DNA of 64,000 nucleotides, taken from positions 5,895 through 69,894 of the forward strand of contig JAYKHY010000064.1 in the NCBI GenBank assembly GCA_035285025.1. Reading direction: 5' to 3'. Under the pieces are notes generated by a model that had not been told where the DNA came from, ran no database searches, and saw nothing but the letters and a program-made list of their open reading frames with translations. The position numbers and the translations under genes were made by a program. This document shows positions 1 through 64,000 of this stretch, one piece after another; position 1 is the first letter of the stretch; every line of letters starts with the position of its first letter. This stretch comes from Vampirovibrionales bacterium (lineage in GTDB: Bacteria > Cyanobacteriota > Vampirovibrionia > Vampirovibrionales > JAJTHC01).

Positions 1-252
1 GTTGATCATTTACTCGATGTTAACGAAGCATTGCAGGCCAAGTTTGTTGAAGAAATTCGCCGCGTAACGCCTGATTTTAATCAAAGAGGCCCGTTACTAC
101 ATAGGCTATATAACTCCCCTTATAAACCTCAATTTTTTGCCGCTAAAGCACTGCCAAAAGTAATCCAGGCCATCAAAGACCCCGCCAAAAAAGCTGCCGC
201 ACAGCGCATTTGGCTCATTAACACCGATAACTCGTTAGGAAAAGTATTTTAA
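1..252 (+). CDS. 3' end of an unidentified protein-coding gene (open at the window start)
   Basis: Frame 1 is open from nt 1 to the TAA at 250-252. The listed ORF 31..252 is only the part after an internal TTG. I recognise no motif. The stop lies 1 nt before the tpiA ATG. Confidence 0.4.
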   Translation, partial: VDHLLDVNEALQAKFVEEIRRVTPDFNQRGPLLHRLYNSPYKPQFFAAKALPKVIQAIKDPAKKAAAQRIWLINTDNSLGKVF

Positions 253-253
253 T

Positions 254-1099
254 ATGCCCCGCAAACCCCTGATTGCCGCTAACTGGAAGTTGGCCAAAAC
301 CCTAACTGAAGCTAAATCGTATTTAGACGCGTTTAAACCCGAACTGAGCGCCCAGCAGATTGATCTGAGCCAGATTGAGGTGCTGCTCGCCCCTACGTCG
401 CTGGTTTTGGGCGCTTTGGTGGGCCAGGCCATGGCCTCTGGCGCCGAGGCCGATGGCTGCCCGTTTAAACGCATGCTCGCTGCGCAAAATCTGGCCGCCC
501 AACCCGAGGGCGCGTATACCGGCGAAGTGTCGGCCAAGATGGTGGCGGATTTAGGCCTGGGTTATGCCATTATTGGCCACAGCGAGCGCCGCAGCCTGTT
601 TGGTGATACTGACGACATTGTTGCCGAAAAGGTAAAACGTGCACTAGAGGCCGGCGTGGCGCCGATTTTATGCGTGGGCGAAACCCTTGAGCAGCGCGAA
701 GCGGGCCAGACGGACGCGGTAATTCGACAGCAACTCAAAATTGCGATCAATTCTTCTGTTGAAGCTATCAATGCTGGTAAAAACGCCTTAGTTATTGCTT
801 ACGAGCCGGTTTGGGCCATTGGGACTGGTCAAACCTGCGACGCCATTGAGGCCGACCGCGTGTGCGGGATGATTCGCGGTGAGCTGACGCAGCTTTTGGG
901 CGAGGCCACCGCCAACACGACGCGCATTCAGTACGGCGGCAGCGTGAAGCCCGAGAACGCGCTGGAGCTGATGCAGCAACCCGAAATTGATGGCGCGCTG
1001 GTGGGCGGCGCAAGTTTGGATCCGGTGTCGTTTGTTAAAATCGTGGCTGCGGCTCAACAGGCGTTGGCTCTAAAGGCACAATGTCCCGTGGCTGTCTAA
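254..1099 (+). CDS. tpiA: triosephosphate isomerase
   Basis: Motifs RKPLIAANWKL, IIGHSERR, AYEPVWAIGTG and YGGSVKPEN. It is somewhat long at 281 aa. Confidence 0.95.
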   Translation: MPRKPLIAANWKLAKTLTEAKSYLDAFKPELSAQQIDLSQIEVLLAPTSLVLGALVGQAMASGAEADGCPFKRMLAAQNLAAQPEGAYTGEVSAKMVADLGLGYAIIGHSERRSLFGDTDDIVAEKVKRALEAGVAPILCVGETLEQREAGQTDAVIRQQLKIAINSSVEAINAGKNALVIAYEPVWAIGTGQTCDAIEADRVCGMIRGELTQLLGEATANTTRIQYGGSVKPENALELMQQPEIDGALVGGASLDPVSFVKIVAAAQQALALKAQCPVAV

Positions 1100-1167
1100 A
1101 ATCCAGTAAAAATCGTTATGCCGGCGCATGCCGGAATCCAGTCCAGGTAACACTGAGAGCAACGCAG

Positions 1168-1653
1168 ATGCTTATGCCTACTTTGACTACTTCCGTCCTA
1201 ACCATCAACGTGCCCATTAAGCGCCTGCCACACGCGCCCGAGGGCCTGCCCGAGTACGCCACGCCGCTATCGGCGGGCATGGACTTGCGCGCCGCAATTG
1301 CGGAACCTATTAAGCTAGAGCCGATGCAACGGGCCCTGATTCCGACCGGCTTGATTTTGATGCTCCCTGAAGGCTACGAGGCGCAGGTGCGTCCGCGCAG
1401 TGGGCTCTCGATTAAGCACGGCATTACATTGATTAACGCCGTGGGCACGATCGACGCCGATTACCGGCACGAACTGATGGTGCCCTTGGTAAACCTGAGT
1501 ACCTCGGTTTACCTGATTACGCCCGCAGAGCGTATTGCCCAACTTTTGGTTGCCCCGGTCACGCGAGTCAATTGGGAATTGCTTTCGGATGAGGCTAGCG
1601 TAGCCATACTAGAGGGTCGCTCGGGCGGGTTTGGCTCTACAGGCTCGATTTAG
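1168..1653 (+). CDS. dut: dUTP diphosphatase
   Basis: Motifs SAGMDLRA, RPRSGL, GTIDADYRHEL and a C-terminal RSGGFGSTG. I placed the start at the ATG at 1168 (MLMPT...); the longer ORF from 1081 overlaps the tpiA end. Confidence 0.9.
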   Translation: MLMPTLTTSVLTINVPIKRLPHAPEGLPEYATPLSAGMDLRAAIAEPIKLEPMQRALIPTGLILMLPEGYEAQVRPRSGLSIKHGITLINAVGTIDADYRHELMVPLVNLSTSVYLITPAERIAQLLVAPVTRVNWELLSDEASVAILEGRSGGFGSTGSI

Positions 1654-1955
1654 CACGATTTGCGTTTTCTGGCCCTAATTAGCCCATCAATCCAGGTATT
1701 TTTGGGGTGATTTTTGCTGTTTTATCGCGTTTAGTAAGGGTCAGGCCATTTACTTGAGATGCGCTTACCTGAGTTTACCCGCGATAAGTATTAAGGCTTT
1801 CTAAGCGAATTTAAATAATTGCTTTTTGCGGGTTAAAGTATAAATAGGCTATCGCATTACCTTGTACTGTTTGGTGCAGCATTCATCGTTAGATTAAGCG
1901 TGTTTTATTAATTTGATTTATTGTTTTGGGTCTGCGTTTTTTGGAGTTTTGGCTT

Positions 1956-2723
1956 ATGACATTCAAGTTCGATTCGCAATCACGGTCTCAGGAGCAGTTA
2001 GGTGCACTGGATAATCTGATTCGTCTGGTGTTTGATACCGCGAATGAAGGCTGTAGCGCGGTGAGAACACCTTTGGAAAAACAAACCAGCGCAGATATTC
2101 TGTCATTTGAATCGGCCAGACAAAAACGCGAGCGTCGTGCGCAGCTGATGGAAGCGCTCGATTCCGAGCGGTTGTCTCAGGAATCCGCCGCGCTGCTAAT
2201 GCGCCAGAACCTTTTGATTGAGCGGCTGACGCAAACGCGTGCTGCGTCTTTATCCGAGGCGCAACTGCGCTGCCTGCAGCAGTTGCAAATGATTAACATG
2301 CAACTGTTTAACGGTGTCATTCAAACGCCCACCCTTAACCCGTGGGAAGTTGAGATGCTGTTGTTCCGTAAAAACATGTTGGCCATGCAGTTTGACCTGC
2401 CGCAGGAGTTTACCCGCGCCGATGGCACCTGCTGGACCCTGATGACGATTAACCGGATTCTTTACAATGCGGTGCTGAGTTGGTCTCATACCATGCAGGA
2501 TGGCTCGAACCCTTTAACGGGCTGGGGCAAAACCTACATGGAGCAGATTCTTACGCTAAAAGAGGGCCTTTCGGGTATTCTGGATGCTGAAGAAGCAGCC
2601 TTTGACGCGTTTTTGGCGTTGCCAGCGGTTTCGTCCTCTGATGTTGCCTCTGGTTTGCCTACTGCTAGCCGGGTTTCGCTCATCGAGCGCCTTAAGCTCG
2701 CTTTTAAAGCGCTTATTGGCTAA
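1956..2723 (+). CDS. hypothetical protein
   Basis: Long ORF with the first ATG at 1956 and a hairpin downstream. I recognise no family motif. Confidence 0.5.
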   Translation: MTFKFDSQSRSQEQLGALDNLIRLVFDTANEGCSAVRTPLEKQTSADILSFESARQKRERRAQLMEALDSERLSQESAALLMRQNLLIERLTQTRAASLSEAQLRCLQQLQMINMQLFNGVIQTPTLNPWEVEMLLFRKNMLAMQFDLPQEFTRADGTCWTLMTINRILYNAVLSWSHTMQDGSNPLTGWGKTYMEQILTLKEGLSGILDAEEAAFDAFLALPAVSSSDVASGLPTASRVSLIERLKLAFKALIG

Positions 2724-2766
2724 GCCGTGCTGTAATAATCTGCCATAAGCCTGTAAATTTATTTTT

Positions 2767-2801
2767 AGCCTTGCCTGGTTACCACTGGGCAAGGCTTTTA
2801 G
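2767..2801 (+). terminator. putative rho-independent terminator after ORF 1956..2723
   Basis: Stem AGCCTTGCC (2767-2775) pairs with GGCAAGGCT (2788-2796) around an 11-12 nt loop, followed by TTTTA. An ATTTTT run precedes it, so it may act in both directions. Confidence 0.5.
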
Positions 2802-2832
2802 GCGTATAAGGCCACAGCGCTTTTAATCGCAT

Positions 2833-2883
2833 CCATTGGCAAAGAGGAGCAATTGGCAAAGAAGAGCAATTGGTAAAGGGGAG
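2833..2883. repeat. 3 x 17-bp tandem repeat (CAATTGGCAAAGARGAG)
   Basis: The units read ccattggcaaagaggag, caattggcaaagaagag and caattggtaaaggggag. They sit in the spacer about 260 bp upstream of flgI. Confidence 0.6.
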
Positions 2884-3139
2884 GGATTAATTAACGGGTA
2901 TAGGGGGTGTAAACGCGATTATTTGCTGCCTTTAGGCGCTTGCGGCAAACATCATCCATGTGAACGAGGCGACAGGGGGGCGGTACGCATCACAATTAAA
3001 ATCAGGATAATGACCTGAAGTAATACGGTTTACGTTGTTTAAAGTCTGTTTTTACCCGGTGTTGCGTCAATGGCCTTCGTAGTCGCGTGATTCCCCTTTA
3101 GTTTGAGTTAACCAACACCTTCATCAGGATTCTTGCAGC

Positions 3140-4255
3140 ATGTTTCGTCGTTTATCGCTTGCAATTTTAAGCCTGGGCCTCTGTTTAACCCTGCTGCCTA
3201 CTTCGTCGCAGGCCGAGGCCGCGCAGTTACGCCTTAAAGATATTGCGCGCGTCAAAGACGTCCGCGATAACCAGGTGGTGGGCTACGGCCTGGTGGTCGG
3301 GCTAAATAAATCCGGCGACCGCAGTCGCTCGACCCAAAGCGCGCAACTCAACCTGATTACCAACATGGGCGGGCGACTCAGTAGCATTAACGATATTCGC
3401 GGGACCAACACGGCGGCTGTTATAGTGACGGCAACGATTCCGCCGTTTGCAAAACCCGGCGACCGGTTAGATGTCACGGTGTCTTCTTTGGCCGATGCGA
3501 ACAGCCTTGAGGGCGGCGTGTTGATTGCGACGCAATTGCAGGCCCCTAACGGCGAAATCGTTGCCGTGGCGCAAGGCCCGGTGTCAACCGGCGGAACTTC
3601 AGTAAGCGCAAACGGCTCCGAAAAACGCACGGCGATTACCACCACGGGCCGCGTGCCCAACGGTGCGATTATTGAGCGCGAGATTATGACCAGCATTGGC
3701 GATGCCAGCGGTCTGGATGTGATTATTGATCGGACGGATTTTACCCTTGCCAACCGCGTTGCAGAAGCCATTAGCAAGCTAACGCCCGCGGCTGCAATGG
3801 ATGGCAGCACCATTCGGGTGCAACTGACCAATGGATGGTCTGAGAACCGGGTGGCGTTTTTATCCAAAATGGAAAATCTGCTTGTTAATACCACGCAGGA
3901 AGTCGCCAAAGTGGTGGTGAACGAGCGCACTGGCACGGTGGTGATTGGCCAGCACGTGCGGCTTTTGCCGGCAGCCGTCGCGCACGGTGGCATTACGGTT
4001 ACGATTTCGACTGAAAACAGTGTCTCGCAAGCAAATCCGTTGGCGCCAGAGGGTGCCGAGACTGTGGGCGTGGGCAATAGCACTATTGATATTCAGGAAG
4101 AAAAAGGACATTTGGTGGCGTTAAAATCCAACTCGACCCTGCAAGACCTGGTGACCGCCCTGAATGCGCTAGAAATTACGCCCAGCGACCTAATTGCGGT
4201 GTTGCAGGCGCTTAAATCCGCCGGGAGCCTAGAGGCCGCGCTCGAGATTATTTAG
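3140..4255 (+). CDS. flgI: flagellar P-ring protein FlgI
   Basis: N-terminal signal peptide, then LRLKDIARVKDVRDNQVVGYGLVVGLNKSGD, which is typical of FlgI. Length is 371 aa. Confidence 0.95.
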   Translation: MFRRLSLAILSLGLCLTLLPTSSQAEAAQLRLKDIARVKDVRDNQVVGYGLVVGLNKSGDRSRSTQSAQLNLITNMGGRLSSINDIRGTNTAAVIVTATIPPFAKPGDRLDVTVSSLADANSLEGGVLIATQLQAPNGEIVAVAQGPVSTGGTSVSANGSEKRTAITTTGRVPNGAIIEREIMTSIGDASGLDVIIDRTDFTLANRVAEAISKLTPAAAMDGSTIRVQLTNGWSENRVAFLSKMENLLVNTTQEVAKVVVNERTGTVVIGQHVRLLPAAVAHGGITVTISTENSVSQANPLAPEGAETVGVGNSTIDIQEEKGHLVALKSNSTLQDLVTALNALEITPSDLIAVLQALKSAGSLEAALEII

Positions 4256-4408
4256 CCTTTCTGGTTAACATTCAGCCTGTCAAGTTTCTCAAAGTAAGCC
4301 GCAAGTTAGTTAGACCGGTTTCAGACGCCCAGTGAGGCCTTTCATGCGCTCGACCGCCATCGCGTTCCCAGGTATTGACGCCCAAAAGCAAATTGACCCA
4401 TTGGAAGA

Positions 4409-4855
4409 ATGTTTATGCAGACCAATTCGATTACGCCAGAACCCAGCCAGAACCTGAACCGGTTTATGCTGGCCCAGCCTGGCCAACAGGTGGGCAAGCT
4501 GGAGCGCGAGCTGAAGACTCGCGAAAACAAGGAAGACCTCAAGAAAACCGCCAAGCAATTCGAAGCGATTTTTGTGCATCAACTTTTAACCGAGATGGAT
4601 AAAGGGATTCAACGCGACGAAGACAGCATTTTTAGCGGTGGCGAGGCCGAGAAAACCTTCCGGGGTCTGATGTATCAAGAAATTGCAACCATGGTTGCCG
4701 ACAGGCCGTTTGAGCAGGGCTTTGGCATTGCAGAAGCCGTGTACCGCCAGGCAGAAAGTTGGCTGCCCGATGATGTTAAGCAGCGTGAGGGGGCTCAAAA
4801 GGCTCCATCCAAGCCAACTGAACACAGTTCGACCGATCAGTCGGCCGTGTTTTAG
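4409..4855 (+). CDS. flgJ: flagellar rod-binding protein (FlgJ N-terminal domain only, no muramidase domain)
   Basis: KKTAKQFEAIFVHQLLTEMDKG matches the FlgJ/rod-binding signature. The gene lies immediately after flgI. Confidence 0.8.
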   Translation: MFMQTNSITPEPSQNLNRFMLAQPGQQVGKLERELKTRENKEDLKKTAKQFEAIFVHQLLTEMDKGIQRDEDSIFSGGEAEKTFRGLMYQEIATMVADRPFEQGFGIAEAVYRQAESWLPDDVKQREGAQKAPSKPTEHSSTDQSAVF

Positions 4856-4931
4856 ATAATACACCACAGATAAAACGTCACAAATAAAAACGCCAGGCAG
4901 AAGCCAGTTTGCGCGGGAGTCGTACAACACG

Positions 4932-5276
4932 ATGCTAGGGAACACGATGATTTCTGGAATCGGGCAGGCAAATGCCGCGTACTGGGCCTCGAGCGCGTCT
5001 GCCGTGCGTCAGTCGGCCCGGGCCACAACAACAGCAGTTCAGCAGGCGCCAGCGTTTGAATTAGCGCCGCAGAGCAAATTCGATAATCCGCTCGATGTTG
5101 AGTTTGATGCCCAGTTTAACGAGCCTTTTGATGCCATGACTGCCGCCAGAGCGCCGCTTGCGCTTGAGGATATTCAGCAGGTTGCGGCGCGGGCGGGGTA
5201 TGTGGGCGTTAGTTCGCAAGATATTCAGCGCGCTTACACGCGCGGCGAAAGTTTGCTAGTGGATTACAGCGTTTAG
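4932..5276 (+). CDS. hypothetical small protein downstream of flgJ
   Basis: The ORF is same-strand as flgI-flgJ. I recognise no motif. Confidence 0.4.
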   Translation: MLGNTMISGIGQANAAYWASSASAVRQSARATTTAVQQAPAFELAPQSKFDNPLDVEFDAQFNEPFDAMTAARAPLALEDIQQVAARAGYVGVSSQDIQRAYTRGESLLVDYSV

Positions 5277-5362
5277 TTTGCGCTATCAGGGCGTCCGGTT
5301 TAGGCGGGCTTGTTTTGCTGCAAGGGCCGCCGGTGCTCCCAGGGGGCCTAAGGCGTTTCCTT

Positions 5363-5680
5363 AAGCTGTAGGTCTTTGCGATAGCGCGCTGCTTTCGCTA
5401 GAAATCTTCCTCAAAAAATTTTCTTTGAGCGCAAAGACCTGCTGATTTTGATGACAACAAGAAAACCTGCGTGTTATGTCTAGAAATCTTCTTCTAAAGA
5501 AAACACTTGTTAGGAAACGTTTTGGAGCGACAAGCTGTAGGTCTTTGCGGTTGCGCGCTGCTCTCGCTAAAAATCTTCCTCAAAAAAATTTTCTTTGAGC
5601 GCAAAGACCTGCTGATTTTGATGCCAACAAGAAAACCTGCGTGTTTTCTCTAGAAATCCTCTTCTAAAGAAAACACTTGT
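5363..5680. repeat. two tandem copies (period 169 bp, 149 bp homologous, about 94% identical) that duplicate the nrdB 3' end and its 3' flank
   Basis: Unit 5363-5511 aligns with unit 5532-5680. Each unit ends with ctagaaatcYtcttctaaagaaaacacttgt, which is the reverse complement of QVFSLEEDF-stop. Each unit also has an internal inverted repeat AGGTCTTTGCG/CGCAAAGACCT. Confidence 0.9.
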
Positions 5681-6936
5681 TTTTCTTTACCCGTCATTAC
5701 GCCGGCTTTTTGGTAGGCACCCACGCGGCACTCGAAAAAATTGGATTTGTTTTGCAGCGAAATGTGTTCCATGAACGGGAACGGATTTTGCGCAAAGTAA
5801 ATCTTCGGGTAGCCCAATTCTGCCACCAGGCGGTCGGCGACAAATTCGACGTATTGGCACATTAGTTTTGCGTTCATGCCAATTAATTCCACCGGAATCG
5901 CCTCGGTAACAAAATGTTTTTCGATATCGACCGCGCTGGTCACAATCTCGCGGATGCGGGCTTCATCGAGCTTTTTAGTGAGCATGCTGTAAAGCAGGCA
6001 GGCAAAATCGCAGTGCAGGCCTTCGTCTCGGCTAATCAGTTCGTTGGAGAAGGTTAAGCCGGGCATTTTGCCGCGTTTTTTAAGCCAGAAAATAGAACAG
6101 AAGCTGCTCGAGAAAAATACGCCCTCTACCAGTGCAAACGCCACCAGGCGCTCGGCGAACGAGTCCGTATCGTTAATCCAGCGCATCGCCCATTCCGCTT
6201 TTTGTTGCACGCAAGGCATGGTGTCTATGGCGTGGAACAGGCGGTGCTTTTCGTACGGGTCCTGAATGTAGGTATCAATCAAGAGGCTGTACATTTCGGA
6301 GTGAATGTTTTCAATCGCAATCTGGAAGCCGTAAAAACAACGTGCCTCGGGGATTTGCACCTCGGTGCTGAATCGGCTGGCCAGGTTCTCGTTTACAATG
6401 CCATCGCTGGCCGCAAAAAACGCCAGAATGTGCGAGATAAAATAACGCTCGTTATCGTTAAGCCCGCGCCAATGCTCTAAATCACTGCTCAGGTCAACTT
6501 CTTCGGCCGTCCAGAAGGAGGCGACGGCTTTTTTGTACATTTCCCAGATGGCGTTGTGCTTAATCGGGAACAGTACAAAGCGTTCCTGAGACGGGGCCAG
6601 CAGGGGCTCGTTCAAAATGCGCGATTTTTGCAGGGCAGCTTCAGCCGTTTCCGATACAAGCGACAATCCTGGTGCGGTTAAAGCACCTGGCGTCAAACTG
6701 GTAAGCGCATCGGCTGCGTGCATGGGCTCGGCATCCTTTCTGGACAACGTATCGAATGATTTTAAAAGCGAGGCGTTTAACTGAGGCAGATCTTCGAGCT
6801 GAAACGGCGGCAGTTCATCAACATCTGCGGCGCTGGCTGTCAGTCCCTCTCGAGTTACAATTGCACTAGGATCCGTCATGGTCAAATTATAGTCCTTAAA
6901 CTGTTCAACGTTTGCGTTATTTGCGTTAAACAACAC
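5650..6936 (-). CDS. nrdB: ribonucleotide reductase class Ia small subunit (R2, eukaryote/chlamydia-like), with an N-terminal extension of about 110 aa
   Basis: [97 protein letters not shown] and a C-terminal FSLEEDF tail. The true start may be an internal Met. Confidence 0.9.
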
Positions 6937-6968
6937 ACCTTTAACCGTGGATAATGTCTGTATTAAAT

Positions 6969-8282
6969 TCAGGGCATGCTTGCCGTGTTTTGCGCCCAGA
7001 TTTTAATTTCGTTCCCGCGTACGCACGCCATTTCGGGGTGCCATGCGCCCATTGCCTGATGATGTTGTCTGTCCTGGGTCATCAAGTGTCTGCGGTCGGG
7101 GCGGCGCGCCATTAAATCGCCAATGCGTAACTGGATGGCTTCGAGTTTGAGGACGCGAATGGTGGCTGCCCGGGTGGCTGCGTTCTCGTCTACTGGGGCG
7201 CCAGCGTGCGCGATGCCCCGAAGCTCGCCCCATACCAGAATATCGCCTGCGGCAATTACTTCGCTGCCTGCGTGCACATCGCCCATTACAATCAAGTGGC
7301 CGGGGCTTACAATGCGGCTTCCAGAACGCAGTGTATGGTCTACAACCTGCGTGGGCAAAGTCGGGGGCAACGGGGTTGCTTTAAGTGCTTCGTTTTTTGC
7401 TGCTGCCATCGTCGGCATTTCTGGCGCGTGTAACTCAGGTTCGTCGTTGGCCTCGGCTTTAGGCTCGGGCTGTGTTAACTCCTGCGCGAGCGCATCAAAC
7501 AACTGCAGATTGTTTTCAGCAGCAGGCGATTCATATTTAATTTCCTCAGGCAATACCTGATGCAGCGCTTCGTGCGAAGTTTCATTTAAATCAATGGATT
7601 GTGCGATGAATTCCGGCTCGGGTTGCGCTGGCACGGGCAGAAATGCCTGCATGGTTTTGCTATCGGGCAGGGCGTCTCGCACCGAAAACCCTTCGGCAAT
7701 TGCGGCAAGCTGGGTTTGCGGCACCAGAATCAATGCAAACGCTATGGGCACGCCTGCGGCTTCGATCATGGCTTTCATCCGCCGAATAACAGCCTGGGTG
7801 AGCATCAGCGTGCCCAAATCCAGAATACAGTAATGCTCGCCTTCCTGAATGCCAAGCGGAAGGGTGGCAAGTAAAAATTCCAGCCGGTTCAGGGCGTCTA
7901 TAGAGCTGCGCGCGTTGCTGAGATCCAGCACGGGCAAGCCTTGCGCGTGATCAAAGCCCGAGGCTTGCAGCGTTTGCGCGTAATTATCGGCTGTTTCGGG
8001 TTGCGAGGGCATCGCAGAAAAATGATAGTTCAGCGTTTTCATGGCAGGTAAAGACGAGGGCGTCGCATGTAAATCAGAAGCAGGCTGGGCTGGCGGCGTC
8101 TCTAGCCAGTAGGCGGGCGATTGTCTGTGGGCAGTCGCAGAGCGCTGCGCCGAAGCTTGCGCGGCATTTTGGCCAGAGAACGTGTTGGCTGTTGCGCCCT
8201 TGCGCGAAAGGGCATCGCTCAGGGCGTCCAGAGCAGCGTTAGGGTTTGATGGCGTGTAAGACATAAATTTTGTTTCTCTCAT
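6969..8282 (-). CDS. minC: septum site-determining protein MinC with a long low-complexity N-terminal region
   Basis: The C-terminal beta-helix domain [44 protein letters not shown] aligns with the E. coli MinC C-terminus. Length is 437 aa. Confidence 0.8.
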
Positions 8283-9267
8283 TATCTAGGCGATGCCGAC
8301 CCTGATAACTTGGCTCATTTAGTCGTGTTATTGCGTTGTGTTTTTAGTTGGAGACAGGAGGTTTGACTAAAAAACCAATATAAGAATACTGACAACTGTT
8401 TAAGGCAACTGCTTCGGTGTAATTATTTTCGTGACGTCCAGAAAAAACGTATCGCATCTGCGTGTTTCGCGTTTGTCGCTTAACGCTACGGTGCAAGTCA
8501 TCTTGTGCTTGCGTGCATTCCGGTTATCTTGAAAACGGCTATTTTAGTATGTGTTTTGAATACTACTCTGAAATAGTGTGTGCTTGCTAAATGGTAGTAA
8601 TTGCGTGTGTTGAGTAGGTGTATTATTACACTAGTTTAGGGGGTTGGCAAATGCGTAATAAGGCGCTTAAACTGTTTGCCCGCTTTAAATTAACGACTTT
8701 AAAAAGCTTTAAAAGTCATCGATACAGCGCTCACCGAGTTGCGTTGCGTAAGCGCTTGAATTTGTGTGCGTCTTAACCCTCTACGACCAAAAAAAGGAAT
8801 TTAGGCGATCAAGGCCTGTACTTTTTTATGCTTGAACTAGACCACTGAGGCTCATCGGGAACTAGAGATGCTACTTACTTGAGTGTTTTGTTTTTATTTA
8901 GGTGATGCACCCTGTTTTAGCTGAACGCTCAGACGTTTTGCAGGATAAATCAGTTGAATGATTAAAACCCGCGACGGCGAGTTTGATGCGTTGCGTTTTT
9001 TGGCTTAAAGAGCCCTTGATTAAGCGTTACGCGCGTAAAATATTAGCGCATTTGCGTGCTGAACGCTTTTTTAAACAGCTTAAACGTCAGGCCTCATCGT
9101 AACATTCTTGGGGTGGCGGGGAGGCAAAAAAGGATTCAAATATAACAAAATGACGCCCGTCATACGATGAAAGGCCGGTTGGTCAGATTGGCGTTTGCTT
9201 TTGCCGGCAAGGCTCTTGAGCGCTTGGCATAGCTATTGCGCGTGCCGTTCGTTATAGTAGTGATATT

Positions 9268-11130
9268 ATGACCTCGATTTCTTCAGACGCTTCTTTGACC
9301 TCGATTTCACCAGAGTCGCTCATCCAGCCCCGGCAGGCCGTGCTAGCCCTAAGCGCCTACAAACCTCCGCTAGAAGGGCGTACGGGTAAAATTCGGCTGG
9401 ATTTTAACGAAAACACGGCGGGCCTGGCCGAGCTGATGCCTGAGGCGCTACGCCCCCTGGGCGAAGCGTTTGGGATTTACCCCGAGTACGAGGCGCTTAC
9501 GCAGCAAATGGCTGCGCAGTACGCCCTGCCTGGCGCCGAATGGTTACTGCTGACGAACGGCAGCGATGAGGGCCTGAGCGTACTGGCCAGCACGTTTATT
9601 GAACCTAAACAGGACGTGGCGCTAATTTGCCAACCGACGTTTCCGATGATTCCGCACAGTTTAAAACTGGCCGAAGCCAAATTGCTCGAGATTCCCCTGA
9701 CGCCTGAGTTTCAGTTTGATTTGTCAGCCATAGAGCAGGCGCTTAGCTCGCAGCCCGTTAAGCTGGTGATGCTCGCCTCGCCCGACAACCCCACGGGTGC
9801 TGAACTTGCGCCTGAGACGCTCGTGCGCTGGTTAAAACAATTCCCGCAAACGCTATTTATTATGGACGAAGCTTATGCGGGATTTAGCAGGGAGAAAGAT
9901 TCTTACAGGGAGGGAGCCCGAGGGAGGGAACGGCCCACGGCAAACGAGCAAACACTGAGCCTACTAACACAGAGCCAAAACCTCATCATCTCCCGCTCAT
10001 TCTCCAAAGTCTGGGCGCTGGCTGGCCTCCGGCTGGGGATTTTAATGGGCCAACCCTACCTGATGAACTACCTGAGCCGCGTACGATCGCCGTATAGCGT
10101 GAACGTAGCGGCCGTGGCCGTGGCGCAAACCATGCTGACGCACACAAACGCGGTGTCGCAGTCTGCGCGGGGCATTATGGCCCGCAAACCCGCGTTTATC
10201 CAAGCAATTCAGGCCCGGGGCTGGCGCACAAGCAGCGGCGGCGGAAACTTTTTTTTACTGGCGGCCGGGCGGCAGTTGCCCCAACTTTTAGCCGCTTGCA
10301 AACAGGCGGGCGTGTTGATTCGAAGCCAGGATGAAAAGCCGATGCTCAAAGGTTGGGCGCGCGTGACCGTGGGTACGGATGCCGAGAATCAGGCGTTTTT
10401 GGCTGTACTGGATTCGCTCCGGCAACAGCAGGCCTTGATTTTGGACTTGGACGATACGCTGGTTGATTGCAGCGAAAGCTTTACGGCGGTTGTCCACGCG
10501 CTTTACGCGCATTACAGCGGCCAGCCGCTCGCGCTGGATACACTCCAAACATTACGCGCCGAAGGCGGGTATAACGATGACTGGGTGACGACTTTAGAGC
10601 TTTTAAAGCGGGCTGGCTTAAAAACGCCCACGCTGGGTGGCTCTTCGACGCTTGGCGCAGCCGAAAAACCTTTACCCTCTTTGACTGAAATTGCAAAAGA
10701 AGGCGTGCGTCGGTATCTGGACGTTGCACCCAAAACCGAGTGCTTGCTGGTGGCTGATGCGACTTTAAAAGCGCTCGCAAAACGCTTCAGGTTGATGATT
10801 TACACCGGACGGCACCGGCCTGAATATGACCCGGTTTGGCGCGAACGATTGCAAGCGCTAATAGAAGACGTGCTATGCGTGGACGAGTTACCCTCGGGCA
10901 TGCAGCCCAAGCCCGCGCCGGATGGCTTAAACGTGCTGATGCAGCGCCATGGCTTAACAGGCGGCTATTATGCAGGCAACAATATCGATGATATGCAGGC
11001 AGCCACAGGCGCTGCGCTGATTGCCATTGGCGTCACGACCACCCAGCCAGAAGCTGTGCTTGTGGGCGCCGGGGCGGCCTGGTGCGTGAGCACCCTTGAG
11101 CAGTTAAGGGATGACTTTTTGCTACCGTAA
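9268..11130 (+). CDS. hisC: histidinol-phosphate aminotransferase fused to a C-terminal HAD-superfamily phosphatase domain
   Basis: The aminotransferase part has LDFNENT, DEAY and SRSFSKVWALAGLRLG (PLP lysine). The C-terminal 230 aa have HAD motif I DLDDTLVD, motif II IYTGR, motif III KPAPDGL and motif IV GNNIDD. Confidence 0.85.
   Translation: MTSISSDASLTSISPESLIQPRQAVLALSAYKPPLEGRTGKIRLDFNENTAGLAELMPEALRPLGEAFGIYPEYEALTQQMAAQYALPGAEWLLLTNGSDEGLSVLASTFIEPKQDVALICQPTFPMIPHSLKLAEAKLLEIPLTPEFQFDLSAIEQALSSQPVKLVMLASPDNPTGAELAPETLVRWLKQFPQTLFIMDEAYAGFSREKDSYREGARGRERPTANEQTLSLLTQSQNLIISRSFSKVWALAGLRLGILMGQPYLMNYLSRVRSPYSVNVAAVAVAQTMLTHTNAVSQSARGIMARKPAFIQAIQARGWRTSSGGGNFFLLAAGRQLPQLLAACKQAGVLIRSQDEKPMLKGWARVTVGTDAENQAFLAVLDSLRQQQALILDLDDTLVDCSESFTAVVHALYAHYSGQPLALDTLQTLRAEGGYNDDWVTTLELLKRAGLKTPTLGGSSTLGAAEKPLPSLTEIAKEGVRRYLDVAPKTECLLVADATLKALAKRFRLMIYTGRHRPEYDPVWRERLQALIEDVLCVDELPSGMQPKPAPDGLNVLMQRHGLTGGYYAGNNIDDMQAATGAALIAIGVTTTQPEAVLVGAGAAWCVSTLEQLRDDFLLP
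9904..9940 (-). repeat. copy of the 37-38 nt GC-rich palindromic repeat, inside hisC and in frame
   Basis: tacagggagggagcccgagggagggaacggcccacgg is the reverse complement of the family consensus. It is translated as YREGARGRERPT. Confidence 0.75.
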
Positions 11131-11205
11131 TCGTTTTTAGGGGCACTAAAATCTTATCGCAGGGTTTAAAGCATTTGTAATGTTTTAAAAACAAAGTTTT
11201 CGGCG

Positions 11206-12072
11206 ATGGATTTTAATATGTCAGCTAACAATGTTTTGGATGGCAAGCCATTGCCTACTGTGAAAAGAGCGACCAGGCCAGGGCAAGTGCCTATTCCTGA
11301 GGCGAACACGGTTCCGGCTCCGGTGATTGGTTTGGCCGATGCGGTTAAGCCGATTTGTTACACTGCATCGGAAGTAAAGCCCGACGGTACAACCATAGAG
11401 AAGTATTTTTTAGGCAACGCGGTCTCGTTGGGAAACGGTTATTATTTAACAAACAAACACGTTGTTGACCCGCTACCCAGTTATCTAAGCCTTAAGCTCG
11501 ATTATCCGCGCTCTACGGATGATCCAGGTCGTTGTGAAGGGGGCTTGACCGCAACCGTACAAAAAGTTTCTAAAAAGCACGACCTGGCGATAATAAAAAC
11601 GTCCGAGGGTGCCTCGGCGCCTGAAGCACCGTTAAGGCGCTCCAAAAACAAGATGCCTAAGTTAAAAGCTACAAAAATAGCTTATCTCGTCGGGTCTCAT
11701 CCGGATACGCCCGGAAAATCAGTTATCCCGCTAACCAAATCTGCAGATTGGCAACCGCAATGGATTAATCGTATGGTATACGGCTTGAGTCATGGCTTAA
11801 AAGCTGTTGGCTTAAAAGGGTTTACGCCCGAATATCTGAAATATGACAATAAAGCGTTGAAGTCTTATGCAATTGACCCCAGAGGATTGTCTGGAAGTGC
11901 TATTGTAGACGCTGACGGCAAGTTAATAACGCTTACGACCCAGGCAGAAGTGCGCCTAGGTTCCGACACTTTTTATGGTTCGTTTTATGGCGTTCAACCC
12001 AAGGATATCAAAGACTTTATAGCGCCGTATTTTAAACCTGAAGAGACCCCTTCTAAATCAATATCACCTTAA
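11206..12072 (+). CDS. trypsin-like (S1 family) serine protease-like protein
   Basis: Candidate catalytic triad contexts YYLTNKHVV (His), KKHDLAIIK (Asp) and GLSGSAIVD (Ser). The gene is visibly more A/T-rich than its flanks. No obvious signal peptide. Confidence 0.6.
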   Translation: MDFNMSANNVLDGKPLPTVKRATRPGQVPIPEANTVPAPVIGLADAVKPICYTASEVKPDGTTIEKYFLGNAVSLGNGYYLTNKHVVDPLPSYLSLKLDYPRSTDDPGRCEGGLTATVQKVSKKHDLAIIKTSEGASAPEAPLRRSKNKMPKLKATKIAYLVGSHPDTPGKSVIPLTKSADWQPQWINRMVYGLSHGLKAVGLKGFTPEYLKYDNKALKSYAIDPRGLSGSAIVDADGKLITLTTQAEVRLGSDTFYGSFYGVQPKDIKDFIAPYFKPEETPSKSISP

Positions 12073-12104
12073 TAGTACAATCTTTAAGCAATGAGTGATT
12101 TTTT

Positions 12105-12737
12105 ATGTCGTCTATATCCGATTCTTCGTCCCGAATCAGTCAAATCACGCGCAATACGCGAGAAACCCAGATCCAGCTGACGCTGAATCTGGACGCAACG
12201 TTTGTATCTGCGGGCGAACCGGCCGAAATCAATACGCCGCTGCCGTTTTTAAACCACATGCTCAATACGCTGGCCACCCACGGGCGCTTTGGCCTCAAAG
12301 TCCAGGCGACGGGCGATATTGAAGTTGATCCGCACCATTTGGTAGAAGACATGGGCATTACATTGGGTCTGGCCTTGCGTGAGGCCTTGATGCAAGACGG
12401 CAAACCGTATGCGGGCATCGAGCGTGCCGGGTGCTTTAGCTTTGCGATGGATGCCACCCAGGCGCAGGTGGCGCTGGATTTGTGTGGCCGACCGAATTTA
12501 CTCTGGCAGGTGCCGCTGATTGGCCAGCCACTGGGCACGCTGGACCCCAGGCTGTTTAGAGAGTTTTACAAGGGTTTTGCCGATGCGGCGCAAATCACGC
12601 TGCACGTGGTTGTGCCTTATGCCGATAATGATCATCACGTGATTGAGGCAGGGTTTAAGGCGTTTGCGCGCGCGTTACGCCAGGCGACACGCGTTTTGGA
12701 TGCTGGCGGCGTGATGAGCACCAAAGGGTGTTTATAG
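12105..12737 (+). CDS. hisB: imidazoleglycerol-phosphate dehydratase (monofunctional)
   Basis: RNTRETQIQL.LNLD, FLNHML..LA.HG, GD..VD.HHLVED.GI and DHHVIEAGFKAFARALR. At 210 aa it has no phosphatase domain. Confidence 0.95.
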   Translation: MSSISDSSSRISQITRNTRETQIQLTLNLDATFVSAGEPAEINTPLPFLNHMLNTLATHGRFGLKVQATGDIEVDPHHLVEDMGITLGLALREALMQDGKPYAGIERAGCFSFAMDATQAQVALDLCGRPNLLWQVPLIGQPLGTLDPRLFREFYKGFADAAQITLHVVVPYADNDHHVIEAGFKAFARALRQATRVLDAGGVMSTKGCL

Positions 12738-12753
12738 GGTTTTAATAGAGCAT

Positions 12754-12987
12754 ATGTTATCTAGTTCTCGTCAACACCAATTTATGCGCCAAAAACATCC
12801 AGAGTTATTACGCCTTTATGCAGAGGCTTCTGGGCAATCACTTAGGCAGCTTGAACAAAATGCAAGAACCATCGACAAATTCCGTATGGTTTTAGCTCAT
12901 AGCGCGGATATAGAGAGCGCTTCAAAAACGCTAAAAGCAGCTAACGCCTATAGAACTAGGATTACTGTAGATGCAATGGACACATGA
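12754..12987 (+). CDS. hypothetical small protein (uncertain)
   Basis: 77-aa ORF in an A/T-rich spacer. No motif. Confidence 0.3.
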   Translation: MLSSSRQHQFMRQKHPELLRLYAEASGQSLRQLEQNARTIDKFRMVLAHSADIESASKTLKAANAYRTRITVDAMDT

Positions 12988-13067
12988 CTAAATCATGCAC
13001 CCTTAAAAACAAGAGTTTTGACCGCCTTTTTACTGGCAACAGGTCTCTGGCGCCAAGGCGATATGAT

Positions 13068-13694
13068 TTATAATTCCTTGCAAATCCAACGTCGCAACAA
13101 GACACCATAACGCGCTTTACGAAGCCCCAGGCGTCTTGGACGCCAAAACTGCTCGCAATAGTTTTGCCAGCCAGCCGTAATGGCCACCCCGTGAGGATCG
13201 TTCGCAAAAACAATGCAGCATTCTTGGTTCACAGCCAACCCCCGGTAGGGTTCGCATTCGTTTATACCTGGCTCGCCTGGCTCATCTGACCCCGACTCAT
13301 CTGATTTAGACTGCTTTATCCGATACAGTAAGTGCCAATGCCAGTTAAACGGGGCCTTATTATAGATTGCCTGCCACCCTGTATAGCGTGCTTGTTGCCG
13401 GTAAGCTCCCAGCACCAGGTAGAGTCCGTCTTTGGCCAGTGCTTGCGCAATTTGATCAAACGAAGGGTTTCGAACAATTTGCGCGTTCAAATTAAAACGT
13501 CGTGCTGCGCGGGCTAGCATACCTGGCAGCATGCCCAGCCAGGGCGGTCGCTTGAGCAATGCATCGACCTGCGCCTGCGTGATGGGGGTTTGGTACAGCG
13601 CGGCCAGCGCCATGGCCAAACACGTTGTGCCGCAGCCGTTATCGCGCTGCTGGAGCAGCGGCGGAGCGGGGCGGATAAAGCGCATAGGGTCCAT
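13068..13694 (-). CDS. papain-like cysteine peptidase (C39-like domain) protein
   Basis: QQRDNGCGTTCLAMALAALY resembles the Cys motif of C39-like peptidases. A downstream His (WHWHLLY) is present. Confidence 0.55.
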   Translation of the reverse strand: MDPMRFIRPAPPLLQQRDNGCGTTCLAMALAALYQTPITQAQVDALLKRPPWLGMLPGMLARAARRFNLNAQIVRNPSFDQIAQALAKDGLYLVLGAYRQQARYTGWQAIYNKAPFNWHWHLLYRIKQSKSDESGSDEPGEPGINECEPYRGLAVNQECCIVFANDPHGVAITAGWQNYCEQFWRPRRLGLRKARYGVLLRRWICKEL

Positions 13695-13808
13695 AACGAT
13701 GTTTATTTTACCCGAGGTTCCTACTTAAAGTTCAAGCTTAATGCCCTCAAAACGATAGTCAATTCATGCGTTTTCCTGGGTATAGGCAATTTTGCGCAGA
13801 GAGGCAGT

Positions 13809-13846
13809 GCGAGGGCCGTTCCCTCCCTCGCGCTTCCTTCCCGGGT
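13809..13846 (+). repeat. copy of the 37-38 nt GC-rich palindromic repeat (intergenic)
   Basis: The sequence is gcgagggccgttccctccctcgcgcttccttcccggg. Confidence 0.8.
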
Positions 13847-14226
13847 TAAACTGACCCAAGAGCTTTTTTTAGCCCAAACGGACTCAAAAGCCTAAATATG
13901 CTATGATTTTAGCAACTTGAGCCGTGCCAATTAAACCTGTTGCCCTAGGCCGTGGCCGAGCGGTTAAATATTTATGCCGGGTAAATATGTAAGCGCTGTA
14001 ACGCAATTAAGTTGTTAAAAAAGCCCCCGGTACGTTTGACGGGCTAAAATTGTAAGCGTTTACGTAAAATGCTTAAAAAATTCGCACAAAAAGTGCTTGA
14101 GCGGGTTTGACGCCATTACAGACTGATTTAATCTCGACTAAAAAAATATATTGCTAAAAAAAATGGGTTAGAACGCCCTGGGGGCAGCGCCTGACTTCAA
14201 TCAACGGGGAGCCGGTTTAATCACGC

Positions 14227-15141
14227 ATGAGTACGCCAAGTCCGACTGCTACGAGATATTTCGCGCCGGGTGTTTTACCTGCTGGACTTTCGCAAGCGCC
14301 GCCCGTGTTGCCGCCGCATTTGATGGCACCGCACTTTTACGCGCAATACGGTGCTTTAAAACAGCCCGCAACGCCTGTAATCGCCAATGCGCTGCCGGTG
14401 CCGGGTTTGGGGCCTGTGGCTGGGCCCTCGCCTGCGGCTGCGGCGATGCCGATGGAAGCCCTGGTGCGCGATTCGGTTGAGTTGGCGGGTAAAAAACTGG
14501 TTCAGCAAGCCGAACATCTGAACCCTACACAGATGCAATCTGCTATTAATAAGGCTGTAATGAGCACGGGTAAGGTTGCGGCGGGCCTAACTAAAGTGGG
14601 GATTCAGGCGATTCCTGAGTTTCATAATCCGCTCGAAAAAGGCTGGCTGCGCCTGGTGGGGTTTTTTAATGAATTTGCAGAATCCGCCAAGGGCGTGATT
14701 CCACCGCAGTTGTATCGTCTGTTTTATGGCGTCGAGATGGCGTATACCGCGCTGGATTGCCTGAATACGCGTAAGCACGCCCTGACGCATCAGGATAATT
14801 TGTTGGAGGCGCAGCAAAAGCGCAAAGTTGCCGTGGGCGAAATGCTTAACACGCTGGGCAAGCAAGGCCTGGCTACGTTTTTGATTCCTTATGTTGTGAT
14901 TGAGAACTTTAAAAAAGTCGTTGAGCACGCCCTGGAAAATCCAAAACTGATGCAAAAGTTACCGGCAAAACTTGCTCAAGCTGTTACCAGTAAGGCGGGT
15001 AAAAAATTCATTCCGGTGCTGGCGGGCTTGTCCACGATTCCGTTGTTAACCCGCTACGTCGATCCGTTGGTGTTTGGCGGCTGCGATAAATTCTTGCGGC
15101 CGCTCGTCGGTGCCGCGCCTTTAGAGCAAGAGCCTCGCTAA
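14227..15141 (+). CDS. hypothetical protein with a proline-rich N-terminus
   Basis: 304-aa ORF. I recognise no motif. Its 3' end is part of the tandem repeat at 15109-15303. Confidence 0.55.
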   Translation: MSTPSPTATRYFAPGVLPAGLSQAPPVLPPHLMAPHFYAQYGALKQPATPVIANALPVPGLGPVAGPSPAAAAMPMEALVRDSVELAGKKLVQQAEHLNPTQMQSAINKAVMSTGKVAAGLTKVGIQAIPEFHNPLEKGWLRLVGFFNEFAESAKGVIPPQLYRLFYGVEMAYTALDCLNTRKHALTHQDNLLEAQQKRKVAVGEMLNTLGKQGLATFLIPYVVIENFKKVVEHALENPKLMQKLPAKLAQAVTSKAGKKFIPVLAGLSTIPLLTRYVDPLVFGGCDKFLRPLVGAAPLEQEPR

Positions 15142-15303
15142 GCCAGATTTGACATCGCAAGGGTTAATGCGCGGGTTCACCGACGCGTGTTACAACGCCG
15201 GGTGCCGCGCCTTTAGAGCAAGACCCTAGTTAAGCCAGATTTGACATCGCAAGGGTTAATGCGCGGGTTCACCGACGCGTGTTACAACGCCGGGTGCCGC
15301 GCC
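15109..15303. repeat. 92-bp tandem repeat (2 full units plus an 11-bp third start) covering the stop region of ORF 14227..15141
   Basis: Units start at 15109, 15201 and 15293, each with GGTGCCGCGCC. Units 1 and 2 differ at 3 of 92 positions, all within the last three sense codons. Confidence 0.9.
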
Positions 15304-15442
15304 GCTGGAAGCACAACGCTAATAGGTGTTTACTGGCTTTTTAAAAGTAGTGTTTATAATTAGCGGCGTTTTAATTTTTATTAGGGGTTGTATGAGAGAC
15401 GCCTCAGGTTTCTGCAGCAAGCAGCGCTGAGTATTCCACAGG

Positions 15443-18400
15443 CTAAACCTCGAGCCAGCTGGGGCCCACGCTGACATCTACAATCAGCGGCACGCGCAGC
15501 GGCTTCTGAGCATCGTCGAGCTTCATCGCCCAAAGCACCTGCTTGGTTACGTCGTCAAGGGCGGCTTGCGGGGCCTCTAGCACCAATTCATCGTGTACCT
15601 GTAGCAGCAGTCGGGCCGGACTTTGCGTCTCGTGTAATTTTTCGTGCAGGCGGTTCATGGCCAGCTTGATTAAATCGGCCGCAGAACCTTGCAGGGGCGT
15701 GTTAAACGCGGCGCGCTCGGCAAACTCCCGAATGTGCCGCACGGGGCTCTCTAGCGCCTCTTTAAGCCAGCGACGGCGGCCATATAGCGTTTCAACGTAG
15801 CCCTGGCCGTGCGCCAGTGCCTTGGTTTCTTCAATAAAATCGCGCACGCGCGGGTAACGTTCAAAATATTTATCAATAAACGCCTGCGCCTCGAATCTTG
15901 GCACGCCCAGTTGCTGCGATAATCCGTGCGCGGTTTGACCGTAAATCACGCCAAAGTTTACGGTTTTAGCCTGGTAGCGCATGGTTTTGGTCACGTCTGC
16001 CAGCGGTACATCAAACACCAGGCTGGCGGTGCTGACGTGTACATCCTGCCCGTTTTGGAACGCCTCAATCAGGTGCGGATCTTCCGAAAAATGCGCCAGC
16101 AGGCGCAGCTCGATTTGGGAGTAATCGGCCGAGATTAAAAAATAGGGCTGATTAGCGTCTAAAAGTCCATCCTGATGTGGGGTGCGTTCCCTCCCTCGCA
16201 CTCCCTTTCCGGAGGGAATAAACGCGTGCCGGATTTTTTGCCCCACCTCGGTTTTAACCGGAATATTCTGCAGGTTGGGCTCGCTGCTAGAGAGCCTGCC
16301 CGTGGCGGCAATCGTCTGGTTCAAGCTGGTATGCACCCGGCCCGATTTGGGATGCACCAGCTGCGGCAACGCATCAATGTACGTGCTTTTAAGCTTGAAT
16401 AGCTGCCGGTATTCCAGCAGTTTACCTACCATCGGGTATTCTGGGGCCAGTTGCTCTAGTACTTGGGCGTCGGTGCTAAAGCCGGTTTTGCCCGCGGTTT
16501 TTTTGGTGGGTTTAATGCCCATGCGCTCAAATAAAATCTCGCCCACTTGTTTGGGCGAATTTAAATTAAACGGCAGGCCGGCCAGCGCGTGGACTTCGGC
16601 TTCTAGCTGGGTGAGCTGCTCGCCCAGTTGCTGCGAGAGTTCGGCCAGATAGCTCGTGTCAATCGTGATGCCAAGGCGTTCAATGGCCGATAACACCTCG
16701 ACCAAAGGCAATTCAAGCTCGTAGAGCAAAGCATTCAGGCCCGCGTTGGCTTGCTGGGCAAGCTCTGTTGCAAAACTTTCGGCCAGCGCAAGCGTCACGT
16801 AAACATCGCTTGCGGCATACGGAGCGCCTTGCGCAATAGGCACTTGGCTAAACAGAATCTGTTTTTTCCCGCTGCCAATCAGCGTGGTAATATCCTGCAG
16901 AATCAGTCCCAGCAGGTCGCTGCCCAGGGCTTTAAGGCCGTGGCGGCGCTCGGGATTCAGCACGTAACTGGCTAGCATGGTATCGAACCACAGGCCCTGG
17001 CATAGGTCTGGATTGATATTTTTTGGGCTTGGATTTTCTGGATTTATCGCTTCGGCCTGTTGCAGTCCCCATTCGTTGAGTACGCTGCGCTCGTATTTGG
17101 CGTTGTGCGCTATTTTAATAATGTACGGGTCTGCCAGCAGCGGTGCCAGTTTCTGGAGTACGGTTTTCGGCGTGAGTTGCGGCGTTTTTCCTGATGTTTC
17201 GTCATTGGTTTCGTCTGCCACATGCCCGACCGGCACATAAACGATTTCGAGGCGATCAGTCTCAGGTGTTGGGCTATCAGGTGTTGCGCTAAGCTCGGTT
17301 GCCTGTGGGTTTACATGCAGGGCAACGGGCTGGCAAGGCAAACACGCTAGCTGCAACGGATTTTTAGGCGTGTAGCCTGTTTTAGATAACGCCTTGCTCC
17401 AGCCAAGCGCGTAGCCCACGGGCTGAATCGTAAGCGGGTCCAGGCCGGTGGTTTCCAAGTCTATTGCCAGCACGCCTTGCGCTTTGGCGCGGGCTAAAAA
17501 CGCGTCAAGGTCGGGCTCGGTTGTAACAAGTTTAAACGGCGGGCTAAAGGGCGCTGTAGGCGCAGATGAAAAAGCCAAAAGCTGGTGCTGAAGCGTTGCC
17601 TCTGCACTGGCACTATTCTGTGCTTGTGTGCCGCTTGCAAGTAGCTCGGGCGAATTCGGGTTTGATGCGCTTTGCGCCGGCGCGTCTGCCGCCGTTGCAT
17701 TGGCGGCGTTCGGCGTCTGGGGCGAAATAGATTCTTGCGTAAACGGTTTAAGTAACTGCGGCGATTGCTGTAAAAACGTTCTGAACTCGCATTTCTTCAG
17801 AAAATCCACCCAGTGCTGCCACACCGGAATATGCAATTCAAGGGCCTCTAGCGTCGTGGTTGCCTCGGGTACATCGCACTTAATTTGCGCAAGCGTTTGG
17901 CTCAGGTAAGCTTGCGCTTTGTGGGTGATTAATTTTTCGCGCAGTTTGTCGGGTTTAATCTGGTCGATGGCGTTGTAAATGGCATCGAGCGTGGGGTACT
18001 CGGTGAGTAATTTGCACGCGGTTTTTTCGCCAATGCCTGGTACGCCCGGAATATTATCAGAGGTATCGCCGCGTAAGGCCTTGTAATCTACGACCTGCTC
18101 GGGTTTAACGCCCAGTTTCTCGAACACGGCAGCTTCGCCGTAGCGCTTGAGGCCTTCTCGCGGCGTGCGCGAGGGAATCAATACCTGAATCTGCCCGGCG
18201 TGAGTTGTGTTGTCGACATCGTGCACCAACTGGAAGGCGTCTTGATCGCCGGTAAGAATTAGTACTTCGGCCTGGTGCTGTTGCGCAAGCTGTTTGGCCA
18301 GCGTGCCGATGACATCGTCAGCCTCGACGCCGGACACCTGAAACAGCGGCATGCCCAAGGCGTTTACGCCCTCCAGAATCATGGCCATTTGCACTTTCAT

Positions 18401-18736
18401 GGCGTCTGGCATGGCTTCGCGGTGCGCTTTATACGCCTCGTAGAGATCGGTTCGAAACGATTCCCGCGAGACGTCAAACGCGACCGCAACGCCCGTAGGG
18501 GCAACCTCTTTGAGCATGGCAAACAGGGCGTTAAAAAAGCCGTACACTGCCCAGGTTGGTTCTTGCCGGCTGGTTTTCATGCCGGTGCGCTCGAGCGCAA
18601 AGTACATTCTGTAGGCCAACGCGTGGCCATCAATTAATACGATTTTAGGCGTACCCGTTTTGCTCGATTCAAGTATTTGCGATTGAGGTAATTGCGCCGG
18701 CGGGGTCAATAACTCGCGCTGCGTTTCGGTGTTCAT
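15443..18736 (-). CDS. polA: DNA polymerase I (1097 aa, with low-complexity linkers)
   Basis: 5'-nuclease motif GDTSDNIPGVPGIGEKTA, motif A ADYSQIELR, motif B RYQAKTVNFGVIYG and motif C LQVHDELV. Confidence 0.97.
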   Translation of the reverse strand: MNTETQRELLTPPAQLPQSQILESSKTGTPKIVLIDGHALAYRMYFALERTGMKTSRQEPTWAVYGFFNALFAMLKEVAPTGVAVAFDVSRESFRTDLYEAYKAHREAMPDAMKVQMAMILEGVNALGMPLFQVSGVEADDVIGTLAKQLAQQHQAEVLILTGDQDAFQLVHDVDNTTHAGQIQVLIPSRTPREGLKRYGEAAVFEKLGVKPEQVVDYKALRGDTSDNIPGVPGIGEKTACKLLTEYPTLDAIYNAIDQIKPDKLREKLITHKAQAYLSQTLAQIKCDVPEATTTLEALELHIPVWQHWVDFLKKCEFRTFLQQSPQLLKPFTQESISPQTPNAANATAADAPAQSASNPNSPELLASGTQAQNSASAEATLQHQLLAFSSAPTAPFSPPFKLVTTEPDLDAFLARAKAQGVLAIDLETTGLDPLTIQPVGYALGWSKALSKTGYTPKNPLQLACLPCQPVALHVNPQATELSATPDSPTPETDRLEIVYVPVGHVADETNDETSGKTPQLTPKTVLQKLAPLLADPYIIKIAHNAKYERSVLNEWGLQQAEAINPENPSPKNINPDLCQGLWFDTMLASYVLNPERRHGLKALGSDLLGLILQDITTLIGSGKKQILFSQVPIAQGAPYAASDVYVTLALAESFATELAQQANAGLNALLYELELPLVEVLSAIERLGITIDTSYLAELSQQLGEQLTQLEAEVHALAGLPFNLNSPKQVGEILFERMGIKPTKKTAGKTGFSTDAQVLEQLAPEYPMVGKLLEYRQLFKLKSTYIDALPQLVHPKSGRVHTSLNQTIAATGRLSSSEPNLQNIPVKTEVGQKIRHAFIPSGKGVRGRERTPHQDGLLDANQPYFLISADYSQIELRLLAHFSEDPHLIEAFQNGQDVHVSTASLVFDVPLADVTKTMRYQAKTVNFGVIYGQTAHGLSQQLGVPRFEAQAFIDKYFERYPRVRDFIEETKALAHGQGYVETLYGRRRWLKEALESPVRHIREFAERAAFNTPLQGSAADLIKLAMNRLHEKLHETQSPARLLLQVHDELVLEAPQAALDDVTKQVLWAMKLDDAQKPLRVPLIVDVSVGPSWLEV
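16177..16214 (+). repeat. copy of the 37-38 nt GC-rich palindromic repeat, inside polA and in frame
   Basis: gtggggtgcgttccctccctcgcactccctttccggag. It is read on the polA strand as SGKGVRGRERTPH. Confidence 0.7.
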
Positions 18737-18769
18737 GGGTGTTCCTGAGGGGGCTCTTTCAAAAAACTA

Positions 18770-18860
18770 GGCGATTATCCCGTAACGAGTAGTATGGCAA
18801 ATTTTCGTTAGGCAGCGCAAACCTTTTAGCGTCCATACTGTTCGTCGTGGCATAATCGCT
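18770..18860 (+). mobile_element. 91-bp hairpin element (MITE-like), copy 1, flanked by a perfect 8-bp direct repeat
   Basis: GGCGATTATCC...GGCATAATCGCT with long internal stem pairing. AAAAACTA occurs at 18762-18769 and again at 18861-18868. The element lies 34 nt upstream of the polA start codon. Confidence 0.75.
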
Positions 18861-19116
18861 AAAAACTATTAGGCGCACCAACATGCTTTAAATGTGCTTG
18901 AAACGCGTTTAAATCTGTTTGAATGTGGCGATTAACGTGCGCCAGTTGATGATGCTGCCTGCTTTATAAAATAGCACGTTTTTTGCCACCACTAGGCTGC
19001 TGCCTAACTGGCACTGTTAAACTCTTGCGCTATTTGTCGCATGATTAACAGGGCATTACGCACAGGCGCATAATTTATGCGAGCCAGACATAACATAAAT
19101 CCGATTAACCCTGACT

Positions 19117-19626
19117 TTAGGCAGGCCAAATGAGCATCGCAAGGGCCATCAGGCCCATGGTCAGGTTTTCTGAAAGTGTAACGCTTGAAAGCGGCACGTT
19201 GAGCACGGTGCCCATGCAGGCACAACTTACCGATAGCCCAGCTTTAAGCGCTCGCATCACCCCAATCACGCCCAGCAACATTAACAGCACGGTCAGCCAC
19301 AAAACGCCTTGCGGCGCAACGCCGCTTAAGTAAGCTAAGCCAAGTGCCAGCTCGATAAATGGGTAGGCCAACGCATAAACTGTGCTGCGCTGGGCCAGTA
19401 AATCGTAGCGGGCAAAGCCTTCGGCAAATTGCGCAGGATTAAATAGTTTTAACATGGCAAAGCTGCAAAAGGTTAAACCCATCCAAAGCCGCATTGCTGT
19501 ATGCGCCGAAGCCCCGGTGCCCCAGACAAGCGACAGGGTCATTGCGATTGTGATAAGTACAAGCGCAATTAATGGCCAGTACTTTCGCCATGTATTTTCA
19601 GAGGCTTTTACGGGGTGCTGTATCAC
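19117..19626 (-). CDS. MauE/DoxX-family integral membrane protein
   Basis: Four predicted TM segments. FAMLKLFNPAQFAEGFARYDLL resembles the MauE domain. Confidence 0.65.
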   Translation of the reverse strand: MIQHPVKASENTWRKYWPLIALVLITIAMTLSLVWGTGASAHTAMRLWMGLTFCSFAMLKLFNPAQFAEGFARYDLLAQRSTVYALAYPFIELALGLAYLSGVAPQGVLWLTVLLMLLGVIGVMRALKAGLSVSCACMGTVLNVPLSSVTLSENLTMGLMALAMLIWPA

Positions 19627-19678
19627 GAATCAAGACTCCTGTCGTGTTTGCTGATGACGTTTTTAGCCCATAACCCTA

Positions 19679-19769
19679 AGCGATTATGCAACGACAGCAA
19701 GCATGGACGCTGAACTGTTCACGCTGCATGACAAAACGATGTCATACAGTCAATAACGAGATAATCGAC
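19679..19769 (-). mobile_element. 91-bp hairpin element, copy 2 (inverted relative to copy 1)
   Basis: agcgattatgcaacgacagcaagcatggacgctg...cgagataatcgac aligns along its whole length with the reverse complement of copy 1. Confidence 0.75.
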
Positions 19770-19988
19770 GGACTGTATTGATGCAGCAAACTTATGAGCC
19801 TAAGAATACCGTACGCTGAATTTGGCTAAAGTGTCTGGCTCATAATTAAAAGTTAACCCCTCGGACAGGGTTAGCCGCAATTCTGAGCGCGTGAATTTAA
19901 ACCGGGCAAACCGGGTTAACCGGGTTAACTGGGCTGCTTGAAAAACAAGGCAGCGTTTGCACGGTAACATAGCACTAGACTGACTAAA

Positions 19989-20066
19989 TTGGGGCGAGTG
20001 ATGGGAATCGAACCCACGTATACCGGTACCACAAACCGGGGCCTTGACCTCTTGGCGACACTCGCC
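19989..20066 (-). tRNA. tRNA-His (anticodon GTG) with encoded G-1 and encoded CCA
   Basis: Hand-folded from the reverse complement:
- G-1 plus acceptor stem GCGAGTG, pairing with CACTCGC, then discriminator C and CCA.
- D-arm GCCAAGAGGTCAAGGC, which is plastid/cyanobacterial-like.
- Anticodon stem CCGGT/ACCGG with loop TTGTGGT.
- T-arm GTGGG TTCGATT CCCAT.
There is one extra C at the junction between the D-arm and the anticodon stem, so this needs tRNAscan-SE confirmation. Confidence 0.85.
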
Positions 20067-20093
20067 ACCGTGCTTAGCAGTTGTATGAACTTA

Positions 20094-20123
20094 ATTATAA
20101 ATAAGAAAACGCTGCGGCTGCAA
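20094..20123 (-). promoter_or_regulatory. putative sigma70-type promoter for tRNA-His
   Basis: On the minus strand: TTGCAG (20123-20118), an 18-nt spacer, then a perfect TATAAT (20099-20094). This lies about 30 nt upstream of the tRNA 5' end. Confidence 0.45.
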
Positions 20124-20151
20124 TCACCAGATTTATATAATGCAGACCCGG

Positions 20152-20177
20152 CCAGATTTAATGCCCAGATTTAATGC
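20152..20177. repeat. perfect 2 x 13-bp tandem repeat CCAGATTTAATGC
   Basis: Copies at 20152-20164 and 20165-20177. A variant, ccagatttatataatgc, lies at 20127-20143. The repeats sit between the M55 peptidase stop and the tRNA-His promoter. Confidence 0.7.
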
Positions 20178-20226
20178 GTTGTTAAATGGCAACTAATCGC
20201 AAATTTTTCTGATTAAACCACTTACG

Positions 20227-21201
20227 TTAAAACACCTGCGCAATGTTTTGCGTGGCACCCAGGCAGGCATAAGCGCCCTGTAATGCCTGATACGTGGTTA
20301 AATAACTGCCCTGGCGCGTCTCAACCGTCAGGCCATTCACGCGTTGCCAGTGGGGTTGCTGGCAAATCAAATCGGCTGCTACGGGGTGGCTTAGGCTCAG
20401 GCGCAGAATATAAGGCGCCTCGGGGAGCCAGCTTGGCGGCGCCTGCGGCACGCCGGAGTGTAATTCGTCGAGTGCCATGGCGGCCTGCGCGGCAAGCTCC
20501 TGCTGCACATCGGCGGGGTTCTGATGTATTGCTGCGGCCCAGCCTTGACCGGTTTTGGTTGAGACGGTTAAAACTTCAGGCAGTAATTCGCGCAATTCAT
20601 CGCAAAAAGCCTGATCGCCGCTGCCCAGTAATACCGGCACGCCCAATGCGTGCGCGTACAGCGCGTTAAGCCAGGCTTCGCCCACAGAGCGCCCGTTGAG
20701 CGTAATATCGGTTAACCAATCCACAAAACTGTGGGCCAGCACGCCGCACTGTGTACCGGCTTTGCTGTGGTAGCCCACAAACATGGCGGCGCTATAGTCT
20801 TCGTTCAGGCCCGCCATCATGGCGCACAGTTTAGGCTTGCCGCTCAGGAGCTGCACGCTGGGCCAGTGAGCCTCAAAGGCGTCATCGCCTTCTGGGGCAC
20901 TGGGCAGCAGTTGCTGCGGATGCAAATTGACCATCGGGCCGTGCGCGTCATTAATCAACACGTCTAGCGGTTCGGCGTGGGGGGTGTGCTGTGTTGCTTC
21001 CAGAGTTGCCTCCAGGTTGGCCTCTGGGCTACCGCCCGAGGCTAAGCCGCGAAGCACGGCCCGTAATTCTGCCGCAAGCGCCTGGGTGGCCAGTGTATAT
21101 GCGGGCAGAATGTTGCCCGCGCCCGCCAGTTGCGGGTAGCATTGCGCTTTGCTGCTGACGCCACAGACGCCTTCGAGATCGGCCGAGATGTAAAGTTTCA
21201 T
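20227..21201 (-). CDS. M55-family D-aminopeptidase (DppA-like)
   Basis: MKLYISADLEGVCGV at the N-terminus, plus INDAHG, VGYHSKAG, GEAWLNA and VPVLLGSGD, which align with B. subtilis DppA. I chose the start at the MKLY Met; the upstream part of the ORF is probably not translated. Confidence 0.8.
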   Translation of the reverse strand: MKLYISADLEGVCGVSSKAQCYPQLAGAGNILPAYTLATQALAAELRAVLRGLASGGSPEANLEATLEATQHTPHAEPLDVLINDAHGPMVNLHPQQLLPSAPEGDDAFEAHWPSVQLLSGKPKLCAMMAGLNEDYSAAMFVGYHSKAGTQCGVLAHSFVDWLTDITLNGRSVGEAWLNALYAHALGVPVLLGSGDQAFCDELRELLPEVLTVSTKTGQGWAAAIHQNPADVQQELAAQAAMALDELHSGVPQAPPSWLPEAPYILRLSLSHPVAADLICQQPHWQRVNGLTVETRQGSYLTTYQALQGAYACLGATQNIAQVF

Positions 21202-21416
21202 ACTGTTTGCAAATCCTGTGCCACGCGTAAGAAGACTGTAGGTTTTATATTTGGATAACTTCGTGTATTGTATGCGCATTAGTATCTTAATTTAAAAACA
21301 GGTTACTCCAGATTTTTTAAAGCCTGATTTCGTCTGGGTCCTTGTTTAAAGGCGGACTCGCCGCAAGCAAGGGCATCTGTTTTAAAGGGCTCAACTTTAT
21401 AGAGGCAGTAAGATAT

Positions 21417-22640
21417 ATGGCATCCAATGGCGCAATGAATGGTGCTAAAAAGCGCGTAATGGTAATGACGGGCGGCGGTGACTGCCCCGGGCTCAATGCG
21501 GTGATTCGGGCTATTGTGCGCAAGGCCAGAACGCTGGGCGACTGGGAGGTGCTCGGTAGCATTGAGGCGTTTAACGGCATTTTGCGCGACCCGATGGAAA
21601 TCGTGATGCTGGATACGCATAGCGTGGCCGGGATTCATATTCGGGGTGGCACCATTTTAAAAACCACCAACAAGGGTGGCCCGTTTGAATGGCCAGTGCG
21701 GCAGGCCGATGGCTCCTGGACCACCGAAGACCGTTCGGATGAGCTGATTGCCCGACTGGATAAACTGGGCGTCGAAGCGATTATCAGCATCGGCGGCGAT
21801 GGCTCGATGCGCATTGCGCAAGACCTGATGGATAAAGGTCTGAACGTGGTGGGCGTGCCAAAAACGATTGATAACGATTTGAGTTCGACCGATGTCACGT
21901 TTGGCTTCCAGACGGCGGTTGAGATTGCGACCGATGCCGTGGATAAACTGGTGACGACGGCGGCCAGCCATAACCGCCTGATGATTCTGGAAGTGATGGG
22001 GCGCGACGCAGGCTGGATTGGCTTGAGTGCTGCCATTGCAGGGGGCGCGGATGTCGCGTTGATTCCGGAAATCCCGTACGATCTCGATGTCGTCTCGGAT
22101 AAAATTATGCACCGCATGGAAAACAACCGGGGCTTTGCGATTGTGGTGATTTGCGAGGGGGCCAAGCCGGTGGGCGGCGAGGTTACGGCCTCTAAGAGCG
22201 ATCAAGTGGGTTACGCCAATAAATTGCTGGGCGGCGTGGGCCACCGGTTGTTGGCCGAATTAAAAGCCCGCCCCGGTTTTAGCGAAATCGATGCGCGCGT
22301 TATGATTCTGGGGCATTTACAACGCGGCGGCACGCCTTGCGCTTACGACCGGATTCTGGCGACGCAATTTGGCGTTAAAGCCATGGAGCTGGTGAACGAA
22401 GGCCGCTACGGCGAGATGGTTGCGTACCGCAAACCCAAAATCACCTCGGTGACGATTAAAGAGGCGATTGCCGAATATAATTATGTCTCGCTGGATAGCG
22501 ACCTGGTCAAAACGGCGCGCGGCGCTGCGATTTGCCTGGGCGATGCCATTTCGGGCGAGCAGCAAATGTTCTTCAGGCAGCATCCTGCCGCGATGCCGCT
22601 CACGCTGGGCGGCGGTTTGCCTGAACTTCAAATTAGCTAG
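21417..22640 (+). CDS. pfkA: 6-phosphofructokinase
   Basis: Motifs GGGDCPGLNAVIRAIV, IGGDGS, VGVPKTIDNDL and MGRDAGWI. I placed the start at the ATG at 21417. Confidence 0.9.
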   Translation: MASNGAMNGAKKRVMVMTGGGDCPGLNAVIRAIVRKARTLGDWEVLGSIEAFNGILRDPMEIVMLDTHSVAGIHIRGGTILKTTNKGGPFEWPVRQADGSWTTEDRSDELIARLDKLGVEAIISIGGDGSMRIAQDLMDKGLNVVGVPKTIDNDLSSTDVTFGFQTAVEIATDAVDKLVTTAASHNRLMILEVMGRDAGWIGLSAAIAGGADVALIPEIPYDLDVVSDKIMHRMENNRGFAIVVICEGAKPVGGEVTASKSDQVGYANKLLGGVGHRLLAELKARPGFSEIDARVMILGHLQRGGTPCAYDRILATQFGVKAMELVNEGRYGEMVAYRKPKITSVTIKEAIAEYNYVSLDSDLVKTARGAAICLGDAISGEQQMFFRQHPAAMPLTLGGGLPELQIS

Positions 22641-23102
22641 CCAGGGCCCTTACGGCTAAAGCACGCGAAAGGGTTATGCTGCAGCGGGCGCTTTTCAGGG
22701 CTCGTTTCAGCCCTGCAAGTTTAAACTTGGAATCGCCTGCTGTGATTATTGTGACCTGTCGCGCCCGCTATAATAGCGTTAGAGTAACCCCATTCCCTTG
22801 CCTGACGCCTTCGCGCTAAAGACAGGCGTTGCCCCGTCAATCAAGGCATCATTGCGTCATAAGCTTTATTTTGCTCGTGGGTGGCCTAATCGCTATTATG
22901 GGGGCTCGCTAAAGCGCGCGATGGGCGTGGTTAAGTTTTTCGTTCAAAGTTGCCTTAGGGCTTGCTTTTGCGGTAGGGATTGCGTTTAATGCAGCTTGAG
23001 CCAGACTTAAGCTCGGGCTCAGAATGTTTGTGTTAGTTCTTGTATCCCTCAGTTGTTACTCATTTATGAGCGTCGAGCTCATTCAAGAAAGGTTCGAATA
23101 GG

Positions 23103-23702
23103 GTGAAGATGATGATGAAGCAAACCACACGTTTTGCCGCCTTGGCTGCCACTGCCGCTGTAATGCTCAGCAGCACCGCCGCGATGGCCGAAACCCTCCA
23201 AATTAACGTCAGCAAAGACATGCCGACCAACATCGTGATGCCGGTTGCAACGGCTGACCTGACGGGTTCGCTGGATATCCAGGTGATGAATCCCTCGTAT
23301 GAAACCGTTACGTTTTTAATCCCCGGCAAAGCCGAAGTCGTTGTGCCGTTTGGCGAAGATCGCACCGTTTCGCTGGCCGCCGATGAAATCGATGCCGCCA
23401 ACGGAATCAACTACGCGATTTTGGACAACCACCCCGAAGGCAACAACTATGTGCTGGTGATGGGCAAAATCACCGAGCCGATGATGCCGGATCCGGCCAT
23501 TGCCGAGCGCGATGCCCGTTTCGCCCAGTTCTCGTCCAATTCTCAGCAAAGCCTGGCCCAACTGATTGCGCGTAACAACTACGTTGCGCCGCCGGTGTAC
23601 AGCCAAGCCGAATCCGAAGCCGCCATGGCCGCCAAAAAACCCATGATGGCTCCCGCCTACCAACCTCGCACCGCCAGCAAAACGGTTCGTGGCTATTGGT
23701 AA
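23103..23702 (+). CDS. secreted hypothetical protein
   Basis: Clear signal peptide (KQTTRFAALAATAAVMLSSTAAMA-ETL). No motif recognised. Confidence 0.55.
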   Translation: MKMMMKQTTRFAALAATAAVMLSSTAAMAETLQINVSKDMPTNIVMPVATADLTGSLDIQVMNPSYETVTFLIPGKAEVVVPFGEDRTVSLAADEIDAANGINYAILDNHPEGNNYVLVMGKITEPMMPDPAIAERDARFAQFSSNSQQSLAQLIARNNYVAPPVYSQAESEAAMAAKKPMMAPAYQPRTASKTVRGYW

Positions 23703-23793
23703 GCTTTGGATAAAAGAACTTTGCACATGAACGAGCAATTGGTTTTTACAATTTAATTTGGCAATTTATAGGATTAAGTTGTTTTTTAGCAGT

Positions 23794-24867
23794 ATGTCTC
23801 GTTTAATGCCACCCTTTAATCTTAAAAAAATATCGGCTGTAGCCGCGCTTTTGCTGCTGCAGCCGATTTTTATGCCCAGTTTACAAGCAGGCATTACGTT
23901 TGCTGCAGAGCCCGCAAACTTAAATGCTTCCAGCGCGCGCGGCCTAACCCGAGAAACCGCGTTGATTCAGGTTTTTCCTGCCGAATCTGTCATTGCAGGC
24001 CCTTCATCAAAGGCTTCCGTGAATCCTGCCGCGGGTGCTGTTAAAGGCCAAAACCCTGCGGCTAAAGATACGCCTGCGCTTCGACGCACCTCGCTTGTGC
24101 CGGCCATGGCGTCGCCAGCCTTCGAGCCCAGTGCCGCAGAGCCCGCGTCGAACCCGCCTCAGGAGGTGGGTAAAAATATTGCTCTTTTGCCCTCGCCATT
24201 ACCAGCCCAAACACCCGAAGAGGCAGCGAAAACGCTAAAACAGGTGACGCGCAGCCTTGATGAAGGCCTTAAAATTGTTATTTACCCGGTGGCACGTAAG
24301 CTGCAATTGCAGCACAAAGGTGTTGCGATTAAGACGTTCCCGGTAGGGGTGGGCCGCGCCGCGTTTTTAACGCCTGCGGGGCAGTACAAAATTATTCGTA
24401 AGCTCGAAGATCCCGCGTGGGAAAACCCCTATTTGGGCCAAGGCCAACAGCGTATTGCCGCAGGCGCAGAAAATCCGCTGGGCACACGCTGGATGGGGTT
24501 TAAGCAAACCAAATCGGGCGAATACGGGATTCACGGTACCGATAATCCGGCGTCTGTGGGCAAGTTTAGTTCTCACGGATGCGTTCGTATGCGTTCTGCC
24601 GATGCTGAATTGCTGTACGATCAAGTTACCGAGGGCACGCCCGTCGAAGTGTCTTATAGCTCAATCTGGCTTGAGCCTTGGGGCGAGCGCCTGATGCTGA
24701 CGGTGTTTCCTAAGTTGCTGCCAGGGCAGTATAACCCGGAACCTAACGCGGTGCGCGCGGCAATATTAAAAAAATACCCGTTGGCCAAACTGAATGAGCC
24801 GCAGCTAGCGCGCGTGATTGCAGGCCGGTTAGGCAAACCCGAGGCGGTGGGCGTCCTGCCGAACTGA
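23794..24867 (+). CDS. L,D-transpeptidase (YkuD domain) protein
   Basis: The active-site signature YGIHGTDNPASVGKFSSHGCVRMRSAD is present. The N-terminus is hydrophobic. I placed the start at the ATG at 23794. Confidence 0.85.
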   Translation: MSRLMPPFNLKKISAVAALLLLQPIFMPSLQAGITFAAEPANLNASSARGLTRETALIQVFPAESVIAGPSSKASVNPAAGAVKGQNPAAKDTPALRRTSLVPAMASPAFEPSAAEPASNPPQEVGKNIALLPSPLPAQTPEEAAKTLKQVTRSLDEGLKIVIYPVARKLQLQHKGVAIKTFPVGVGRAAFLTPAGQYKIIRKLEDPAWENPYLGQGQQRIAAGAENPLGTRWMGFKQTKSGEYGIHGTDNPASVGKFSSHGCVRMRSADAELLYDQVTEGTPVEVSYSSIWLEPWGERLMLTVFPKLLPGQYNPEPNAVRAAILKKYPLAKLNEPQLARVIAGRLGKPEAVGVLPN

Positions 24868-25047
24868 TTCGTGTAAACAATTGTAAATAGTGTTGCACGA
24901 ATCCAGATTGCGGCTTGCACCCAAGTTTTAATGCGATACAGTTACTACTGCGAATCGGAGTACGGATGCCAAGCGCCCGAGACCCGTTGAATGCACAGCT
25001 TTTATTATACAGATTTTTCCCCTCACTCCCAACCTACAGAAATCTAC

Positions 25048-25078
25048 GACCTCTGCAAACTGAGAGGTCTTTTTTTTT
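25048..25078 (+). terminator. strong rho-independent terminator with no annotated gene directly upstream
   Basis: GACCTCT (25048-54), loop gcaaactg, AGAGGTC (25063-69), then T9 (25070-78). It lies 180 nt after the L,D-transpeptidase stop. Confidence 0.7.
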
Positions 25079-25261
25079 GCAATTTAGCGTTTCAGTTAGG
25101 ATTAACGCCATCATTTATCCGGAATAAAACATCGGCTCTTGATGCCCTATGCCAAGAAATACCCTGATGCGTGGATGCGATTACGTTATCTTTAAGTGGC
25201 ATTTTTATGCAAAAGGTGGCGTTTTTTGCGAATAAAACGGGTATAGAATGATAACAATAAA

Positions 25262-25351
25262 GGCGATTATCCTGTATCTGACAGTAGGGTAAATTTTCGT
25301 CACGCAGCGTAAGCCTTTAAAGTCCATACCGTCAGTCGTGGCATAATCGCT
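25262..25351 (+). mobile_element. 91-bp hairpin element, copy 3
   Basis: ggcgattatcctgtatctgacagtagggtaaattttcgtcacgcagcgtaagcctttaaagtccataccgtcagtcgtggcataatcgct. It lies 53 nt upstream of yggS. Confidence 0.75.
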
Positions 25352-25403
25352 AAAATAGTCGCAATGCCTCTTTGATTTTTTTTGAGTCGAGTCTTAACGT
25401 GTA

Positions 25404-26171
25404 ATGTCATTTGCTACAGACGCTGAATTGTTTGACCCTGACGCAACCGGCCCGTATGCGTTGTGCGAGCAACATGCACAATGGCTTAGCACCCGCCTTG
25501 CACAGATCCAGGCCGTGATTCAATCCGAGGCTGTAGCGGCGCAAGCGGTAACAGTGGTGGTGGCCAGTAAATCGGCTTCGCTTGCCTGGATGCGCTGTTT
25601 GTTTATGGCTAGCCTTAAGCATTTTGGCGAAAATCAGGTACAAGCCTTTACGCATAAGCATGCGACCCTTGCTTCATGCCTGCCAGGGGCCGAGTGGCAT
25701 TTTATTGGTACGCTGCAACGTAATAAGGTTTCTAAGCTGTTGGCGACTGCGCCATCGTTGATTCATAGCGTGGATACGCTGCCGCTTGCGCATGCGTTAA
25801 GTCGGCATCAAGTGGCGTCGTCTGCGAATGCGCTGCTGCCGGTGACGCTACAAGTGAACATTGCTCAGGAGCCTCAAAAACACGGCTTTTATGCCGACCA
25901 ACTTGAGCACGCCGCGTTAACTCTTACGCGTGAATGCCCTGGCCTGTTGCCGGTGGGCTTGATGACAATGCTACCACTTGGCCTTGCGCCTGCGCAGCGG
26001 CTAACGTTGTTTAAGCAGGTGGCGCAGCTCAAGCATCAGCTAGAGCAAACTTTGGGCCGCGCGCTTCCGGTGCTCTCGATGGGGATGAGCGAGGATTACC
26101 CGGAAGCCTTAGCGGCGGGCGCAACGCACCTAAGATTAGGCCGGGTGCTAATGCCCCCTGCGGATGCGTAA
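25404..26171 (+). CDS. yggS: YggS-family pyridoxal-phosphate homeostasis protein
   Basis: Motifs VASKSAS, HFGENQVQ, WHFIGTLQRNKV, GLMTM and SMGMSEDYPEALAAGATHLRLG. Confidence 0.85.
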   Translation: MSFATDAELFDPDATGPYALCEQHAQWLSTRLAQIQAVIQSEAVAAQAVTVVVASKSASLAWMRCLFMASLKHFGENQVQAFTHKHATLASCLPGAEWHFIGTLQRNKVSKLLATAPSLIHSVDTLPLAHALSRHQVASSANALLPVTLQVNIAQEPQKHGFYADQLEHAALTLTRECPGLLPVGLMTMLPLGLAPAQRLTLFKQVAQLKHQLEQTLGRALPVLSMGMSEDYPEALAAGATHLRLGRVLMPPADA

Positions 26172-26250
26172 GCCTGAATAAAGGTTTACTGAGGCAAGAC
26201 AACGAGGCGCCTTGAACCCAATTGCTTAACGAGAGGCTTGCCAGGGGTGA

Positions 26251-26775
26251 CTAGCGCACGCTAGCCAGGTTGACCTGATTAAGCTGTTGCACAAAACCTT
26301 TGAGCGCGACGGCTTGCGTCTCGGTTTGCGTGTTCATTAGCTGGGCACGGGCTTCCGCAACGGCGGCCTTGATATGCTCGGATTTTACACGCTCGAGCGC
26401 GGCTTTTTCTTCGAGCACGACGCGCTGCTTGGCGGCTTCAATCAGGCGCTCAGCTTCTTGCTGGGCGTTAGCAATCAGTTTGGCTTGCAGCGTGTTTGCA
26501 GCCGTGCGCGCTTGCTCCAGAATACCCTCGGCTTCGGTATCTATTGCGCTTATACGGCTTTGTAATTGTAAAAGTTGTTGCTCGGCCTGCGTGCGTTTTT
26601 CTTCTGCTTGCGCCAGTTGTTGCGCAATGGTGGCCTGCTGACGACCGACGCTGCTAAAAAGCTTGAACTTGTTGATGACAAACGCCAAAAAGGCAAGCAC
26701 CATTAAAACGTTAAACACGTTACTATGGAGAAGCCATTCAATTGTGGTTTGGGATGCGGCGTGTTCTGCAGACAT
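26251..26775 (-). CDS. atpF: ATP synthase F0 subunit b
   Basis: A single N-terminal TM segment followed by a long Ala/Glu/Gln-rich helix. It is the last gene of a c-b'-b arrangement. Confidence 0.75.
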   Translation of the reverse strand: MSAEHAASQTTIEWLLHSNVFNVLMVLAFLAFVINKFKLFSSVGRQQATIAQQLAQAEEKRTQAEQQLLQLQSRISAIDTEAEGILEQARTAANTLQAKLIANAQQEAERLIEAAKQRVVLEEKAALERVKSEHIKAAVAEARAQLMNTQTETQAVALKGFVQQLNQVNLASVR

Positions 26776-26874
26776 AGCGTTGTAGGAAGTTCCTAAACTT
26801 AGGAAGAAAGATGAAAAAACGTGTGGGGCGAAACTATCGCGTTGAGCACTGCGCGTTGGCGCAAACGCCCTGTT

Positions 26875-27312
26875 TTAAGATACGCTTGCGGTTTGCTGCG
26901 CGTGAAGCTGCTGAATCAGGTGGGTTGCCAGGCGCGATTGCTCGGCTTTGAGCGCCTGCTGCGTTGATGCTTGCCAGTTGCTGAGCTCGGCCATTTTTAC
27001 CTGAAGCGCATCCTGGGCTTGTTTTCTGGCTTCGTCAAGGCGTTTTTGCGCTTCGGCTTGCGCTTTGGCACGGCTTTCGGCAATAAGTTGCTGACTGCGC
27101 TGGTGGGCTTGCGTAAGTTTTGCCTGGCATTCAGCAGCCAGTGTTTCGCTGCGGGCAAGTGCCGCAGCTTCGGCCTCGGCTGCTTGAAGCAAAGTATCAG
27201 CGCGATGCTGCTTAATCCGTTGAATGGGGTCAAACAGCATCGCCTTCAACGCCATCATAAACAGCACAAAGCTGACCATGATGATTAGAAACGTCGCGTC
27301 AAATGAGAGCAT
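26875..27312 (-). CDS. ATP synthase F0 subunit b'
   Basis: The N-terminus SFDATFLIIMVSFVLFMMALKAMLFDPI matches the cyanobacterial/plastid b' signature (FDATL...LF.P.), followed by a charged helix. Confidence 0.75.
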   Translation of the reverse strand: MLSFDATFLIIMVSFVLFMMALKAMLFDPIQRIKQHRADTLLQAAEAEAAALARSETLAAECQAKLTQAHQRSQQLIAESRAKAQAEAQKRLDEARKQAQDALQVKMAELSNWQASTQQALKAEQSRLATHLIQQLHAQQTASVS

Positions 27313-27367
27313 TGTTCAAATTTTTCAATAAAAAAAGTGTTAAGGGCGTGTTCGCTGATGCTGCGCC

Positions 27368-27604
27368 TTAGCCAAAGAAGCCGCTGTAAATCAGGTAGAA
27401 CGAAACGAAACCGAATAAACCGAGTAACTCGACAACCCCAAGGGTAATAAAGTAGTACGGGGTCAGGTTGGCTTGAATTTCGGGTTGGCGAGCCGAACTG
27501 TTAAAATAGGCACTGGTCATTAAGCAAATACCAATGGCGGGGCCAATGCTGGCAATACCTACGGCAAACGGTGCGGCGAGTTTTGCTGCGGCTAAAGCGT
27601 CCAT
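27368..27604 (-). CDS. atpE: ATP synthase F0 subunit c
   Basis: Two-helix hairpin with GIASIGPAIG, the loop ARQPE, and the conserved carboxylate in GVVELLGLFGF. Confidence 0.8.
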   Translation of the reverse strand: MDALAAAKLAAPFAVGIASIGPAIGICLMTSAYFNSSARQPEIQANLTPYYFITLGVVELLGLFGFVSFYLIYSGFFG

Positions 27605-27743
27605 AATTCGGGCAAAGTCCTAAAAAATCAAAACAAAACAGAAAAAAGGTTTAAACTAGCCTTATCAAACCCAAAAGACGCCGCGGATGCAAGTCGAGCC
27701 ATTGGCGGGTCGTGGGTCAATTTGGTGGGTTCAATATCCTAAA

Positions 27744-27780
27744 GCGAGGGTCGTTCCCTCCCTCGCGCTCCCTCCCTGAG
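27744..27780 (+). repeat. copy of the 37-38 nt GC-rich palindromic repeat (intergenic)
   Basis: The sequence is gcgagggtcgttccctccctcgcgctccctccctgag. Confidence 0.8.
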
Positions 27781-28084
27781 CCAAACTGTTCCTCAAACCA
27801 TTATTGAGTTGTGAGCGTTCGTCTGGCGTGTGTCGCCTCTCGCCGCTTGGCGCTTTGCGCTCCGTTTGGGGGCTGCGCGCTGTTGCATGCGCCTACATTT
27901 TTGCGTGCAAAATTGTCGCCTTGCAGTTTGATAAAGGGTTGATAGACATTTTTTGCTTGCATGAGTTGCTTATGGGGTTTGGTGCCCTGGGCTTGTTGGT
28001 AACTAGCTTCAATAAACATCAAAAGTGCGATGCGCCCTAATGACAAGGGCTAACGCGGGGTGATTGAGGGTGCGTGTTTATGAA

Positions 28085-28113
28085 GGGTCGAGGGAGGGTT
28101 GTCGAGGGTGGGT
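28085..28113 (-). repeat. degenerate relative of the GC-rich palindromic repeat
   Basis: gggtcgagggagggttgtcgagggtgggt. A further fragment, gggagggagcgggagggg, lies at 28361-28379. Confidence 0.4.
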
Positions 28114-28413
28114 TTTAATCCTATCAAGATAACGATTTTGAGCGGAACCGCTGCTCTGGTTATAAAAATGCTGCTCAAAACGACTCATTCAAGCGTTAAT
28201 TTGCGCTATAGTGCGTCGCTATTACCCATAATCAAGTCGCGGGTTTATCCGGGTTTAAAAATTTCCTGCGGCTGGCGGATTGGGTGTGTTTGAACGATCT
28301 TCTGAGTTATTCGGCCTGAGCTGTTCGGCTTCAGGTGTATTTGAGGGGTGTGGGTTTGATGGGAGGGAGCGGGAGGGGTAAGTTTGTTTTAAAAACAATA
28401 ATTTCAGAAACGA

Positions 28414-28436
28414 CAAAAAAGCCTCTTAAAAGGCTT
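28414..28436 (-). terminator. rho-independent terminator for ORF 28471..28821
   Basis: On the minus strand: AAGCCT, loop TTTAAG, AGGCTT, then TTTTTTG. Confidence 0.6.
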
Positions 28437-28470
28437 CAGGTATGGCTTTAACGCTAGCGTTACCTAGCGT

Positions 28471-28821
28471 TTAGCCGTCTTTCATCAAGCCGAAGGACAT
28501 TTCGATATTTTTATCGACGACCTTTTTGACAGATTCGTATTCTGTCTGAACGGCTTTATGTTGAATATCGATACGTTGTGCCATTAACTCTAGCATTTTG
28601 TCGAGTTGCTGGAACTGCTGCAGGCGCGCTTCGAACATCTGAACGTTGGCATTGCCGGGTTCGGCGCCGCCGCCTTGGAGCATTTGGAATTGGTTCATGA
28701 CTTGGGTCATGATGTTGGCTAACATCATGCGCCGCTGGTTGATCATCTGGAGCTGGAACTCCAGATCGCTCTTGCGAGCGACCAGCATATATAGTCTAGC
28801 TGAACTAGCGGCTAACCCCAT
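28471..28821 (-). CDS. hypothetical coiled-coil protein (Gln/Met-rich)
   Basis: 116-aa ORF with its own terminator. Heptad-like, Q/M/L-rich sequence. No family recognised. Confidence 0.55.
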   Translation of the reverse strand: MGLAASSARLYMLVARKSDLEFQLQMINQRRMMLANIMTQVMNQFQMLQGGGAEPGNANVQMFEARLQQFQQLDKMLELMAQRIDIQHKAVQTEYESVKKVVDKNIEMSFGLMKDG

Positions 28822-29340
28822 TGCTTTCCCCTAAGTCAATTTTAAAAAAAAGTAAAACATTGCAAACGCTAGCCATTGGCCTTGCGATGTGCTAACCCCG
28901 TAAAGAACCCCTAATATTTCCCTGTATGAGCATAAAACCCATGGCGCGTGATTTTTGTGATAGAAATGCGGCGTTATGCTACGTAATGTAAACGACTTTT
29001 AATATCTTAAAGCTTTGTTAAACTTGGCTGCTGCCCATAACCCTTTCTGTGGCTGCGTTTTGCTCGTAGCAAACTAGTTTTAAGTCTATACCGCATGCAG
29101 TGCATATAAGGTACCTTTGCGTTTGCGATCGTTTATTGGTGGGGCGTTGGTGAACGAATGAATGCCTTGTTTAACGATGCGCAACTATGTGGGAATAACG
29201 ATGCAGGGCGAGTGTTTATGATTTATGCTTAAGTGGTGTAGGCTATACAGGCAAGCGCTAGAAGTATGTAAGCGTTGCGTGAAAGTTGGGTAAATTTGCC
29301 CAATTTAATTGGCTTGTAACTAAAAGGACACCATTATTGT

Positions 29341-29769
29341 ATGGCTACGGGTGCATGGATATGGGCGACGCATATCGCCGCGGTGGCGTTTTTACTGGGT
29401 TCGCAATTGTTTATTGCGCTGGGCACCAACCCGATTCAATCTAAAGAGACGCAGTTTAAAACCCTGGGCGTTGCGTTTGGTCGGGTGATGCCGTTTACTG
29501 TGCTGGCCCTGGTTGGGTTGTTGAGTAGCGGCGTTTGGCAAATCATCCAGTTCGGCGGCATGAAGGGTCTGCCTGTGATGTTCCATATTAAGCTGACGTT
29601 TGCGCTGGTGTTTGTGGTTTTGGGGCTTGTGCAAGCCCTGATGATTTACCCTAAGTGGCAGCAACAGCCTTCGGCTGCTGCGGGGAATGCGGGGGCCATG
29701 TTCTGGTATTTAAGCATTGCGCAATCGCTGGCGGGCTTAGGGGCACTGGTGTGCCTGGCTTTGGTTTAA
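29341..29769 (+). CDS. integral membrane protein (4 predicted TM segments)
   Basis: The hydrophobicity pattern supports four TM segments. No motif recognised with confidence. Confidence 0.5.
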   Translation: MATGAWIWATHIAAVAFLLGSQLFIALGTNPIQSKETQFKTLGVAFGRVMPFTVLALVGLLSSGVWQIIQFGGMKGLPVMFHIKLTFALVFVVLGLVQALMIYPKWQQQPSAAAGNAGAMFWYLSIAQSLAGLGALVCLALV

Positions 29770-30062
29770 ATCAGGCGATTATATACTTCAGGTACTCTTT
29801 TGTCGCTTCTGTCAGCGCAAGGCGAGTTTAATCATGGACGCCGTAATGGGCCCCGCCGCTTTAGGGGAGGGTTGGAGGCGCGACAAAAGAATGGTCAAGC
29901 CGCAGCGAATCAGAAGCGACGCCGCAAGGTGCAAAGAATCGCAGGAGGCGCCAGAAGCGTTTTGCGGATGTGGTTAGAGCGCACTTAAGGCGCTTTTGGT
30001 TAAATAAAAAACTACTCCCACTCAGCCACCCCCCCCTAACTGTTTGGCCTTTAAAGCGTTAT

Positions 30063-31379
30063 TTAAAGATGTTTTAAAATATGCGCGATTTGCGTGCAGA
30101 TTGCGGCCCCGTTTTGCTCTGGGCTGTCTTGCAACTCAGCGCAGGCGCATGCAATTTCCCAAGGCGGGGTCGCGTTGGTTTTAAAGGTTATATGGCCCAT
30201 TTTTCGGCCTGGGCGTGCTTCGGGTTTACCGTAATGGTGCCAACTGGCCGCAGGCGTGCTTAAAACCGCGTGCTGCCACTGTTCAGGCCCAGCTAGGGCG
30301 GGGTTGGCTGGGGGTAAATAGGCTTCGCCCAGCAGGTTGAGCATGGCGTGCGGGCCCAATGGCAGCGGCGAAACGAGCGGCAAATTTGCAGCGGCCCTGG
30401 CCTGCAGCTCAAACTGGCTTTGCGTGCATCCCTCAATGGTCCAGTGGGCCGAATTGTGCGGCCTTGGGGCGAGCTCGTTGACCAGTAACTGCCCCCCTGC
30501 GGTCACAAAAAACTCGACACATAACACGCCTTGCAGGTCAAATGCTTTGAGCAGGGTGCCCACAATATCTTGCGCTTGCGGCGCCAATGCGGCAATGTCT
30601 GGGGCGGCAGGCCAGCAGGCCATCGCAAGAATCTGATTTGCGTGCCAGGTTTGCGTGAGCGGTAAAAACGCAACGTCTCCGGCGGCATTGCGTGCGCCCA
30701 CCATGGCGCATTCTGCTTTAAGGGGCTGCCATTGCTCTAAAATCAGTGCCGAATTGCTTGCTAGTGTTGGGCTGAGCGTATGCCAGGCGGCCTCTAGCGT
30801 TTGCACATCGTTTATTCGGGCTTGTCCTTTGCCGTCGTAGCCCATGCGCGTGGTTTTCAGGATGCTTTTGCGTTGCTGGCTAAAGCCCTGATGCAGCGCT
30901 TCAAGGGTTTCGATGGGCTCAAACGGCGTCGTGGCAATCTTCAGGTTATTCAAAAAGCGCTTTTCTTTTAAGCGGTCCTGCGTAATCTCCAAAACATGTG
31001 GCGCAGGCGTAACCGGTTTAACCGGTGTGGTTTGGCTTAAAAACGTCAGCGTCTCAACCGGAATGTTTTCAAACTCCAGCGTTACGGCGTTAACGCATTG
31101 CGCAAACCGTGTAAGCGCCTCAAAATCAAGGTAATCACCTTGAATCCATTGGCTGCATAAGCCCTCTGCCGGCTGATCCGGCTCTGGCCAAAAGCCAACC
31201 ACCGCGTATCCCAGGCGGGTTGCGGCCTGGGCAAACAGTTTACCCAATTGTCCGCCGCCCAGAAGGCCCAGTTTTGGGCGGCTCGCGCCACCCGCTGGGC
31301 AGGGCAGCTCGGCATTAACTTGCCAGGGCGCATTGCGTTGCTGCGAAGCTGATTTGCTGTGAGCCTGCGAAAAAGCCAT
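30063..31379 (-). CDS. purK: N5-carboxyaminoimidazole ribonucleotide synthase
   Basis: LGLLGGGQLGKLFAQAATRLGY, an ATP-grasp core, and a C-terminal GRKMGHITF. I chose the start at 31379 because AAGGA lies 5 nt upstream; the ORF extends to 31409. Confidence 0.9.
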   Translation of the reverse strand: MAFSQAHSKSASQQRNAPWQVNAELPCPAGGASRPKLGLLGGGQLGKLFAQAATRLGYAVVGFWPEPDQPAEGLCSQWIQGDYLDFEALTRFAQCVNAVTLEFENIPVETLTFLSQTTPVKPVTPAPHVLEITQDRLKEKRFLNNLKIATTPFEPIETLEALHQGFSQQRKSILKTTRMGYDGKGQARINDVQTLEAAWHTLSPTLASNSALILEQWQPLKAECAMVGARNAAGDVAFLPLTQTWHANQILAMACWPAAPDIAALAPQAQDIVGTLLKAFDLQGVLCVEFFVTAGGQLLVNELAPRPHNSAHWTIEGCTQSQFELQARAAANLPLVSPLPLGPHAMLNLLGEAYLPPANPALAGPEQWQHAVLSTPAASWHHYGKPEARPGRKMGHITFKTNATPPWEIACACAELQDSPEQNGAAICTQIAHILKHL

Positions 31380-31642
31380 TTGAATCCTTATAAATTTTAA
31401 AGCATGCAAGTCGCAGTGTTTTGTGATGTCTGCTGTTTGCGACAGTGTATGCGACAGTTTAAATCAATCGTGGCTTGGGTCGCTTGAGCCGCTGGCGTGA
31501 TTTGTTGCGCGAGCTTGCTGGGAGAACCCAAATATTTGGGCGGATTGACTGATTAGCGTTGTTTTAGGCATGCCGTCCTGTTTTTGCCTGATTTTAGCGT
31601 ATTGATGGCTGACATTTTGTAAAATCAGCGTACGCTAAAACC

Positions 31643-32443
31643 ATGCACCTTACAAAGTACACCCTAAAACTTGGCTTTTTGACTTTGGCATTAGGCCTTG
31701 AAGTATTGCTGAGCCAGTGTATTTCGCCCGCCATGGCTGCAGAGGCCCAAGCTTACGCGCAAATGCCTACGCAAACGGTGTTTACTCAGGCGGTCGAGGC
31801 GTATCGCGCCAAGCGATACGAGGCCGCGCTCGAAAAATTAGGCGTGTTTGAGTCGCTGGAGCCAGATAATCCCTATTTGCACTACTACCGAGCGCTTTCG
31901 CTCGATCAGTTGGGCCGTTTGCCCGAAGCGCAGGCGGCATACGAGCACGTGGTTGCTGCAACGCCTTCTGGCGCGCAAGTTTCGGAGTATGCCAAGGCGC
32001 GCGTCAAAGCGCTTCAGGCGCAAGCCGCGCTCGATAAACCGCCAGGACTTTTATCAGAGGCTACGGCCTCTTACCCTGTATCTTCTGCGCCGGCCGCGCC
32101 ATCTCAGACTGCAAGCACTGCGCCTGGGCAAGCTGGCGGGCAACAAATGGCTAATGCTACTATGCAGCCCGCGGCGCAGGCTGCGGCAACGCCCGCGATT
32201 GACCCGCAAATGCTTTTAATGATGAGCCTGATGGGCTCTGGCCAGGGCGGTATGGGTGGCATGGGCGGCGGTATGGGGTTTAATCCCGCGTTGATGGGCC
32301 TGATGGCGGGCCAAGGCGCAGGACAGCTAGGTCAGTCGGGGCAAAATTCGGGCGCAAACGCTGCGCTGATTAACTCCATGTTGATGGATCAGATGATGCA
32401 GCAGATGGATTTTGGCAGCGGTGCCTCGTCCGAAGATCGGTAG
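31643..32443 (+). CDS. secreted TPR-repeat protein with a Met/Gly/Gln-rich C-terminal tail
   Basis: Signal peptide, then TPR-like AVEAYRAKRYEAALEKL...YYRALSLDQLGRLPEAQAAYEHVV, then the tail MGSGQGGMGGMGGGMGFNPALMGLMAGQGAGQ. Confidence 0.65.
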   Translation: MHLTKYTLKLGFLTLALGLEVLLSQCISPAMAAEAQAYAQMPTQTVFTQAVEAYRAKRYEAALEKLGVFESLEPDNPYLHYYRALSLDQLGRLPEAQAAYEHVVAATPSGAQVSEYAKARVKALQAQAALDKPPGLLSEATASYPVSSAPAAPSQTASTAPGQAGGQQMANATMQPAAQAAATPAIDPQMLLMMSLMGSGQGGMGGMGGGMGFNPALMGLMAGQGAGQLGQSGQNSGANAALINSMLMDQMMQQMDFGSGASSEDR

Positions 32444-32490
32444 TTTGAGCTTACAGCAAGCCGCAGCTATAAGGTTAGTAGCACTTGAGC

Positions 32491-33150
32491 TTAAACGGCC
32501 GTTGATTTGCGCGCCTGTTGCACCAGCGCGATAAAATTGCCAAGCATCTGGTTGCCCTCGGGCGTGCCGATGCTCTCTGGATGAAACTGAACGCCAAACA
32601 TGGGTTTGGTCCGGTGTTGCATTGCCATAATAATTGCGGTTTCATCGTGCGCCGCATGCGTGGTTGCGGTAATTTCAAAATCATCGTGCGGAAACGCCGC
32701 GTTGTTGGCCACAATCAAAGAATGATACCGCATGGCCTCAAACGGGTTTGGGCAATCGTTAAACAGCGCCGATTCGGCGTCGATATGAACCGGGCTGGCT
32801 TTACCGTGGATAATTTCCGGGGCCTGCGTGACTTCTGCGCCAAAGGCGAGTCCCATGCCCTGATGCCCCAGACATACGCCCAGCAATGGACTTAATTGTT
32901 TGGACTGTTCGGGCGATGCAGCCTTATAATGCTCTAAAATAGCCGCGCACACGCCAAAATCTTCGGCAATGGCAGGGTGCCCCGGCCCCGGCGAAAGCAC
33001 AATGCCCGCCGGCTTAAGCGCTAGTACCTGTTCTAGCGTCAGCGCATCGTTGCGGTAAACCGTCACGGGCAGGTCGGTTTGCGCCTGTAGCATTTGCACC
33101 AGGTTGTACGTAAATGAGTCGTAGTTATCAATCAGTAAAATCATGTTCAA
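32491..33150 (-). CDS. trpG: anthranilate/aminodeoxychorismate synthase glutamine amidotransferase component
   Basis: MILLIDNYDSFTYNLVQ, GVCLGHQ and FGVQFHPES. A TrpG versus PabA assignment is not resolvable here. Confidence 0.9.
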   Translation of the reverse strand: MNMILLIDNYDSFTYNLVQMLQAQTDLPVTVYRNDALTLEQVLALKPAGIVLSPGPGHPAIAEDFGVCAAILEHYKAASPEQSKQLSPLLGVCLGHQGMGLAFGAEVTQAPEIIHGKASPVHIDAESALFNDCPNPFEAMRYHSLIVANNAAFPHDDFEITATTHAAHDETAIIMAMQHRTKPMFGVQFHPESIGTPEGNQMLGNFIALVQQARKSTAV

Positions 33151-33210
33151 TTCAAATCCAGAAAAGAAAAACCCGAATCAGGCGTTTTACGCAACAGGGT
33201 GTCAAGTGAA

Positions 33211-34926
33211 TTAAGCTGGCTGCATCGCCAGATTTTCGGGCGACTCCGCCAGGGCCATGGCGATTTGAACCGCTGCCAACGTGCTTTTTGCCTTGTTGCG
33301 CGTTTCGAGATATTCCTGCTCGGCAATCGAATCAAACACAATGCCTGCGCCTGCGTGCACGTGCGCCCAACCCGGCTGGAGCAGCACGGAACGAATCGCA
33401 ATGGCGCCATCCATATTGCCATCGGCACCAAAGTAGCCTACTACGCCCGAGTAAAACCCGCGGCATTCGGGTTCAAGCTGGTTAATCAGTTGCATCGCCC
33501 TGATTTTGGGCGCGCCGCTAACGGTTCCGCGCGGCAGGCACGCGCTAAATAAATCCAGTGGCGTTTTGTCGTCAGCCAATTCGCCGCTAATGTCGGTGGT
33601 CAGGTGCATCACGTGGGTGTAACGCGTTAAGGCGGCGATTTGCCCCACCTGAATGCTGCCCGGCTTGCAGCAGCGGCCTAAATCGTTGCGATCCAAATCG
33701 ACCAGCATGCGATGCTCGGCAAGCTCTTTTACGTTTGCGCAAAGTTCGTAGGCCAGCCGCGCGTCATCGGCCTGCGTTTTGCCGCGATAGCGCGTGCCGG
33801 CCAGCGCGCGTAACTTGACTTGTTGCTGTTGGCAGCTCACAAAGGTTTCGGGCGAGGCCCCTATGTAATGGTAATGATTAAACTTGAGCCAGTAGCCGTA
33901 AGGCGTAGGGCTAATGGCTTGCAGCACGCGGTAGGTTTGCAACGCTTGCGCGTCTAGCAGGGTTATTTCTGCTTGAGAGGGTTGATGGGCGGGGCTGGTT
34001 TTTAGTTCGCATTCAGCACCAGCATTATCAGCATCGCTTAGCCTAAGGCTATAGCGCTGCGCCAGCGTTTTTTGATTATTTTCCGTACTGTCAGCATCGC
34101 TAAGCCTGAGGCTATAGCGCTGCGCCAGTACGAGTTGAAACACCTGCCCTTCGGTGATCCACTGGCGGGTCTGTTCAACGGCCTCGCAAAAGGCCGCTTT
34201 ATCCATCGAAGCCTCTACCCGGTTAAAAATCCAGTCAGCATCCGAGGTTTTTTCGGCAAAGGCATCCAGCGCCAGCACTGGCAGTTGTGCCGGTTGGGCC
34301 AACGCGGCCATTAAATCGCGCCAGCGCGTATCGGCTTCGGCGTCAGGCAAATCGCAGAGCCAAAACGTGCGCCTGAGCCGGTGGTCTACAATCAAAACCT
34401 CGTGGTACTCGCCGTAAATCAGGTCGGGCACTTGCAAGGGATCGCAGGGTTTCGGCGCAATCGCGTCGGTGTACTGCGTTGCGCCGAAACCTGTTATGCC
34501 CACCCAACCACCGGTAAAGGGCAGTGTGCCCTCCCAGGGCAACGGCATGCTTTGCGCCAATAAGGCTTGCCTTGCAGCAATTTCAGCGTCTGTGAGTTTT
34601 TGCTGCGCTGCCAGCCACGCAAACGGATCGTCGCAGTTAAAATACTGCTCGTTGCCGCTTGACGTTGTGATTAGCCGGGCTTTACCGTTTTTAACTTCAA
34701 AAATTCGGCTCGGGCGTATCCCGATAAACGAGAACCGGGCCAGTCGGCTGTCGCCCTCGTTGCTATCCAGTAAAAAGGCGTGCGATTCGTTCGCGCTGAG
34801 ACGCGCAAACAACGAAACCGGGGTTTCAACGTCCGATGTCCACGAACGAACCCTCAAATGCTTTTCAGCAGGAAGCTTTTCTGGCGATGGTGTTTGACCC
34901 TTATCCATTGCATAAGCATAAGGCAA
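33211..34926 (-). CDS. trpE: anthranilate synthase component I family enzyme (TrpE/PabB)
   Basis: FLLDSNEGDSRLARFSFIG, GQVFQLVLAQRY, AGTRYRG, GSIQVG, PRGTVSGAPKIRAMQLI and YSGVVGYF. It contains an internal duplication. Confidence 0.9.
   Translation of the reverse strand: MPYAYAMDKGQTPSPEKLPAEKHLRVRSWTSDVETPVSLFARLSANESHAFLLDSNEGDSRLARFSFIGIRPSRIFEVKNGKARLITTSSGNEQYFNCDDPFAWLAAQQKLTDAEIAARQALLAQSMPLPWEGTLPFTGGWVGITGFGATQYTDAIAPKPCDPLQVPDLIYGEYHEVLIVDHRLRRTFWLCDLPDAEADTRWRDLMAALAQPAQLPVLALDAFAEKTSDADWIFNRVEASMDKAAFCEAVEQTRQWITEGQVFQLVLAQRYSLRLSDADSTENNQKTLAQRYSLRLSDADNAGAECELKTSPAHQPSQAEITLLDAQALQTYRVLQAISPTPYGYWLKFNHYHYIGASPETFVSCQQQQVKLRALAGTRYRGKTQADDARLAYELCANVKELAEHRMLVDLDRNDLGRCCKPGSIQVGQIAALTRYTHVMHLTTDISGELADDKTPLDLFSACLPRGTVSGAPKIRAMQLINQLEPECRGFYSGVVGYFGADGNMDGAIAIRSVLLQPGWAHVHAGAGIVFDSIAEQEYLETRNKAKSTLAAVQIAMALAESPENLAMQPA
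34028..34128. repeat. in-frame 63-bp (21-codon) tandem duplication inside trpE
   Basis: tcagcatcgcttagcctaaggctatagcgctgcgccag (34028-34065) is repeated as tcagcatcgctaagcctgaggctatagcgctgcgccag (34091-34128). The protein reads LAQRYSLRLSDAD...LAQRYSLRLSDAD. Confidence 0.85.
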
Positions 34927-34972
34927 AGGCAGTGCCAGAATCCAGACGCGTTACGACTACTTTAACAGCCTT

Positions 34973-35395
34973 TTAACACGCTGCTAATTCTTGCTGAACA
35001 AAGCGCACCGCATGCGTTTGCGGTAATTTGCTCAGAGCAGGTAACACGTTGCGTCCCATCCGGATAAGCACCATTGCGCTCATGCCGGCGGTTTGCATGT
35101 CGTCGCTGGTAAGCGCCTCGGCTAAAAGTGGCACGGCTGTTGGGCCAACTTTGAGCAACGCCGCCTCGGCTAATTGCAGCGTATTTTTATCCGAGCTGGG
35201 TGTCTGACGAATCAGTTGAATCAGGCTCGTGGCTAAATCGAGCAATAACGCTTGCTGAGACGCATTGGCCGGGCTTGCCGGCAGGTGGGCCGGAGCTAAC
35301 AACATGGCTTGGGCCGCGGCTTTAAGCGGTCTGGCCGCTTGGGCTAGGGCGGGCGTTAATGCAGGCGTTAATGCAGGGTTAAGCAAAGCAGTCAT
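34973..35395 (-). CDS. hypothetical protein, possibly HEAT-like repeats
   Basis: 140-aa ORF with an N-terminal PALTPALTPAL encoded by a 12-bp tandem repeat. Weak HEAT-like pattern (VPLLAEALTSDD...VLPALSKL). Confidence 0.45.
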   Translation of the reverse strand: MTALLNPALTPALTPALAQAARPLKAAAQAMLLAPAHLPASPANASQQALLLDLATSLIQLIRQTPSSDKNTLQLAEAALLKVGPTAVPLLAEALTSDDMQTAGMSAMVLIRMGRNVLPALSKLPQTHAVRFVQQELAAC

Positions 35396-35733
35396 TGGGA
35401 TAAAAACTTTAAAATTATTGCAACACTTTAACTATATCAAGCCGTTTTCGGCTTGACTAAGCCCCCGAGGTCGTTTTTTTAGCGCGTGCTTACCTGGGAT
35501 TTTTTTGCTAAAGATGTAGTTTTTTGATTTTCGGGAGTACTTAGCCGGGGATGAACGGCCAGACGTGTGTTTTGGACACAAAGCTTTTACCAGATGCTTA
35601 ATATCCACCACGGCCGGTGAGATACGAGGGCATAAAAAGCTTAACCTGTTCTGAATATGTTCTTTACATTGGTTCCGGTTTTTCATCATCAATTCAGAGG
35701 ATGCCCGGGCGGGACTAAAAGCTCATACTTTTA

Positions 35734-36582
35734 ATGGAGATTGAGTCTATGAGTAGCGTCACCGCGCCCGTTGCAGACATTCTGACCTGGTTTAACATCA
35801 GTAGCGTGCTCTCGTTTGCGCTGGTGCTGTTTCGCGTGAGTGGCCTCACGCTGGCCGGGCCGGTGTTTGGAGAATCCGGTATTCCAGCGCAGGTAAAAGT
35901 CACCATGACGCTTGGGCTAGCGGTGTTGTTTTATGCGGTTTATGCGTTTTCGCCGGCGGGGCAGTTACCCAGGGTGCCCGTCATTACGGATTTATGGGAG
36001 TTTAGCTTTGTTGCGGGGCTAGAACTTTTGGTGGGGTTGTTTGCGGGGTACATGATTAACCTGGTGTTTTACGCCGTGCGCGGCGCGGGCGAGATGATGG
36101 CGTTGCAAATGGGCCTGAACGCCAGTGCCTTGATTGACCCGCTGACGCGCCAACAGCAAACCGCGGTTACGCAGCTTTTGTTTTTAACCACGCTGATGAT
36201 TTTTCTGTCGGTCGATGGGCATCATCAGCTGCTAGGCTTGCTTGATAGCACGTTTAATACCTTGCCAATTGGGTTTGCGGTGCTTAAATCGGTTAATCCT
36301 ATCAACATAACAATGCTGAGTAAGCTTGCGATTGACTTAACCCAGGACATGCTGATTTTAGCTATTAGTCTGGCGATGCCTGCTTTTGGTGCGGTGCTGG
36401 TGGCCGAGGTAGGCATGGCGTTTGTGGCGAAGTTAATGCCGCAAATGAACGTGTTTATTGTTGGGATTCCCGTCAAACTGGTGATTGGGTTCTCGATTCT
36501 GTATTTTTCCGGGCCGTCTATCGCCGAGGCCGTGCTGCAGGGCTTTGGCCAGATGCTGCTTAATTTAGGGCGCGTGATTTGA
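35734..36582 (+). CDS. fliR: flagellar biosynthesis protein FliR
   Basis: Polytopic membrane protein with FALVLFRVSGLTLAGPVFG near the N-terminus. It lies immediately upstream of flhB. Confidence 0.85.
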   Translation: MEIESMSSVTAPVADILTWFNISSVLSFALVLFRVSGLTLAGPVFGESGIPAQVKVTMTLGLAVLFYAVYAFSPAGQLPRVPVITDLWEFSFVAGLELLVGLFAGYMINLVFYAVRGAGEMMALQMGLNASALIDPLTRQQQTAVTQLLFLTTLMIFLSVDGHHQLLGLLDSTFNTLPIGFAVLKSVNPINITMLSKLAIDLTQDMLILAISLAMPAFGAVLVAEVGMAFVAKLMPQMNVFIVGIPVKLVIGFSILYFSGPSIAEAVLQGFGQMLLNLGRVI

Positions 36583-36870
36583 AGGTTTTGGTTATGGCAA
36601 GCTCGCTTAACGTTATTCAGCGAATAATTAGTCCACACGGTATATGCGAATATCGCAAGTTATGAATAAAGCGCAGATATAAAACAAACCCCGGCAAAGT
36701 TATTGTCATTTTACCAAGGCATTAAGCCCGCCTTTGCGGGACTCACGAATTTGATACCTATCCGCATAATAGCCAAACTGAAGCGCCTAAAACTTTAATT
36801 CCAAATCGATAATTTTACGAATCACGGTTTCAACAAGTTAATTATTTAACAAATCACGAGGAGCGCGGCG

Positions 36871-37950
36871 TTGAGCGGCGAGAAAACAGAACAGCCTACA
36901 GGTAAAAAACTAAGCCAGGCCCGAAGCCAGGGCCAGGTTGCGCGCAGCCAGGATTTAAACCGCGCGGTGGTGCTGGTGGCGGCGGCTCTGGTGTTTTGGT
37001 TTGGCGGCAAGTATTTTGCCGCAAGCATGCTCGGGTTAATCTCGGGGGATTTGCACCGCCTGGTCGATAGCGGGTTTGACCGCCCGTTGACGCGCTCTGG
37101 GTTTACGGCGTTGCTGCAGCACACCATCGAGGCTTCGATATTAATGCTGCTGCCCTTTGGGTTAACCATTGCGGCACTGGGCACGGCAATCAACTTTGCC
37201 CAGGTTGGGTTTCATCTTAGTTTTAAACCGTTGCAACCCAACCTGAGCAAAATCAACCCGATTCCGGGCACCAAACGCTTTTTTTCGATGACGACGACCG
37301 TCGAAACGCTGAAATCCCTGCTAAAAATGACGCTGATTGGCAGCATGGTGGCTTCGATTATCTGGGGTAATCATAAAACGCTACTTAGTACCGCCAGCAT
37401 GGATATTCAATCGGCAGTCATGGCCGTTTCCGGCATTTTATCGCAACTGGTGGGCTGGGCGATTTTCTGGTTCTTGATTTTGGGCGGCGGCGACTGGTTT
37501 TACCAGCGTTACGCGTTTTTAAAGCAGCTGCGCATGAGCAAACAGGATATTAAAGACGAGCACAAGGATGCTGATGGCGACCCGAACATTAAAGCGCGGA
37601 TCCGTGCAGCCGGCCGGCAGATTGTTAGCAAGCGCCAACTGGCTGCAGTACCCATGGCCGATGTGGTGATTACCAACCCGACGCACTTTGCGATTGCGCT
37701 GCAATACGACCCGGATATTGCGCCCGCACCGCGCGTGATTGCCAAAGGCGTGGATCATTTTGCGCAAAAGATTAAAGAAGTTGCCAAGGAGAACGGCGTG
37801 CCGATGGTGGAGAACCGTCCGCTGGCGCGCACCCTGTACGATCAGGTAGATTTGGACCGTATGATCACCCCAGAGCTGTTTGTGGCTGTCGCCGAGGTGT
37901 TGGCTTTGGTCTACGCACAGCAAGGTGGCCGGCGTAAGTCTAAATCTTAA
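36871..37950 (+). CDS. flhB: flagellar biosynthesis protein FlhB
   Basis: SGEKTEQPTGKKLSQARSQGQVARSQDL and the autocleavage site NPTHFAIAL. The start codon is TTG. Confidence 0.95.
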   Translation: MSGEKTEQPTGKKLSQARSQGQVARSQDLNRAVVLVAAALVFWFGGKYFAASMLGLISGDLHRLVDSGFDRPLTRSGFTALLQHTIEASILMLLPFGLTIAALGTAINFAQVGFHLSFKPLQPNLSKINPIPGTKRFFSMTTTVETLKSLLKMTLIGSMVASIIWGNHKTLLSTASMDIQSAVMAVSGILSQLVGWAIFWFLILGGGDWFYQRYAFLKQLRMSKQDIKDEHKDADGDPNIKARIRAAGRQIVSKRQLAAVPMADVVITNPTHFAIALQYDPDIAPAPRVIAKGVDHFAQKIKEVAKENGVPMVENRPLARTLYDQVDLDRMITPELFVAVAEVLALVYAQQGGRRKSKS

Positions 37951-37972
37951 CACCCGCCGCTATTTAAGAATA

Positions 37973-38071
37973 AACATCAAGCTACTCGGGTAAAAACGCT
38001 GGCGCTATTCATTTAAAAGCTGGCGCTATTTAGGTAATACCATCATCGCTACTCGGGTAAAAACGCGGGCG
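37973..38071. repeat. duplicated queD 3' end (period 67 bp) plus an internal 2 x 12-bp repeat
   Basis: gctactcgggtaaaaacgc occurs at 37981-37999 and 38048-38066. GCTGGCGCTATT occurs at 37998-38009 and 38019-38030. Confidence 0.8.
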
Positions 38072-38495
38072 CGCCAGCGGCCTGCGTAATTTCTGCGCTA
38101 TTGTTGCGGGATTCTTGCAGGCGAACGCGGCTTAGCGAGATGCCGGAGGGCAAATGAGGCTCAAGCTGTTGCCAAAACGCCTGCGCCAATACCTCGGTGG
38201 TGGGGATTTTTCCGGTTAAAAATGGTACGTCCATGTTCAGGTGCTTATGATCGACCCAGTTTAAAATCCAGGTCTCTACGAGTTCATCCAGCGCACCAAT
38301 GTCCATCAACATGCCCGTGTCTGGGTGTGGTGTGCCTGTAATACTTACCCACAGGGCGTAATTATGGCCATGGCCGTTAATATGGCTGCACGGGCCAAAC
38401 ACGTTTTTATTGGCCTCGTCACTCCATTGCGGGTTATACAGGCGGTGGCTGGCCGGAAAATCATAGCGGCGCGTTAATAGTAATTGAGGCATCAT
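38049..38495 (-). CDS. queD: 6-carboxy-5,6,7,8-tetrahydropterin synthase
   Basis: FPASHRLYNP..........FGPCSHINGHGHNYALWVSITG and WVDHKHLN. Confidence 0.9.
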   Translation of the reverse strand: MMPQLLLTRRYDFPASHRLYNPQWSDEANKNVFGPCSHINGHGHNYALWVSITGTPHPDTGMLMDIGALDELVETWILNWVDHKHLNMDVPFLTGKIPTTEVLAQAFWQQLEPHLPSGISLSRVRLQESRNNSAEITQAAGAPAFLPE

Positions 38496-39059
38496 TGTAG
38501 GGGGGTATTTTCTTTCATCTGATATTTGCGTTAAGCCGCTTGCGTCTTCAAGTTTAGCAGACTTTAGGCGAACACGCTAAATACGCGCTTTTTTGGGGCG
38601 TGGGTTAGCTTGGTTCGGGGAGGGAGTGCAAGGGAGACTTTACAGAACAAGGCCTCGCTTCAGGATGTTGACCCACTAAAATACCCCACTAGGCTTTTTG
38701 CAAGCGTTTGCCGGTTTAAATAGCATCCCCCCCCTTTTTTTGGGGAGGCTAAATTGCAAGCTTGTGGGTTCCCGTTTGGATGCTTTTAGGGTATAATTCT
38801 CGCCCGATACCAAATTCTTCTATTCGCCATTTTTCTGCTCGCTCTTCTAAACTGATTTAATCGCTTTTTATTCTGTAGTTAAGTTTAACCGTAAACAATA
38901 TTTTAAAAATTGCCTTAGTGCCTGGCTGCATGTAACGGCTAACCCGTATTTTTTTAAATACGTTAGGCCTCATCTTTGGGTGATAGGGTAATTTAGCGCT
39001 GTTCTAGCTAGCTTGATTCTCTCGTTTGGTGCTTCGCGTGACCCCGGCTTGGAGGCAAC

Positions 39060-39473
39060 ATGCAATCAGGTATTCCTATACAAGTACAAGGCTCAACTCA
39101 GCATTACTTAGCCAATTCAACTAATTCAATCCCGCCCGAAATTCAAGCGCATCAGCTTGCTGCGGCGTATCGTCAGCTAAGTATGCCGTCTAATCATGCT
39201 GGTCAGGCTTCAAGTTACTTGCATACGCAGGCAAGAGCCGTGGCAGAGCAACACGCTGATTATTACAAAAAACAGGCCAAACAACCCGAAGCCTCTCAAA
39301 TAGCGCAAAAATCCAGACTCCAGTTGCTTAAGCATAATGCATTGGCCTTTTTAAAAGACTTTAAAGAGGCCGCAAAAGGCAAGCTTGGCCATGTGCTGGA
39401 TTTATTAAAGTCTCTGGCCGAGGCTGCGCAAGAAAAAGCACATCAGGTTTCAAATCGGGCGCGTAAGCAATAA
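39060..39473 (+). CDS. hypothetical protein
   Basis: 137-aa ORF in an A/T-richer region flanked by long spacers. No motif. Confidence 0.4.
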   Translation: MQSGIPIQVQGSTQHYLANSTNSIPPEIQAHQLAAAYRQLSMPSNHAGQASSYLHTQARAVAEQHADYYKKQAKQPEASQIAQKSRLQLLKHNALAFLKDFKEAAKGKLGHVLDLLKSLAEAAQEKAHQVSNRARKQ

Positions 39474-39773
39474 GTTTAAGTGCTTGGCCTGTAAGTCTAA
39501 GCGTGTAAAAACCAACGAAAGATCTTCGTGCAGCCAAGTAGCGGAATTCAGGCAACAGATTCTACATAGCTTTTCTTTCCGCGGATGGGTATGGGCCTGT
39601 TTGGAACATTCACAATTTGACCCATTACCTTGTTTTTAAACAGCTTTGCGTCTTATTTGCCCTTAATTTTTGAATACATCACAAGCTAAAGCGCGCAGCA
39701 TTGTATTTGCCCTAAGGCATCAAGCTGCGCGCAAATTTTTAAGATAAAAAAGTTGACTTGTGCCTTGAAAACG

Positions 39774-40583
39774 CTATTGAATCAGGCGTAAGGCTTCTTC
39801 CAGCAAGGATTTGTTGGTGCTGATAATTTTATTGGTTACATCCAGTTGTAATTTAGCTTGTCGCACCATGCCCACCTGTTCATCCAGGTCAATATTGCTT
39901 TGCTCCAGCAAGCCACTGCGGATTTCGCCGGTGCCTTGTGCCGCCTCGCCCGATTGCGCGGTGGCAACGTAATGCTGGTCTTCCACTTCGGATAATCCCG
40001 ATGGGTTCGTAAAGTTGGCCAGCGCAATTTTATACAACGGCTCGGTCGTGTTGCCTTTGTCCGCTATCCCAAGCACCGTACCGTCCGAACGGATTTTATA
40101 TTCATCGTACTTGCCTAAAAACTTGCCGTTACTGGGGTCAACCCACATGGTAATTTCGCTGGTGGGCACCTGATTTGCGGGCAAGGGCGCACCGTTACTT
40201 TGTGTTGGGCTCACCACTTGGCCTTTATCATCAAGCAAATAGCCCTGCACTTTATCGCCCTTGTGATTCACTAATGTGCCATCGTTGTTAAACGTAAAAT
40301 CGCCCAGTCGCGTGTAGCGCAAGCTGCCATCATCTTTACGCACAATAAAATGGCCACGCCCTTCTATAAACAGGCTGGTTGGGCCACGGCCCGGAATCGA
40401 CTTGCCCTGATCGTCCTTGCGCGCAATGTCATCGCCGTGGACGCCGCTTAGAAAATCCGAAAACGTCATTTGGGTCTGGCGATACCCGGGCGTGTACATA
40501 TTGCCCAGGTTTTGGGTTAAGGCCCCAAACCAGTCATACACCGTTTTTTGTGTGTTGAGTGAGGTTATAAACGGATCGTACAC
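39774..40583 (-). CDS. flagellar basal-body rod protein (FlgF/FlgG family)
   Basis: N-terminal LTQNLGNMYTPGYRQ and C-terminal LLEQSNIDLDEQVGMVRQAKLQLDVTNKIISTNKSLLEEAL. I chose the GTG at 40583 because GGAGG lies 7 nt upstream; the ORF extends to the TTG at 40589. Confidence 0.85.
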   Translation of the reverse strand: MYDPFITSLNTQKTVYDWFGALTQNLGNMYTPGYRQTQMTFSDFLSGVHGDDIARKDDQGKSIPGRGPTSLFIEGRGHFIVRKDDGSLRYTRLGDFTFNNDGTLVNHKGDKVQGYLLDDKGQVVSPTQSNGAPLPANQVPTSEITMWVDPSNGKFLGKYDEYKIRSDGTVLGIADKGNTTEPLYKIALANFTNPSGLSEVEDQHYVATAQSGEAAQGTGEIRSGLLEQSNIDLDEQVGMVRQAKLQLDVTNKIISTNKSLLEEALRLIQ

Positions 40584-40916
40584 GTGCAAGCCTCCGTAGT
40601 GCTACGCTCTAGGAATCGTCTAAATCATCTTTAAACGTAGGCTTTTGGCCTAAAAGTCACCCTTTACCCGCTAGGGCATTTAAAACTGCTTTTACAGGCC
40701 GTTTTCCTGCGTTTACGGCTAAGCCAACGGCGTTTTGAATGCGATTAAAGTCAAATTGACCTCTTTATGAAGAGGGCTGTTTGCTTAAAGCGTACTCAGG
40801 TTTGCGCGCATGGCAACATGGGCGTTAGCCCAGCCAACTTATTTAAAAGCGTCAATCTTCCACTCCTAAAGCCGATTTACACTCAGCAATGCGTTAAACC
40901 CCTCTCAAGCTTTGTA

Positions 40917-41390
40917 TTACGAGACTTGCATGGCGTTAATTGCACGGGTGCTGGAGCGCCCCGTGAGCATGGGCACGTAAACAGCTTGTATACCAAGTGT
41001 TTTAAGTGTTTCGCTCTCGGGTAAAACTTTACCAGATTCGTATTCGCCGCCTTTAACGTAAATCCCGGGCTTTACAGCCTTTAAAAAGGCGTCTGCGGTG
41101 GTGTCTTCAAAACTACATACCAAATCCACGCACGCCAGCGCCGCAAGCACGGCCATGCGATCGTCTGTGGTGTTGATAGGGCGTGTTGGCCCTTTAAGCT
41201 GCCGGACAGAGGCATCGCTGTTGACGCCCACGATTAGCAAATCGCCTTGTCGACGTGCGGCCTGCAAATAATGCACGTGGCCCGCGTGTAAAATATCAAA
41301 GCAGCCATTGGTGGCCACCAGGGTTAAACCGGCACTGCGCGCTTGCTGCAATGCCGGTTTAATGGTTTCGAGTGTTAAAATTAACCCCAT
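40917..41390 (-). CDS. hldC: D-glycero-beta-D-manno-heptose 1-phosphate adenylyltransferase (RfaE domain II type)
   Basis: The cytidylyltransferase motif NGCFDILHAGHVHYLQAARRQGDLLIVGVNSDASVRQLKGPTRPI is present. Length is 157 aa. Confidence 0.85.
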   Translation of the reverse strand: MGLILTLETIKPALQQARSAGLTLVATNGCFDILHAGHVHYLQAARRQGDLLIVGVNSDASVRQLKGPTRPINTTDDRMAVLAALACVDLVCSFEDTTADAFLKAVKPGIYVKGGEYESGKVLPESETLKTLGIQAVYVPMLTGRSSTRAINAMQVS

Positions 41391-41407
41391 GGCTTGATTA
41401 TGATCCG

Positions 41408-42589
41408 TTAGCCCGCTTTTTTGGCTTCGGGGGCTGCCGGCGCTTGGTTTGGTGCGCCAGGAACCGCGTTATCTTGCGCTTTGGGTTGGTAAGCCGGCTC
41501 AATGACGACTTTGGTGTTATCCATTTTCTGTTTTAGCCATGTTTCCAGAACCGCCTGTTTTTTCTGCTCGGATAAGCGGCTTTGGATGTCGGCCTTGGCT
41601 TTTTCAAACGAGACGGTTTCAGCCTTTTTCTTCTCATCAACCCGGATTATATGGAAGCCAAACGGGCTTTCGACCACGCCCGGGTAGAGTTTTCCAGGTG
41701 GTGTCTGTACCATGGCGGCCCAGAAGGTGGGTTCGGTCGTCTGTTCGACTAAAAAGCCCAAATCGCCATCTTTTTCGGCCGAGAGTAAGTCATCGGAATT
41801 GTTTTTGGCCAGTTTCTCAATTGCAGCCGGATTCTTTTTGACTTCTTCAAACAGTTTTGCGGCTTTGGCCTTTTGGGCGGATTTTTTTTCAATCAAAGCT
41901 TTTTCCAGCTGGGCTTCGTCCCATTTTGGGTGCTCGGCGCGGAGCGCTTTTTTCATTTCGGCGTCAATGGCCTTCAGTAAAATATGGTGCGCCCGAATCG
42001 AAGGCGGCATTTTAAAGATGTCCGGGTTTTTGGCGTAAAACGCCTTGGCTTCGGCTTCGGTTGCTTTTAGGCTAGCGTTGCCGCTTTTTTGAGCCAACGC
42101 ATCAACCAGTTTATTGTTCAGCACTTGTTCTTTCAGCGCTTCTTCAAAGCTGGCATCGCTAAACTGATTTTTAGCCAACATGTCCTCAAGCGCTTTTTCG
42201 CCGCCAGCTTTGAGTGCATGGTCTTTGCGCAGTGCTTTAACGTCTTCATCCGAGGCGACCAGGCCTAGTGCTTTAGCCTCTTGGGCAATGAGATTCTTGA
42301 GTACCAGCTTGTTGAGCGCCATTTGCTTCAGCGTTTCCTGAATCACCGGGTTTTTCGAGAGTTCCGGGTTTTCGGCCACTTTAAGCAGTTTGGCGTATTG
42401 GGCAAATACTTCGTCGTATTGCAGTTTATTAACCACCTGGCCGTCAATCGTTAATACCGTCTCCTTGCTGCGCGGATCCAGTTGTTGGCTAAGCCCGGGT
42501 ACCATTTGGCAGCCTGCAAATGCAAGCGCGCTAAGGCTTAGCAGAAAACTGAGCGATAACGGCAACACGCGTGAACGAATGAAGGACAT
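41408..42589 (-). CDS. parvulin-type peptidyl-prolyl isomerase (SurA/PrsA-like), probable lipoprotein
   Basis: PpiC domain IRAHHILLK ... DLGF ... SPFGFHIIRV. The lipobox-like LSALAFAGC motivates a start at the Met at 42589. Confidence 0.8.
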   Translation of the reverse strand: MSFIRSRVLPLSLSFLLSLSALAFAGCQMVPGLSQQLDPRSKETVLTIDGQVVNKLQYDEVFAQYAKLLKVAENPELSKNPVIQETLKQMALNKLVLKNLIAQEAKALGLVASDEDVKALRKDHALKAGGEKALEDMLAKNQFSDASFEEALKEQVLNNKLVDALAQKSGNASLKATEAEAKAFYAKNPDIFKMPPSIRAHHILLKAIDAEMKKALRAEHPKWDEAQLEKALIEKKSAQKAKAAKLFEEVKKNPAAIEKLAKNNSDDLLSAEKDGDLGFLVEQTTEPTFWAAMVQTPPGKLYPGVVESPFGFHIIRVDEKKKAETVSFEKAKADIQSRLSEQKKQAVLETWLKQKMDNTKVVIEPAYQPKAQDNAVPGAPNQAPAAPEAKKAG

Positions 42590-43104
42590 AAAAATAAACC
42601 CTGACCATAATCCAGAAAACAGGCTCGAAAATAGCTTGTTTGCATCGCTATCTTCGAAAAAAAGCTGAAACAAATTCCTAATATACGCTTAAGTATACGC
42701 CTAAAACATTCAGGTTTATATTGCGTCTATTTTTTAAGCCTCTAAAAGGCATCCAATATGAATGCTTTCTCTTATAAGTATCTTTTGAAGTCATGCAAAC
42801 GCGCTTAGCGTTGATTGCTTAGACGTTTAAAACGTCAGAGGTTCCACGAAGTGTAAGCCCTAAAAGGCTTTTTTAGCGGGATGCCAGGATACTCGGCGCA
42901 ATGACCAATAATTATTTGGCAAGTGTTTGGAAAGGGATGATTTGCGGTGCCCCTGACTCTTGAATATAAGCCCTAGTTCATCCCATTTGCGCGCTTAATT
43001 GCGCAATATCGGTGCGTGACTGCGATGAAAATCGCTGTAAGCATGACGCATCTGGCTATTGGGGTTTTTCGAAAAAAATAATTTTGATACGCGAAAAAAA
43101 ATGT

Positions 43105-43133
43105 TTGCAATTTGTTACAACACCCGGTATACT
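43105..43133 (+). promoter_or_regulatory. near-consensus sigma70-type promoter
   Basis: TTGCAA (43105-10), a 17-nt spacer, then TATACT (43128-33). It lies about 195 nt upstream of the sepF ATG. Confidence 0.5.
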
Positions 43134-43332
43134 CATCTTAATTATTTCTTATGGATGTCTAACGCATATCCGCGAGCCTGATGTTCATAAGTATTTTGCT
43201 CAATTCAGCACTTTTTCTAAGTAGAAGCATCTCGAAAAAAAAACGATAAGTCTGGCAAGTTGGCTTGTTTAAGGTTGTTGTTACCACATTTAAATTCGTG
43301 TCAGTTAAGGCGGAGGTTGTTAAAACTGCCCT

Positions 43333-43890
43333 ATGAGTATTGGATTGGTTCATAAATTAAAGCACTGGGTGTCCGGTGATCCTTACGAGGAAGACCTTTA
43401 CGGTGCCGAAGAGGACACATACAGCTATAACAATAATAGTCATCACGAAGAGACAGAGGCCATGTCAGATTACGAAACCTCCGAGCGTAGCGCAGAACAG
43501 AATCGTTTTTCGGCCCGTAATGCTGCCCCGGCGCGCGGCGTAAACAGTCGCTTTGGCAAAAGCAATCTTCGGGTGCTCGAGACGCCTGCTGCCATCCAGG
43601 CCAGCCAAGTGGTTGTGGTTGAACCCAAAAGCTTTGAAGATACCCTGATTATGGTCGAGCATCTGCGGTGCCGCCGGACTGTCGTCCTGAACCTGCACCT
43701 GCTCGATATGACTCAATCTCAACGCGTAGTTGATTTTCTGTCGGGTGCGACGCACGCGATTGACGGGCATCAGCAACGTGTGGGCGATGGTGTGTTCGTG
43801 TTTACCCCTAGCAACATTGGCATCAGTACCGAGCTTGAAAAAGCGGCTGCAATGGCAGACCCGTACTGGAACACGCAGGGATTTAACTAG
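43333..43890 (+). CDS. sepF: cell division protein SepF
   Basis: The DUF552 core VVVVEPKSFEDTLIMVEHLRCRRTVVLNLHLLDMTQSQRVVDFLSGATHAIDGHQQRVGDGVFVFTP is present. Confidence 0.9.
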   Translation: MSIGLVHKLKHWVSGDPYEEDLYGAEEDTYSYNNNSHHEETEAMSDYETSERSAEQNRFSARNAAPARGVNSRFGKSNLRVLETPAAIQASQVVVVEPKSFEDTLIMVEHLRCRRTVVLNLHLLDMTQSQRVVDFLSGATHAIDGHQQRVGDGVFVFTPSNIGISTELEKAAAMADPYWNTQGFN

Positions 43891-43947
43891 ATTTTGTTAA
43901 AAAGGCCGTAAAAAGCCTAATTGTGTGTTGCTCCTTATCCCCTCATT

Positions 43948-43978
43948 GCCCTGGCACATTGTGTCAGGGCTGTTTTTT
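43948..43978 (+). terminator. rho-independent terminator after sepF
   Basis: A 10-bp stem GCCCTGGCAC/GTGTCAGGGC with loop ATT, followed by TGTTTTTT. Confidence 0.8.
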
Positions 43979-44086
43979 GGTGTCGTATCGTTAACTACAA
44001 GCAGTTTTTTACTCTGCTTTAAACGTTCTGCCGAGCGCGGGGGTGTGCTTTAGGTGAGCAATCTAGCGTGAGCTTTTAAAGAGTTT

Positions 44087-44154
44087 AGTGATTAGGACAT
44101 AACTGGCCGTTTGGACCTTGAAAGCTTGACACAGTTTGTTACGAGATAATCGCC
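44087..44154 (-). mobile_element. shorter (about 68 bp) relative of the 91-bp hairpin element, copy 4
   Basis: The reverse complement reads ggcgattatctcgtaacaaactg...gtcctaatcact. The first 17-18 nt and the terminal motif match copies 1 to 3. Confidence 0.5.
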
Positions 44155-44233
44155 AAAGCTTGTATTCTGCCACGTGCGCCAGGTACAGCACGCCCCAAGC
44201 CAAAAGGTTCTGTTTTAAGACCTTATTTTGGCG

Positions 44234-45814
44234 CTATTCCTTGAGTGTTTCGGCAAGTGTGTCGGCGATGGCCTGGACGTCTGCCAGATTTAAACCGGTT
44301 GCCTTCGCCAGGCGTGAGCCGTAATCAGCATCTGCTTTGTAACAGAACGCCGTAATACGGTTTTTAACGGCTGTGTTGGTGACCTGTTTTAAATCGCCCG
44401 AAAAATTCGAGACCAGGTTGGTTTTTTCTTGCGCCGTAAACGAGCGGTATAGTTCGCCCGCTTGTTTAAAGTTGAGCGTTTTGGTTATGCCGCGCTGTTG
44501 CGTTGTGCCGTTCAGCGGGGTTTCGGTTAGTTTAAAGTTGGCGTCATCGGTAAACCCGTCTTCGCTAATGCTGGGTTGGTAGTTAATGTCGCTGGTTTGT
44601 TTTTTCAGGAACCCCTCGCCCGCTTGATTATGGTTATTTACCTTGGCAAGCGGCATGTTAATGGGGAGTTGCTGGCCATTTACGCCAAGCCGGTAGCGCT
44701 GGGTATCGGTGTATGAGAACAAACGTCCCTGTAGTAATCGATCTTCCGAAGGTTCAATCCCCGGAATCAGGTTTGCGGGCGAGGGGGCAAACCGTTCAGT
44801 TTCGTTAAAATAGTTTTGGGGCATTTTGTTGAGCGTTAATTTACCCACGCGCACTTCGGGGACTAAATCGGTCGGCCAGATTTTCGTGGCATCCAACGGG
44901 TTAAACTCAAATGCGTTTAACTTGTCTGCCTCTAAAACCTGAACCATTAAGTCCCAGCTGGGGTAATTCCCGGCCGCAATCGCTTTACGAAGATCGTTGG
45001 TGTGCAGGTTAAAATCCTGGCCGCCCGCCTCGGTTGCTTGCTGCGCTGTAAAGGTTTTTAGGCCCTGGTTGCTTTTCCAGTGGAATTTGGCGTAATGAAC
45101 CTTGCCTTCGGCGTTGATCAGTTTGTAGGCATGCACGCCAAATCCGTCCATGGTTCTCAGGCTGGCAGGGGTGCCTTGGTCTGAGTATAAAAACGTCAGC
45201 ATGTGCGTGCTTTCGGGTTGATGCGAGAAAAAGTCAAACCAGCGGTTGGGGTCTTGCACATTGCTCACGGGCGAGGGTTTAAGCGAATGCACCATGTCGG
45301 CAAACTTAATGGCATCGCGGATAAAAAACACGGGCAGGTTATTGCCGACTAAATCCCAGTTGCCCGATTCTGTATAAAAGCGCGTGGCAAATCCGCGCGG
45401 ATCGCGTAGCGTCTCTGGCGAGCCGCTGGCGTTAATTACCGTCGAAAAGCGAACAAACACCGGGGTTTTAAGGCCAGGCTTTTGCAGGGGCGCCAACCGG
45501 GTCAGCGCTGATAAATCGGTATAACTCTCAAATTCGCCGTGGGCGCCTACACCGCGCGCGTGTACCACGCGCTCCGGGATGCGTTCGCGATCAAACGCGG
45601 CCAGTTTTTCGATCAAATGAACATCTTGCAGTAGCGTCGGGCCGGTTGGGCCTGCGGTTTGGCTGTTCTGGTTGTCGCCAACGGGCGCGCCATTGTTACG
45701 CGTTAGGGTGGGCGCTTCGGCAAGGGCGATTAAACTTAACGCGTTGATTACACTTGAAACCCCAAGGGTAAGCGCTAGGGCAACCGGAGTCACGCGATTG
45801 GTGCGGCGATTCAT
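44234..45814 (-). CDS. monofunctional heme catalase with an N-terminal signal peptide
   Basis: FDRERIPERVVHARGVGAHGEF, RFSTV, and the signal-like N-terminus RVTPVALALTLGVSSVINALSLIALAEA. Confidence 0.95.
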   Translation of the reverse strand: MNRRTNRVTPVALALTLGVSSVINALSLIALAEAPTLTRNNGAPVGDNQNSQTAGPTGPTLLQDVHLIEKLAAFDRERIPERVVHARGVGAHGEFESYTDLSALTRLAPLQKPGLKTPVFVRFSTVINASGSPETLRDPRGFATRFYTESGNWDLVGNNLPVFFIRDAIKFADMVHSLKPSPVSNVQDPNRWFDFFSHQPESTHMLTFLYSDQGTPASLRTMDGFGVHAYKLINAEGKVHYAKFHWKSNQGLKTFTAQQATEAGGQDFNLHTNDLRKAIAAGNYPSWDLMVQVLEADKLNAFEFNPLDATKIWPTDLVPEVRVGKLTLNKMPQNYFNETERFAPSPANLIPGIEPSEDRLLQGRLFSYTDTQRYRLGVNGQQLPINMPLAKVNNHNQAGEGFLKKQTSDINYQPSISEDGFTDDANFKLTETPLNGTTQQRGITKTLNFKQAGELYRSFTAQEKTNLVSNFSGDLKQVTNTAVKNRITAFCYKADADYGSRLAKATGLNLADVQAIADTLAETLKE

Positions 45815-46572
45815 TTGATAGAAGCCTTTCTGGAATCCGATTACAATCTTTAGACTTGACTGCGGTAACTTGCTGAATTACCCCAAAAAATCCATAAAAA
45901 ACGCGTTATTTTAGGCGTTTTTAATGCGTTTTTTGCGCTTTTTTTGCCCAAAATTTTGGTGGCGATTCTGTAAAGTTTGAAAAAATCAGACGCTTGAGAA
46001 GATTGACTTGAATTTTAATTGGTTTGAATTTTTAAAAATAAAACCTATCAGGTCAGCGCGGGCTATTTTTAAAACAAGCTCTCATTTGTAACCCGTTTAC
46101 AACCTGGCTGAAAGCACGGCTCAAATCTATGGCAAACTATGCCAAAAATTGCGCCAGCTCGCCCTAAACGTGAAGCGTAATAGGCGTAATTCGTTACATT
46201 TTGCGGTGGGCCGGGGCTGCGTTTTGTCCTGCGCCAAGCGCGTCACGCGCGTGCTTGTTCATATAAATGCATCGCAAGAAATAACTTAAAAAAATGCTTA
46301 AAGCGCGTGAGGTTTTTTACGAATGTTTGTTATTGTTAGCGCTTAATTTACGCAGGGTAATTTATGTTGCGTTAACGCTGGCGCTAATTAATAGGTAAAT
46401 CCGTTGCAGTGTGTTGTAAAAGCGTGTGTGTGCTACTTTTTAAAGCAAGCTTTTTTGTTTTTTAGCACATTTACGCTTTGTTTTGCGTTTAATTTTTAGG
46501 TGACCCTAACCTAAACCCGGATTTTATTGCCGAAAGCCCGTTTGCGATTACCCCCGAGAGTATTTTAATCCC

Positions 46573-48243
46573 ATGATTCAGCTAGAAGCCGTTGCGAAAA
46601 CCTTTGGTAGCCACACTTTATTTGAAGATATTACGTTCCAGGCCAATCCCAGTAGCCGCATTGGTTTAGTTGGTAAAAACGGCGCCGGAAAATCAACTTT
46701 GTTCAAGTTGATTATGGGCGAGCTGGAGCCGGATGCGGGCAAAATCCACCGCGATCCGGGCACGATGATTCAGTGCCTGACGCAGGAGCCAAAAATCACG
46801 CACGGCAATACGCTCTGGGAAGAAGTCCAATCCGCGTTCCCGTCGTTGCAAGCCTTGCAAGATGAAGAAGATGCCCTGCTTGCCCAGTGGGATACCTTTG
46901 ACACCGATGCGCAAATGGCAGCCTGCGACCGGTTGGCGGCGATTAACCAGTCTCGCGAAAACTTGGGGCACCTGGATGCCGATGCCAGCCGGATGCTAAC
47001 TGGACTGGGATTTGCGCTCGATGAGTTTGATCGCAAGGTGGAACATTTTAGCGGTGGCTGGCAAATGCGGATAAACCTGGCCAAAGTATTGCTGCAAGGT
47101 GCGCATTTTATTTTGATGGACGAACCGACGAACCATTTGGATCTTGAAGCGCGCGAGTGGTTGGAAGGATTTTTAAAGTCGTATCCGGGCGGGTTGTTTG
47201 TGGTCTCTCACGATCGCTCGTTTCTGGATCAGGTGGTGACCGAAATCGCCGAAATTGAACTGGGGCGTTTAACTATTTGGCCCGGTAATTACACGCAAGC
47301 CAAACAGCTCAAGGCCGAGGCGCACGAGCGTTTGCAGGCTGCGGCGGATCGCCAACAAAAAGATATGGCTAAACAAATGGCCTTTGTGGAGCGCTTTAGA
47401 GCCAGCGCGACCAAAAGCACGCAGGCCAAAAGTCGCGAGAAGCAGCTGGCTAAAATCGAGCGCATTGAAGCCCCTAAAACCGACAACCAGAAAATGAGCA
47501 TTCGGTTTCCGGCGCCGCCTGCCAGCGCGCGACAAATGCTGATGTTTAAATCGGTGGGTAAACGGTTTTATGATAACGTGTTGTTTACCGGTATGACGGC
47601 CGACATTGAACGCGGCCACAAGGTGTTTTTGCTTGGTGCGAACGGCTGCGGTAAAACCACGCTGCTCAGAACCATTTTAGGGCTGGAGTCGATGAGCGAA
47701 GGCGATATTGAGCAAGGCCAGAACGTAAAACTGGGCTATTTTTCGCAGCATCAGCTCGAAACGCTGGACCCTAAGCTGAACGTATTTGAAACTCTGGAGC
47801 GTGAAGCTGACGGGCGAATGGACAACACCGAAATCCGTGGCGTGCTGGGGCGGTTTTTATTCTCGGGCGAGCGGGTTTACAAGCCGGTTTCGGTTTTAAG
47901 CGGCGGCGAAAAATCTCGGCTTGCGCTGGCAAAATTGATTTTAGGCGATGCCAACCTGCTTTTGCTGGATGAGCCGACCAACCACATGGATATTCAGGCG
48001 CAGAGTGCGATTGAGCAGGCCTTTAAGCAGTACGAAGGCGCGCTGTTGTGCATCTCGCACGATCGTTATTTTATTCAGCAGGTGGCCACGCATATCTGGG
48101 AGTTTTATAAGGGTCATTTGCTCAAGTACGATGGCGGCTACGACCATTACCTAAGCAAGCGCGATTCACGTCGGGCGGAGCTGGATGCTCGTTTGGAAAA
48201 GCAGGCGCGCAAACTGGCTGCTGCTTCTGCCAAGCAAAAGTAG
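46573..48243 (+). CDS. ABC-F family ATPase (two ABC domains, no TM domain)
   Basis: GKNGAGKST, LSGGWQMR, GANGCGKTT and LSGGEKSR, plus a charged C-terminal tail. Confidence 0.9.
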   Translation: MIQLEAVAKTFGSHTLFEDITFQANPSSRIGLVGKNGAGKSTLFKLIMGELEPDAGKIHRDPGTMIQCLTQEPKITHGNTLWEEVQSAFPSLQALQDEEDALLAQWDTFDTDAQMAACDRLAAINQSRENLGHLDADASRMLTGLGFALDEFDRKVEHFSGGWQMRINLAKVLLQGAHFILMDEPTNHLDLEAREWLEGFLKSYPGGLFVVSHDRSFLDQVVTEIAEIELGRLTIWPGNYTQAKQLKAEAHERLQAAADRQQKDMAKQMAFVERFRASATKSTQAKSREKQLAKIERIEAPKTDNQKMSIRFPAPPASARQMLMFKSVGKRFYDNVLFTGMTADIERGHKVFLLGANGCGKTTLLRTILGLESMSEGDIEQGQNVKLGYFSQHQLETLDPKLNVFETLEREADGRMDNTEIRGVLGRFLFSGERVYKPVSVLSGGEKSRLALAKLILGDANLLLLDEPTNHMDIQAQSAIEQAFKQYEGALLCISHDRYFIQQVATHIWEFYKGHLLKYDGGYDHYLSKRDSRRAELDARLEKQARKLAAASAKQK

Positions 48244-48373
48244 CGTTGCTATTTTGAGATGGGCGTTCTAATTACATAAGCTTTGCTATGCGAGGGCCGT
48301 TCCCTCCCTCGCGCTTCCTCCCTGAGCTTGGGCCGAGCAAAAGTAGCGTTGCTATTTTCAGATAGCGCGTTCT
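48229..48373. repeat. about 41-bp direct repeats duplicating the ABC-F stop region and flanking a palindromic-repeat copy
   Basis: gccaagcaaaagtagcgttgctattttgagatgggcgttct (48229-48269) is repeated as gccgagcaaaagtagcgttgctattttcagatagcgcgttct (48332-48373). Confidence 0.8.
48290..48326 (+). repeat. copy of the 37-38 nt GC-rich palindromic repeat (intergenic)
   Basis: The sequence is gcgagggccgttccctccctcgcgcttcctccctgag. Confidence 0.85.
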
Positions 48374-48455
48374 TGCTGGTGAAAATTCTAGGGCGAGGGC
48401 CTTTAGCGGCCTTATCTGATTTTTTGCGCCCGTTATTTGGGGCAAATTATCGCAA

Positions 48456-49472
48456 TCAACGCGTTACGAGTGCTTGCTGCGCGTGCGCCCAGTGACAAGC
48501 CGCCCAGTGTTCGCTTGTGCTGCGCTTGATGCCAATCGCCTCTGGCGTGGTGCCTTCGCATTGCGGTAGGGCATGCGGGCAGCGCGGCGTAAACGCGCAC
48601 CCACTTGCGGGGATTTTATCCAGCGTCGGCGGCATGCCGGTAATCGGGTTTAACTGATGCACCCCCGGCCTGGGGATTGATTGCAACAAGGCTTGCGTAT
48701 ACGGATGACTCGGTTGATGAAACAGCGATTCGACTGCCGCGTATTCTACAATTTTGCCGGCATACATTACGGCAACGCTATCGCACAGTTCGGCAACCAC
48801 GCCTAAATCGTGCGTAATCATTAAAATGGCCAGGTTGTATTCTGCGCGCAAGGTTCTAAAGAGATCCAGAATTTGCGCCTGAACCGTGACATCTAGCGCC
48901 GTGGTGGGTTCGTCTGCAATTAACAGTTTAGGCGAGCAGGCCAGCGCCATTGCAATCAGGACGCGTTGCCGCATGCCGCCCGAAAATTGATGCGGGTAAT
49001 CGTTAAGGCGATCTTTTGCCTGCGGAATTCGAACCTGATCAAGCAGTGTGATGGCTTTTGCACGGGCCTGTTGCGCGCTTAGGTGCAAATGATGCTGAAG
49101 AATCTCGATCAGTTGATTGCCAATCGTCAGCACCGGATTCAGCGAGGTCATCGGATCCTGCGGAATATAGGCAACTTGTTTGCCACGGATGCCACGTAGC
49201 TGGCGCTCGTTAAGCTGGGTTAGCTCGGTGCCGCCTAGTAAAATACGGCCTTGCGTAAGCGTAGCGGTTTGGGGTAACAACCCCAGTACGCTTAAACTGG
49301 TCAGGCTTTTGCCGCAACCGGATTCGCCGACCAGCCCCAGAATTTCGCCCTCGTGCAGGGTAAGCGATAATTCTCGCACAGCTTGCAGCGGACGGGTTTT
49401 AGTCTCAAACGCAATGCTTAATTGTTTAATTTCTAGCAGTGGAGCGGGGGAATGCGGTGCCATTTGATACAA
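48456..49472 (-). CDS. oligopeptide/dipeptide-type ABC transporter ATP-binding protein (OppD/DppD-like), with no adjacent permease
   Basis: [26 protein letters not shown], and the C-terminal oligopeptide-transporter extension [12 protein letters not shown]...C..C. Confidence 0.85.
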
Positions 49473-49904
49473 AGCTTAAATGCGCAAATAATACGTTGCC
49501 AACGATGCCAGCATTAATCCTACACCAAAACGCATCTTGCTAGACGCAAGCTTTTGGCGCTTGTCGCTTAGGTGCAAGGTTTTAGCCAGTATCGCAACAT
49601 GAGTTAAGGCGAGTATGCGTTTTATTTAAGCTGCTTTTTGTAAGCGACATGTTGGATTATCGTTTTATCTGGCGAAACGCTTGATTTGCGGCATTGACCT
49701 GACTAGCCTACGGGTTTTTGGGCAATGGTTGCGCGCGGCTTGTAAAATTCATGACGTAATTTAAGCGCGACATGCATCAACCGTTTGCATCCATCAATGC
49801 CTTGGATATACTGATGGTAATCTTCTTGAAGCAAATTTTTTAATCGACTTTTCTTGCATTTTTTTGAGCCAAACCGGTTTTTTAATTTTGGCCGAAAGGA
49901 ATAT

Positions 49905-51302
49905 ATGAACGGGGTTCTAGCCGAAATTTTTAGCGATAAGCCATACAGCGCGAGTCGTAATTTTTTAGTGACCGCCATTTTCTGGCTTTTGTTCGGGGTG
50001 CTGGCAGGGCTGCTTGCAGGCGCCCTGATGGTTTGGCCCGATTTGACCAAGGGCGTAGCGCAACTGAATTTTGGTAAGGTTCGGCCGTTGCACATTAACG
50101 GTATTCTGGTTGGCTGGCTCTCGATGGCGTATGTGGGGTGCATGTTTTACCTCTCGACGCTGCTCTCGAAGCGTGACCGTTTATGGAGCGAGATGCTGGG
50201 TAACGTGACCTGTGTGGTCTGGAACCTGCTGATGGTGTTTGGCTTGCTTGCCATTGCCAACGGCTACACCGAGGCGCGCGAATATGCCGAGATGAACGGT
50301 ATTTTTGACTGGATGGTCATGGCAGGCCTGTTGCTGACAGGCGTTAACGTATACGCCACGATTTTGACCGGTCCCGAGAAAAAATGGTACGTCAGCACCT
50401 GGTACTTTTTAGGGGCGCTGTTCTGGTTCCCGATTGTTTACCTGATTGGTAACCGCGCGTTCGTCTCGTTTAACGGGTTAAACGATGCGATTGCAGGATG
50501 GTTTTATGGCCACAACATTTTGGGGATGTGGTTTACCGTGGGCGGCGTTGGGATTTTGTATTACCTGTTGCCCCGGTATTCCGGGAATCCGCTGTACAGT
50601 CACACGCTGTCGATGATTGGCTTCTGGACCATTGGGATGTTCTACGCGCCTACGGGTACGCACCATTTGTTGCAAGCCCCGGTGCCTGAGTGGCTGAAAG
50701 CCATTGCGGTTATCTCGAGCGTGTTTTTGCTGGTGCCCGTGTTTACCGTGTTGATTAACTTTTTTATGACGCTCAAGGGTAAATGGGGATTAGCCGCAGA
50801 ACATGTGCCGATGCGCTTTGCCATTGCGGCCGGATTTGGCTACTTGCTCACGTGTATTCAAGGGCCGTTCCAGGCTACCCGGAGTATTAACTGGTACATT
50901 CACTTTAGCCATTGGGTGGTGGGTCACGCGCACCTGGCGTTGCTGGCCACGTTCTCGATGATCTCGTTCTCGGCGATTTACTTTATTATTCCGCGCATTG
51001 TGCAGCGCAAAGTCTATAGTCGCGGTCTGGCCATCTGGCACTTTTGGCTCACGTTGATTGGCTGGATTGTGATGGTGGTGGATTTAACCATCGCGGGTTT
51101 GATTCAGGCGGCGGGCTGGCACTTTAACATTGTTGTTGACCAGTGGGCCATTGAGATGGAACCGTACATGTTTGTTCGCTTCCTGTCGGGTGTGATGATC
51201 GTCGCGGGTCAAGTGCTATTTATGATCAATATTTACAAAACCGTGTTTGATAAAAACGGCGAAGCGTTGCCCAAGTCGCCCAGTGGTCAGTTGTACGTGT
51301 AA
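49905..51302 (+). CDS. ccoN: cbb3-type cytochrome c oxidase subunit I
   Basis: 12-TM heme-copper oxidase with PTGTHHLLQ and HFSHWVVGHAHLALL, typical of C-family subunit I. I chose the start at the ATG at 49905 because AAGGA lies upstream. Confidence 0.9.
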   Translation: MNGVLAEIFSDKPYSASRNFLVTAIFWLLFGVLAGLLAGALMVWPDLTKGVAQLNFGKVRPLHINGILVGWLSMAYVGCMFYLSTLLSKRDRLWSEMLGNVTCVVWNLLMVFGLLAIANGYTEAREYAEMNGIFDWMVMAGLLLTGVNVYATILTGPEKKWYVSTWYFLGALFWFPIVYLIGNRAFVSFNGLNDAIAGWFYGHNILGMWFTVGGVGILYYLLPRYSGNPLYSHTLSMIGFWTIGMFYAPTGTHHLLQAPVPEWLKAIAVISSVFLLVPVFTVLINFFMTLKGKWGLAAEHVPMRFAIAAGFGYLLTCIQGPFQATRSINWYIHFSHWVVGHAHLALLATFSMISFSAIYFIIPRIVQRKVYSRGLAIWHFWLTLIGWIVMVVDLTIAGLIQAAGWHFNIVVDQWAIEMEPYMFVRFLSGVMIVAGQVLFMINIYKTVFDKNGEALPKSPSGQLYV

Positions 51303-51313
51303 AGGTTAATGCC

Positions 51314-51625
51314 ATGCAAGTGATTTCGGCAAGTAAAACCCCTATTGGTATTAAACACGCGAAGTTTGGACAAAAAAAATGCACGCCCAAAGAAAATGCC
51401 GAGATTGCCTCATTCTTTAGACTTATGGCTACAGGGCAACTTCATATTGCCAGGCAAATCAATAATGAACAAAAGAAAAATCCTCATGTGGATTTGCAAA
51501 GAAATTTAATTCATCTTTTTGAGCTTGCATCGGAAAATTTTCGAGCAGCAGCTCAAATCCAAAAAGAAGGTATCGAGGCGGTTTTAGATAAAAACGCCGC
51601 AAAAAAAAGCAAAAATAAAATTTAG
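51314..51625 (+). CDS. hypothetical Lys-rich soluble protein, markedly A/T-rich gene
   Basis: 103-aa ORF sustained in a clearly low-GC segment. It is located between ccoN and ccoO. No TM segment and no motif. Confidence 0.5.
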   Translation: MQVISASKTPIGIKHAKFGQKKCTPKENAEIASFFRLMATGQLHIARQINNEQKKNPHVDLQRNLIHLFELASENFRAAAQIQKEGIEAVLDKNAAKKSKNKI

Positions 51626-51660
51626 TCTATTTATTATCTGCTTACAAAGCAAAGTGCGCT

Positions 51661-52635
51661 ATGAACGATAAACTGACCTATATTATTGGTGGCTGTTTCG
51701 TCGCCCTGATCTTTCTGACGATCATCTTCATCACCACCATTCTGCCCTCGGCCACCTTCCAGCCCAAATCCTCCGAAGGCGTCCAGCCTTACACCGCGCA
51801 AGAATGGCGGGGCCGTAACATCTACCGCCAAGAGGGCTGTTTTTACTGCCACTCGCAGTTTAACCGCTACCAGGATTGGGAAGGCGGCGAGCTAAGCCAG
51901 GCGGGCGATTACACGTTTGATACGCCGCATACGCTAGGCACCGAGCGCACCGGCCCGGACTTGTCTAACATTGGTGGCAAATACGCCGATGCCTGGCACG
52001 TGGCCCACCATCGCGACCCGCGCAAGGTCAAGCCGGGCTCAATTATGCCTTCGTTTAATCACCTGAGTGATGAAGACATGACGGATTTGGTGGCTTACTT
52101 GCAAACGCTGGGTCGTAACCGTAAATTGCCACGCTGGATTGCGCCGCCGCAAGAAATCCGCGACCATTACGCGCTGATTGCCGAAAAAGTTGATGTCAAC
52201 TCGAGCGCGGCGGCTAACGCCGGCCGGGGTATTTTTATGCAGAACTGCGCACAATGCCACGGCGTAAACGCGCAAGGCAACGGCCCGGTAAGCGCGACGA
52301 TGCAAAGCAAGCCTGCTAACCTGACGCGTAACTACTTTAAAGCTTACAGCGATGACATGCTTTACTACCGCATTGCGCACGGCGTGCCCGGTAGCCGGAT
52401 GCCGCGCTGGGCGAAATCGCTGAGTGACGAGAGCTTGCTGTACTTAACGGCGTACGTAAAAACGCTGCCCAAGGCGGCTGATGCGCCGAACCCCGAGGTT
52501 ACCGAGCTGAATGCGCTCGATAAGCCTGAGGCCCTGAGTGCCAACTTTAACCAGATTCAATCGCTGAATCCGAATCATCACGATGAGGATGCGCGGTACT
52601 TATACGGTTATGGTCGCCCTAGCGGTGGACATTAA
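51661..52635 (+). CDS. ccoO: cbb3 oxidase subunit II (CcoO) fused to an additional C-terminal monoheme cytochrome c domain
   Basis: N-terminal TM anchor, CFYCHSQ, GTERTGPDLSNIGGKY and GSIMPSF (CcoO). A second CxxCH follows (NCAQCHGVNAQGNG...RMPRW). Confidence 0.85.
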   Translation: MNDKLTYIIGGCFVALIFLTIIFITTILPSATFQPKSSEGVQPYTAQEWRGRNIYRQEGCFYCHSQFNRYQDWEGGELSQAGDYTFDTPHTLGTERTGPDLSNIGGKYADAWHVAHHRDPRKVKPGSIMPSFNHLSDEDMTDLVAYLQTLGRNRKLPRWIAPPQEIRDHYALIAEKVDVNSSAAANAGRGIFMQNCAQCHGVNAQGNGPVSATMQSKPANLTRNYFKAYSDDMLYYRIAHGVPGSRMPRWAKSLSDESLLYLTAYVKTLPKAADAPNPEVTELNALDKPEALSANFNQIQSLNPNHHDEDARYLYGYGRPSGGH

Positions 52636-52671
52636 TCGAACCTGTTGATGTATATAAGAGGCTAAAAGTTT

Positions 52672-52842
52672 ATGTGCCCTTCATGTTTATCTGGTGGCCT
52701 TGGCGTTGGGTATTACGCGGCGTTTGCGATTTGCGGCCTGTTTTTCGTCGTCGCGGCGGGTGCGCTGTTTTGGGCGGCTAAAGCCGGTAAGCTGGACAAT
52801 ATGGAGCAATCCAAGTTTTCTATTTTAGAAGATGCCGAATAA
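52672..52842 (+). CDS. ccoS: CcoS/FixS-like small membrane protein (below the ORF-track cutoff)
   Basis: 56 aa, translated by hand as MCPSCLSGGLGVGYYAAFAICGLFFVVAAGALFWAAKAGKLDNMEQSKFSILEDAE. One TM segment followed by FW..K.G..D..E....IL.D, as in CcoS. Confidence 0.6.
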   Translation: MCPSCLSGGLGVGYYAAFAICGLFFVVAAGALFWAAKAGKLDNMEQSKFSILEDAE

Positions 52843-52894
52843 ATCGACGCTACGTGCCTTGTGACGCAATGACCTTAATTAACTGACGCCAGTT

Positions 52895-53089
52895 ATGGCA
52901 GGAATCAACATTATGACCGATCACCCGCAACCCGCTACCGAAATGCCCTCGCCGACGCCCGTCGAGGCTTCTCACGATTACGCCGAATTTGAAATTGGTC
53001 ACCACCCGGTGCCCTGGTTTTTATGGCTGTTTTTTGGCGGTATTATTGCTTGGGCCTCCATCTCCTGGATTAAGTTTTTTGGCTACTAA
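52895..53089 (+). CDS. stand-alone FixP/CcoP N-terminal-like membrane anchor
   Basis: HDYAEFEIGHHPVPWFLWLFFGGIIAWASISW resembles the FixP_N motif (DGI.E.DN.LP.WW..F). At 64 aa it has no heme motif. Confidence 0.55.
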   Translation: MAGINIMTDHPQPATEMPSPTPVEASHDYAEFEIGHHPVPWFLWLFFGGIIAWASISWIKFFGY

Positions 53090-53119
53090 TTTTTAATTTT
53101 ACTTTAGGATCTTTTGTTC

Positions 53120-54043
53120 ATGACTCGCCTTTTTTTGAATGCCCTGGCGCTGGTCTTCACTCTTTCTTCGGTGATTGCCCTGAGTGGTTGCACTGTTGAA
53201 AATGAGACTGATACTCGTTCGTTGTCTGCGCGCGAAGTGGTTCCTGTTAAAGATGAACGCCTTGTGCGCGAAGATTTTGCGTTCCCATCGGCACCGCCCT
53301 CGTTTAGCGCGGGTAAACAGGTATTTGCCCAAAATTGTGCCAGTTGCCATGCGGGTAATTTCTGGCAGCAGCGTTCGGTGCAGACCAAATTGGCTTACAG
53401 CACGCCCATCGATACCTATTTGATGCTGACGACGGGCGAGGCGCCAGAGGTGCAGAACCCTAGTGCGCAGCGCGTCCAGAAAGCTTTACCTGCCAAACAC
53501 CCTGCGTTTTCGGATAAATTGACGCGTGATGAGCGCTGGGCCGTCTTGTTTTATGTTCGTCATTTAGCAGGTTCGAGCGATTTTGAGTACACGAACCGTG
53601 CGGGCAAACCCGTGAGCGTGGCCAGTGTTTACGGGGCAAACTGTGCTGTGTGCCACGGTAAAGAAGGCTATGGTAACGGTCCGCTACATACGGGCCACCC
53701 CAGCAGCCACGAACTTGCTGCGGGTAAGGTACACAGCGGCTTGTTCATTCCGCCGCCAGCGAACTTCCACGATTACCGACGCCTATACAACCGTACGGAC
53801 GCGCAATTGGTGAAGTATATCCGCGAAGGTATTTATCCTTCGGGGATGCCCGCTTGGCTGGGCGCAGTGGACAAAGATAATGATTTTGTTTTTGACGACA
53901 AGATGATTTTAAAGCTGGTGCAGCATGTACGCACATTTGGGTTTAAAAACGACTTACCTGAAGATCAGGTGCCACCTGCTGGTTTAACTCAAGTCCCTGC
54001 GTTGTCTGAGCCGGGCGTTCAGGGTAATAACATTAAGCGTTAA
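53120..54043 (+). CDS. diheme c-type cytochrome, probable lipoprotein
   Basis: Lipobox VIALSGC and two CxxCH motifs (NCASCHAG and NCAVCHGKEGYGNG). I chose the start at the ATG at 53120 because AGGA lies upstream. Confidence 0.8.
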   Translation: MTRLFLNALALVFTLSSVIALSGCTVENETDTRSLSAREVVPVKDERLVREDFAFPSAPPSFSAGKQVFAQNCASCHAGNFWQQRSVQTKLAYSTPIDTYLMLTTGEAPEVQNPSAQRVQKALPAKHPAFSDKLTRDERWAVLFYVRHLAGSSDFEYTNRAGKPVSVASVYGANCAVCHGKEGYGNGPLHTGHPSSHELAAGKVHSGLFIPPPANFHDYRRLYNRTDAQLVKYIREGIYPSGMPAWLGAVDKDNDFVFDDKMILKLVQHVRTFGFKNDLPEDQVPPAGLTQVPALSEPGVQGNNIKR

Positions 54044-54132
54044 GCCAAATCTGCTGCCCGGCAGGCGCACAATACGTTTAGCATATGCTCTTTTATTGAA
54101 TTCATTCGTGATTAAACCGAGGTTAATTCGTC

Positions 54133-54789
54133 GTGGATCGCCGATCATTTTTAAAACTGTTGCTTAGCCTCCCCATGCTGGGCGTGGCGGGCGCGTTTAT
54201 GTCGCCATCGTTGCGCTATTTGCGGCCAACGCTGGGTCCATTAACGGCCTCTAAAATCGATACCAAGAACAAGCCCTTTACTGAATGGGTGGGCGAAGGT
54301 GGCCTGATTGCCAAGCCCGATAAACCGGAGAAGGAGCGTGACGTGCGCTTTAAGGTTTCGGATTTTGCCAAGCCCTGGGATGTCCAGACGTTTACGTTTG
54401 GCCAGCGCAGTACCGAGTACACTGCAAATGGGTTCCAGGCGACGCGCATTCCTGCGTTTGCGATTCGGTTACCCGAAGATAAAGATGGCAAGCCTGATTT
54501 TTACGTCATCAGTCGGATTTGTCCGCACATGGGCTGCGTGTTTAATTACCTGCAAGACCCTGTAGAAGCGGCCAACTATAACTATCCGCAGGCCAAGGAC
54601 CCATTATTTGCGTGTCCTTGCCACTTGAGCGTGTTTGACCCGCTGCAAACGCAGGATGACGGTAAAGGCAAGCTGATTCCGGGTAAAGTGGTGAGTGGCC
54701 CTGCGCCGCGCCCGCCCAGGCAGTTTACCTGGGCCATAGAGGGTGATGATTTAGTGATTCAGGAAGCTGAATCTGGAGGGATTTCTTAA
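54133..54789 (+). CDS. Rieske [2Fe-2S] subunit with a twin-arginine signal
   Basis: MDRRSFLK (Tat motif), CPHMGC and CPCHLSVFD. The start codon is GTG. Confidence 0.9.
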   Translation: MDRRSFLKLLLSLPMLGVAGAFMSPSLRYLRPTLGPLTASKIDTKNKPFTEWVGEGGLIAKPDKPEKERDVRFKVSDFAKPWDVQTFTFGQRSTEYTANGFQATRIPAFAIRLPEDKDGKPDFYVISRICPHMGCVFNYLQDPVEAANYNYPQAKDPLFACPCHLSVFDPLQTQDDGKGKLIPGKVVSGPAPRPPRQFTWAIEGDDLVIQEAESGGIS

Positions 54790-54790
54790 C

Positions 54791-56302
54791 ATGACTGCTC
54801 CGCAACACATACAGCAGGAGAAGCGCTGCCCCATGTCTACGATGGGCGCTTGCCTGATGAACGGCTTGATGACGGGTTACAAATGGGTTACCGAGCGCAT
54901 CGCCAAAATTGATTTGTTTGATGAGACCAAATCGGCAGAGCGTAAAACCTCGCCGTGGTACATGCTGGGTGCTATTTATTATTTGGCTTGGGTTTTGGTG
55001 ATGACCAGCGGCTTGATTCTGGTCGCGTTTTATATTCCCACAACCTCGCAGGCCTTTGATTCGATTAACGCCATCATGGCCAATGTCCCGTTCGGAAGCA
55101 TTATTCGTGGTTTCCATAAATACGGCGCAGATTGTATGATTATTGCGGCCACATTGCGGATTTATCGCATGTGGTTTGCGGGTGAGTATAAAAACAAAGG
55201 CGAGCTTACGTTTATTCTGGCACTGGTGTTGCTGCTGGTGGCCATGTATTCGGGCTTGACGGGGTACCTTTTAATCTGGAACCAGCGCGCGTTCTGGGCG
55301 ACCAAGGTGTTTGCCACGTTCCCGACCTACCTGGATATTACGCCAGGCCGATGGCATTGGCCTTGGGAAACCGTTTCGGGTCGCGATTTAACCTGGTTTA
55401 TCCCGAATGCGATTGGTGCCAGCACCAAGATTATTGGTAACTTAACGCACCAAGGGGTCACGACGTCGCAAATTCTGATGGGCGGTGCCTCGATTGGCCA
55501 AGCCACGATGACGCGGTTTTTCTCGTTGCACTTTGGGATTTCGTTGATTTTACTCGTGGTTAGCGAGCTGTATTTTTACCAGAACCGGCTTAAGCGCATT
55601 AACTTAACGCGTTGGTCGGTGCTGACTGTGGTGCTGATGCTGCTGATTACCAGCATTATTTTTCCGACGGAGTCCGGGTCTCGTGCGAACCCTGAAGTTA
55701 CGCCATTGCCGATTCTGTCGGACTGGTATTTCCTAGCGCTGTATCAAATGCTGAAGTATATGGATCCTTACTGGGCCACCATCTGGACGGTGGGAATCCC
55801 TGTGATTACGGTTGGTTTAACATTTGTGGATTTTGGCAAAGAGACCAATATCTGGAAGCGCCCCATGTTTTTCTGCCTGGCGATTATGGGCTTCATTCAG
55901 TTCGTGATTTTCTCGCTGCTCATTATTGCCAACCAGGCTAATATTGATCGCGATCCGCCTTACTGGTACGGCAGCATGGTGTTCTTTATCACGATTGGTC
56001 AGTTCTGGCACTTTGCCCTGTACCGCCAGCTGTTACCGATGATGGTCTGGGTGGGCTTTAACTTAGTGACCAGTGTGTTTTATTTGCTGCACTGGCATGT
56101 AATTTCTGCCGACTGGCTGATGTTGTGGTTCCAGGCGCAAGGCAACGTAGCGTGGAACGCAAGCAACTTGTACTGGAACCTGCTTTGGGTGATTTACAGT
56201 GTTGTCCAAGCGGCTGTGGCGGGCGCGCTGTTTTTGCCCAAGCTACCGCAGTACTTGACTCAACCCAAGCTTATCGTCACCGAGTTGACGGATGGACGGT
56301 AA
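54791..56302 (+). CDS. cytochrome b (fused b6 plus subunit-IV-like, with extra C-terminal helices), atypical heme ligation
   Basis: RGFHKYGADCM, GELTFILALV.......GLTGYLLIWNQRAFWATKV, TRFFSLH and SDWYFLALYQ (a PEWY-like motif). Only one His is present in each of helices B and D. Confidence 0.9.
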   Translation: MTAPQHIQQEKRCPMSTMGACLMNGLMTGYKWVTERIAKIDLFDETKSAERKTSPWYMLGAIYYLAWVLVMTSGLILVAFYIPTTSQAFDSINAIMANVPFGSIIRGFHKYGADCMIIAATLRIYRMWFAGEYKNKGELTFILALVLLLVAMYSGLTGYLLIWNQRAFWATKVFATFPTYLDITPGRWHWPWETVSGRDLTWFIPNAIGASTKIIGNLTHQGVTTSQILMGGASIGQATMTRFFSLHFGISLILLVVSELYFYQNRLKRINLTRWSVLTVVLMLLITSIIFPTESGSRANPEVTPLPILSDWYFLALYQMLKYMDPYWATIWTVGIPVITVGLTFVDFGKETNIWKRPMFFCLAIMGFIQFVIFSLLIIANQANIDRDPPYWYGSMVFFITIGQFWHFALYRQLLPMMVWVGFNLVTSVFYLLHWHVISADWLMLWFQAQGNVAWNASNLYWNLLWVIYSVVQAAVAGALFLPKLPQYLTQPKLIVTELTDGR

Positions 56303-56669
56303 CATCACGAAGCCTTCAACGCCTCAAGGGGCTGCCGGCGCCCATGCTACGCATTGCGAACCTGGCAGCCCACCGCAAATGCCAATTGAGACCGAGCTAT
56401 TGACCGGCCCGATTCGGGGGCTCAACACGATTGCCTGGTGGGCCGTGTTTTTACTCTGCGCGGTAGGACTTTCGTGGGTGTTTGAGACGTTTAAGCAGTT
56501 TACGCTGGTGCCTAATCTAACCAATGGGTTGTTGCTGGCAGGGGCGTTTTTCATTTTACTTGGCGCGTTTGTATTGCTGTTGTACGATAGTTACGCAAAA
56601 GAAAAGCAAAAAGATAAAATCACGCGTCCGTTTGCGTTGTTTGAAGCCTGGTATCATCGCAAACGTTGA
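56292..56669 (+). CDS. small membrane protein, start overlapping the cytochrome b stop
   Basis: Its ATG overlaps the cytochrome b stop by 11 nt, which suggests translational coupling. Two predicted TM segments. No motif. Confidence 0.5.
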   Translation: MDGNITKPSTPQGAAGAHATHCEPGSPPQMPIETELLTGPIRGLNTIAWWAVFLLCAVGLSWVFETFKQFTLVPNLTNGLLLAGAFFILLGAFVLLLYDSYAKEKQKDKITRPFALFEAWYHRKR

Positions 56670-56926
56670 GCCCGCCCGCACTCACACAAATCCTGAAAGG
56701 CGACATGTGCGTTTAATCTTATCGCCCCGTTTTGGAGCAAAGTTGCCCGAAAATAAAACGCTAATCCGAATACTGGTGAGGATTCAAGACAAAAAAGAGT
56801 CCCTGTTAGAACATATGAGCTTGGTAAGCGGATTACTGAGCAACAAGATGAGTTTAGAGTGTTGATGGAAGGCCCAGATCGTCAAGGCGGTCTAGAATTT
56901 TAAAATTATTGCTTGGAGTTCAGGAT

Positions 56927-57184
56927 ATGTCTTATAAAGCAAAACAGCAGCCCGGTTTTTTGGCGATTTTGATTACTTTTTTGGCCATTGGCGTTACGTT
57001 GGCGGTGTTACCAATGGTGCTCAAGGGCGATGCGCTGGTTGATATGCTTGATCAACCGGCGGTCATGCTCGAAGGTCTCAAGCTGTTTTACGCGGGCGTT
57101 GGTGGCGCGCTATTAGCCTTGGGCGTTGCGTATGTGATTGTTGATAAGCAAGACCCGGTAAAGACCCAGCCCGGCGAAGAATAA
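56927..57184 (+). CDS. small membrane protein
   Basis: GGAG lies 9 nt upstream of the ATG at 56927. Two predicted TM segments. It is followed by a strong terminator. Confidence 0.5.
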   Translation: MSYKAKQQPGFLAILITFLAIGVTLAVLPMVLKGDALVDMLDQPAVMLEGLKLFYAGVGGALLALGVAYVIVDKQDPVKTQPGEE

Positions 57185-57206
57185 TCACTTCTATCGCTAT
57201 GAGATT

Positions 57207-57242
57207 TAAAAAGGTTCATGCGTTACCATGAACCTTTTTTTG
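57207..57242. terminator. bidirectional rho-independent terminator between the respiratory cluster and pepA
   Basis: AAAAAGGTTCATG, loop cgttac, CATGAACCTTTTTTT. A 13-bp stem with an A-run and a T-run on either side. Confidence 0.75.
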
Positions 57243-57281
57243 TTCGCTTTAATGCCGTGCTTGAACCGTTTCAAGTGAAAC

Positions 57282-58865
57282 TCAAGCCAAATTCAGCAGG
57301 TAATACAGCAGCGTGCGGACGCCGTAGCCGGTGGCACCCTTGGGCACCTCGGGCCAATCTTTGCCGGTATAAGCCGGGCCTGCAATATCCAGGTGCGCCC
57401 ACGCGCGGGATTTATCCACAAAGGCCTGCAAAAATACGCCGCCTTTGCTGCTGCCCGCTTCGCCTTTAGCGCCCGAGTTAATCAAATCGGCGACCGGGCT
57501 TTTGAGGCAATCTTTATACTCGTCGTAAATGGGTAAGGGCCAAAGGTATTCGCCTGCGCGTTCTGCCGAGGCCAGCAACGCGTCAATCAAAGGCTGGCTG
57601 ACCTTGGGGGTACCCATAATCGCGGCGGCTTCTTTACCTAGCGCGATGACGCACGCGCCTGTCAGGGTGGCCAGGTCAATGAGCTCATCCGGGTTGCATT
57701 GCTTTTGCGCATAGGTTAGCGCATCCGCCAGAATCAACCGGCCTTCAGCGTCGGTGTTGTTAATTTCGATGGTCTTACCGTTCATAGCGGTAATCACATC
57801 GCCCGGGCGGCCGGCGTGGCCGCTGGGCATGTTTTCGCACGCAGGAATAAACGCCTCAACGCGGTGTTTTACCGCTTGGGGCGTACCCGCTAAGCGGGCA
57901 ATGGCGCCCATGGTGCTGATGGCTGCGGCTGCGCCGGCCATGTCCATTTTCATCAATTCCATGGCGCCTGCTGGCTTGAGCGACAAGCCGCCGCTATCGA
58001 ACGTGACGCCTTTGCCAACAATCGCAATGGTTTTGATGGGCTCCGAGTTGCCGGACGCTGCTTTTTCTGAGGGTTTATAACTTAAATGAATCAGTTTAGG
58101 CGGCTCGATGCTGCCTTTGGCGACTTGCCAAAACGCGCCCATACCCAGTTGCTGGATTTCATCCGGCCCCAGCACGGTGCATTGTAAGCCTTCGATCTGT
58201 AGTGCTTGCTCGGCCAAATACGTGGGCGTCACGTTATTAGCGCTGTCAAACACCCAATCGCGGGCGGTGCAGGTGGCCTGAGCAATAATCTCGCCCAGCT
58301 GAATACCCGGTTGCAACGTTGCGTGTTGCGCTTCTGGGGCGATTATATGCAGAGTTTTAAGCCCACCGTAGGCGTTAGGCCCCGTTTTTGCGGCGTTGCC
58401 TTTTAGGGTATCAAACTGGTACGCGCCTAAAATTGCGCCTTCGGCCAGTAGGCGGGCCGACGATGCGTCATCAAGCTCGGGGCTGTTAGCGGATTCAAAG
58501 GCAAGTGCAACCGAGGCTAGCTTAAGTCGCATTGCTGCTCGGATGCCTGCCGCCACTGAGCGCCGCAAGGCTTTGGCGTTTAAATCTTCTTTTTTGCCCA
58601 AGCCCACTGCAATAATGTAGGGCGCTTGCAGTTTGCCGTAGGTCGGTATCGCGCTGGCATCGCCCAGTTTGCCTTTAAAGGGTTTGTGCAGTTTTAAATG
58701 CTCAATAAGCGCGTTGCCCAGCAGGGCATCCAGCTTGCTTAGCAGTGGCGAGGATGCGCCTTGCGATGCGTCGGAGGTGGCAAAGCCCTCGTGGAGCGGA
58801 AGTAGCAGCGCCTCTGCGGCGATGGATTCAGCGGGTTGGCTGCTGAGCTGGATGGCAAGCGTCAT
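57282..58865 (-). CDS. pepA: leucyl aminopeptidase (M17)
   Basis: Motifs VGKGVTFDSGG, NTDAEGRL and DIAG. Confidence 0.95.
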   Translation of the reverse strand: MTLAIQLSSQPAESIAAEALLLPLHEGFATSDASQGASSPLLSKLDALLGNALIEHLKLHKPFKGKLGDASAIPTYGKLQAPYIIAVGLGKKEDLNAKALRRSVAAGIRAAMRLKLASVALAFESANSPELDDASSARLLAEGAILGAYQFDTLKGNAAKTGPNAYGGLKTLHIIAPEAQHATLQPGIQLGEIIAQATCTARDWVFDSANNVTPTYLAEQALQIEGLQCTVLGPDEIQQLGMGAFWQVAKGSIEPPKLIHLSYKPSEKAASGNSEPIKTIAIVGKGVTFDSGGLSLKPAGAMELMKMDMAGAAAAISTMGAIARLAGTPQAVKHRVEAFIPACENMPSGHAGRPGDVITAMNGKTIEINNTDAEGRLILADALTYAQKQCNPDELIDLATLTGACVIALGKEAAAIMGTPKVSQPLIDALLASAERAGEYLWPLPIYDEYKDCLKSPVADLINSGAKGEAGSSKGGVFLQAFVDKSRAWAHLDIAGPAYTGKDWPEVPKGATGYGVRTLLYYLLNLA

Positions 58866-59003
58866 AGCGGGGGAGTGTCCTAACCTGATTGAGGGGCAAT
58901 TGATAAATGAAACGCGTTTTTAGGGCAAAAACGCCCTGACGTGTTTGAAATTTTATTAGTTTAAAGATGTTTCTGCTTGAAGATTTTTAGTTTTAAATTT
59001 TTT

Positions 59004-59033
59004 AATTTGAAGATTTTTAATTTGAAGATTTTT
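59004..59033. repeat. 2 x 15-bp tandem repeat AATTTGAAGATTTTT straddling the surE stop codon
   Basis: Units at 59004-59018 and 59019-59033. A degenerate third unit (cttgaagattttt) lies at 58976-58988. The reverse complement of one unit encodes KSSN-stop. Confidence 0.8.
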
Positions 59034-59805
59034 CTAGCAGGGGCTTTAAGGTTTTCACGGCTTCAAAGTGGGTTAAATCAAACTGTACCGGGCTAATGGT
59101 TACGGCTTTGGTACGAATGGCGTAAATATCGGTTTCGGTGTCGTCGCAGGGCTCCGGGCGTTCGCCTGCCAGCCAATAATAGGCGCCGCCGCGCGGGTCA
59201 AGCCGTTTGTCAAAGGCGTCCTTGTACATGTGCGTGCCCAGTTTGGTCACGCGCACGCCGTTAAAGTCTTGCCGCGCGACGGGGGGAATATTAATGTTGA
59301 AGATAGACTTGGGCGGCAGGTGCGCGTGGGTCAGGGTTTCAAGAAAATCTGCAATGAACGTCGCGCCGTGCGTAAAATCGGCTTGCGGCTCGTGCCCTTC
59401 GAGTAACGAGATGGCAATACTGGGGAGCTGGTACATGGCGCCTTCAATCGCGGCGCTTACCGTGCCGGAATACAATACATCTGCGCCCAGGTTTGCCCCG
59501 TGGTTAATGCCCGAGACGACGACATCGATTTTGCCCTTAAAAAGCTGCGAGAGCGCTATTTTGACGCAATCGCTGGGAGTGCCGGTGACGCTGTAGGCGT
59601 CTTTAACGCCCAGGTGAGACAGGTCAAAGGGTTCGACGCGCAGGGGCTTGTGCAGGGTTAACGCGTGGCCGGTGGCGCTGCGCTCGCGGTCAGGCGCGCT
59701 CACAAACACCTCGAACTGATTCGGACGTTCGGCCAGTGTTTTGGCAAGCGTCTGGAGTCCGCGCGCATAAATCCCGTCATCGTTGGCAAGTAAAACCCTG
59801 AGCAT
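59017..59805 (-). CDS. surE: 5'/3'-nucleotidase SurE
   Basis: MLRVLLANDDGIYARGL, SGINHGANLG and YSGTVSAA. Confidence 0.95.
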   Translation of the reverse strand: MLRVLLANDDGIYARGLQTLAKTLAERPNQFEVFVSAPDRERSATGHALTLHKPLRVEPFDLSHLGVKDAYSVTGTPSDCVKIALSQLFKGKIDVVVSGINHGANLGADVLYSGTVSAAIEGAMYQLPSIAISLLEGHEPQADFTHGATFIADFLETLTHAHLPPKSIFNINIPPVARQDFNGVRVTKLGTHMYKDAFDKRLDPRGGAYYWLAGERPEPCDDTETDIYAIRTKAVTISPVQFDLTHFEAVKTLKPLLEKSSN

Positions 59806-60285
59806 GGGTATGACGGTATCATAAAAACGGGGCCGCTCGCAGCGTGGGGCATGCGGGGCGTCTCTGCAGATGAAGTACCCTTAAGCAAAAAAACAAAAAG
59901 CCTGAAGCCGAGGGTCAGTCAAGGCAGTAAATCGACGACATCAGAATTTTTTTTTCGCTTTCGCGCTTAAGTGTGCTATTTAAAGCAAGCTTAATGACGG
60001 GCAAAACTTGATTCTTTTGGTTTAAAAGTCGTCTGTCTGGTGGACGAATAGGACGGTCGCACTTGCTATGATAGGGTGTGTAGTCGTACAAATATAGCAA
60101 ATTTTAAGCTCGAATCAGAGCGTTCCTGCACGAATGTGTAGGCGTCTGTTTATATCGCGTGTGGAAAAATATAGACTTTAAAAGTATATCAACCACAGTG
60201 TTTTAGACTTAAGTTGATTTACTTTAAGGGACGTTAATTTTAAGGATTCAATGCGCCTTAGGCGCTGATTACGGAGTTGAGCGTG

Positions 60286-60801
60286 ATGGCCGAGACACTC
60301 AAATTACAGACCAGCCGGTTTGGCGAATTATCCGTGGACCCGACCACGCTGATTCGGATGGCGCTGCCGATGCTGGGCTTTGAGTCGCAAACCCGCTTTG
60401 TTTTAATTCAGCACAAGCCCGATTCGCCGTTTTTGTGGCTACAAAGCGCCGATGACCCGGATTTGGCGTTTATCCTGACTCAGCCGCAATGGTTTAGCAT
60501 GGCGTACTCGATTACGATTCCGGATGCAGCAGTGGATGCTCTGGAGATTACCTGCGCCGAAGATGTTGAGATTTACACCCTGGTGACGATTCCGGATGAC
60601 ACCCCAGAGCGGATGACAACCAATCTTTTGGGGCCAGTGGTTATTAACAAGCACAACCGTAAGGCGGCGCAAATCGTTTTAAGTGATTCGGCGTTTGGCA
60701 CCAAAACCCCCCTGTTGCAGCCCGCTAAAATCGGCAGCGAACCGGCGACCGGCACGTTGCAGTGGCTCAGCCAGTCTGCGGAACCTGCTGCAGCGGTTTA
60801 A
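60286..60801 (+). CDS. fliW: flagellar assembly factor FliW (with a C-terminal extension)
   Basis: LPMLGFESQTRFVLIQHKPDSPFLWLQSADDPDLAFILTQP. It lies immediately upstream of csrA. GGAG lies 9 nt upstream of the ATG at 60286. Confidence 0.9.
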   Translation: MAETLKLQTSRFGELSVDPTTLIRMALPMLGFESQTRFVLIQHKPDSPFLWLQSADDPDLAFILTQPQWFSMAYSITIPDAAVDALEITCAEDVEIYTLVTIPDDTPERMTTNLLGPVVINKHNRKAAQIVLSDSAFGTKTPLLQPAKIGSEPATGTLQWLSQSAEPAAAV

Positions 60802-60843
60802 ACGTAACTGTTTTAAGCTTTTAAGTGTAAGGATACACCGCCC

Positions 60844-61080
60844 ATGCTGGTGCTTAGCCGAAAACGCGGGCAGAAAATCCTGATTGGCGATAACATCTCG
60901 CTGGTGGTGCTCGAGGTTTACCCTGACGGGGTCAAGCTGGGCATCGATGCGCCCAAGTCGGTGCCGGTGTACCGCGAGGAGCTGCTGGCCGAGATGATAC
61001 AAAGTAACCGGCAAGCCGCCAGCCCCAGGAAGCTGCCTGAATTAACCCAAAAACCCTTGCAGCAACCTGTTGTAACTTAG
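60844..61080 (+). CDS. csrA: carbon storage regulator CsrA
   Basis: MLVLSRKRGQKILIGDNISLVVLEV..DGVKLGIDAPKSVPVYREE. Confidence 0.95.
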   Translation: MLVLSRKRGQKILIGDNISLVVLEVYPDGVKLGIDAPKSVPVYREELLAEMIQSNRQAASPRKLPELTQKPLQQPVVT

Positions 61081-61135
61081 TAAGGCTTTGGTTTGGCGCT
61101 TGAGTCCTTGTCTGGCTCCGATTATGCTATAGCGC

Positions 61136-62326
61136 ATGACTTACTTTGAGCAATCAGAGCAAACGCATCCGCTTGCCCTTAATTTATTTGACGCGCCCGA
61201 TGAGCCGCCCGTTGCGGCCCAACAGTCTGCCCAGGCTTCGGGAGATAACGCACGAGCAGGCGCGTCGCCAAGTCAGCGCCAAGAAATGCAAGCCCAAGCG
61301 CCGTTAAGCGCCGAAGCGATTCTTGGGTTGGCACAAAGCGCGCGTGAGGCTTTGGCGCAAATCCAGACGCTTGAGGCGCTGGAAGCCTTTCGTCTGAACT
61401 ATTTAGGCCGTAAAGGCCAGTTAACCCTGCTAAAGCGTGGGCTAAAAGATGTTGCCGACGAAGCGCGCGGCCCCTTAGGCCAGCAGTTAAACGCCCTGAG
61501 CGACGATCTAACCGAGCAAGCCGTCGCGCGCCAGCAGCAGTTGCAAGCCGATGCAATGGCGCAAACGCTCGCCAGTGAACAAATCGACGTAACAATGCCG
61601 GCTGTGGGCATGTTGCAGGGTAAAGCGCACCCGTTGACGCAAATTACCCTGCAAATTAGCCAGATTTTTACAGCAATGGGCTATCAGGTGCTGGATGATA
61701 ACCAGTGCCCGGAAGTCGAGACGGATTATTATAACTTTGAGGCTCTGAACTTTGCGGCGGATCATCCTGCGCGCGACATGCAGGATACGTTTTATACCGA
61801 TGTTGCGCCGCAAGTGCTTTTGCGGAGCCAGACGAGCAATGCGCAAATCCGGTATATGGAGCAGCAGGTGCAGGAGGGCAAGCAACCGCCGTTTAAAATC
61901 CTGGCGCCGGGCCGGGTGTACCGTAACGAGGCGGTGAATAGCCGTAAGAACGTTCTGTTTCATCAGATTGAAGGGTTGGTTGTTGCGCCCAACATTCGCT
62001 TTAGCGATTTAAAAGGCACGCTTGCGCAGTTTATTCAGGCTTTTTTTGGCGAAGCCAAGCCCACGCGCTTTAGGGCCAGTTATTTTCCGTTTACCGAGCC
62101 CAGCGCCGAAGTTGATGTGTTTTGGGACCGCTACGGGTGGCTTGAGATTTTAGGGTGCGGCATGGTGCATCCCAACGTGCTAAAAGCCGTAGGCTTAAAT
62201 CCCGAGCAATACAGCGGGTTTGCGTTTGGGCTTGGTGTCGAACGTTTAGCGATGCTTAAGCTGGGCACGCCGGATATCCGGCTGTTTTACCAAAACGATA
62301 TTCGCCTTTTAGACGCCTGTCCTTAG
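61136..62326 (+). CDS. pheS: phenylalanine--tRNA ligase alpha subunit (with a low-complexity N-terminal extension of about 55 aa)
   Basis: HPARDMQDTFY, FPFTEPSAEVDV, GCGMVHPNVL and GFAFGLGVERLAML. Confidence 0.95.
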   Translation: MTYFEQSEQTHPLALNLFDAPDEPPVAAQQSAQASGDNARAGASPSQRQEMQAQAPLSAEAILGLAQSAREALAQIQTLEALEAFRLNYLGRKGQLTLLKRGLKDVADEARGPLGQQLNALSDDLTEQAVARQQQLQADAMAQTLASEQIDVTMPAVGMLQGKAHPLTQITLQISQIFTAMGYQVLDDNQCPEVETDYYNFEALNFAADHPARDMQDTFYTDVAPQVLLRSQTSNAQIRYMEQQVQEGKQPPFKILAPGRVYRNEAVNSRKNVLFHQIEGLVVAPNIRFSDLKGTLAQFIQAFFGEAKPTRFRASYFPFTEPSAEVDVFWDRYGWLEILGCGMVHPNVLKAVGLNPEQYSGFAFGLGVERLAMLKLGTPDIRLFYQNDIRLLDACP

Positions 62327-62481
62327 AGACTCTCTGAAAAGTACTTTACAAAGGCATATGCGATGTTACTCAGTGCTCGCTTCGGTTATTTATTCGGTAT
62401 AAACGCCCTCGCTGCGCGCCTCGTGCCTTGCCGCTGCACCCCAGAAAGATTTTTTGGGCAAAACACTTCTCAGACAGTCTC
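62326..62481. mobile_element. 156-bp MITE-like element with 17-bp terminal inverted repeats and a TTA flanking duplication
   Basis: The left end is GAGACTCTCTGAAAAGT (62326-42). The reverse complement of the right end is GAGACTGTCTGAGAAGT (62465-81), 15 of 17 identical. TTA occurs at 62323-25 and at 62482-84. Confidence 0.5.
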
Positions 62482-62808
62482 TTAGGCGTATGCGCTAGGC
62501 GCAGGATTTTTTACCGGCATCGGGTAAAAAGTAATGTTGCCATCTGGTCCTTTGACCATAGTAAATTGCACCGGTTTTTTTGTACATGTGCCGACCGGGC
62601 AAGCCCCCAGGGCGCTTTTTTGGTACCCCTTATTAAAAGCCGCCTCTAACTGATTGGTAGACGCTCGAATCATTGATTCTGGCGTGGGCTTGAGGCTCGG
62701 TGCAGCCGGGTTTGAGGCGTTCTGGGCGTTGCTGGTTTGCGGTAGTACAGGTTGGCCAGAGACAACGGTATAAGCTGGTGGCATCAATATATTAATCGTC
62801 GTTCCCAT
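62482..62808 (-). CDS. hypothetical small protein
   Basis: 108-aa ORF convergent with pheS. Pro/Ala-rich N-terminus with two Cys pairs. No motif. Confidence 0.4.
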   Translation of the reverse strand: MGTTINILMPPAYTVVSGQPVLPQTSNAQNASNPAAPSLKPTPESMIRASTNQLEAAFNKGYQKSALGACPVGTCTKKPVQFTMVKGPDGNITFYPMPVKNPAPSAYA

Positions 62809-63462
62809 TGGTGTGTATCCCCCACTTCATCTGTCATTGCGTCAGGATTTTGCTTGCGTGCCTGCATAATGCATCGTTAGCAATTGTTGTTGCCATTCGC
62901 TAGCAAGCTTCGTGCTTATCAATACCGCGATTACCACGATTCAGGCATGGTGCGCACGGTTAAAGGTCAGAGTCGAGAGTATAAAATCCGTAAAAAAACG
63001 CTATTCCTGTTGCTGGTTTTAATACTGGCTGCCTATCAGCATTAAAAATTTTAAAAACAATCTTTGGATAGCGTTTTTAGGGGATCGTTTAAAATTGTAA
63101 TGATTCTTTACTTTATAAGAGACAAACCCCTTAAAACGCATTGACAAAATTACGAAACAGGCGTTAACTAGTATTCCCTTAATTCAACCTCATGTGCTGA
63201 TGCGCCCTGCAGCTAACCCTTTTGGGTTTGTAGACGTCACAATGAGTGCTTTAGTAAATGAGTGATTAGTAAAGGTAATTAAGGCTTTTTGTAGATGTGG
63301 GCGTGATACGGAATTTATATTGCAAAGCATTTCTCGATGCTTTACCGTCGTTTTTTAGGTTTTAAAAAATAACCCGAGCAAATCAGTCCTTTTTAACCGC
63401 CGCTTCATCGTTAAATTATTAAAACAGATGACCCGGCGGTTTTTTTTGGCCAAAATGCAGCC

Positions 63463-64000
63463 ATGACTTTTCAAGATGCCCCGCCCGTGTCAGCCGATAA
63501 ATCGCATTGGCGCTTGTGGGCGCGGCGGCAGGTGCGCAATACAACTGTCGCGCAATGGCAAGCTGTTGCCCAAAAAATCTGTTCTCACCTAGCGCAGACG
63601 CCTGCTTTTAAAGCTGCCGAGCGGGTTTTGCTGTATTGGCCCATTGCAAACAAAGAACCTGATTTAACCGGGCTGCTTGCGCGCTTTCCTGAAAAAACCT
63701 GGGCGTTGCCCTATGCCGAGACCCCTTCGGGGTTTTTTGCGGCTCGCTACGCATATAACGATCCAATTGAGTGGCACCCGACGTGGGGTGTGTATCAGCC
63801 TGCGGGGCTGCCAGGCGTGACGAAGATTGTGCCAGATCTGGTGATTGCCCCCGCGCTTTTGACCGATGCGCAGGGCGTTCGGCTTGGTCATGGGCAAGGG
63901 CTTTACGATCGGTATTTAGCAACGCTTTTAAAGCAAAATGCGGCTGCAAAGGTACTTTGGGCGGTCAGCCAGGCGCAGCTTGTGCCGAAATTGCCCAGCA
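63463..64000 (+). CDS. 5-formyltetrahydrofolate cyclo-ligase (5' part, runs off the window end)
   Basis: Hand translation from the ATG at 63463 is open to nt 64000. It contains DLVIAPALLTDAQGVRLGHGQGLYDRYL, the MTHFS signature. It is absent from the ORF track because there is no stop in the window. Confidence 0.8.
   Translation, partial: MTFQDAPPVSADKSHWRLWARRQVRNTTVAQWQAVAQKICSHLAQTPAFKAAERVLLYWPIANKEPDLTGLLARFPEKTWALPYAETPSGFFAARYAYNDPIEWHPTWGVYQPAGLPGVTKIVPDLVIAPALLTDAQGVRLGHGQGLYDRYLATLLKQNAAAKVLWAVSQAQLVPKLPS

Follow-up and report, generated by a model that had tools for sequence, protein, structure and literature searches.

A dispersed family of short hairpin-forming repeats, with in-frame genic copies, in an uncultivated Vampirovibrionales bacterium

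REPs are short imperfect palindromes (20-40 nt, with ~14-40 nt as the range for membership of the class) that share a common consensus and form a stem-loop (Di Nocera et al. 2013, PMC3733652; definition in PMC12306157). Short intragenic REPs are also known, with genes for DNA repair and replication, that of DNA polymerase I among them, as notable hosts (Di Nocera et al. 2013, PMC3733652), and two of the Rickettsia palindromic elements RPE-1 to RPE-8, RPE-4 and RPE-6, are themselves short REPs of the CGTC type (PMC3733652). MITEs (for example, Nezha, ERIC, Correia, and Chunjie) are likewise non-autonomous, dispersed, and sometimes genic with in-frame fusions (PMC10969869). Here we describe a repeat unit from the chromosome of an uncultivated, predatory-type member of the Vampirovibrionales. 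It probably represents a family of selfish repeats that are short, non-autonomous, and able to form a hairpin, and that are REP-like and RPE-like in what they do. The likeness is one of behavior and not of family membership.

The window analyzed here, a stretch of 64,000 nucleotides, belongs to a metagenome-assembled genome that protein similarity places in the Vampirovibrionales (Melainabacteria), with nearest relatives at only 62-69% protein identity. Within the window a 35-37 nt unit (GCGAGGGCCGTTCCCTCCCTCGCGCTYCCTCCCTG; conserved part ~35 nt) occurs as five full copies, all of them at the positions where a sequence-only reading of the DNA had proposed a five-copy repeat family, and their number exceeds chance expectation: a full-length consensus search allowing up to three mismatches finds three copies against 0.00 expected from 100 shuffles, all five emerge from a search for the 14-nt core GTTCCCTCCCTCGC that tolerates two mismatches, against 0.29 expected, and repeat finding and a profile HMM (E = 1e-10 to 1e-12) each return the identical five. 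Pairwise identity among the copies is 69-94%. The unit pairs GCGAGGG with CCCTCGC in a 7-bp stem around a 9-nt loop (CCGTTCCCT) and carries a tail (GCTYCCTCCCTG); both the inverted repeat and the tail CCCTCCCT that the same reading had described are confirmed, and 14 bases (CGTTCCCTCCCTCG) are invariant across all five. The flanks are unrelated from copy to copy, so similarity ends sharply at the edges of the unit. The full copies, together with two partial ones, are as follows:

9904 to 9940, minus strand: genic copy in a HisC-like gene, read with the G-rich strand as sense and encoding YREGARGRERPT inside a 16-aa insert
13809 to 13845, plus strand: intergenic copy between the divergent genes 13068-13694 (minus strand) and 14227-15141 (plus strand)
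16177 to 16214, plus strand: genic copy in polA, again read with the G-rich strand as sense and encoding GKGVRGRERTPH inside a 20-aa insert
27744 to 27780, plus strand: intergenic copy upstream of atpE (27368-27604, minus strand) at a distance of 140 nt
28085 to 28113, minus strand: core fragment, the 10-nt core CGAGGGAGGG plus a second copy of CGAGGGAGGG with one mismatch
38610 to 38636, minus strand: credible truncated copy with divergent genes on either side, made up of the tail and some of the core, nhmmer E = 0.006
48290 to 48326, plus strand: intergenic copy with convergent genes on either side, the stop codon of an ABC-F gene lying 47 nt before it

Copies 48290 (exact) and 27744 match the consensus best, and copy 16177 is the most diverged (69-80% identity). 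The core fragment sits in an 866-nt non-coding gap upstream of atpE. Three degenerate relatives had been suggested from the letters, of which the truncated copy and the core fragment are retained; the third (28361-28379) is rejected as having only a G-rich resemblance to the unit. Same-orientation copies are spaced irregularly, 2.4 to 20.5 kb apart, and Pfam scans of the 51 window ORFs find no cas genes. A CRISPR array, which the sequence-only reading had also set aside, is thus ruled out by irregular, solitary copies, some of them within genes, without cas domains.

The hairpin is intact in the intergenic copies, two of which give z-scores of -3.4 and -3.9 when folded as 76-nt stretches with flanking sequence, and it is degraded in the genic ones. 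In copy 27744 the stem is the 7-bp hairpin of the consensus, in copy 13809 the flanks lengthen it to ~14 bp, and in copy 16177 the canonical stem has decayed. The stem shows one compensatory change, from G-C to C-G, and its covariation among the five sequences falls short of significance, being equaled in 114 of 500 shuffles. Neither strand carries GTAG or CGTC beside the stem, where the flanking bases are CAGT/GCTT, TAAA/GCTC, and CTAT/GCTT.

The family extends beyond the window. A sixth full copy lies at positions 14537-14582 of L011, a different contig from the same sample and organism, and the claim that the family is dispersed has therefore survived a check for confinement to the window. 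In total, six full copies occur in 91.5 kb, on two of three separate genome stretches examined; this DNA amounts to ~3% of a typical genome, and any total copy number is an extrapolation. At locus L007 of a relative (PolA 64% identical, 9.9 kb) there is no copy. In run SRR13425446, three Logan contigs from a separate assembly match the window at 100% identity; two cover copies 16177 and 27744 fully and the third stops within copy 48290, which excludes an artifact of the original assembly for these three copies. Logan contigs end at repeat copies. One of them, L010, terminates exactly where copy 27744 ends, at a 30-31-mer absent from the other window copies, which hints at further copies elsewhere in the genome.

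Three of the full copies in the window are intergenic and two lie in frame within genes, a division first read from the letters and now confirmed. The genic share (two of five, against a coding density of ~76%) gives P = 0.09, an intergenic enrichment that is not significant. With the sixth copy included, four of six are extragenic. Copy 48290 lies between convergent genes and also downstream of one; of the other three, one has divergent neighbors, one precedes an operon, and one follows a gene. So few copies do not consistently favor the 3' ends of genes. The genes that carry the two genic copies are the following:

9268 to 11130, plus strand: 620-aa fusion of a HisC-like class I/II aminotransferase and a HAD hydrolase, with the insert at about residues 207-222
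15443 to 18736, minus strand: DNA polymerase I, 1097 aa, with the insert at residues 842-861

The two genic copies have the same orientation, with the G-rich strand as sense, and the same reading frame, RGRER; the ~35-nt unit encodes ~12 aa in each. The inserts themselves are 48 and 60 nt long, exceeding the unit, and the extra length is unrelated filler sequence. In PolA the insert directly precedes motif A (SADYSQIELR). The sequence-only reading had allowed that such sites might hold ancient conserved sequence common to all relatives; at the two genic sites, orthologues are without it, the 20-aa insert being missing from all eight PolA homologues examined and the 16-aa insert from all ten HisC-HAD homologues examined. 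At the level of protein alignment, the two genic copies are thus insertions, in frame and specific to this lineage, and not ancient sequence. In AlphaFold models the inserts are coil with pLDDT <50 (HisC residues 206-226; PolA 845-858), and the segments beside both are strands or helix with much higher pLDDT; the inserts are thus predicted to occupy loops that the fold tolerates. A search of a 5.8-billion-protein set for more in-frame copies was abandoned on its leave-one-out E values, which with so many proteins ran from 1.5e3 to 1.2e6 for the repeat-encoded peptides.

These observations are probably best explained by selfish repeats of the REP or RPE kind. The mobility of the unit we infer from the pattern of insertions: a unit of ~35 nt would have been copied to many unlinked sites, where intergenic landings would retain the hairpin and genic landings would survive only if the added length were a multiple of three, the frame stayed open, and the site were a surface loop. 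Genic copies would then be translated into a hydrophilic peptide rich in arginine, glycine, and glutamate (..RGRER..), and their hairpin would decay. The copying was most likely carried out by a trans-acting enzyme encoded elsewhere in the genome and acting on the single-stranded hairpin much as HUH/RAYT or IS200-IS605 transposases do, a route that fits because target-site duplications are absent: direct repeats of at least 8 nt abut neither end of any copy, and four of the five window copies have flanking matches only at 67-167 nt or none at all. The earlier comparison with REP/MITE-like repeats, and specifically with Rickettsia palindromic elements, is accordingly supported for the behavior seen here, since lineage-specific in-frame inserts display it.

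Several other explanations could account for part of this pattern. The unit could be a cis-acting site selected by the host and kept at many loci for its usefulness, whether as DNA to which a nucleoid or regulatory protein binds or as an RNA hairpin acting as terminator, mRNA stabilizer, or translation element. The loop, the 3' arm, and the tail are conserved beyond structural need, a stable hairpin is retained between genes, the strands bear a Shine-Dalgarno-like GGGAGGG and an anti-Shine-Dalgarno-like CCCTCCC run, respectively, and copies are found shortly past a stop codon and ahead of the atp operon. However, a regulatory role is implausible for the two of six copies that are translated in unrelated housekeeping enzymes with their hairpin decayed, position relative to genes is inconsistent, the hairpin is not followed by a T run, and Rfam has no match at E up to 1; we consider such a site unlikely. 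Alternatively, the unit may have spread through errors of replication or recombination (template switching, microhomology-mediated copying, or gene conversion from one short GC-rich hairpin to another) in a duplication-prone genome, with no dedicated enzyme. This would suit the unrelated filler that makes the genic inserts longer than the unit, the lack of any transposase in the window ORFs or on L011 and L012, and the surroundings of one copy:

48223 to 48428: partial tandem duplication of 103 nt, and not a short target-site duplication, that surrounds copy 48290

Here the left arm GCGAGGGCC occurs at 48290 and again at 48393, exactly 103 nt downstream, and a ~50-nt direct repeat (89% identity) around the copy contains the ABC-F stop codon; the window has further tandem duplications of 170, 92, and 63 nt elsewhere. 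Yet such flanking repeats are exclusive to copy 48290: the four other window copies lack flanking repeats or microhomology, the truncated copy has no flanking direct repeat either, and sharp edges shared by copies at unlinked sites better fit the precise excision and insertion of a defined element. Spread by error alone is consequently improbable. We give similarly little credence to two further readings, namely an undescribed, untagged REP-like hairpin system in Melainabacteria, in which the invariant loop and the C-rich tail would be recognized by a transposase or nuclease unlike RAYT, and co-option by the host, for which the evidence would be the strand asymmetry (the G-rich sense strand and its RGRER frame, and the Shine-Dalgarno-like and anti-Shine-Dalgarno-like runs).

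An origin as a classical MITE, an insertion-sequence derivative mobilized by a DDE transposase through terminal inverted repeats with target-site duplication, would account for the inverted repeat, the dispersal, and the genic copies, but is very improbable: the unit is far below known MITE lengths at ~35 nt, its inverted repeat is an internal 7-bp stem with an asymmetric tail and is not terminal, and the absence of target-site duplications at four of five window copies contradicts this origin. That a G-quadruplex of the G-rich strand (GGGAGGGAGCGCGAGGGAGGG) is the selected or functional feature is scarcely credible, as four G3 runs (with spacers of 1, 7, and 1 bases) are present in only two of the five copies, 9904 and 27744, and copies with an intact stem take the hairpin as their minimum-energy structure even when quadruplexes are allowed.

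No relatives of the family emerged from scans that covered Rfam, plasmids, viral contigs, JGI metagenomes, and the genomes of 185,579 species. A scan with CGTTCCCTCCCTCGNNCTYCCT gave three matches in GTDB species genomes and three in JGI metagenomes, and these six are rejected as chance-like, with the left arm missing and unrelated GC-rich or simple-sequence contexts; viral contigs gave no matches, plasmids only partial ones (E ~0.7), and Rfam nothing at gathering thresholds, nor anything to E 1 around the three intergenic copies. We found no prior account of this repeat family in the literature, in agreement with the statement in the sequence-only reading that no description of the motif was known. 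As far as the literature found goes, this would be the first report of a small palindromic repeat family in the non-photosynthetic lineage that is sister to the cyanobacteria, and a further independent case of selfish hairpin DNA absorbed as surface loops in essential enzymes. Because intragenic REPs in DNA polymerase I have already been reported (PMC3733652), its novelty is lowered: the sequence family is undescribed, and the kind of small selfish repeat is already known, and no new mechanistic question is opened unless a new mobilizing enzyme turns up. In practical terms, such repeats interrupt short-read assemblies and could serve as lineage markers.

Among the described systems, the unit resembles REPs and Rickettsia palindromic elements in behavior. 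MITEs are ~100-400 bp in length, with terminal inverted repeats and target-site duplications (PMC10969869), whereas the unit is without both terminal features. With REPs it shares, beyond its length and stem-loop, the lack of target-site duplication and occasional in-frame genic copies. REPs occur in high copy number over the chromosome and are mostly extragenic; the six copies seen here lie on two contigs, four of them between genes. REPs, however, are GTAG/CGTC-tagged, while the Vampirovibrionales unit has no such tag and carries instead a conserved, asymmetric, C-rich 12-nt tail; REPs commonly form inverted pairs, while the copies here are solitary; REPs lie near gene 3' ends, in convergent or unidirectional spacers, a bias of which the six copies here give no sign, few as they are; and REPs are associated with a RAYT (Y1/HUH) transposase gene flanked by the repeat, while no transposase or RAYT gene is present among the 51 window ORFs (Pfam) or the genes called on L011 and L012. 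The host also differs, being of the Melainabacteria, a lineage from which we found no report of REPs. From the Rickettsia palindromic elements as described the unit differs in three respects: its host lineage is unrelated to Rickettsia, it lacks the CGTC tag, and at ~35 nt and ~12 aa it is much smaller than RPE-1 (~100-150 bp, 35-50 aa). What it has in common with them is the presence of copies in frame in unrelated housekeeping genes, with the encoded peptides placed, in the present case by structure prediction, at exposed and structurally tolerated positions of the protein.

The repeat is present in five full copies in the window, each where the sequence-only reading had placed it: three are intergenic (starting at 13809, at 27744, 140 nt upstream of atpE, and at 48290, after an ABC-F gene) and two are genic (9904, in a HisC-like aminotransferase-HAD fusion at 9268-11130 on the + strand, and 16177, in polA at 15443-18736 on the - strand). 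Copies 13809, 27744 and 48290 match the consensus of that reading with at most 3 mismatches (0.00 expected from 100 dinucleotide-preserving shuffles), and the 14-nt core GTTCCCTCCCTCGC, with at most 2 mismatches, recovers all five, against 0.29 expected. In the repeat search, four same-strand copies form the largest direct-repeat family in the window and each pairs with 9904 as an inverted repeat; all five score E = 1e-10 to 1e-12 against a profile HMM made from them. Among the degenerate relatives also claimed, a truncated copy and a core fragment stood, while 28361-28379 proved to be merely a G-rich resemblance.

9904-9940, reverse orientation: full copy, found by core search, repeat search and profile HMM
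38610-38636: truncated copy, the next-best profile-HMM match after the five (E = 0.006)
28085-28113: fragment with the core 10-mer CGAGGGAGGG and a second copy of the 10-mer with one mismatch
14537-14582 of L011, a 14.6-kb Logan contig: sixth full copy, CAGGGAGGGAGCGCGAGGGAAGGAACGGCCCTGGG (nhmmer E = 1.8e-7)

Assembly artefacts can be dismissed for three copies: of three separately assembled Logan contigs (run SRR13425446), all 100% identical to the window, one spans 16177 in full, another spans 27744 in full, and the third stops inside 48290.

When six copies are aligned with 40-nt flanks, likeness ends sharply at GCGAGGG...CCCTG, which sets the unit at about 35 nt, with 69-94% pairwise identity between copies. 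The 7-bp inverted repeat noticed earlier folds as a stem, GCGAGGG/CCCTCGC with a 9-nt loop, on either strand of the intergenic copies (lengthened by flanking sequence in 13809), and two of these three, as 76-nt stretches including flanks, reach z-scores of -3.4 and -3.9 against shuffles. The canonical stem is lost in genic copies 9904 and 16177. In the five-copy alignment 94% of stem cells are paired, and a compensatory change from G-C to C-G occurs at one pair, though covariation support is not significant (equaled by 114 of 500 shuffles). An invariant block, CGTTCCCTCCCTCG, takes in the greater part of both the loop and the 3' arm, which suggests sequence-specific recognition beyond structure alone. 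The G-rich strand resembles a G-quadruplex motif, a reading we rejected: four G3 tracts occur in only two of the five copies, and where the stem is intact the fold predicted to have minimum energy is the hairpin.

The window is ordinary chromosome, with tpiA, dut, flagellar genes, nrdB, minC, polA, pfk, ATP synthase subunits b, b' and c, purK, trpE, trpG, catalase, a cbb3-type oxidase, pheS and one tRNA-His. The closest PolA homologues, labelled Vampirovibrionales, share 64% identity by BLASTP (68-69% in a multi-homologue alignment) and the next, labelled Melainabacteria, about 52%; comparisons of BamA and a dicarboxylate symporter agree with this. By bacterial standards coding density is low: about 76% on a rough gene list, with 25 gaps longer than 300 nt over 1-64000. 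The + strand is probably the leading one, as GC skew stays positive across the window. Upstream of atpE, which lacks an ATP synthase a-subunit gene in front, lies an 866-nt stretch (27605-28470) without a convincing ORF that holds copy 27744 and G-rich repeat fragments and has no Rfam match at E up to 1. Ahead of ORF 14227, the spacer has a match to the Rfam suhB/mmgR sRNA at 14149-14192 on the - strand, but at 25.8 bits (E = 0.0033) it stays below the gathering score of 41 and is probably chance.

The repeat is not confined to the window. A scan for CGTTCCCTCCCTCGNNCTYCCT gave three matches in 185,579 GTDB species genomes and three in JGI metagenomes, collections evidently without the host genome; we treat these as chance because the left arm is missing and the surroundings are unrelated GC-rich or simple sequence. 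Viral contigs gave no match and plasmids only partial ones (E about 0.7). Other stretches of the same genome were reached by taking proteins of L007, a relative's 9.9-kb polA locus, to their best non-self homologues (sharing 68% and 80% identity with the queries and recorded from NCBI as well as Logan) and these to their contigs from SRR13425446. One such stretch, L011, carries the sixth copy, 120 nt downstream of a 1024-aa gene; a second (L012, 12.9 kb) has none, nor does L007. Over 91.5 kb the count is six full copies, or roughly one every 15 kb, which would extrapolate to the order of 100-250 in a genome of a few megabases. Two contig ends give hints as well: one contig stops inside 48290, one base short of the end of a 31-mer common to 48290 and 13809, and another stops exactly where 27744 ends, although the 30-31-mer there occurs in no other window copy, which hints at further copies elsewhere.

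Alignment with homologues shows that both genic copies, already noted as lying in frame, are lineage-specific in-frame insertions. Window PolA reads AFIPS-GKGVRGRERTPHQDGLLDA-NQPYFLISADYS, and in all eight homologues the stretch joining AF(I/V)P to the SADYS motif A strand is 20 residues shorter; the HisC-HAD fusion reads DEAYAGFS-REKDSYREGARGRERP-TANEQ, and 16 residues are missing at this site in 10 of 10 homologues, the closest 62% identical. The insertions (60 and 48 nt, respectively) exceed the unit, and the surplus bases are unrelated between copies. In both genes the sense strand is the G-rich strand and the core frame is identical (CGA GGG AGG GAA CG., or RGRER), though with two cases only, coincidence (1 in 6) could account for this. 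In the AlphaFold models both inserts are loops, predicted as coil with pLDDT below 50: residues 206-226 of the HisC-HAD fusion are flanked by a strand and a helix with 10-residue block averages of pLDDT 90-95, and residues 845-858 of PolA lie between residues 839-840 (scored strand/bridge) and the strand 865-872 leading into motif A, with adjoining blocks averaging 78-83. Both proteins carry several further lineage-specific inserts not derived from the repeat, for example PolA residues about 335-393 and runs of roughly 9-17 residues in the 3'-5' exonuclease region, and 'TPTLGGSSTLGAAEKP' in HisC-HAD; PolA is about 90 aa longer than in its closest relatives.

The spread of the repeat would most likely depend on a trans-acting enzyme that recognizes the hairpin; a scan of 51 window ORFs found no domain of a transposase, RAYT or cas protein, in line with the earlier statement that cas genes are absent. 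Four of the five window copies and the truncated copy have no adjoining direct or inverted repeat. The exception, 48290, lies inside a 103-nt partial tandem duplication, the first 50 or so nt of which are 89% identical and include the ABC-F stop codon, and its left arm, GCGAGGGCC, is repeated exactly 103 nt downstream. This duplication may point to template switching as the way of copying, a less likely route than a trans-acting enzyme, or may be a separate local event, since the window has unrelated near-perfect tandem duplications:

5363-5681: about 170 nt x2, mostly intergenic, reaching about 30 nt into the nrdB 3' end
15109-15292: 92 nt x2, repeating the final codons and stop of ORF 14227-15141; Logan contig L008 breaks within it
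34028-34128: 63 nt x2, within trpE

The genome seems prone to small duplications. Another repeat family in the window, with a unit of about 95 nt, looks MITE-like; its ends form an inverted repeat, GGCGATTATCC ... GGCATAATCGC, and two inverted copies bracket a MauE-like ORF (19117-19626). The repeat search placed it as follows:

18769-18864, + strand: copy
19679-19767, - strand: copy
25261-25355, + strand: copy
44114-44158: partial copy

The analysis shows that the hairpin unit is repeated and dispersed beyond the window, and that its genic copies are in-frame, lineage-specific inserts located in loops; the earlier reading of it as an element of REP or Rickettsia palindromic type stands. The literature searched contained neither its core sequence in a relevant context nor a description of such repeats in Vampirovibrionales or Melainabacteria, and Rfam has no match, in agreement with the earlier remark that no description of the motif was known. 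The sequence family is undescribed, but its kind is known: selfish hairpin repeats resembling REPs or RPEs. REPs are short palindromic repeats with a common consensus, mostly extragenic (PMC12306157), most of which are sorted by a GTAG or CGTC tag adjoining the stem; in several species REPs are reported wholly within ORFs, often those for DNA replication and repair, DNA polymerase I among them, and the short Rickettsia elements RPE-4 and RPE-6 are equated with CGTC-type REPs (Di Nocera et al., PMC3733652). The classic example of palindromic inserts that stay in frame and are tolerated by protein folds is the RPEs (PMC10969869). The Vampirovibrionales unit resembles such elements in size, hairpin, dispersal, lack of target-site duplication and in-frame genic copies, but it has neither a GTAG/CGTC tag nor a paired organization, and no associated transposase was seen in the scanned ORFs; at about 35 nt it is too short to be an RPE-1 or a MITE. 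In-frame short palindromes have precedent, even in polA; the novelty lies in the host lineage and in a unit that is asymmetric and carries no tag.

Follow-up and report, generated by a model that had tools for sequence, protein, structure and literature searches.

Integrating elements regenerate the 3' end of the gene that they target, as do phage e14 or 21 in icd and the islands found in tRNA and tmRNA genes. Slippage that is independent of RecA occurs in E. coli, and the long-period intergenic repeats of bacteria include the mycobacterial MIRUs and the tandem repeats of Ehrlichia ruminantium. VNTR-105 and VNTR-141, two loci of Wolbachia, are likewise intergenic VNTRs with long periods (PMC3287509). 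Dan et al. 2021 (PMC8639346) describe tandem duplication mediated by microhomology as replication slippage, a frequent and reversible event.

The array described here lies in a Vampirovibrionales genome of 2.16 Mb and is a genuine tandem duplication peculiar to its locus, a minisatellite of two units as assembled. Coordinates refer to the window, the whole stretch of 64,000 nucleotides that was analysed. The host gene (14227..15141, plus strand, from the open-reading-frame list) encodes a hypothetical protein of 304 amino acids, in which Pfam recognizes an MTP18 domain (PF10558, E=2.5e-7) and which ends in ...RPLVGAAPLEQEPR, followed by the stop codon TAA. A search for other alleles or strains among database proteins and in the contigs of metagenomes and genomes returned one ortholog only, with 55% identity, which ends in ...RPFVGAAPLVSGD and a stop and keeps the G-A-A-P-L of the host-protein terminus. 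More distant homologues are conserved only up to ...RP(L/F)(V/T)G.

The convergent neighbour is polA (15443..18736, minus strand), which encodes DNA polymerase I, as judged from the open-reading-frame list and from the Pfam domains of an identical product on an independently assembled contig. The A/T-rich spacer that reaches from the end of the array to the polA stop (15326..15442) holds no consensus terminator or promoter among those looked for, and no compositional break was found at the locus. Rfam returned no known RNA family at the array; a sub-threshold match to suhB was seen upstream of it, at 14149-14192.

The edges of the duplication are formed by an 11-bp direct repeat, GGTGCCGCGCC, which codes for G-A-A-P and is present at just three places in the window (15109..15119, 15201-15211 and 15293-15303, plus strand), where about 0.13 copies are expected by chance; three copies were reached in none of 100 shuffles. 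The genome holds four further copies, all within ordinary G-A-A-P coding contexts. Tandem Repeats Finder reports 15109-15303 as 2.1 copies of a 92-bp period with 97% matches. With X denoting the 81 nt between successive 11-mers, the layout is 11-mer-X-11-mer-X-11-mer (A-X-A-X-A).

Unit 1 (15109..15200, plus strand), as delimited by Tandem Repeats Finder and a repeat search, starts ten codons ahead of the host-gene stop and comprises the 11-mer, tail 1 (LEQEPR, stop at 15139-15141) and 59 nt of non-coding sequence. Unit 2 (15201..15292, plus strand) comprises the 11-mer, tail 2 (LEQDPS, stop at 15231-15233) and the identical 59 nt, and is out of frame with the host gene because 92 is not divisible by 3. 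The two units are identical at 89 of 92 positions (GAGCCTCGC versus GACCCTAGT at the tail end), and the three positions that differ (15224, 15228 and 15230) are clustered inside 7 nt and all alter amino acids. A quasi-palindrome template switch was rejected as the source of this cluster, since no quasi-palindrome or inverted repeat that could support it was found there. The third 11-mer opens the last element of the array (15293..15325, plus strand), which reads GAAPLEAQR followed by TAA TAG and is probably an older displaced gene end. The three copies are thus read as GAAPLEQEPR, GAAPLEQDPS and GAAPLEAQR, the last one closed by two stops, and tail 3 spells P-L-E as CCG CTG GAA where tails 1 and 2 use CCT TTA GAG. 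In all these respects, namely the three positions and the 92-bp period, the three in-frame tails with their stops, the restriction of unit differences to the tail end and the codon change in tail 3, the sequence-only reading described the array correctly.

An imperfect inverted repeat accompanies the array. Its 5' arm (15105..15121, plus strand; CGTC, the 11-mer and TT) straddles the left edge of the unit, while its 3' arm (AATGCGCGGGTTCACCGACG) lies inside X on the same strand at 15166..15185 and again at 15258-15277, and is predicted to pair with the 11-mer upstream of it or with the one downstream. The 3' arm is complementary to the junction of gene, 11-mer and tail 1, including 4 nt of unique gene sequence. 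The inverted-repeat test gave p=0.02 at the array, and the predicted stem has a fold z-score of only -0.9.

The structure was compared with an independent assembly, the Logan contigs (k=31) of run SRR13425446. Contig L074 carries the whole host gene and tail 1 and ends at window position 15168, exactly 30 nt past the last base specific to unit 1. Contig L072 runs from polA over the spacer, through tail 3 and the 11-mer, and 19 nt into X, and thereby includes the junction of X, 11-mer and tail 3; it ends exactly 30 nt (k-1) before the branch into a further unit or tail 3. Contig ends that lie k-1 from both branch points are the trace that a genuine tandem repeat, with its unit in two variants, leaves in an assembly graph. 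An assembly that breaks where a real repeat would break, and that contains the X-11-mer-tail 3 junction, indicates that the structure is not an artefact of the assembler of the metagenome-assembled genome. That genome consists of 68 contigs, and assemblers are prone to settle on a wrong unit number in repeats, which would favour an assembly error or a mosaic of co-existing strains over the structure of one genome. However, both the succession of gene, 11-mer, variant 1 of tail 1 and X and that of X, 11-mer, tail 3 and polA are present at k=31, a single-unit locus would have assembled straight through because the 11-bp repeat is shorter than k, and the periods at sister loci (40-170 bp) match no k-mer size. 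There is also no break at 15119, so that an abundant allele free of the unit does not exist. An artefact or mosaic is therefore hardly credible. At the sister arrays this reading of contig ends is obstructed by dispersed repeats or by identity over more than k nt.

The host-gene array is one of 13 gene ends with tail echoes among the 1688 genes of the genome. An echo at the DNA level was defined as a repetition of the last six codons and the stop, with 17 or more of the 21 nt matching, no farther than 400 nt downstream, and permuted tails give about 0.2 such genes. At the peptide level 11 genes carry echoes, compared with 0.1 for permuted tails and 2 upstream of starts. Examples are nrdB, fabI, queD and an ABC-F gene. 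The units of the stop-spanning arrays are unrelated between loci, with common stretches of at most 8-12 nt. The recurrence of the same architecture at about a dozen gene ends with unrelated sequences speaks for a duplication process that is independent of sequence. An echo at C3:8995, considered as a second deeply diverged case, was rejected as a by-product of an 11-nt microrepeat.

Several of the sister loci end in a partial copy of 24-54 nt, which is too long for chance microhomology, so that simple slippage fails to account for the first step there. The flank past the last tail is unrelated to X at the sister loci even though the tails are nearly identical. A degenerate but full last copy was rejected, as X and the flank downstream, compared in register, show no more than background identity at any locus.

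Eight of nine arrays have their best inverted repeat across the left edge of the unit, four arrays reached p<0.03 against shuffles, and stop-enclosing stems are seen again at the sister loci. The tendency of left edges to lie in the 5' arm of a stop-enclosing stem suggests that hairpin-associated replication errors may start the echoes. The hairpins themselves are energetically unexceptional across loci (z -0.2 to -1.3).

The differences between echoes and functional tails amount to 22 silent and 16 non-silent changes (58% silent versus about 42% expected). A first tally, small and partly hand-picked, gave 11 silent to 0 non-silent changes in last copies and 1 to 6 in middle copies. A recount by copy of DNA-ascertained echoes over two genomes gave ratios of 15:12 for last and 7:4 for middle copies, which do not differ, and the proposal that selection keeps displaced tails coding was withdrawn after this unbiased count. 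Neutral decay suffices to explain the echo differences.

MutS2 is absent only from this genome and its closest relative among 21 relatives. Echo loci number 13 and 4 in the two genomes without MutS2 (G000 and G001), as opposed to 1 in one MutS2-positive relative. One may propose that the array reflects a mode of mutation peculiar to its lineage, in which stop-enclosing hairpins trigger gene-tail duplications in a MutS2-less Vampirovibrionales clade of two genera, and that displaced tails are occasionally re-used as gene ends; we regard this proposal as unlikely. Were it true, MutS2 would normally suppress structure-associated duplication of the tail-echo class.

The best explanation of the host-gene array, and a fairly probable one, is a duplication between the 11-bp repeats, through slipped strands or microhomology, which was tolerated and involved no mobile element. 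The units are bounded by the same short repeat with an extra copy at the far end, the duplicated sequence is local and has no other copy in the genome, and the tandem junction is found in data beyond one assembly (L072 and L074). The latest step would have been replication slippage or unequal sister-strand exchange between 11-bp repeats 92 bp apart, turning A-X-A into A-X-A-X-A. Slippage, which had been judged less likely from the sequence alone, is the simplest mechanism for the step that separates units 1 and 2, and that judgement is not borne out. The duplication would be harmless: the first copy retains a complete frame and stop and thus keeps the gene intact, and the extra DNA sits in the spacer between convergent genes, which would explain why it was tolerated. 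Tail 2 would then be an untranslated spare in which decay has begun, its three differences all being non-synonymous. Tail 3 would probably be an older displaced end; otherwise the second 11-mer would be a chance microhomology with a coincidental P-L-E. Stems around the stop codon may initiate such duplications.

On this explanation a site-specific recombinase or mobile element is not involved in the array. The sequence-only reading had likened the pattern to the regeneration of a target gene end at an att site, where an element bearing its own gene end would have integrated at the 11-bp core twice, or been duplicated later, and then been mostly deleted to leave attL, 81 nt and attR. The three exact 11-bp blocks at the junctions do have sharp edges, similarity is absent upstream of them, and the downstream resemblance is at the protein level only, as expected of attL and attR around a regenerated gene end. 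The contig of the array (C64), however, carries no tyrosine or serine recombinase gene; the PF00589 matches in the genome are four genes on contigs C18, C32, C21 and C3, and the PF00239 match is one gene on contig C66. There is no element body between the 11-mers, whose 81 nt hold no open reading frame beyond a spurious frame of 40 amino acids. The genome contains only two copies of the unit, and its longest other match is 14 nt. The proposed search for other copies of the 81-nt part likewise returned none from the genome-contig, metagenome-contig, phage and plasmid collections, although these databases are sparse and the absence is weak evidence; nor did they hold the same element or att sequence elsewhere, or empty as opposed to occupied sites. 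In DNA, the similarity between tails 1 and 3 past the core is not significant, and a dozen gene ends with unrelated sequences would each need a site-specific system of their own. Integration at an att site is thus highly improbable. A dispersed repeat or MITE was rejected, as the unit is unique, lacks terminal inverted repeats and bears no relation to the genome's two families of dispersed hairpins, and non-homologous end joining was rejected as a source of the duplication because Ku is missing here and in nearly every relative. A functional array would switch the C-terminal tail by recombination between 11-mers, or would couple tail translation to mRNA 3'-end formation through alternative RNA hairpins, formed by the direct-inverted-direct order of 11-mer, complementary arm and 11-mer. 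The predicted pairing of the X arm with either 11-mer and the recurrence of stop-enclosing stems are in its favour, but the fold energies are no better than those of shuffles, no terminator-like T-run follows, no Rfam family is matched, the tails differ in just a few poorly conserved residues and the changes in tail 2 are all non-synonymous, as in unselected DNA, which leaves a functional role very remote. DNA of a diverged strain might instead have been recombined in, through a homology anchor on one side and an illegitimate join on the other, placing a foreign end (11-mer, tail 1 and hairpin flank) before the resident tail 3, with slippage following later. Tails 1 and 3 do differ as functional alleles would, by synonymous changes and in-frame indels only, with preferred codons in tail 3 and rarer ones in tail 1, and the complementarity of the X arm to the gene/11-mer/tail 1 junction, including the unique gene sequence, gives the gene end, tail 1 and X the look of a single co-adapted block. 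Against this, no donor or alternative allele was found in the collections searched, the locus shows no compositional break, the genome-wide silent excess is largely gone on the unbiased count, and the end flanks at sister loci are unrelated to X despite near-identical tails, unlike those of close alleles. Import from a diverged strain is accordingly quite improbable.

The slippage explanation leaves the origin of tail 3 to be weighed. Tail 3 is probably what remains of a former gene end that an older event of this kind displaced. Measured against real intergenic sequence, its peptide resemblance to tail 1, with the nearby stop included, is expected by chance with a probability of about 6e-4, the ortholog shares G-A-A-P-L, tail 3 is written in the preferred codons of the genome and tail 1 in rarer ones, and the terminal partial copy at sister loci always spans the whole tail and the stop. 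Alternatively, the flank may have held a second GGTGCCGCGCC by chance, with a single microhomology-mediated duplication and a coincidental P-L-E-A-Q-R-stop. Roughly three genes per genome of this size are expected to have an exact chance pair of 11-mers, by arithmetic from genome size and gene number for copies in the last codons and at most 200 nt downstream; the similarity in DNA past the 11-mer is not significant (p ~0.06), the locus was picked post hoc for this very pattern, and distant homologues lose conservation before the tail. A coincidental tail 3 is, on balance, rather unlikely. Compared with tail 1, tail 3 shows four synonymous changes, two in-frame indels and no non-synonymous change, a pattern that is somewhat improbable (roughly 0.003) for an old echo under neutral decay. 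A mildly unusual residue therefore remains either way, whether tail 3 is an echo (0.003) or not (6e-4). Of the displacement of the gene end that the sequence-only reading had proposed, the displaced tail copies behind the functional end are found and tail 3 is plausibly older, with some probability left to a chance tail 3 (DNA p ~0.06).

The locus alone, where a neutral duplication follows a hypothetical gene, is of little weight. It shows that gene ends can come to be repeated in an att-like pattern with no mobile element at work. The dozen or so stop-spanning duplications, which include those at the essential genes nrdB and fabI, form a natural record of the sites where duplication is tolerated, namely the 3' ends of convergent genes, and may also record the initiators, stop-enclosing stems. 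That MutS2 has been lost in precisely the two genomes rich in echoes provides a testable hypothesis on a poorly understood protein. For annotation, echoes yield spurious alternative C-termini and contig breaks.

The array resembles the 3'-end regeneration known from icd and tRNA genes in its identity block at the junctions and in a replacement tail that precedes the displaced one, similar to it in protein and different in codons. It differs from such systems in having no integrase, no cargo and no second occurrence of the unit, and in an architecture that recurs at unrelated gene ends. A near-identical repeat of the gene 3' end directly downstream is also reminiscent of the TR/VR pair of diversity-generating retroelements. 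However, the genome has no match to a reverse transcriptase (PF00078), and unit 1 departs from unit 2 by C>G, A>C and T>C, with only one of the three at a template adenine.

With microhomology and slippage duplications the array shares a segment bounded by short repeats and doubled head-to-tail (repeat-X-repeat-X-repeat), which needs no dedicated enzyme and is tolerated where the frame survives. The published cases are defined by reversibility and subclonal variation, whereas the present array is known from assembled sequence; its repeat is long (11 bp), its unit spans a stop codon and its downstream repeat may be a relic of an older duplication. The echo loci are also similar to bacterial VNTRs and minisatellites, as tandem units of 40-170 bp occur in or near spacers, in low copy and at several loci of a small genome. 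While MIRUs form one dispersed sequence family, each echo locus has its own unrelated unit, and, unlike in VNTRs and MIRUs, this unit regularly begins inside the last codons of a gene, each copy carrying a spare tail with its stop.

The repeat lies at the 3' end of an ORF of 304 amino acids (14227–15141, forward strand), which faces the end of the convergent polA gene (15443, reverse strand). Three copies of GGTGCCGCGCC start at 15109, 15201 and 15293, and no other is present in the 64 kb, where about 0.13 would be expected and no shuffled sequence reached three. Tandem Repeats Finder reports a period of 92 bp with 2.1 copies and 97% matches over 15109–15303. Read in the frame of the gene, the 11-mers open tail 1 (GAAPLEQEPR-stop), tail 2 (GAAPLEQDPS-stop) and tail 3 (GAAPLEAQR-stop-stop), and the 11-mer positions, the period and the three tails with their stops described in the sequence-only reading match the window exactly. 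The 92-bp period is not divisible by 3, so read-through of the first stop would reach neither tail 2 nor tail 3. The full units 1 and 2 are distinguished by three bases (GAGCCTCGC vs GACCCTAGT) at 15132, 15136 and 15138, all within 7 nt and all changing the amino acid (E to D, R to S), and the other 83 nt are identical. A quasi-palindrome accounting for this clustering was looked for at the locus and none was found.

The host gene encodes a bacterial protein for which Pfam gives a weak, yet above-threshold, match to MTP18, a family named after a mitochondrial fission protein. A search of 5.8 billion proteins yielded a single close relative, which belongs to one related genus of the Vampirovibrionales and is 55% identical. 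Its C-terminus ends in RPFVGAAPLVSGD before the stop, and therefore G-A-A-P-L is conserved between two genera. Weak homologs, 27–29% identical, are present in a small number of genomes within the order, and in distant homologs conservation extends only up to RP(L/F)(V/T)G. Just upstream of the gene, at 14149–14192 on the reverse strand, the Rfam family suhB/mmgR matches below its threshold (25.8 bits, gathering score 41, E=0.012), probably by chance.

Since the genome of this uncultured Vampirovibrionales bacterium is a multi-contig MAG (68 contigs, 93% complete), an artefact had to be weighed. For run SRR13425446, exact-protein look-up located an independent assembly from Logan (k=31). Its contig with the whole gene and tail 1 stops at 15168, exactly 30 nt past the last base distinguishing unit 1 from unit 2. 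The second, polA-side contig contains polA, the spacer, tail 3, the 11-mer and 19 nt of X (the 81 nt between 11-mers), and stops exactly 30 nt before the fork into TTTAG (a further unit) or GCTGG (tail 3). With a repeat of 11 bp, which is below k, a single-unit locus would assemble straight through. Breaks k-1 from both branch points show that the shared part of X is entered by two variants and left by two continuations. Thus, both the tandem junction and the X–11-mer–tail 3 junction exist in the reads of this run. As the contig with the gene is unbroken at 15119, an abundant unit-free allele is absent from that sample.

The sequence-only reading had proposed an att-site-type regeneration of the gene end and had considered slippage less likely. 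The 92-bp unit has no further copy in the genome, where the longest other match is 14 nt, and no match in genome, metagenome, phage and plasmid collections. The four other copies of the 11-mer in the genome are all in ordinary G-A-A-P coding contexts. The recombinase genes (four tyrosine, one serine) are all on contigs other than that of the locus, and the 81 nt between the 11-mers contain no gene, so that of the hallmarks of an integrated element only the identity block is clearly present. A diversity-generating retroelement (DGR) is excluded, as no reverse transcriptase is encoded in the genome and the differences between the units show no specificity for adenines. A further argument against the att-type mechanism comes from unrelated sister loci, gene ends whose last codons and stop are likewise repeated downstream as a “tail echo”. 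Of the nine long-period tandem repeats with a period not divisible by 3, seven begin 4–15 codons before a gene stop and run downstream. A DNA-level scan for the last six codons and stop of every gene (at least 17 of 21 nt repeated downstream) gave 13 loci among 1688 crude genes, as compared with 0.2 for permuted tails. At the level of peptides, 11 loci were counted, whereas permuted tails gave 0.1 and only two head echoes lay upstream of starts. The echo units at about 12 other genes are tandem or near-tandem and 40–170 bp long. They include the ends of nrdB (window 5363–5681), queD (37981–38072) and an ABC-F gene (48233–48363), as well as fabI and a FlpD-like gene, and echoes on other contigs are found at C3:37483–37877, C29:14204–14447, C59:28409–28582, C6:11047–11328, C12:8129–8221, C43:15311–15488, C59:33187–33295, C60:4114–4229 and C58:23888–23954; one C3 array has 6.8 copies of 58 bp. 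Units of different loci are not related to one another, each being unique to its own, and the loci mostly sit in convergent spacers. This distribution is explained by duplication that does not depend on sequence and is filtered by tolerance, and not by a site-specific system.

The closest relative, G001, has 4 echo loci among 616 genes (0.75 Mb sampled), and the more distant complete relative G004 has one among 1047 (1.2 Mb), a 310-bp duplication. This array, at 1195801–1196421 of G004 sequence L012-L071, a perfect 310 bp x 2.0, covers the stops of two convergent genes and is the sole such array in 1.2 Mb. The mutS end at C3:8995–9010 (PQLSLF-stop/PVLSLF-stop) was rejected as a diverged echo; it is mimicry, the stop lying within an 11-nt microrepeat, xGTTTTARGCC, that is present three times. 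A dispersed GC-rich hairpin element of about 35 nt, GCGAGGGCCGTTCCCTCCCTCGC, with dozens of copies, is found between 28–54-nt direct repeats at window 48261–48335, where it falls between two ABC-F tail copies, and at C1:23058–23211; long duplications of the target may be linked to insertion of this element.

In a first tally (a small sample, partly picked by eye), the silent to non-silent changes were 11:0 in last copies and 1:6 in middle copies. This contrast disappeared in a purely DNA-ascertained, boundary-trimmed recount over this genome and G001 (15:12 in last and 7:4 in earlier copies, Fisher p=0.73), and the idea that displaced tails are kept coding by selection was withdrawn. The overall silent share of 58% is a marginal excess over the ~42% expected when the functional copy takes only silent changes and the echo takes all. 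For the sister loci, it is enough to assume duplication and subsequent neutral decay.

Tail 3 probably represents a true older gene end. In real intergenic DNA of the genome, 6e-4 of positions carry a peptide that resembles LEQEPR at least as well and has a stop equally near. Two in-frame indels and four synonymous changes separate tail 3 from tail 1, its codons CCG, CTG and GAA are the preferred ones whereas tail 1 has the rarer CCT, TTA and GAG, and its P-L is kept in the close ortholog. Chance resemblance is favored by the DNA similarity beyond the 11-mer, which is not significant (p=0.06), by the selection of the finding for this very pattern, and by an estimate based on the size and gene count of the genome, according to which about 3 genes in a genome as large as this would have a suitably placed 11-mer pair by chance. 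Whether or not tail 3 is a relic, the exact identity of the 11-mer is expected once later slippage is taken to have used it. The proposed successive displacement of the gene end is partly supported, but its att-type mechanism is not.

In 8 of 9 arrays, the left edge of the unit is spanned by the best inverted repeat or palindrome, whose loop contains the stop codon, and complementarity between tail and X passes a shuffle test in four arrays, including that of the locus (p=0.02). There, 15105–15121 (CGTC, the 11-mer and TT) is predicted to pair with 15166–15185, an arm which may alternatively pair with the next 11-mer. In energy, the predicted folds of the arrays do not stand out from those of shuffled sequences (z -0.2 to -1.3), and searches at the locus for a terminator consensus and an Rfam family found neither. 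The inverted repeats suggest that hairpin-associated replication errors might start these duplications.

Slippage between 11-mers would expand the units. At the sister loci, the terminal partial copy is 24–54 nt, too long for chance microhomology, and the similarity ends abruptly after it, and therefore simple slippage covers the expansion and not the first step, which gave 11-mer–X–11-mer. Ku is absent from the genome. MutS2 (MutS_V and Smr domains) is present in 19 of 19 other relatives searched and missing exactly in this genome and G001, the two echo-rich ones; as both are incomplete MAGs (93% and 79%) of one clade, this counts as one observation, and the correlation is only a lead. Contrary to the sequence-only reading, slippage-type duplication fits the expansion of the units, and the same architecture recurs at unrelated gene ends. 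The locus is thus probably a new case of a known kind of event, tandem duplication of the slippage type, here across a stop codon, and its genome has unusually many duplications of this sort.

Follow-up and report, generated by a model that had tools for sequence, protein, structure and literature searches.

Short palindromes that are dispersed through a genome and also lie in frame within unrelated housekeeping genes have been described as the Rickettsia palindromic elements (RPEs; Ogata et al., 2000). As outlined in PMC10969869 and PMC3733652, their copies occur both between and inside genes, the host open reading frame (ORF) stays open, the protein is presumed to be functional, and the insert, a unit of about 100-150 bp encoding a conserved peptide of about 30-50 aa, is thought to be placed without disturbing the fold. 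REPs have also been found inside genes, including that for the DNA polymerase I (Pol I) of Rhodopseudomonas palustris (RPE_4821, aa 338-367), and it was suggested that the presence of REPs in genes for replication and repair, Pol I included, may be non-fortuitous (Di Nocera et al., 2013; PMC3733652). The REP superfamilies of that study are defined by a terminal GTAG or CGTC tag, and small dispersed repeats of cyanobacteria are mentioned in the same work (PMC3733652).

In the present study, we analyzed a 64-kb stretch of DNA (the window) from a bacterium of the Vampirovibrionales, in which a repeat copy had been predicted within polA. The Vampirovibrionales are the sister lineage of photosynthetic cyanobacteria. 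In the latter, small dispersed repeats or MITEs such as Nezha and the Nostoc SDRs are short mobile repeats that sometimes lie in coding sequence; terminal inverted repeats and target-site duplications are the hallmarks of MITEs.

The element in the window behaves like RPEs, with copies between and inside genes and with in-frame insertions in two protein-coding genes, polA and hisC, that are absent from the orthologues. However, its unit is only about 35-39 nt (up to about 50), which corresponds to about 12-20 aa, its sequence has no similarity to RPEs, its coding copies number two in 64 kb, and its host is free-living or predatory, whereas the RPE host is an obligate intracellular alphaproteobacterium. 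Since the likeness to RPE-1 to RPE-10 is one of behaviour only, the element is not a member of the RPE family. In size and shape it resembles REPs, being a short imperfect palindrome with a stem-loop of the 20-40-bp class; of the five firm copies and one weak copy in the 64-kb window, three or four are intergenic and two lie within ORFs. Unlike the REP superfamilies, it has no GTAG or CGTC tag conserved next to the stem on either strand of the five aligned copies. Pfam identified neither a RAYT nor a transposase domain among the approximately 50 ORFs of the window. The hallmarks of MITEs were missing, and the element is not known to be similar in sequence to Nezha or the Nostoc SDRs. Because the flank alignments revealed no consistent target-site duplication and, apart from the single hairpin, no terminal inverted repeats, and no transposase was found in the window, the mobility of the element is suggested only by its dispersed copies. 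We regard it as REP-like or mini-MITE-like. Such insertions are not new in principle: those of Rickettsia date from 2000, and a report of REPs in polA followed in 2013. Less ordinary are the element itself and its site. The latter lies within the catalytic palm, 10 residues ahead of the Asp of motif A, whereas the R. palustris insert at 338-367 of 1012 aa probably occupies an inter-domain linker.

The insertion before motif A of DNA polymerase I

The polA product contains 5'-3' exonuclease, 3'-5' exonuclease and DNA_pol_A domains (Pfam PF02739, PF01367, PF01612 and PF00476), and the structures in the PDB that it matches best are those of Taq, Klenow and Bst Pol I (E about 1e-118). The family A signature is complete, with motifs A (DYSQIELR), B (RxxAKxxNFGxxYG) and C (QVHDE) recognizable in the alignment with Taq and in the invariant columns of a 39-sequence alignment, and the exonuclease motifs are also present. 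With its catalytic motifs all kept, the enzyme is presumed to be active.

The peptide across the insertion site, RHAFIPSGKGVRGRERTPHQDGLLDANQPYFLISADYSQIELR, is the one quoted in the original prediction, in which an insertion of about 19 aa, a few residues from the motif A Asp, was claimed. Because Taq Pol I opens a gap of 20 residues exactly at this site (phmmer) and the PNLQNIP-to-DYSQIELR distance amounts to 44 residues versus 24-34 in 118 of the 119 orthologues retrieved (42 in the remaining one), we set the size at 20 aa (60 nt). The inserted codons lie between those for Pro841 and Asn862, with boundaries that may slide by one codon, in the turn joining the AFIP strand to the YFLISADY strand, which ends in the motif A Asp. 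This residue, Asp871 (codon 16124-16126), follows the end of the insertion by 9-10 residues; the predicted location in the palm before motif A was correct, while the distance had been somewhat understated.

Neither Taq Pol I nor any of the 119 orthologues, the nearest of which has 64% identity, carries the insertion, and in the DNA alignment the nearest orthologue has an empty junction, with GCATTTGTGCCC followed directly by GAAAAAAACTGG. The insertion is confirmed as real and lineage-specific. A lineage-wide conserved loop unrelated to the repeat was not found among the orthologues, and the nucleotides of the insert are akin to those of the intergenic repeat copies. In other Melainabacteria, the same loop is expanded by 4 to 18 residues and varies freely in length and sequence, and the site before motif A appears to tolerate insertions. 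These expansions have no demonstrated repeat origin, whereas a donor sequence is identifiable for polA in the window. The coordinates of all features are listed in Table 1.

Table 1. Genes, insertion and element copies in the 64-kb window
Feature	Position	Strand	Basis
hisC, histidinol-phosphate aminotransferase fused to HAD hydrolase domain, 620 aa	9268..11130	plus	Pfam PF00155 and PF00702
Element copy in hisC, read as Y-REGARGRERP-T	9904..9942	plus	nhmmer, covariance model
Intergenic copy, perfect 7-bp stem, between divergently oriented ORFs	13807..13845	minus	15-mer, nhmmer, covariance model
polA, DNA polymerase I, 1097 aa, full length	15443..18736	minus	ORF list, Pfam, PDB matches
Motif A, DYSQIELR	16103..16126	minus	Codon table; columns invariant in 39-sequence alignment
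In-frame insertion in polA, 60 nt, aa 842-861, SGKGVRGRERTPHQDGLLDA	16154..16213	minus	Taq gap, 119 orthologues, DNA alignment with nearest orthologue (L002)
Decayed G-rich hairpin element copy in polA	16175..16213	minus	nhmmer E 2.4e-8; covariance model 41.2 bits, E 2.7e-6
Intergenic copy, perfect 7-bp stem	27742..27780	minus	15-mer, nhmmer, covariance model
Possible sixth copy, intergenic, decayed, enlarged loop	38614..38660	plus	covariance model 15.3 bits, E 0.43; nhmmer E 0.022
Intergenic copy, perfect 7-bp stem, between convergent ABC-ATPase genes	48288..48326	minus	15-mer, nhmmer, covariance model

The dispersed element and its copies in polA and hisC

The element is G-rich and has a conserved unit of 35-39 nt with a 23-nt hairpin (7-bp stem, 9-nt loop), the consensus of the G-rich strand being cAGGGAGGGAGC-GCGAGGG-AGGGAACGG-CCCTCGC. 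Its 15-mer CGTTCCCTCCCTCGC occurs in the window four times exactly, in the polA insert and the three firm intergenic copies, and once with one mismatch, while 0.08 occurrences are expected even when two mismatches are allowed. The same five copies were recovered by nhmmer (E 2e-10 to 3e-8) and by a covariance model (E 1e-9 to 3e-6), and a further intergenic copy is weak. The copy between the ABC-ATPase genes is bracketed by 38-nt direct repeats that are unique to that locus. In an alignment of 13 copies, 95.6% of the stem cells are paired, and both sides have changed in four of the seven pairs; the observed covariation score was not reached by any of 500 shuffles, and slid controls were 41-66% paired. 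The only four unpaired stem cells belong to the copies in coding sequence, of which polA has three and hisC one. These patterns identify the element as a structured unit. The element core is also without stop codons in all six frames, so that a host frame stays open in any register.

In polA, the bases of the repeat family span 16175 (or 16177) to 16213. Of 39 positions, 29 agree with the consensus, or 26 of 34 when only the core is counted, and four of the seven stem pairs are retained. The prediction of an in-frame copy of a palindromic repeat within polA was borne out by the 15-mer, nhmmer and the covariance model, with the qualification that palindromic describes the family and no longer this copy. 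Similarly, the claim that the repeat encodes the core of the insert holds for about 37-39 of the 60 bases and not for the insert as a whole. A 3' extension of the element may be the source of about 12 more bases: the 3' flank of the polA copy, TCAGGATG..GAC, is that of the weak copy at 38614 at the same offset, and both resemble the flank of the copy at 27742. About 11-23 of the 60 bases have no confident match to other copies. Among the six codons of the polA copy that depart from the consensus, five alter the amino acid, and the insert RNA showed no unusual structure (folding z-score -0.54). The polA insert comes from the dispersed repeat, with a hairpin now decayed and a peptide that has drifted.

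A coincidental likeness to the repeat, the insert being an ordinary lineage-specific loop expansion, might be considered because the length of this loop varies in other lineages without a known repeat. However, the exact 15-mer and the 29 positions common to the family, the covariance model score of the polA copy and the presence of the same element within another lineage-specific insertion, that of hisC, leave this reading with practically no probability, and we consider it effectively refuted by the 15-mer count, nhmmer and the covariance model. An assembly or sequencing artefact, by which a chimeric join misplaced a repeat copy in polA, also deserves consideration, since the source contig is metagenome-derived and assemblers can be misled by short repeats. 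Against this, a contig from a separate Logan assembly of run SRR13425446 was 100% identical over 8325 nt (8.3 kb), a comparison that covers the polA locus and runs through the insert. The polA copy has diverged from every other, which makes a mis-joined read from another locus impossible, the 39-nt element is shorter than the read length, and the length of the insert is an exact multiple of three with the frame open. An artefactual origin is scarcely credible on these grounds; the insert is not an assembly artefact.

The HisC-HAD fusion is common to the homologues of hisC. The element copy in this gene, in which six of the seven stem pairs remain, lies inside a lineage-specific insertion of 16 aa (about 9889-9936) that is missing from 29 aligned homologues and, at the DNA level, from the nearest homologue (L004). 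In agreement with the predicted pattern G-x-RGRER-(P/T), it agrees with the polA copy in its orientation and frame within the gene (G-A-RGRER-P versus G-V-RGRER-T in polA). The probability of a common frame by chance is about 1 in 6, so this agreement carries no weight by itself; as the element is also free of stops in six frames, we rejected the shared frame as a sign of selection. The hisC copy is a second independent case of in-frame insertion. An exact look-up of the HisC protein gave no record, and the separate assembly supports the polA copy.

Predicted accommodation of the insert in the protein

The AlphaFold2 model of the polymerase had a mean pLDDT of 88 and showed the insert as a coil with a pLDDT of about 49-63 between model strands 150-151 and 176-183 of the palm. 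This low-confidence coil between two strands fits the tolerated surface loop that had been predicted. The secondary structure and pLDDT suggest that the insert is most likely a flexible, solvent-exposed, protruding loop, and by its geometry the loop would lie where the motif A strand has its far end, with a distance of roughly 20-25 Å to the catalytic Asp.

The insert is probably a tolerated passenger, derived from the insertion of a REP-like element into polA. A short G-rich, hairpin-forming repeat dispersed in this genome would have sent one copy into polA after the lineage had diverged from the closest relatives that have been sequenced. The reading frame continues, as predicted, because the net insert of 60 nt is a multiple of three, and it contains no stop; the ribosome would then translate it into a 20-residue Gly/Arg-rich segment that is probably neutral and not an adaptation. 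The same process would have placed the second copy in frame in hisC. With a donor sequence, an empty site in the relatives and the second case in hisC, the change in the protein by repeat insertion is traceable, and it suggests that selfish or structural repeats can create new surface loops in essential enzymes. In-frame insertions of palindromic elements now extend to the non-photosynthetic sister lineage of cyanobacteria. The capacity of the Pol I loop before motif A to take 20 extra residues may interest polymerase engineers.

It is conceivable that polA is disabled or redundant, or that the insert is skipped by translational bypassing or removed at the RNA level. GC-rich palindromic inserts of yeast mitochondrial genes are bypassed by ribosomes, as in the 'byp' elements of Magnusiomyces, and GGA codons are present at 843, 845 and 857 of polA. 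However, with no stop or frameshift in the open frame, bypassing is unneeded, and the insert RNA lacks significant structure; the catalytic and exonuclease motifs are intact over 1097 aa, and no second polA occurs within the window. Such readings are very improbable, and bypassing, an intein and a pseudogene were rejected in view of the open frame and intact motifs.

A functional effect of the insert is possible because it is located in the catalytic palm and because directed evolution of Taq has reportedly yielded specificity-changing mutations in the 597-615 region, which neighbours the insertion site. The Arg-rich RGRER loop might have been exapted for contact with DNA or a partner, for fidelity or for processivity, which would fit the 'mutator' idea for REP-tagged repair genes. 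The insert adjoins the motif A strand, is basic (four Arg/Lys within a stretch of nine residues) and has kept its frame open after changes at 10 of 39 positions, and REPs in replication and repair genes were considered as maybe non-fortuitous by Di Nocera et al. (PMC3733652). On the other hand, the same peptide is found in HisC, an aminotransferase without a nucleic-acid substrate, the peptide in polA has drifted mostly by amino-acid-changing substitutions, and the model presents it as a disordered coil. Nothing similar is conserved in other lineages, where this loop varies freely in length and sequence, and two coding copies do not allow a claim of enrichment in repair genes. We therefore regard exaptation as unlikely.

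Copies beyond the window

No copies of the element were detected in 31.7 kb of the nearest relative. Searches with GGNNCGTTCCCTCCCTCGNNCTNCCT returned a single match from the genome collection, which was a non-palindromic chance match in Streptomyces, and none from the metagenomes, and the scan of viral contigs also gave no matches. When the core palindrome was used, four metagenome contigs matched, and the element was found, with compensatory changes in the stem, in unrelated contigs of high G+C content. In two of them, L006 and L007, copies are clustered in opposite orientation and resemble REP dimers or REPINs. A CRISPR array was rejected as an explanation of these clusters, since the copies differ in sequence, orientation and spacing. 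No Rfam family gave a match to the element when gathering thresholds were applied. With lenient thresholds, element copies were covered only by sub-threshold matches to microRNA precursors, across the inverted copy pairs of L006 and L007.

With its occurrence in distant bacteria and its compensatory stem changes, this repeat family merits description. It may be speculated that these copies represent an undescribed cross-phylum class of G-rich hairpins that spreads without a RAYT/GTAG system, possibly acting as a G-quadruplex/hairpin switch, and that the Arg-rich loop could alter the handling of DNA by Pol I; we consider this proposal doubtful. Such a class would be marked by a constant AGGGAACGR loop and a covarying GC stem, together with a 5' arm, GGGAGGG, by which as many as four G-tracts are formed. 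The G+C content of the genomes sharing the element is 51% in the Vampirovibrionales versus 67% in the unrelated bacteria.

Identity of the extra segment in polA

The original prediction held that a copy of the dispersed repeat is translated inside polA near motif A, and this observation was confirmed by a 15-mer search, a profile HMM, and a covariance model. The window belongs to a Vampirovibrionales (Melainabacteria) bacterium, as its best-matching database proteins are labelled. The 15-mer CGTTCCCTCCCTCGC, with 0.08 occurrences expected in the window (G+C 51.5%), is found exactly at 13817, 16185, 27752, and 48298, and at 9918 on the opposite strand with a single mismatch. The profile HMM and the covariance model each returned the same five element copies in the window and no further convincing match, besides a weak sixth candidate. 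The unit, which reads cAGGGAGGGAGC GCGAGGG AGGGAACGG CCCTCGC on the G-rich strand, forms a hairpin with a GC-rich 7-bp stem and a 9-nt loop, and the polA copy shares 29 of 39 positions with the consensus; as judged from sequence, the polA insert is a copy of this repeat. The string TCAGGATG..GAC lies directly 3' of the hairpin in the polA copy, at the same offset in the 38614 copy, and in a variant form in the 27743 copy, which suggests an element subfamily with a 3' extension. If this subfamily is real, approximately 50 of the 60 inserted bases, all but the last ~11, would be element-derived.

The polA product near residue 836 reads, as originally quoted, RHAFIPSGKGVRGRERTPHQDGLLDANQPYFLISADYSQIELR. 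When its polymerase domain was compared with solved structures by phmmer, Taq Pol I aligned (E about 1e-118) with a single 20-residue gap between AFI(A) and the strand preceding DYSQIELR. The distance from PNLQNIP to DYSQIELR, taken as the measure of loop length in the 120 best database homologues, was 24-26 residues in 101, 27-34 in 17, and 42 in one (P0032), and the 44 residues of the window protein were unique. At the same place, the sequence is AFVPEKNWFL(L/I)SADY in the two nearest orthologues (64% identity), and in one of these (L002, GCA_035285385.1) the DNA matches polA on either side of the insert with nothing between the flanks. By these alignments with Taq Pol I and the orthologues, the extra segment is a real insertion, as had been proposed, although its size was measured as 20 residues instead of approximately 19.

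The insert is the sole length difference between polA and its relatives within the polymerase domain; the others are found at the N-terminus, in the linker that follows the 5'-3' exonuclease domain, and within or close to the 3'-5' exonuclease domain. Further lineage-specific segments of 5-24 aa at these sites are rich in Pro, Ser, Thr, Asn, and Glu, and none is similar to the repeat. The protein retains motifs A (DYSQIELR), B (RYQAKTVNFGVIYG), and C (QVHDE) as well as the exonuclease motifs; the ExoII motif is NAKYE, with Glu versus Asp in E. coli, as in other Melainabacteria.

An assembly artefact was ruled out by an independently assembled Logan contig (run SRR13425446), which matches window 15274-23598 at 100% identity and codes for the identical 1097-aa protein, and by the divergence of the polA copy, which is unlike every other copy and so cannot have come from a read of a different locus. 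The contig end at 15274 falls within a 92-nt tandem duplication comprising the 3' end of an ORF and the spacer downstream of polA.

The hisC copy is translated as Y-REGARGRERP-T in the orientation and frame used in polA, which bears out a further part of the prediction, and lies within a 16-aa segment that is found neither in the 29 closest homologues nor in the nearest relative's DNA. Of the five copies, two are thus lineage-specific insertions that lie in frame in conserved enzymes. Little weight attaches to the shared frame, since all six frames of the element core are free of stop codons. The hisC product is a histidinol-phosphate aminotransferase with a C-terminal HAD-family hydrolase domain that may be a histidinol phosphatase, and this fusion is common to most retrieved homologues in several phyla.

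Coordinates of genes, element copies, and other repeats in the window
Feature	Position	Strand	Remark
polA	15443..18736	minus	1097 aa; 5'-3' exonuclease, 3'-5' exonuclease, family A polymerase domains
hisC	9268..11130	plus	aminotransferase fused to HAD hydrolase
Element copy in hisC	9904..9942	plus	
Element copy	13807..13845	minus	
Element copy in polA	16175..16213	minus	codons 842-854
Element copy	27742..27780	minus	
Element copy	48288..48326	minus	intergenic
Weak sixth candidate	38614-38660		
Net gain in polA	16154-16213		60 nt; product SGKGVRGRERTPHQDGLLDA
Further polA segments	17021-17299, 17588-17653, 18659-18730		
92-nt tandem duplication	15109-15292		97% identical
ORF overlapping it	14227..15141		
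TrpE ORF	33211..34926	minus	anthranilate synthase component I
TrpE duplication	34028-34128		63 nt, in frame
~95-nt repeat family	18769-18864, 19679-19767, 25261-25355, 44114-44158		second copy inverted
MauE-like ORF	19117..19626		
~170-nt tandem duplication	5363-5681		92-96% identical
38-nt direct repeats	48223-48260, 48326-48363		89% identical
15-nt tandem repeat	58977-59033		~3.5 copies

Conservation of the hairpin and its relation to known repeats

A metagenome scan matched the core palindrome in four contigs of 55-72% G+C. Two of these contigs, L006 and L007 (67% G+C), have three copies apiece, clustered in ~200 nt of a single intergenic region and lying in both orientations, with stems that differ yet are complementary (GCGAGGG/CCCTCGC, CCGAGGGG/CCCCTCGG, and GCAGGGG/CCCCTGC) and a constant loop. 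In an alignment of 13 copies, 95.6% of the stem cells are paired and four of the seven stem pairs are altered on both sides; none of 500 shuffles scored as high in covariation as observed, and pairing fell to 41-66% in slid controls. The element is structurally conserved, and it also occurs outside this genome. All four unpaired stem cells belong to the coding copies (three to the polA copy, one to the hisC copy), and, thus, the hairpin is kept intact between genes, while inside genes it has decayed. As RNA, the polA insert is no more stably folded than shuffled sequence (z-score -0.54).

The triplets in these JGI contigs (L006:859-1046 and L007:1039-1249), variants of the same hairpin element, share order and orientation (one C-rich, then two G-rich copies) and have unrelated spacers; their first two copies give a long REPIN-like hairpin, where weak microRNA-like Rfam matches occur. 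The G-rich strand fits the canonical G-quadruplex pattern G3-N1-G3-N7-G3-N1-G3 (GGGAGGGAGCGCGAGGGAGGG) at 9907-9927 and 27755-27775 and in L006 and L007, the CCCTCGC downstream arm can alternatively pair with part of this pattern, and the 13808, 48289, and polA copies have a weakened first or second G-tract.

No Rfam family matched the element, its core sequence was not found in the literature searched, none of the viral contigs scanned bears it, and no copy was found in the 31.7 kb of the nearest relative. Rickettsia palindromic elements occur as in-frame insertions across many genes (PMC10969869), and REPs inside ORFs, with a preference for replication and repair genes, have been described (Di Nocera et al., 2013; PMC3733652), including a REP dimer at residues 338-367 of Rhodopseudomonas palustris DNA polymerase I (supplementary table, PMC3733652). 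The present element behaves like the former in lying in frame within genes, although it is far shorter and unrelated in sequence, and like the latter in being translated within genes, although it has neither the GTAG nor the CGTC tag by which described REP superfamilies are defined. Membership in either family is not supported, and the element is best called a REP-like repeat without tags that is translated inside genes. In principle, such insertions have been described before; modestly new are the host lineage, an insert in the catalytic palm rather than in a linker or terminus, and recurrence in distant bacteria with stem covariation.

Position in the protein and origin of the insert

In an AlphaFold2 model of residues 690-1097 based on a 39-sequence alignment (mean pLDDT 88, pTM 0.83), the insert (model residues 153-172) is nearly all coil with one short helical turn, its pLDDT dropping from about 63 to 49. 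It is preceded by a short strand (FI) and followed by the strand YFLISADY, the last-but-one residue of which is the motif A Asp871. This predicted low-pLDDT coil fits a surface loop, and the earlier interpretation is supported. From beta-strand geometry, the loop would exit at the strand end opposite the catalytic Asp, roughly 20-25 Å away. Since the same loop is longer by 4 to 18 residues in other lineages, it is naturally insertion-tolerant.

The best-supported account, which we regard as probable, is the tolerated insertion of a REP-like element that has since drifted. The element would have landed in the loop before motif A; terminal repeats and a target duplication were not visible at the element, and no transposase was present among the ~50 window ORFs. 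The gene would have stayed open because the element is stop-free and its net gain in length is divisible by three, and the 20 added residues would form a flexible surface loop tolerated by the enzyme. The main rival, in which a basic loop was recruited for a function, is improbable, given that the same peptide is present in HisC, that the insert peptide has drifted, and that disorder is predicted for the insert. Under tolerated insertion, the polA copy would have drifted afterwards and lost its stem; five of its six codons differing from the consensus are amino-acid-changing.

Other repeats in the window

The tandem duplication in TrpE yields a 21-aa repeat (LAQRYSLRLSDAD...) at the conserved QxVLxQR region; the repeated DNA holds a small palindrome (AGCCT.AGGCT), and the Pfam match has a gap between residues 187 and 325. 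A second repeat family (AGGCGATTATCC...GGCATAATCGCTAAAA) has one copy immediately upstream of the polA start codon and an inverted pair flanking the MauE-like ORF. The ~170-nt tandem duplication is intergenic and precedes the ribonucleotide reductase small-subunit gene. The 38-nt direct repeats, with a terminator-like stem and T-run, flank the last element copy, between two convergent ABC-ATPase genes, and the AT-rich 15-nt repeat (TTGAAGATTTTTAAT) occupies the spacer between convergent M17 aminopeptidase and SurE genes.

Follow-up and report, generated by a model that had tools for sequence, protein, structure and literature searches.

A probable complex III-IV superoperon in a Vampirovibrionales genome, with a cytochrome b that keeps only the heme bL ligands

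A 'complex III/IV fusion' has already been described in aerobic Melainabacteria (Soo et al., 2017, Science, as related in papers citing it; Matheus Carnevali et al., 2019, PMC6349859). As described there, the ccoN and ccoO genes of a type C oxidase share one strand with petC- and petB-like genes, the latter module being annotated as a 'partial' cytochrome b6f (PMC6349859). The passages describing this operon mention neither a diheme cytochrome c lipoprotein, nor a fusion of CcoO with a cytochrome c domain, nor the loss of heme bH ligands. Here we analyse a locus from the same taxon, with the same types of genes on one strand, within a stretch of 64,000 nucleotides (the window). With a probability of about 0.7, we read it as this genome's version of the 'superoperon' for complexes III and IV known from aerobic Vampirovibrionia (Melainabacteria), encoding a self-contained chain from quinol to O2. 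The first-pass annotation had guessed at such an operon of non-photosynthetic cyanobacterial relatives, and the guess was right: homologues with a name belong to Vampirovibrionales, Vampirovibrio sp. or Melainabacteria.

Layout and conservation of the cluster

Ten open reading frames follow one another on the + strand between 49905 and 57184 (Table 1), forming the same-strand cluster originally described, and their order recurs in relatives. An AAGGA ribosome-binding site lies 8 nt upstream of the ccoN ATG. Gaps between genes range from -11 to 89 nt, save for 359 nt from ccoN to ccoO, where a 103-aa ORF resides, and 239 nt from s1 to s2, where a weak promoter-like match precedes s2; both the insertion and the latter gap count against reading the cluster as a single operon. 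Consistent with an aerobic lifestyle, the window has a catalase gene as well.

Table 1. Features of the cluster, in window coordinates
Feature	Coordinates	Strand	Evidence
ccoN, for the catalytic subunit of a heme-copper oxidase (divergent C-family, cbb3-type)	49905..51302	+	PF00115, TIGR00780, PDB matches
Lineage-specific A/T-rich insertion with 103-aa ORF (51314-51625)	51303..51660	+	Composition, absence in relatives
ccoO with a fused class-I cytochrome c domain at the C-terminus; two heme-c sites	51661..52635	+	FixO, Cytochrom_C/Cytochrome_CBB3
CcoS/FixS-like single-pass peptide, 56 aa	52672..52842	+	PF03597 FixS
64-aa single-pass membrane peptide ('anchor'), conserved, family affiliation none assigned	52895..53089	+	Predicted TM segment (one), positional conservation
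Diheme class-I cytochrome c lipoprotein, presumed c1 replacement	53120..54043	+	Pfam Cytochrom_C, CxxCH x2, lipobox
Tat-exported Rieske [2Fe-2S] protein	54133..54789	+	PF00355, Tat motif, cluster-binding boxes
Fused cytochrome b, heme bL ligands only	54791..56302	+	Cytochrome_B, Cytochrom_B_C, alignment to b6 structures
Small membrane protein s1, 125-aa ORF	56292..56669	+	2-3 predicted TM segments, weak but positional conservation
Small membrane protein s2, 91 aa	56909..57184	+	Two predicted TM segments
Likely bidirectional intrinsic terminator, hairpin with A-run and T-run between convergent genes	57208..57242	.	Sequence, folding

Species-representative genomes yielded 307 loci. Gene order was counted in the 69 related loci having at least 5.2 kb of upstream flank, while wider comparisons used 83 related loci. 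This survey, which the first-pass annotation had proposed, found the order in all 69: no locus is without ccoN, ccoO or the Rieske gene, and 68 have the diheme cytochrome c gene, placed between those for the anchor and the Rieske protein, always on the same strand. Chance is far from sufficient to explain this gene order, which, like the adjacency of the genes, holds strictly over three orders of Vampirovibrionia and into Acidobacteriota. The closest locus, L004, belongs to a Vampirovibrionales MAG (85% identity); Vampirovibrio chlorellavorus NCIMB 11383 (L013) carries the same cluster, and its locus and those of Obscuribacterales are ordered as in the window.

The A/T-rich ORF between ccoN and ccoO, initially listed as a gene of the cluster, has to be removed from it. 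Neither tblastn nor blastn finds a counterpart in any of the 83 related loci, including L004, in which 44 nt separate ccoN from ccoO; the ORF has no Pfam or NCBIfam match and is a singleton at 90% clustering. The GC content of the insertion is 36.6% against 51% for the cluster, and its GC3 0.31 against 0.53-0.68 in neighbouring genes. Evidently it is a lineage-specific local insertion, outside the conserved cluster.

The other small ORFs keep their positions to varying degrees. The CcoS-like peptide (PF03597, 24.5 bits against a cut-off of 23.1; TIGR00847, just 12.6 bits) is detected in 50 of 69 loci, in the same place each time. The 64-aa peptide has same-position counterparts at 33-66% identity in 44 of 69, with the consensus E-F/Y-x-I-G-x-H-x-x-P-W-F-L...W-A-x-I-S-W-I-P-F-F-G-Y running to the C-terminus. 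Profile annotation, which recovered families for ccoN, ccoO, the CcoS-like gene, the diheme cytochrome, the Rieske protein and cytochrome b, gave nothing for its earlier label of 'FixP_N-like anchor': even at E <= 10 there is no match to FixP_N or any other Pfam family, nor in a profile search of the PDB. Conservation of s1 is weak and begins near residue 48 (28-49% identity in the 21 loci detectable by tblastn), with no credible family match in Pfam-type searches; s2 is 44-52% identical to same-position ORFs in L001, L004, L005 and L016 and has no family match.

Downstream, the hairpin AAAAAGGTTCATG-cgttac-CATGAACCTTTTT, followed by more T (57208-57239), separates the cluster from an M17 aminopeptidase gene on the - strand (57282-58865). 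With a 13-bp stem and a 6-nt loop it folds at -18.1 kcal/mol (z about -3.0 against shuffles, precisely -2.96). It does close the cluster, as first proposed; the epithet 'strong' went too far, as the stem holds four G-C pairs, which makes a terminator plausible rather than strong. A simple terminator scan did not pick the hairpin up.

Oxidase subunits and the diheme cytochrome c

CcoN matches PF00115 at 1e-78 and TIGR00780 at 260 bits, under the 583 cut-off, and its best PDB matches are cbb3 CcoN chains (9g6b_A, E 5e-61; 3mk7_A, E 8e-59). The motifs RPLH, FYGHN, Y-x5-HH (YAPTGTHH) and GHAH are kept, and Gln replaces Glu in FEGP. In CcoO, FixO covers residues 15-140 (2.4e-37) and Cytochrom_C/Cytochrome_CBB3 residues 183-269, which confirms the extra heme-c domain noticed at first reading; the two heme motifs, CFYCH at residue 60 and CAQCH at 196, recur as a CxxCH pair in 81 of 82 family members. 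The protein scores 150 bits against NF011054 ('CcoO/cytochrome c bifunctional'), and its C-terminal domain resembles the last domain of CcoP (TIGR00782, 3.9e-12).

The ORF of the diheme cytochrome opens at TTG 53114, ATG 53120 being the likelier start. Its signal peptide carries a lipobox, LSGC, with Cys26 invariant in 29 homologues, and the heme motifs are CASCH at residue 75 and CAVCH at 177 (Cytochrom_C, 1.4e-13). In the AlphaFold2 model (pLDDT 82.5), residues 27-41 fall below 50, a low-confidence and probably flexible linker after the lipid anchor. Its place after ccoNO had suggested an equivalent of CcoP, which no test bore out: TIGR00782 reaches just 39 bits where 180 are required, FixP_N is missing, and CcoP is absent from the top 50 structural matches. 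By these profiles, the CcoP-like domain of the cluster is the one fused to CcoO, not the diheme protein. The parallel drawn with QcrC fares better, in the order c-Rieske-b and in the best matches, weak as these are: 33.7 bits against a cut-off of 200 (NF050122), E 6e-5 in PDB sequences (CcoP 3e-3 or weaker), and Foldseek two-domain matches to 6adq_C, 7e1v_O and 7q21_C at E 3e-3 and TM 0.16-0.24, the single domains being cytochrome c6-like. In the three homologue contexts looked up, the gene sits each time between ccoNO and Rieske/b. From its position and from these weak matches (E about 1e-3 to 1e-4; TM 0.16-0.24), the diheme cytochrome presumably takes the place of c1. As the first-pass annotation had stated for c1/f, Pfam and NCBIfam find no c1/f-type cytochrome in the cluster, nor CcoP or FixP_N.

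The Rieske/cytochrome b module and the proposed electron path

The Rieske protein begins with MDRRSFLK, containing the Tat motif RRSFLK. It is highly divergent (PF00355, 22.5 bits against a cut-off of 20.3; best PDB match E 1.3e-3), and its boxes CPHMGC and CPCHLS are intact, as they are in 83 of 84 family members. Cytochrome b (Cytochrome_B, 1.8e-25; Cytochrom_B_C, 4e-7) combines a b6-like N-terminal part, a subunit-IV-like part and extra C-terminal helices, with at least eight predicted TM segments; the database gene call begins at Met15 (54833). Aligned to b6 structures, His109 and His247 correspond to His86 and His187, the heme bL ligands, whereas His100 becomes Arg123, His202 Tyr261, and Cys35 Met58. 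Every family member examined has Arg/Lys and Tyr/Arg at the bH positions (121 close homologues, all representatives at E <= 1e-30, and 83 genome loci), across Vampirovibrionia, Acidobacteriota and one gammaproteobacterial MAG. His109 and His247 are the sole invariant histidines, Glu259 and the Qo-like motif SDWYF being invariant as well; canonical representatives in the same alignment have His at all four positions, with rare exceptions. A cytochrome b that keeps its bL ligands while the bH positions are substituted family-wide is new here, and within this alignment the loss is universal. A conserved Arg/Lys123-Glu259 pair seems to stand in for both axial ligands. Heme bH itself has probably been lost, although it could still be bound via unconventional ligands. 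The Rieske/b module is thus not a canonical complex III, and most likely has neither a b-heme chain across the membrane nor a canonical Q cycle.

One might suspect a decaying gene and a non-functional complex III half, as two of four ligands that surveys call invariable (PMC4122944) are missing. This is extremely improbable. The conservation pattern already speaks against it: substitutions are fixed and specific in more than 200 sequences at 37-86% identity, reading frames are intact, Arg/Lys123, Glu259, SDWYF, His109 and His247 are kept, and so are the Rieske boxes.

A further observation made here concerns the relatives, where the conserved unit is longer. In 71 of 72 of them, a second, diheme cytochrome b fused to a 2[4Fe-4S] ferredoxin and an FlpD gene follow the cluster (an 11-gene form); the pair is absent at the locus in the window and in L004, and from the entire 64-kb window, which may therefore hold an atypical, reduced version. 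Every complete copy of this second cytochrome b has the H-x13-H pair of helix B and two CxxCxxCxxxC motifs, and the helix D His pair is kept where the search pattern could detect it. The pair may alter the mechanism. On one alternative reading, the module, with its mono-heme b, would be no simple feeder of the oxidase: in the ancestral form the bL electron would pass to the second cytochrome b and FlpD, the low-potential branch ending on a cytoplasmic acceptor (quinol-based electron bifurcation) or running in reverse, and being lost in the window's lineage. The complementary ligand patterns of the two cytochromes b, the position of the pair and the 'petB, petB, petC' adjoining ccoNO (PMC6349859) are consistent with this idea. 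We nevertheless hold it to be quite unlikely: the argument is purely positional, the bH-less cytochrome b is unchanged where the pair is missing, and an independent donor:quinone oxidoreductase would account for the pair just as well.

Under our preferred reading of a quinol-to-O2 chain, quinol, probably menaquinol, would be oxidised at a Qo-type site formed by cytochrome b (SDWYF, heme bL) and the exported Rieske protein; Asp-type Qo motifs (xDWY) go with menaquinol oxidisers (PMC4122944). The c-type hemes, two on CcoO and two on the lipoprotein, are, as far as the encoded proteins indicate, the only candidates for electron transfer from Rieske to CcoN. We infer that the Rieske cluster would reduce the periplasmic diheme lipoprotein, in the role of c1/f as QcrC does in actinobacteria, and this the extra domain of CcoO, in the role of CcoP; electrons would then reach the CcoO heme and, in CcoN, heme b and the heme b3-CuB site, at which O2 would be reduced. 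The CcoS-like and 64-aa peptides, s1 and s2 would be accessory or assembly subunits. The Rieske/b module would add no more than the scalar protons released on quinol oxidation, pumping being left to cbb3.

Must the two halves be physically joined? A 'hard-wired' III-IV assembly had been proposed. The conserved same-strand unit lacking c1/f and CcoP stands; a physical supercomplex is suggested by synteny only, and gene fusions joining the halves are absent from all 83 loci. This absence, together with a diheme cytochrome tethered by a lipid anchor alone via its probably flexible linker, would suit two separate complexes encoded by co-located, co-regulated genes: a CcoN/CcoO-c oxidase and a quinol:cytochrome c reductase of Rieske, b and diheme c, exchanging electrons by collision of lipid-anchored cytochrome domains, with no fixed supercomplex. 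Furthermore, III-IV 'superoperons' are common in other phyla, with physical association rated only as 'potential' (PMC8407424). We consider this alternative unlikely, if still the most serious one, given the strict order and adjacency from Vampirovibrionia to Acidobacteriota. Without c1 and CcoP, each half is deprived of its usual electron entry or exit subunit, and the conserved small membrane peptides between and after the halves would be typical of supercomplex glue subunits.

Comparison with known systems

The published Melainabacteria operon is described with two petB genes; in the window and in L004 the second petB is missing, as is FlpD, and the 359-nt ccoN-ccoO insertion is private to the window. 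The actinobacterial bcc-aa3 system (qcrCAB and ctaCDEF; 6adq, 7e1v, 7q21) shares the order diheme c, Rieske, cytochrome b, the use of a diheme c for c1, and a complex III wired to its oxidase without a soluble carrier, and QcrC is the best, if weak, match in sequence and fold. However, the partner oxidase is there A-family aa3 and here C-family cbb3; the diheme cytochrome is here lipid-anchored at its N-terminus, its score falling far short of the QcrC cut-off; and QcrB holds both b hemes.

In proteobacterial bc1-cbb3 supercomplexes (R. capsulatus, 6xkw; P. aeruginosa, PMC10556555), Rieske/b likewise feeds cbb3 via membrane-attached c-type cytochromes, and the CcoN and CcoO subunits are homologues of those here (E 1e-53 to 1e-61). 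Those systems are encoded in separate operons and have c1, a four-His cytochrome b and a three-subunit CcoNOP oxidase whose CcoP is anchored by FixP_N, whereas here a single cluster with an extra heme domain on CcoO does without c1 and CcoP. As for the ligands, the sole precedent found for a Rieske-type b systematically deprived of a bH ligand is that of Pyrobaculum, read as loss of that heme (Kao and Hunte, 2014, PMC4122944); that protein is archaeal, stands in an unrelated context and has lost one ligand, while here both are replaced.

Layout of the cluster and its oxidase genes

Ten consecutive open reading frames, all on the plus strand, fill positions 49905-57184 of the window (ORF calling, with identification by Pfam and NCBIfam; see table). 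The first-pass annotation had described this region as a same-strand cluster joining cbb3 oxidase genes to diheme cytochrome c, Rieske and cytochrome b genes, devoid of any cytochrome of the c1/f type, and both statements hold, with zero matches to c1/f families of Pfam or NCBIfam in the cluster. The gaps between genes range from -11 to 89 nt, except from ccoN to ccoO (358-359 nt) and between the genes of the two small membrane proteins that follow cytochrome b, s1 and s2 (239 nt). For a single transcription unit, as for a physical supercomplex, the evidence is indirect: closely spaced genes on one strand, a hairpin at the end and a synteny that is conserved. Scans for promoter and terminator consensus sequences gave nothing over shuffled expectation and missed the terminal hairpin, and the sole Rfam match was a single tRNA, distant from the cluster. 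The s1-s2 gap (56670-56908) is devoid of a convincing ORF and holds, at 56879-56906, a weak match to a promoter; a gap of comparable kind is present in the related locus L001. It may be that s2 is transcribed on its own, or that the gap conceals a small feature. At most 15 kb upstream of the cluster lie catalase and flagellar genes (FlhB, FlgE/F/G-like; 44234-45814 on the minus strand, 36871-37950 on the plus strand and 39774-40589 on the minus strand), in keeping with the life of a motile, aerobic or microaerobic member of Vampirovibrionales.

Genes and signals of the cluster and its flanks in the window, with a downstream gene pair of three related loci
Feature	Coordinates	Strand	Evidence or motifs
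ABC-ATPase gene, divergent, flanks cluster	48456-49472	-	
CcoN	49905-51302	+	PF00115, 1e-78
103-aa ORF	51314-51625	+	no family match
CcoO with class-I cytochrome c domain	51661-52635	+	FixO residues 15-140; c domain 183-269; CFYCH, CAQCH
56-aa FixS-like peptide	52672-52842	+	24.5 bits vs cut-off 23.1
64-aa single-pass peptide	52895-53089	+	no family match
Diheme cytochrome c, 309/307 aa	53114/53120-54043	+	LSGC lipobox; CASCH, CAVCH
Rieske protein	54133-54789	+	RRSFLK Tat motif; CPHMGC, CPCHLS
Cytochrome b, 503 aa	54791-56302	+	b6-like and subunit-IV-like halves joined
Small membrane protein s1	56292-56669	+	TM prediction
Small membrane protein s2	56909-57184	+	TM prediction
Hairpin, 13-bp, A and T runs on flanks	57208-57239		-18.1 kcal/mol, z = -3
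M17 aminopeptidase gene, convergent, flanks cluster	57282-58865	-	
Diheme cytochrome b-2[4Fe-4S] then FlpD, related loci	L001 11989-13598; L003 12616-14213; L013 12140-13671		

The oxidase belongs to the C family. CcoN aligns to cbb3 CcoN structures (E 5e-61), has the six metal-binding His and, in helix VII, the Tyr typical of the C family (Y-x5-HH), and keeps RPLH, FYGHN, YAPTGTHH and GHAH, as do 70-73 of 73 relatives. The adjoining gene codes for a FixO subunit (PF02433, 2.4e-37) with CFYCH at residue 60. CcoN and CcoO score far under the NCBIfam equivalog cut-offs (260 vs 583 bits and 125 vs 201 bits); the pair is a divergent C-family branch. The Glu of the CcoN FEGP motif, Glu323 of the P. 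stutzeri protein, where it forms a hydrogen bond with the His ligand of heme b3, is Gln in the window (50850-50870, around 'CIQGPFQA'), while the relatives have Gln (59) or Thr (14), a replacement that could alter the properties of heme b3. No ORF of the cluster matches PF14715 at E <= 10, so that a CcoP with a FixP_N anchor was not found in it; the heme domain fused to CcoO resembles the last heme domain of CcoP (TIGR00782, 3.9e-12). Oxidases made of CcoNO alone are known as the 'minimal core' (PMC8407424).

The A/T-rich ORF lying between ccoN and ccoO had been listed as a member of the cluster, and this can no longer be maintained. The segment that carries it (51303-51660) has 36.6% GC, and its Lys-rich 103-aa product is encoded with a GC3 of 0.31, vs 0.53-0.68 in the neighbouring genes. 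No counterpart was found in 83 related loci, including the closest one, L004, 85% identical, in which the ccoN-ccoO spacer measures 44 nt; in a collection of 15 billion proteins the ORF forms a singleton cluster. The segment is a lineage-private insertion, and the ORF encodes no subunit of the cluster. A repeat or a mobile element was considered and rejected: neither the window nor the loci contain a second copy, and repeats do not flank the segment.

The anchor peptide and the diheme lipoprotein

The 64-aa single-pass peptide belongs to a real, conserved family, with the consensus ...E-F-E-I-G-x-H-x-V-P-W-F-L-W-x-F-F...W-A-S-I-S-W-I-x-F-F-G-Y-end. Its initial label, 'FixP_N-like', finds no support: three family members are without any Pfam match at E <= 10, and a 19-sequence profile retrieved zero PDB matches although the PDB has several CcoP chains. 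Nor is it the detached beginning of a split or read-through CcoP continuing in the same frame into the diheme cytochrome, as in-frame stops lie between the two (TAA 53087, TAG 53105), followed by an AGGA ribosome-binding site and the ATG at 53120, and the homologues of the cytochrome all start with their own signal peptide and lipobox. An apparent anchor-cytochrome fusion in P0016, the homologue of the diheme cytochrome from L001 (392 aa, 8001-9179), was discarded likewise, its N-terminal extension being a wrong frame of the anchor ORF. The public gene call of P0016 thus displays a spurious N-terminal domain, and the upstream extension hides the anchor gene of L001.

The diheme cytochrome c had been proposed to stand in a place like that of CcoP or QcrC. 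As far as order is concerned this is correct, since it precedes the Rieske and b genes as in qcrCAB, but membership of either family is not borne out. It scores 39 bits against the CcoP model TIGR00782 (cut-off 180) and 33.7 bits against the QcrC model NF050122 (cut-off 200), and it carries a lipobox in place of a transmembrane anchor. Its best PDB sequence matches are QcrC (6e-5 to 1e-4), with CcoP at 3e-3 or weaker. In a fold search with its AlphaFold model (pLDDT 82.5), the best two-domain Foldseek matches, themselves weak (E 3e-3, TM 0.16-0.24), are QcrC chains from III2IV2 supercomplexes of mycobacteria and corynebacteria. Taken singly, the domains resemble cytochrome c6, and CcoP is absent from the top 50 matches. 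The protein belongs to neither the CcoP nor the QcrC family. As a diheme class-I cytochrome c it occupies the place of c1/f in the cluster. On the most economical reading, the CcoO-c fusion would replace CcoP, and the lipoprotein would replace c1 or QcrC.

Cytochrome b, its relatives and the downstream gene pair

The Rieske protein carries the cluster-binding boxes CPHMGC and CPCHLS, in the window and in 83/84 family members. The unexpected feature lies in cytochrome b. Both Pfam halves, N-terminal bundle and C-terminal part, are matched, and in HMMER alignments to cytochrome b6 structures, His109 and His247 correspond to b6 His86 and His187, the ligands of heme bL. At the positions of the bH ligands, however, b6 His100 is replaced by Arg123 and b6 His202 by Tyr261. 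The Cys35 of b6 (CxGG), to which heme ci is bound, corresponds to Met58; among 121 homologues this position is Gln, Thr or Met in 111 and Cys in 1. Across 121 close homologues the four ligand positions read His, Arg (100) or Lys (21), His, Tyr. Among 50%-identity cluster representatives drawn from 1.8 billion proteins, all full-length ones with E <= 1e-30 carry Arg or Lys where the first bH ligand would stand; the canonical cytochromes b found below that threshold have His at the four positions, with rare exceptions. The genome loci agree: 83/83 display H-x13-R/K and H-x11-E-[LI]-[YR]-x-Y, together with an invariant LSDWYF Qo-type motif, and every family member examined has Arg/Lys123 and Tyr/Arg261. 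In an alignment of 21 sequences (37-73% identity) the sole invariant His are 109 and 247, and Glu259, one turn from the former ligand, is invariant, so that an Arg/Lys123-Glu259 pair probably fills the former heme pocket. Decay of the cytochrome b gene might be invoked to explain lost ligands, yet this is contradicted by the conservation pattern and hardly credible: the substitutions are themselves conserved across the family, and the protein is therefore no pseudogene product. A deeper branch of the family, represented by the 50%-cluster representatives P0210, P0211, P0212, P0215 and P0217, combines Arg at the bH position of helix B with His at that of helix D, in a motif E-x-H-F-Y/Q, and may stand halfway towards losing heme bH.

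The likeliest composition of the Rieske/b module is thus a Qo site with heme bL, lacking the transmembrane b chain and the Qi site; without these, there would be no canonical Q cycle. In the Qo-type motif, SDWY(F) instead of P(E/D)WY, Asp stands at the position of Glu272 and Ser replaces Pro; the Asp-type motif suggests that the quinol is one of low potential, menaquinol for example (inferred from PMC4122944).

The cluster is by no means private to the window. The diheme cytochrome has 82 homologues and cytochrome b hundreds, the named ones belonging to Vampirovibrionales, Vampirovibrio sp. or 'Candidatus Melainabacteria'. A scan with the cytochrome b profile, one genome per species, gave 307 loci. 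The best 80 of these lie in Vampirovibrionales (one of them, L013, in the type strain V. chlorellavorus NCIMB 11383), Obscuribacterales and Caenarcaniphilales; Acidobacteriota (Holophagaceae, Solibacteraceae) and a single gammaproteobacterial MAG, with identities of about 46-51%, also belong to them. Window proteins were mapped by tblastn on all loci. In the 69 that reach at least 5.2 kb upstream of cytochrome b, the genes ccoN, ccoO and Rieske were present in 69/69, order and strand unchanged, and the diheme cytochrome in 68/69; the survey of gene order in related genomes, proposed at first reading, thus finds it conserved. The FixS-like peptide was seen in 50/69 and the 64-aa peptide in 44/69, counts whose sensitivity is limited by the short lengths. 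Apparent fusions of complex III and complex IV genes turned out to be artefacts of truncated loci or cross-hits. Orthologues of the diheme cytochrome away from both complexes, which would have spoken against its shared role, were absent from the contexts inspected directly: 3/3 lie between ccoNO and Rieske/b, with identity down to 30%.

The bH-less cytochrome b and the cluster order occur together, at 46-51% identity, in acidobacterial MAGs of Holophagaceae and Solibacteraceae (L033, L034, L038, L041, L044, L048, L053, L055, L065, L067-L069, L071, L072, L074, L075, L079, L080) and in the gammaproteobacterial MAG (L042), a distribution that implies that the module was transferred horizontally in its entirety. 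Between ccoO and Rieske, the acidobacterial loci have another arrangement of their cytochrome c genes.

Beyond the small membrane proteins, 71 of the 72 loci that extend at least 3.5 kb downstream carry another two genes. The first product (~380-430 aa), a diheme cytochrome b fused to a 2[4Fe-4S] ferredoxin domain, combines a cytochrome b N-terminal bundle with two CxxCxxCxxxC motifs; it keeps H-x13-H of helix B in every complete copy and the His pair of helix D wherever the search pattern detected it. The second is FlpD (MvhD-like, PF02662). The pair presumably corresponds to what the literature lists as a second 'petB'. The sole exception is L004, the closest relative of the window, and tblastn of the 64 kb recovered the main cytochrome b only; synteny between window and L004 stops directly after s2. 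The pair could be an independent donor:quinone module, supply in trans the transmembrane heme path lost by the first cytochrome b, or form the low-potential end of a bifurcating branch. A bold scheme, which we consider quite improbable, would make cytochrome b a genuine bL-only protein with an Arg/Lys-Glu pair in its bH pocket, and the ancestral 11-gene unit a quinol-bifurcating, O2-driven supercomplex in which the low-potential electron passes from bL through the partner b hemes to cytoplasmic Fe-S clusters, not to a Qi site, and a low-potential acceptor in the cytoplasm is reduced; the lineage of the window would have dropped this branch and would run as a linear quinol oxidase lacking a Q cycle. 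That the cluster itself works in bifurcation, or in reverse, jointly with the pair is very improbable; the association in 71/72 loci speaks for it, the lack of the pair in window and L004 against.

Proposed electron path and known systems

We propose that the cluster encodes a dedicated quinol-to-O2 chain, probably a single membrane complex, with a complex III half that operates without a Q cycle (probability about 0.7). Quinol would be oxidized at the Qo site by the Rieske protein, which would pass electrons to the diheme lipoprotein, then to the heme domain fused to CcoO, and through CcoO to CcoN, where O2 would be reduced. The sequences show the cofactor motifs, the gene order with its conservation and the loss of the ligands; the order of carriers, their physical association and the actual absence of heme bH we infer. 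Separate complexes sharing one operon are an alternative that we hold to be unlikely. The first-pass interpretation, a hard-wired assembly of complexes III and IV, is supported in part.

This low-oxygen respiratory module has been used to argue that the non-photosynthetic sister classes of Cyanobacteria acquired aerobic respiration separately. In the published accounts the complex III half is labelled cytochrome b6f-like, and evolutionary conclusions are built on that label. The sequences, however, have neither the bH ligands, nor the heme ci Cys, nor c1/f. A survey of cytochrome b evolution treated the four axial His of bL and bH as invariable and by design removed deviating sequences, bH-less ones among them, and noted Pyrobaculum alone as lacking one bH ligand (PMC4122944). 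In the literature covered, in which Soo et al. 2017 figures through papers that cite it, we found no discussion of the family-wide loss of bH ligands or of the cytochrome b-ferredoxin/FlpD partner. Both features would probably surprise specialists in bioenergetics, and they can be tested cheaply. If the bH site is truly gone, nature provides in this widespread family a Rieske/b enzyme that does without a Q cycle, on which the capacities of heme bL alone could be tested directly; the family would also warn against entering its genes as 'complex III' or 'b6f' when metabolism is reconstructed.

The III-IV architecture is already known. The window has a further member of the melainabacterial complex III-IV operon, in which the type C heme-copper oxidase genes ccoN and ccoO adjoin 'petB, petB, petC' (supplement, PMC6349859). 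Complex III-IV 'superoperons' are also common in Acidobacteria and other phyla (PMC8407424). An early suspicion that this was the operon reported for non-photosynthetic relatives is confirmed by the taxonomy and by the layout, in which ccoNO and petC/petB-like genes adjoin on a single strand of a Vampirovibrionia genome. The window differs in that the second cytochrome b and FlpD, downstream in 71/72 relatives, occur neither in the 64 kb of the window nor in L004. To actinobacterial QcrCAB the likeness is one of role and gene order only (NF050122, 33.7 vs 200 bits). In contrast with the bc1, b6f and bcc complexes, which have four axial His and an exit through c1/f, the module lacks both the bH His pair and c1/f; and where the b6f subtype has Cys35 for covalent heme ci, the cytochrome b of the window has Met58.
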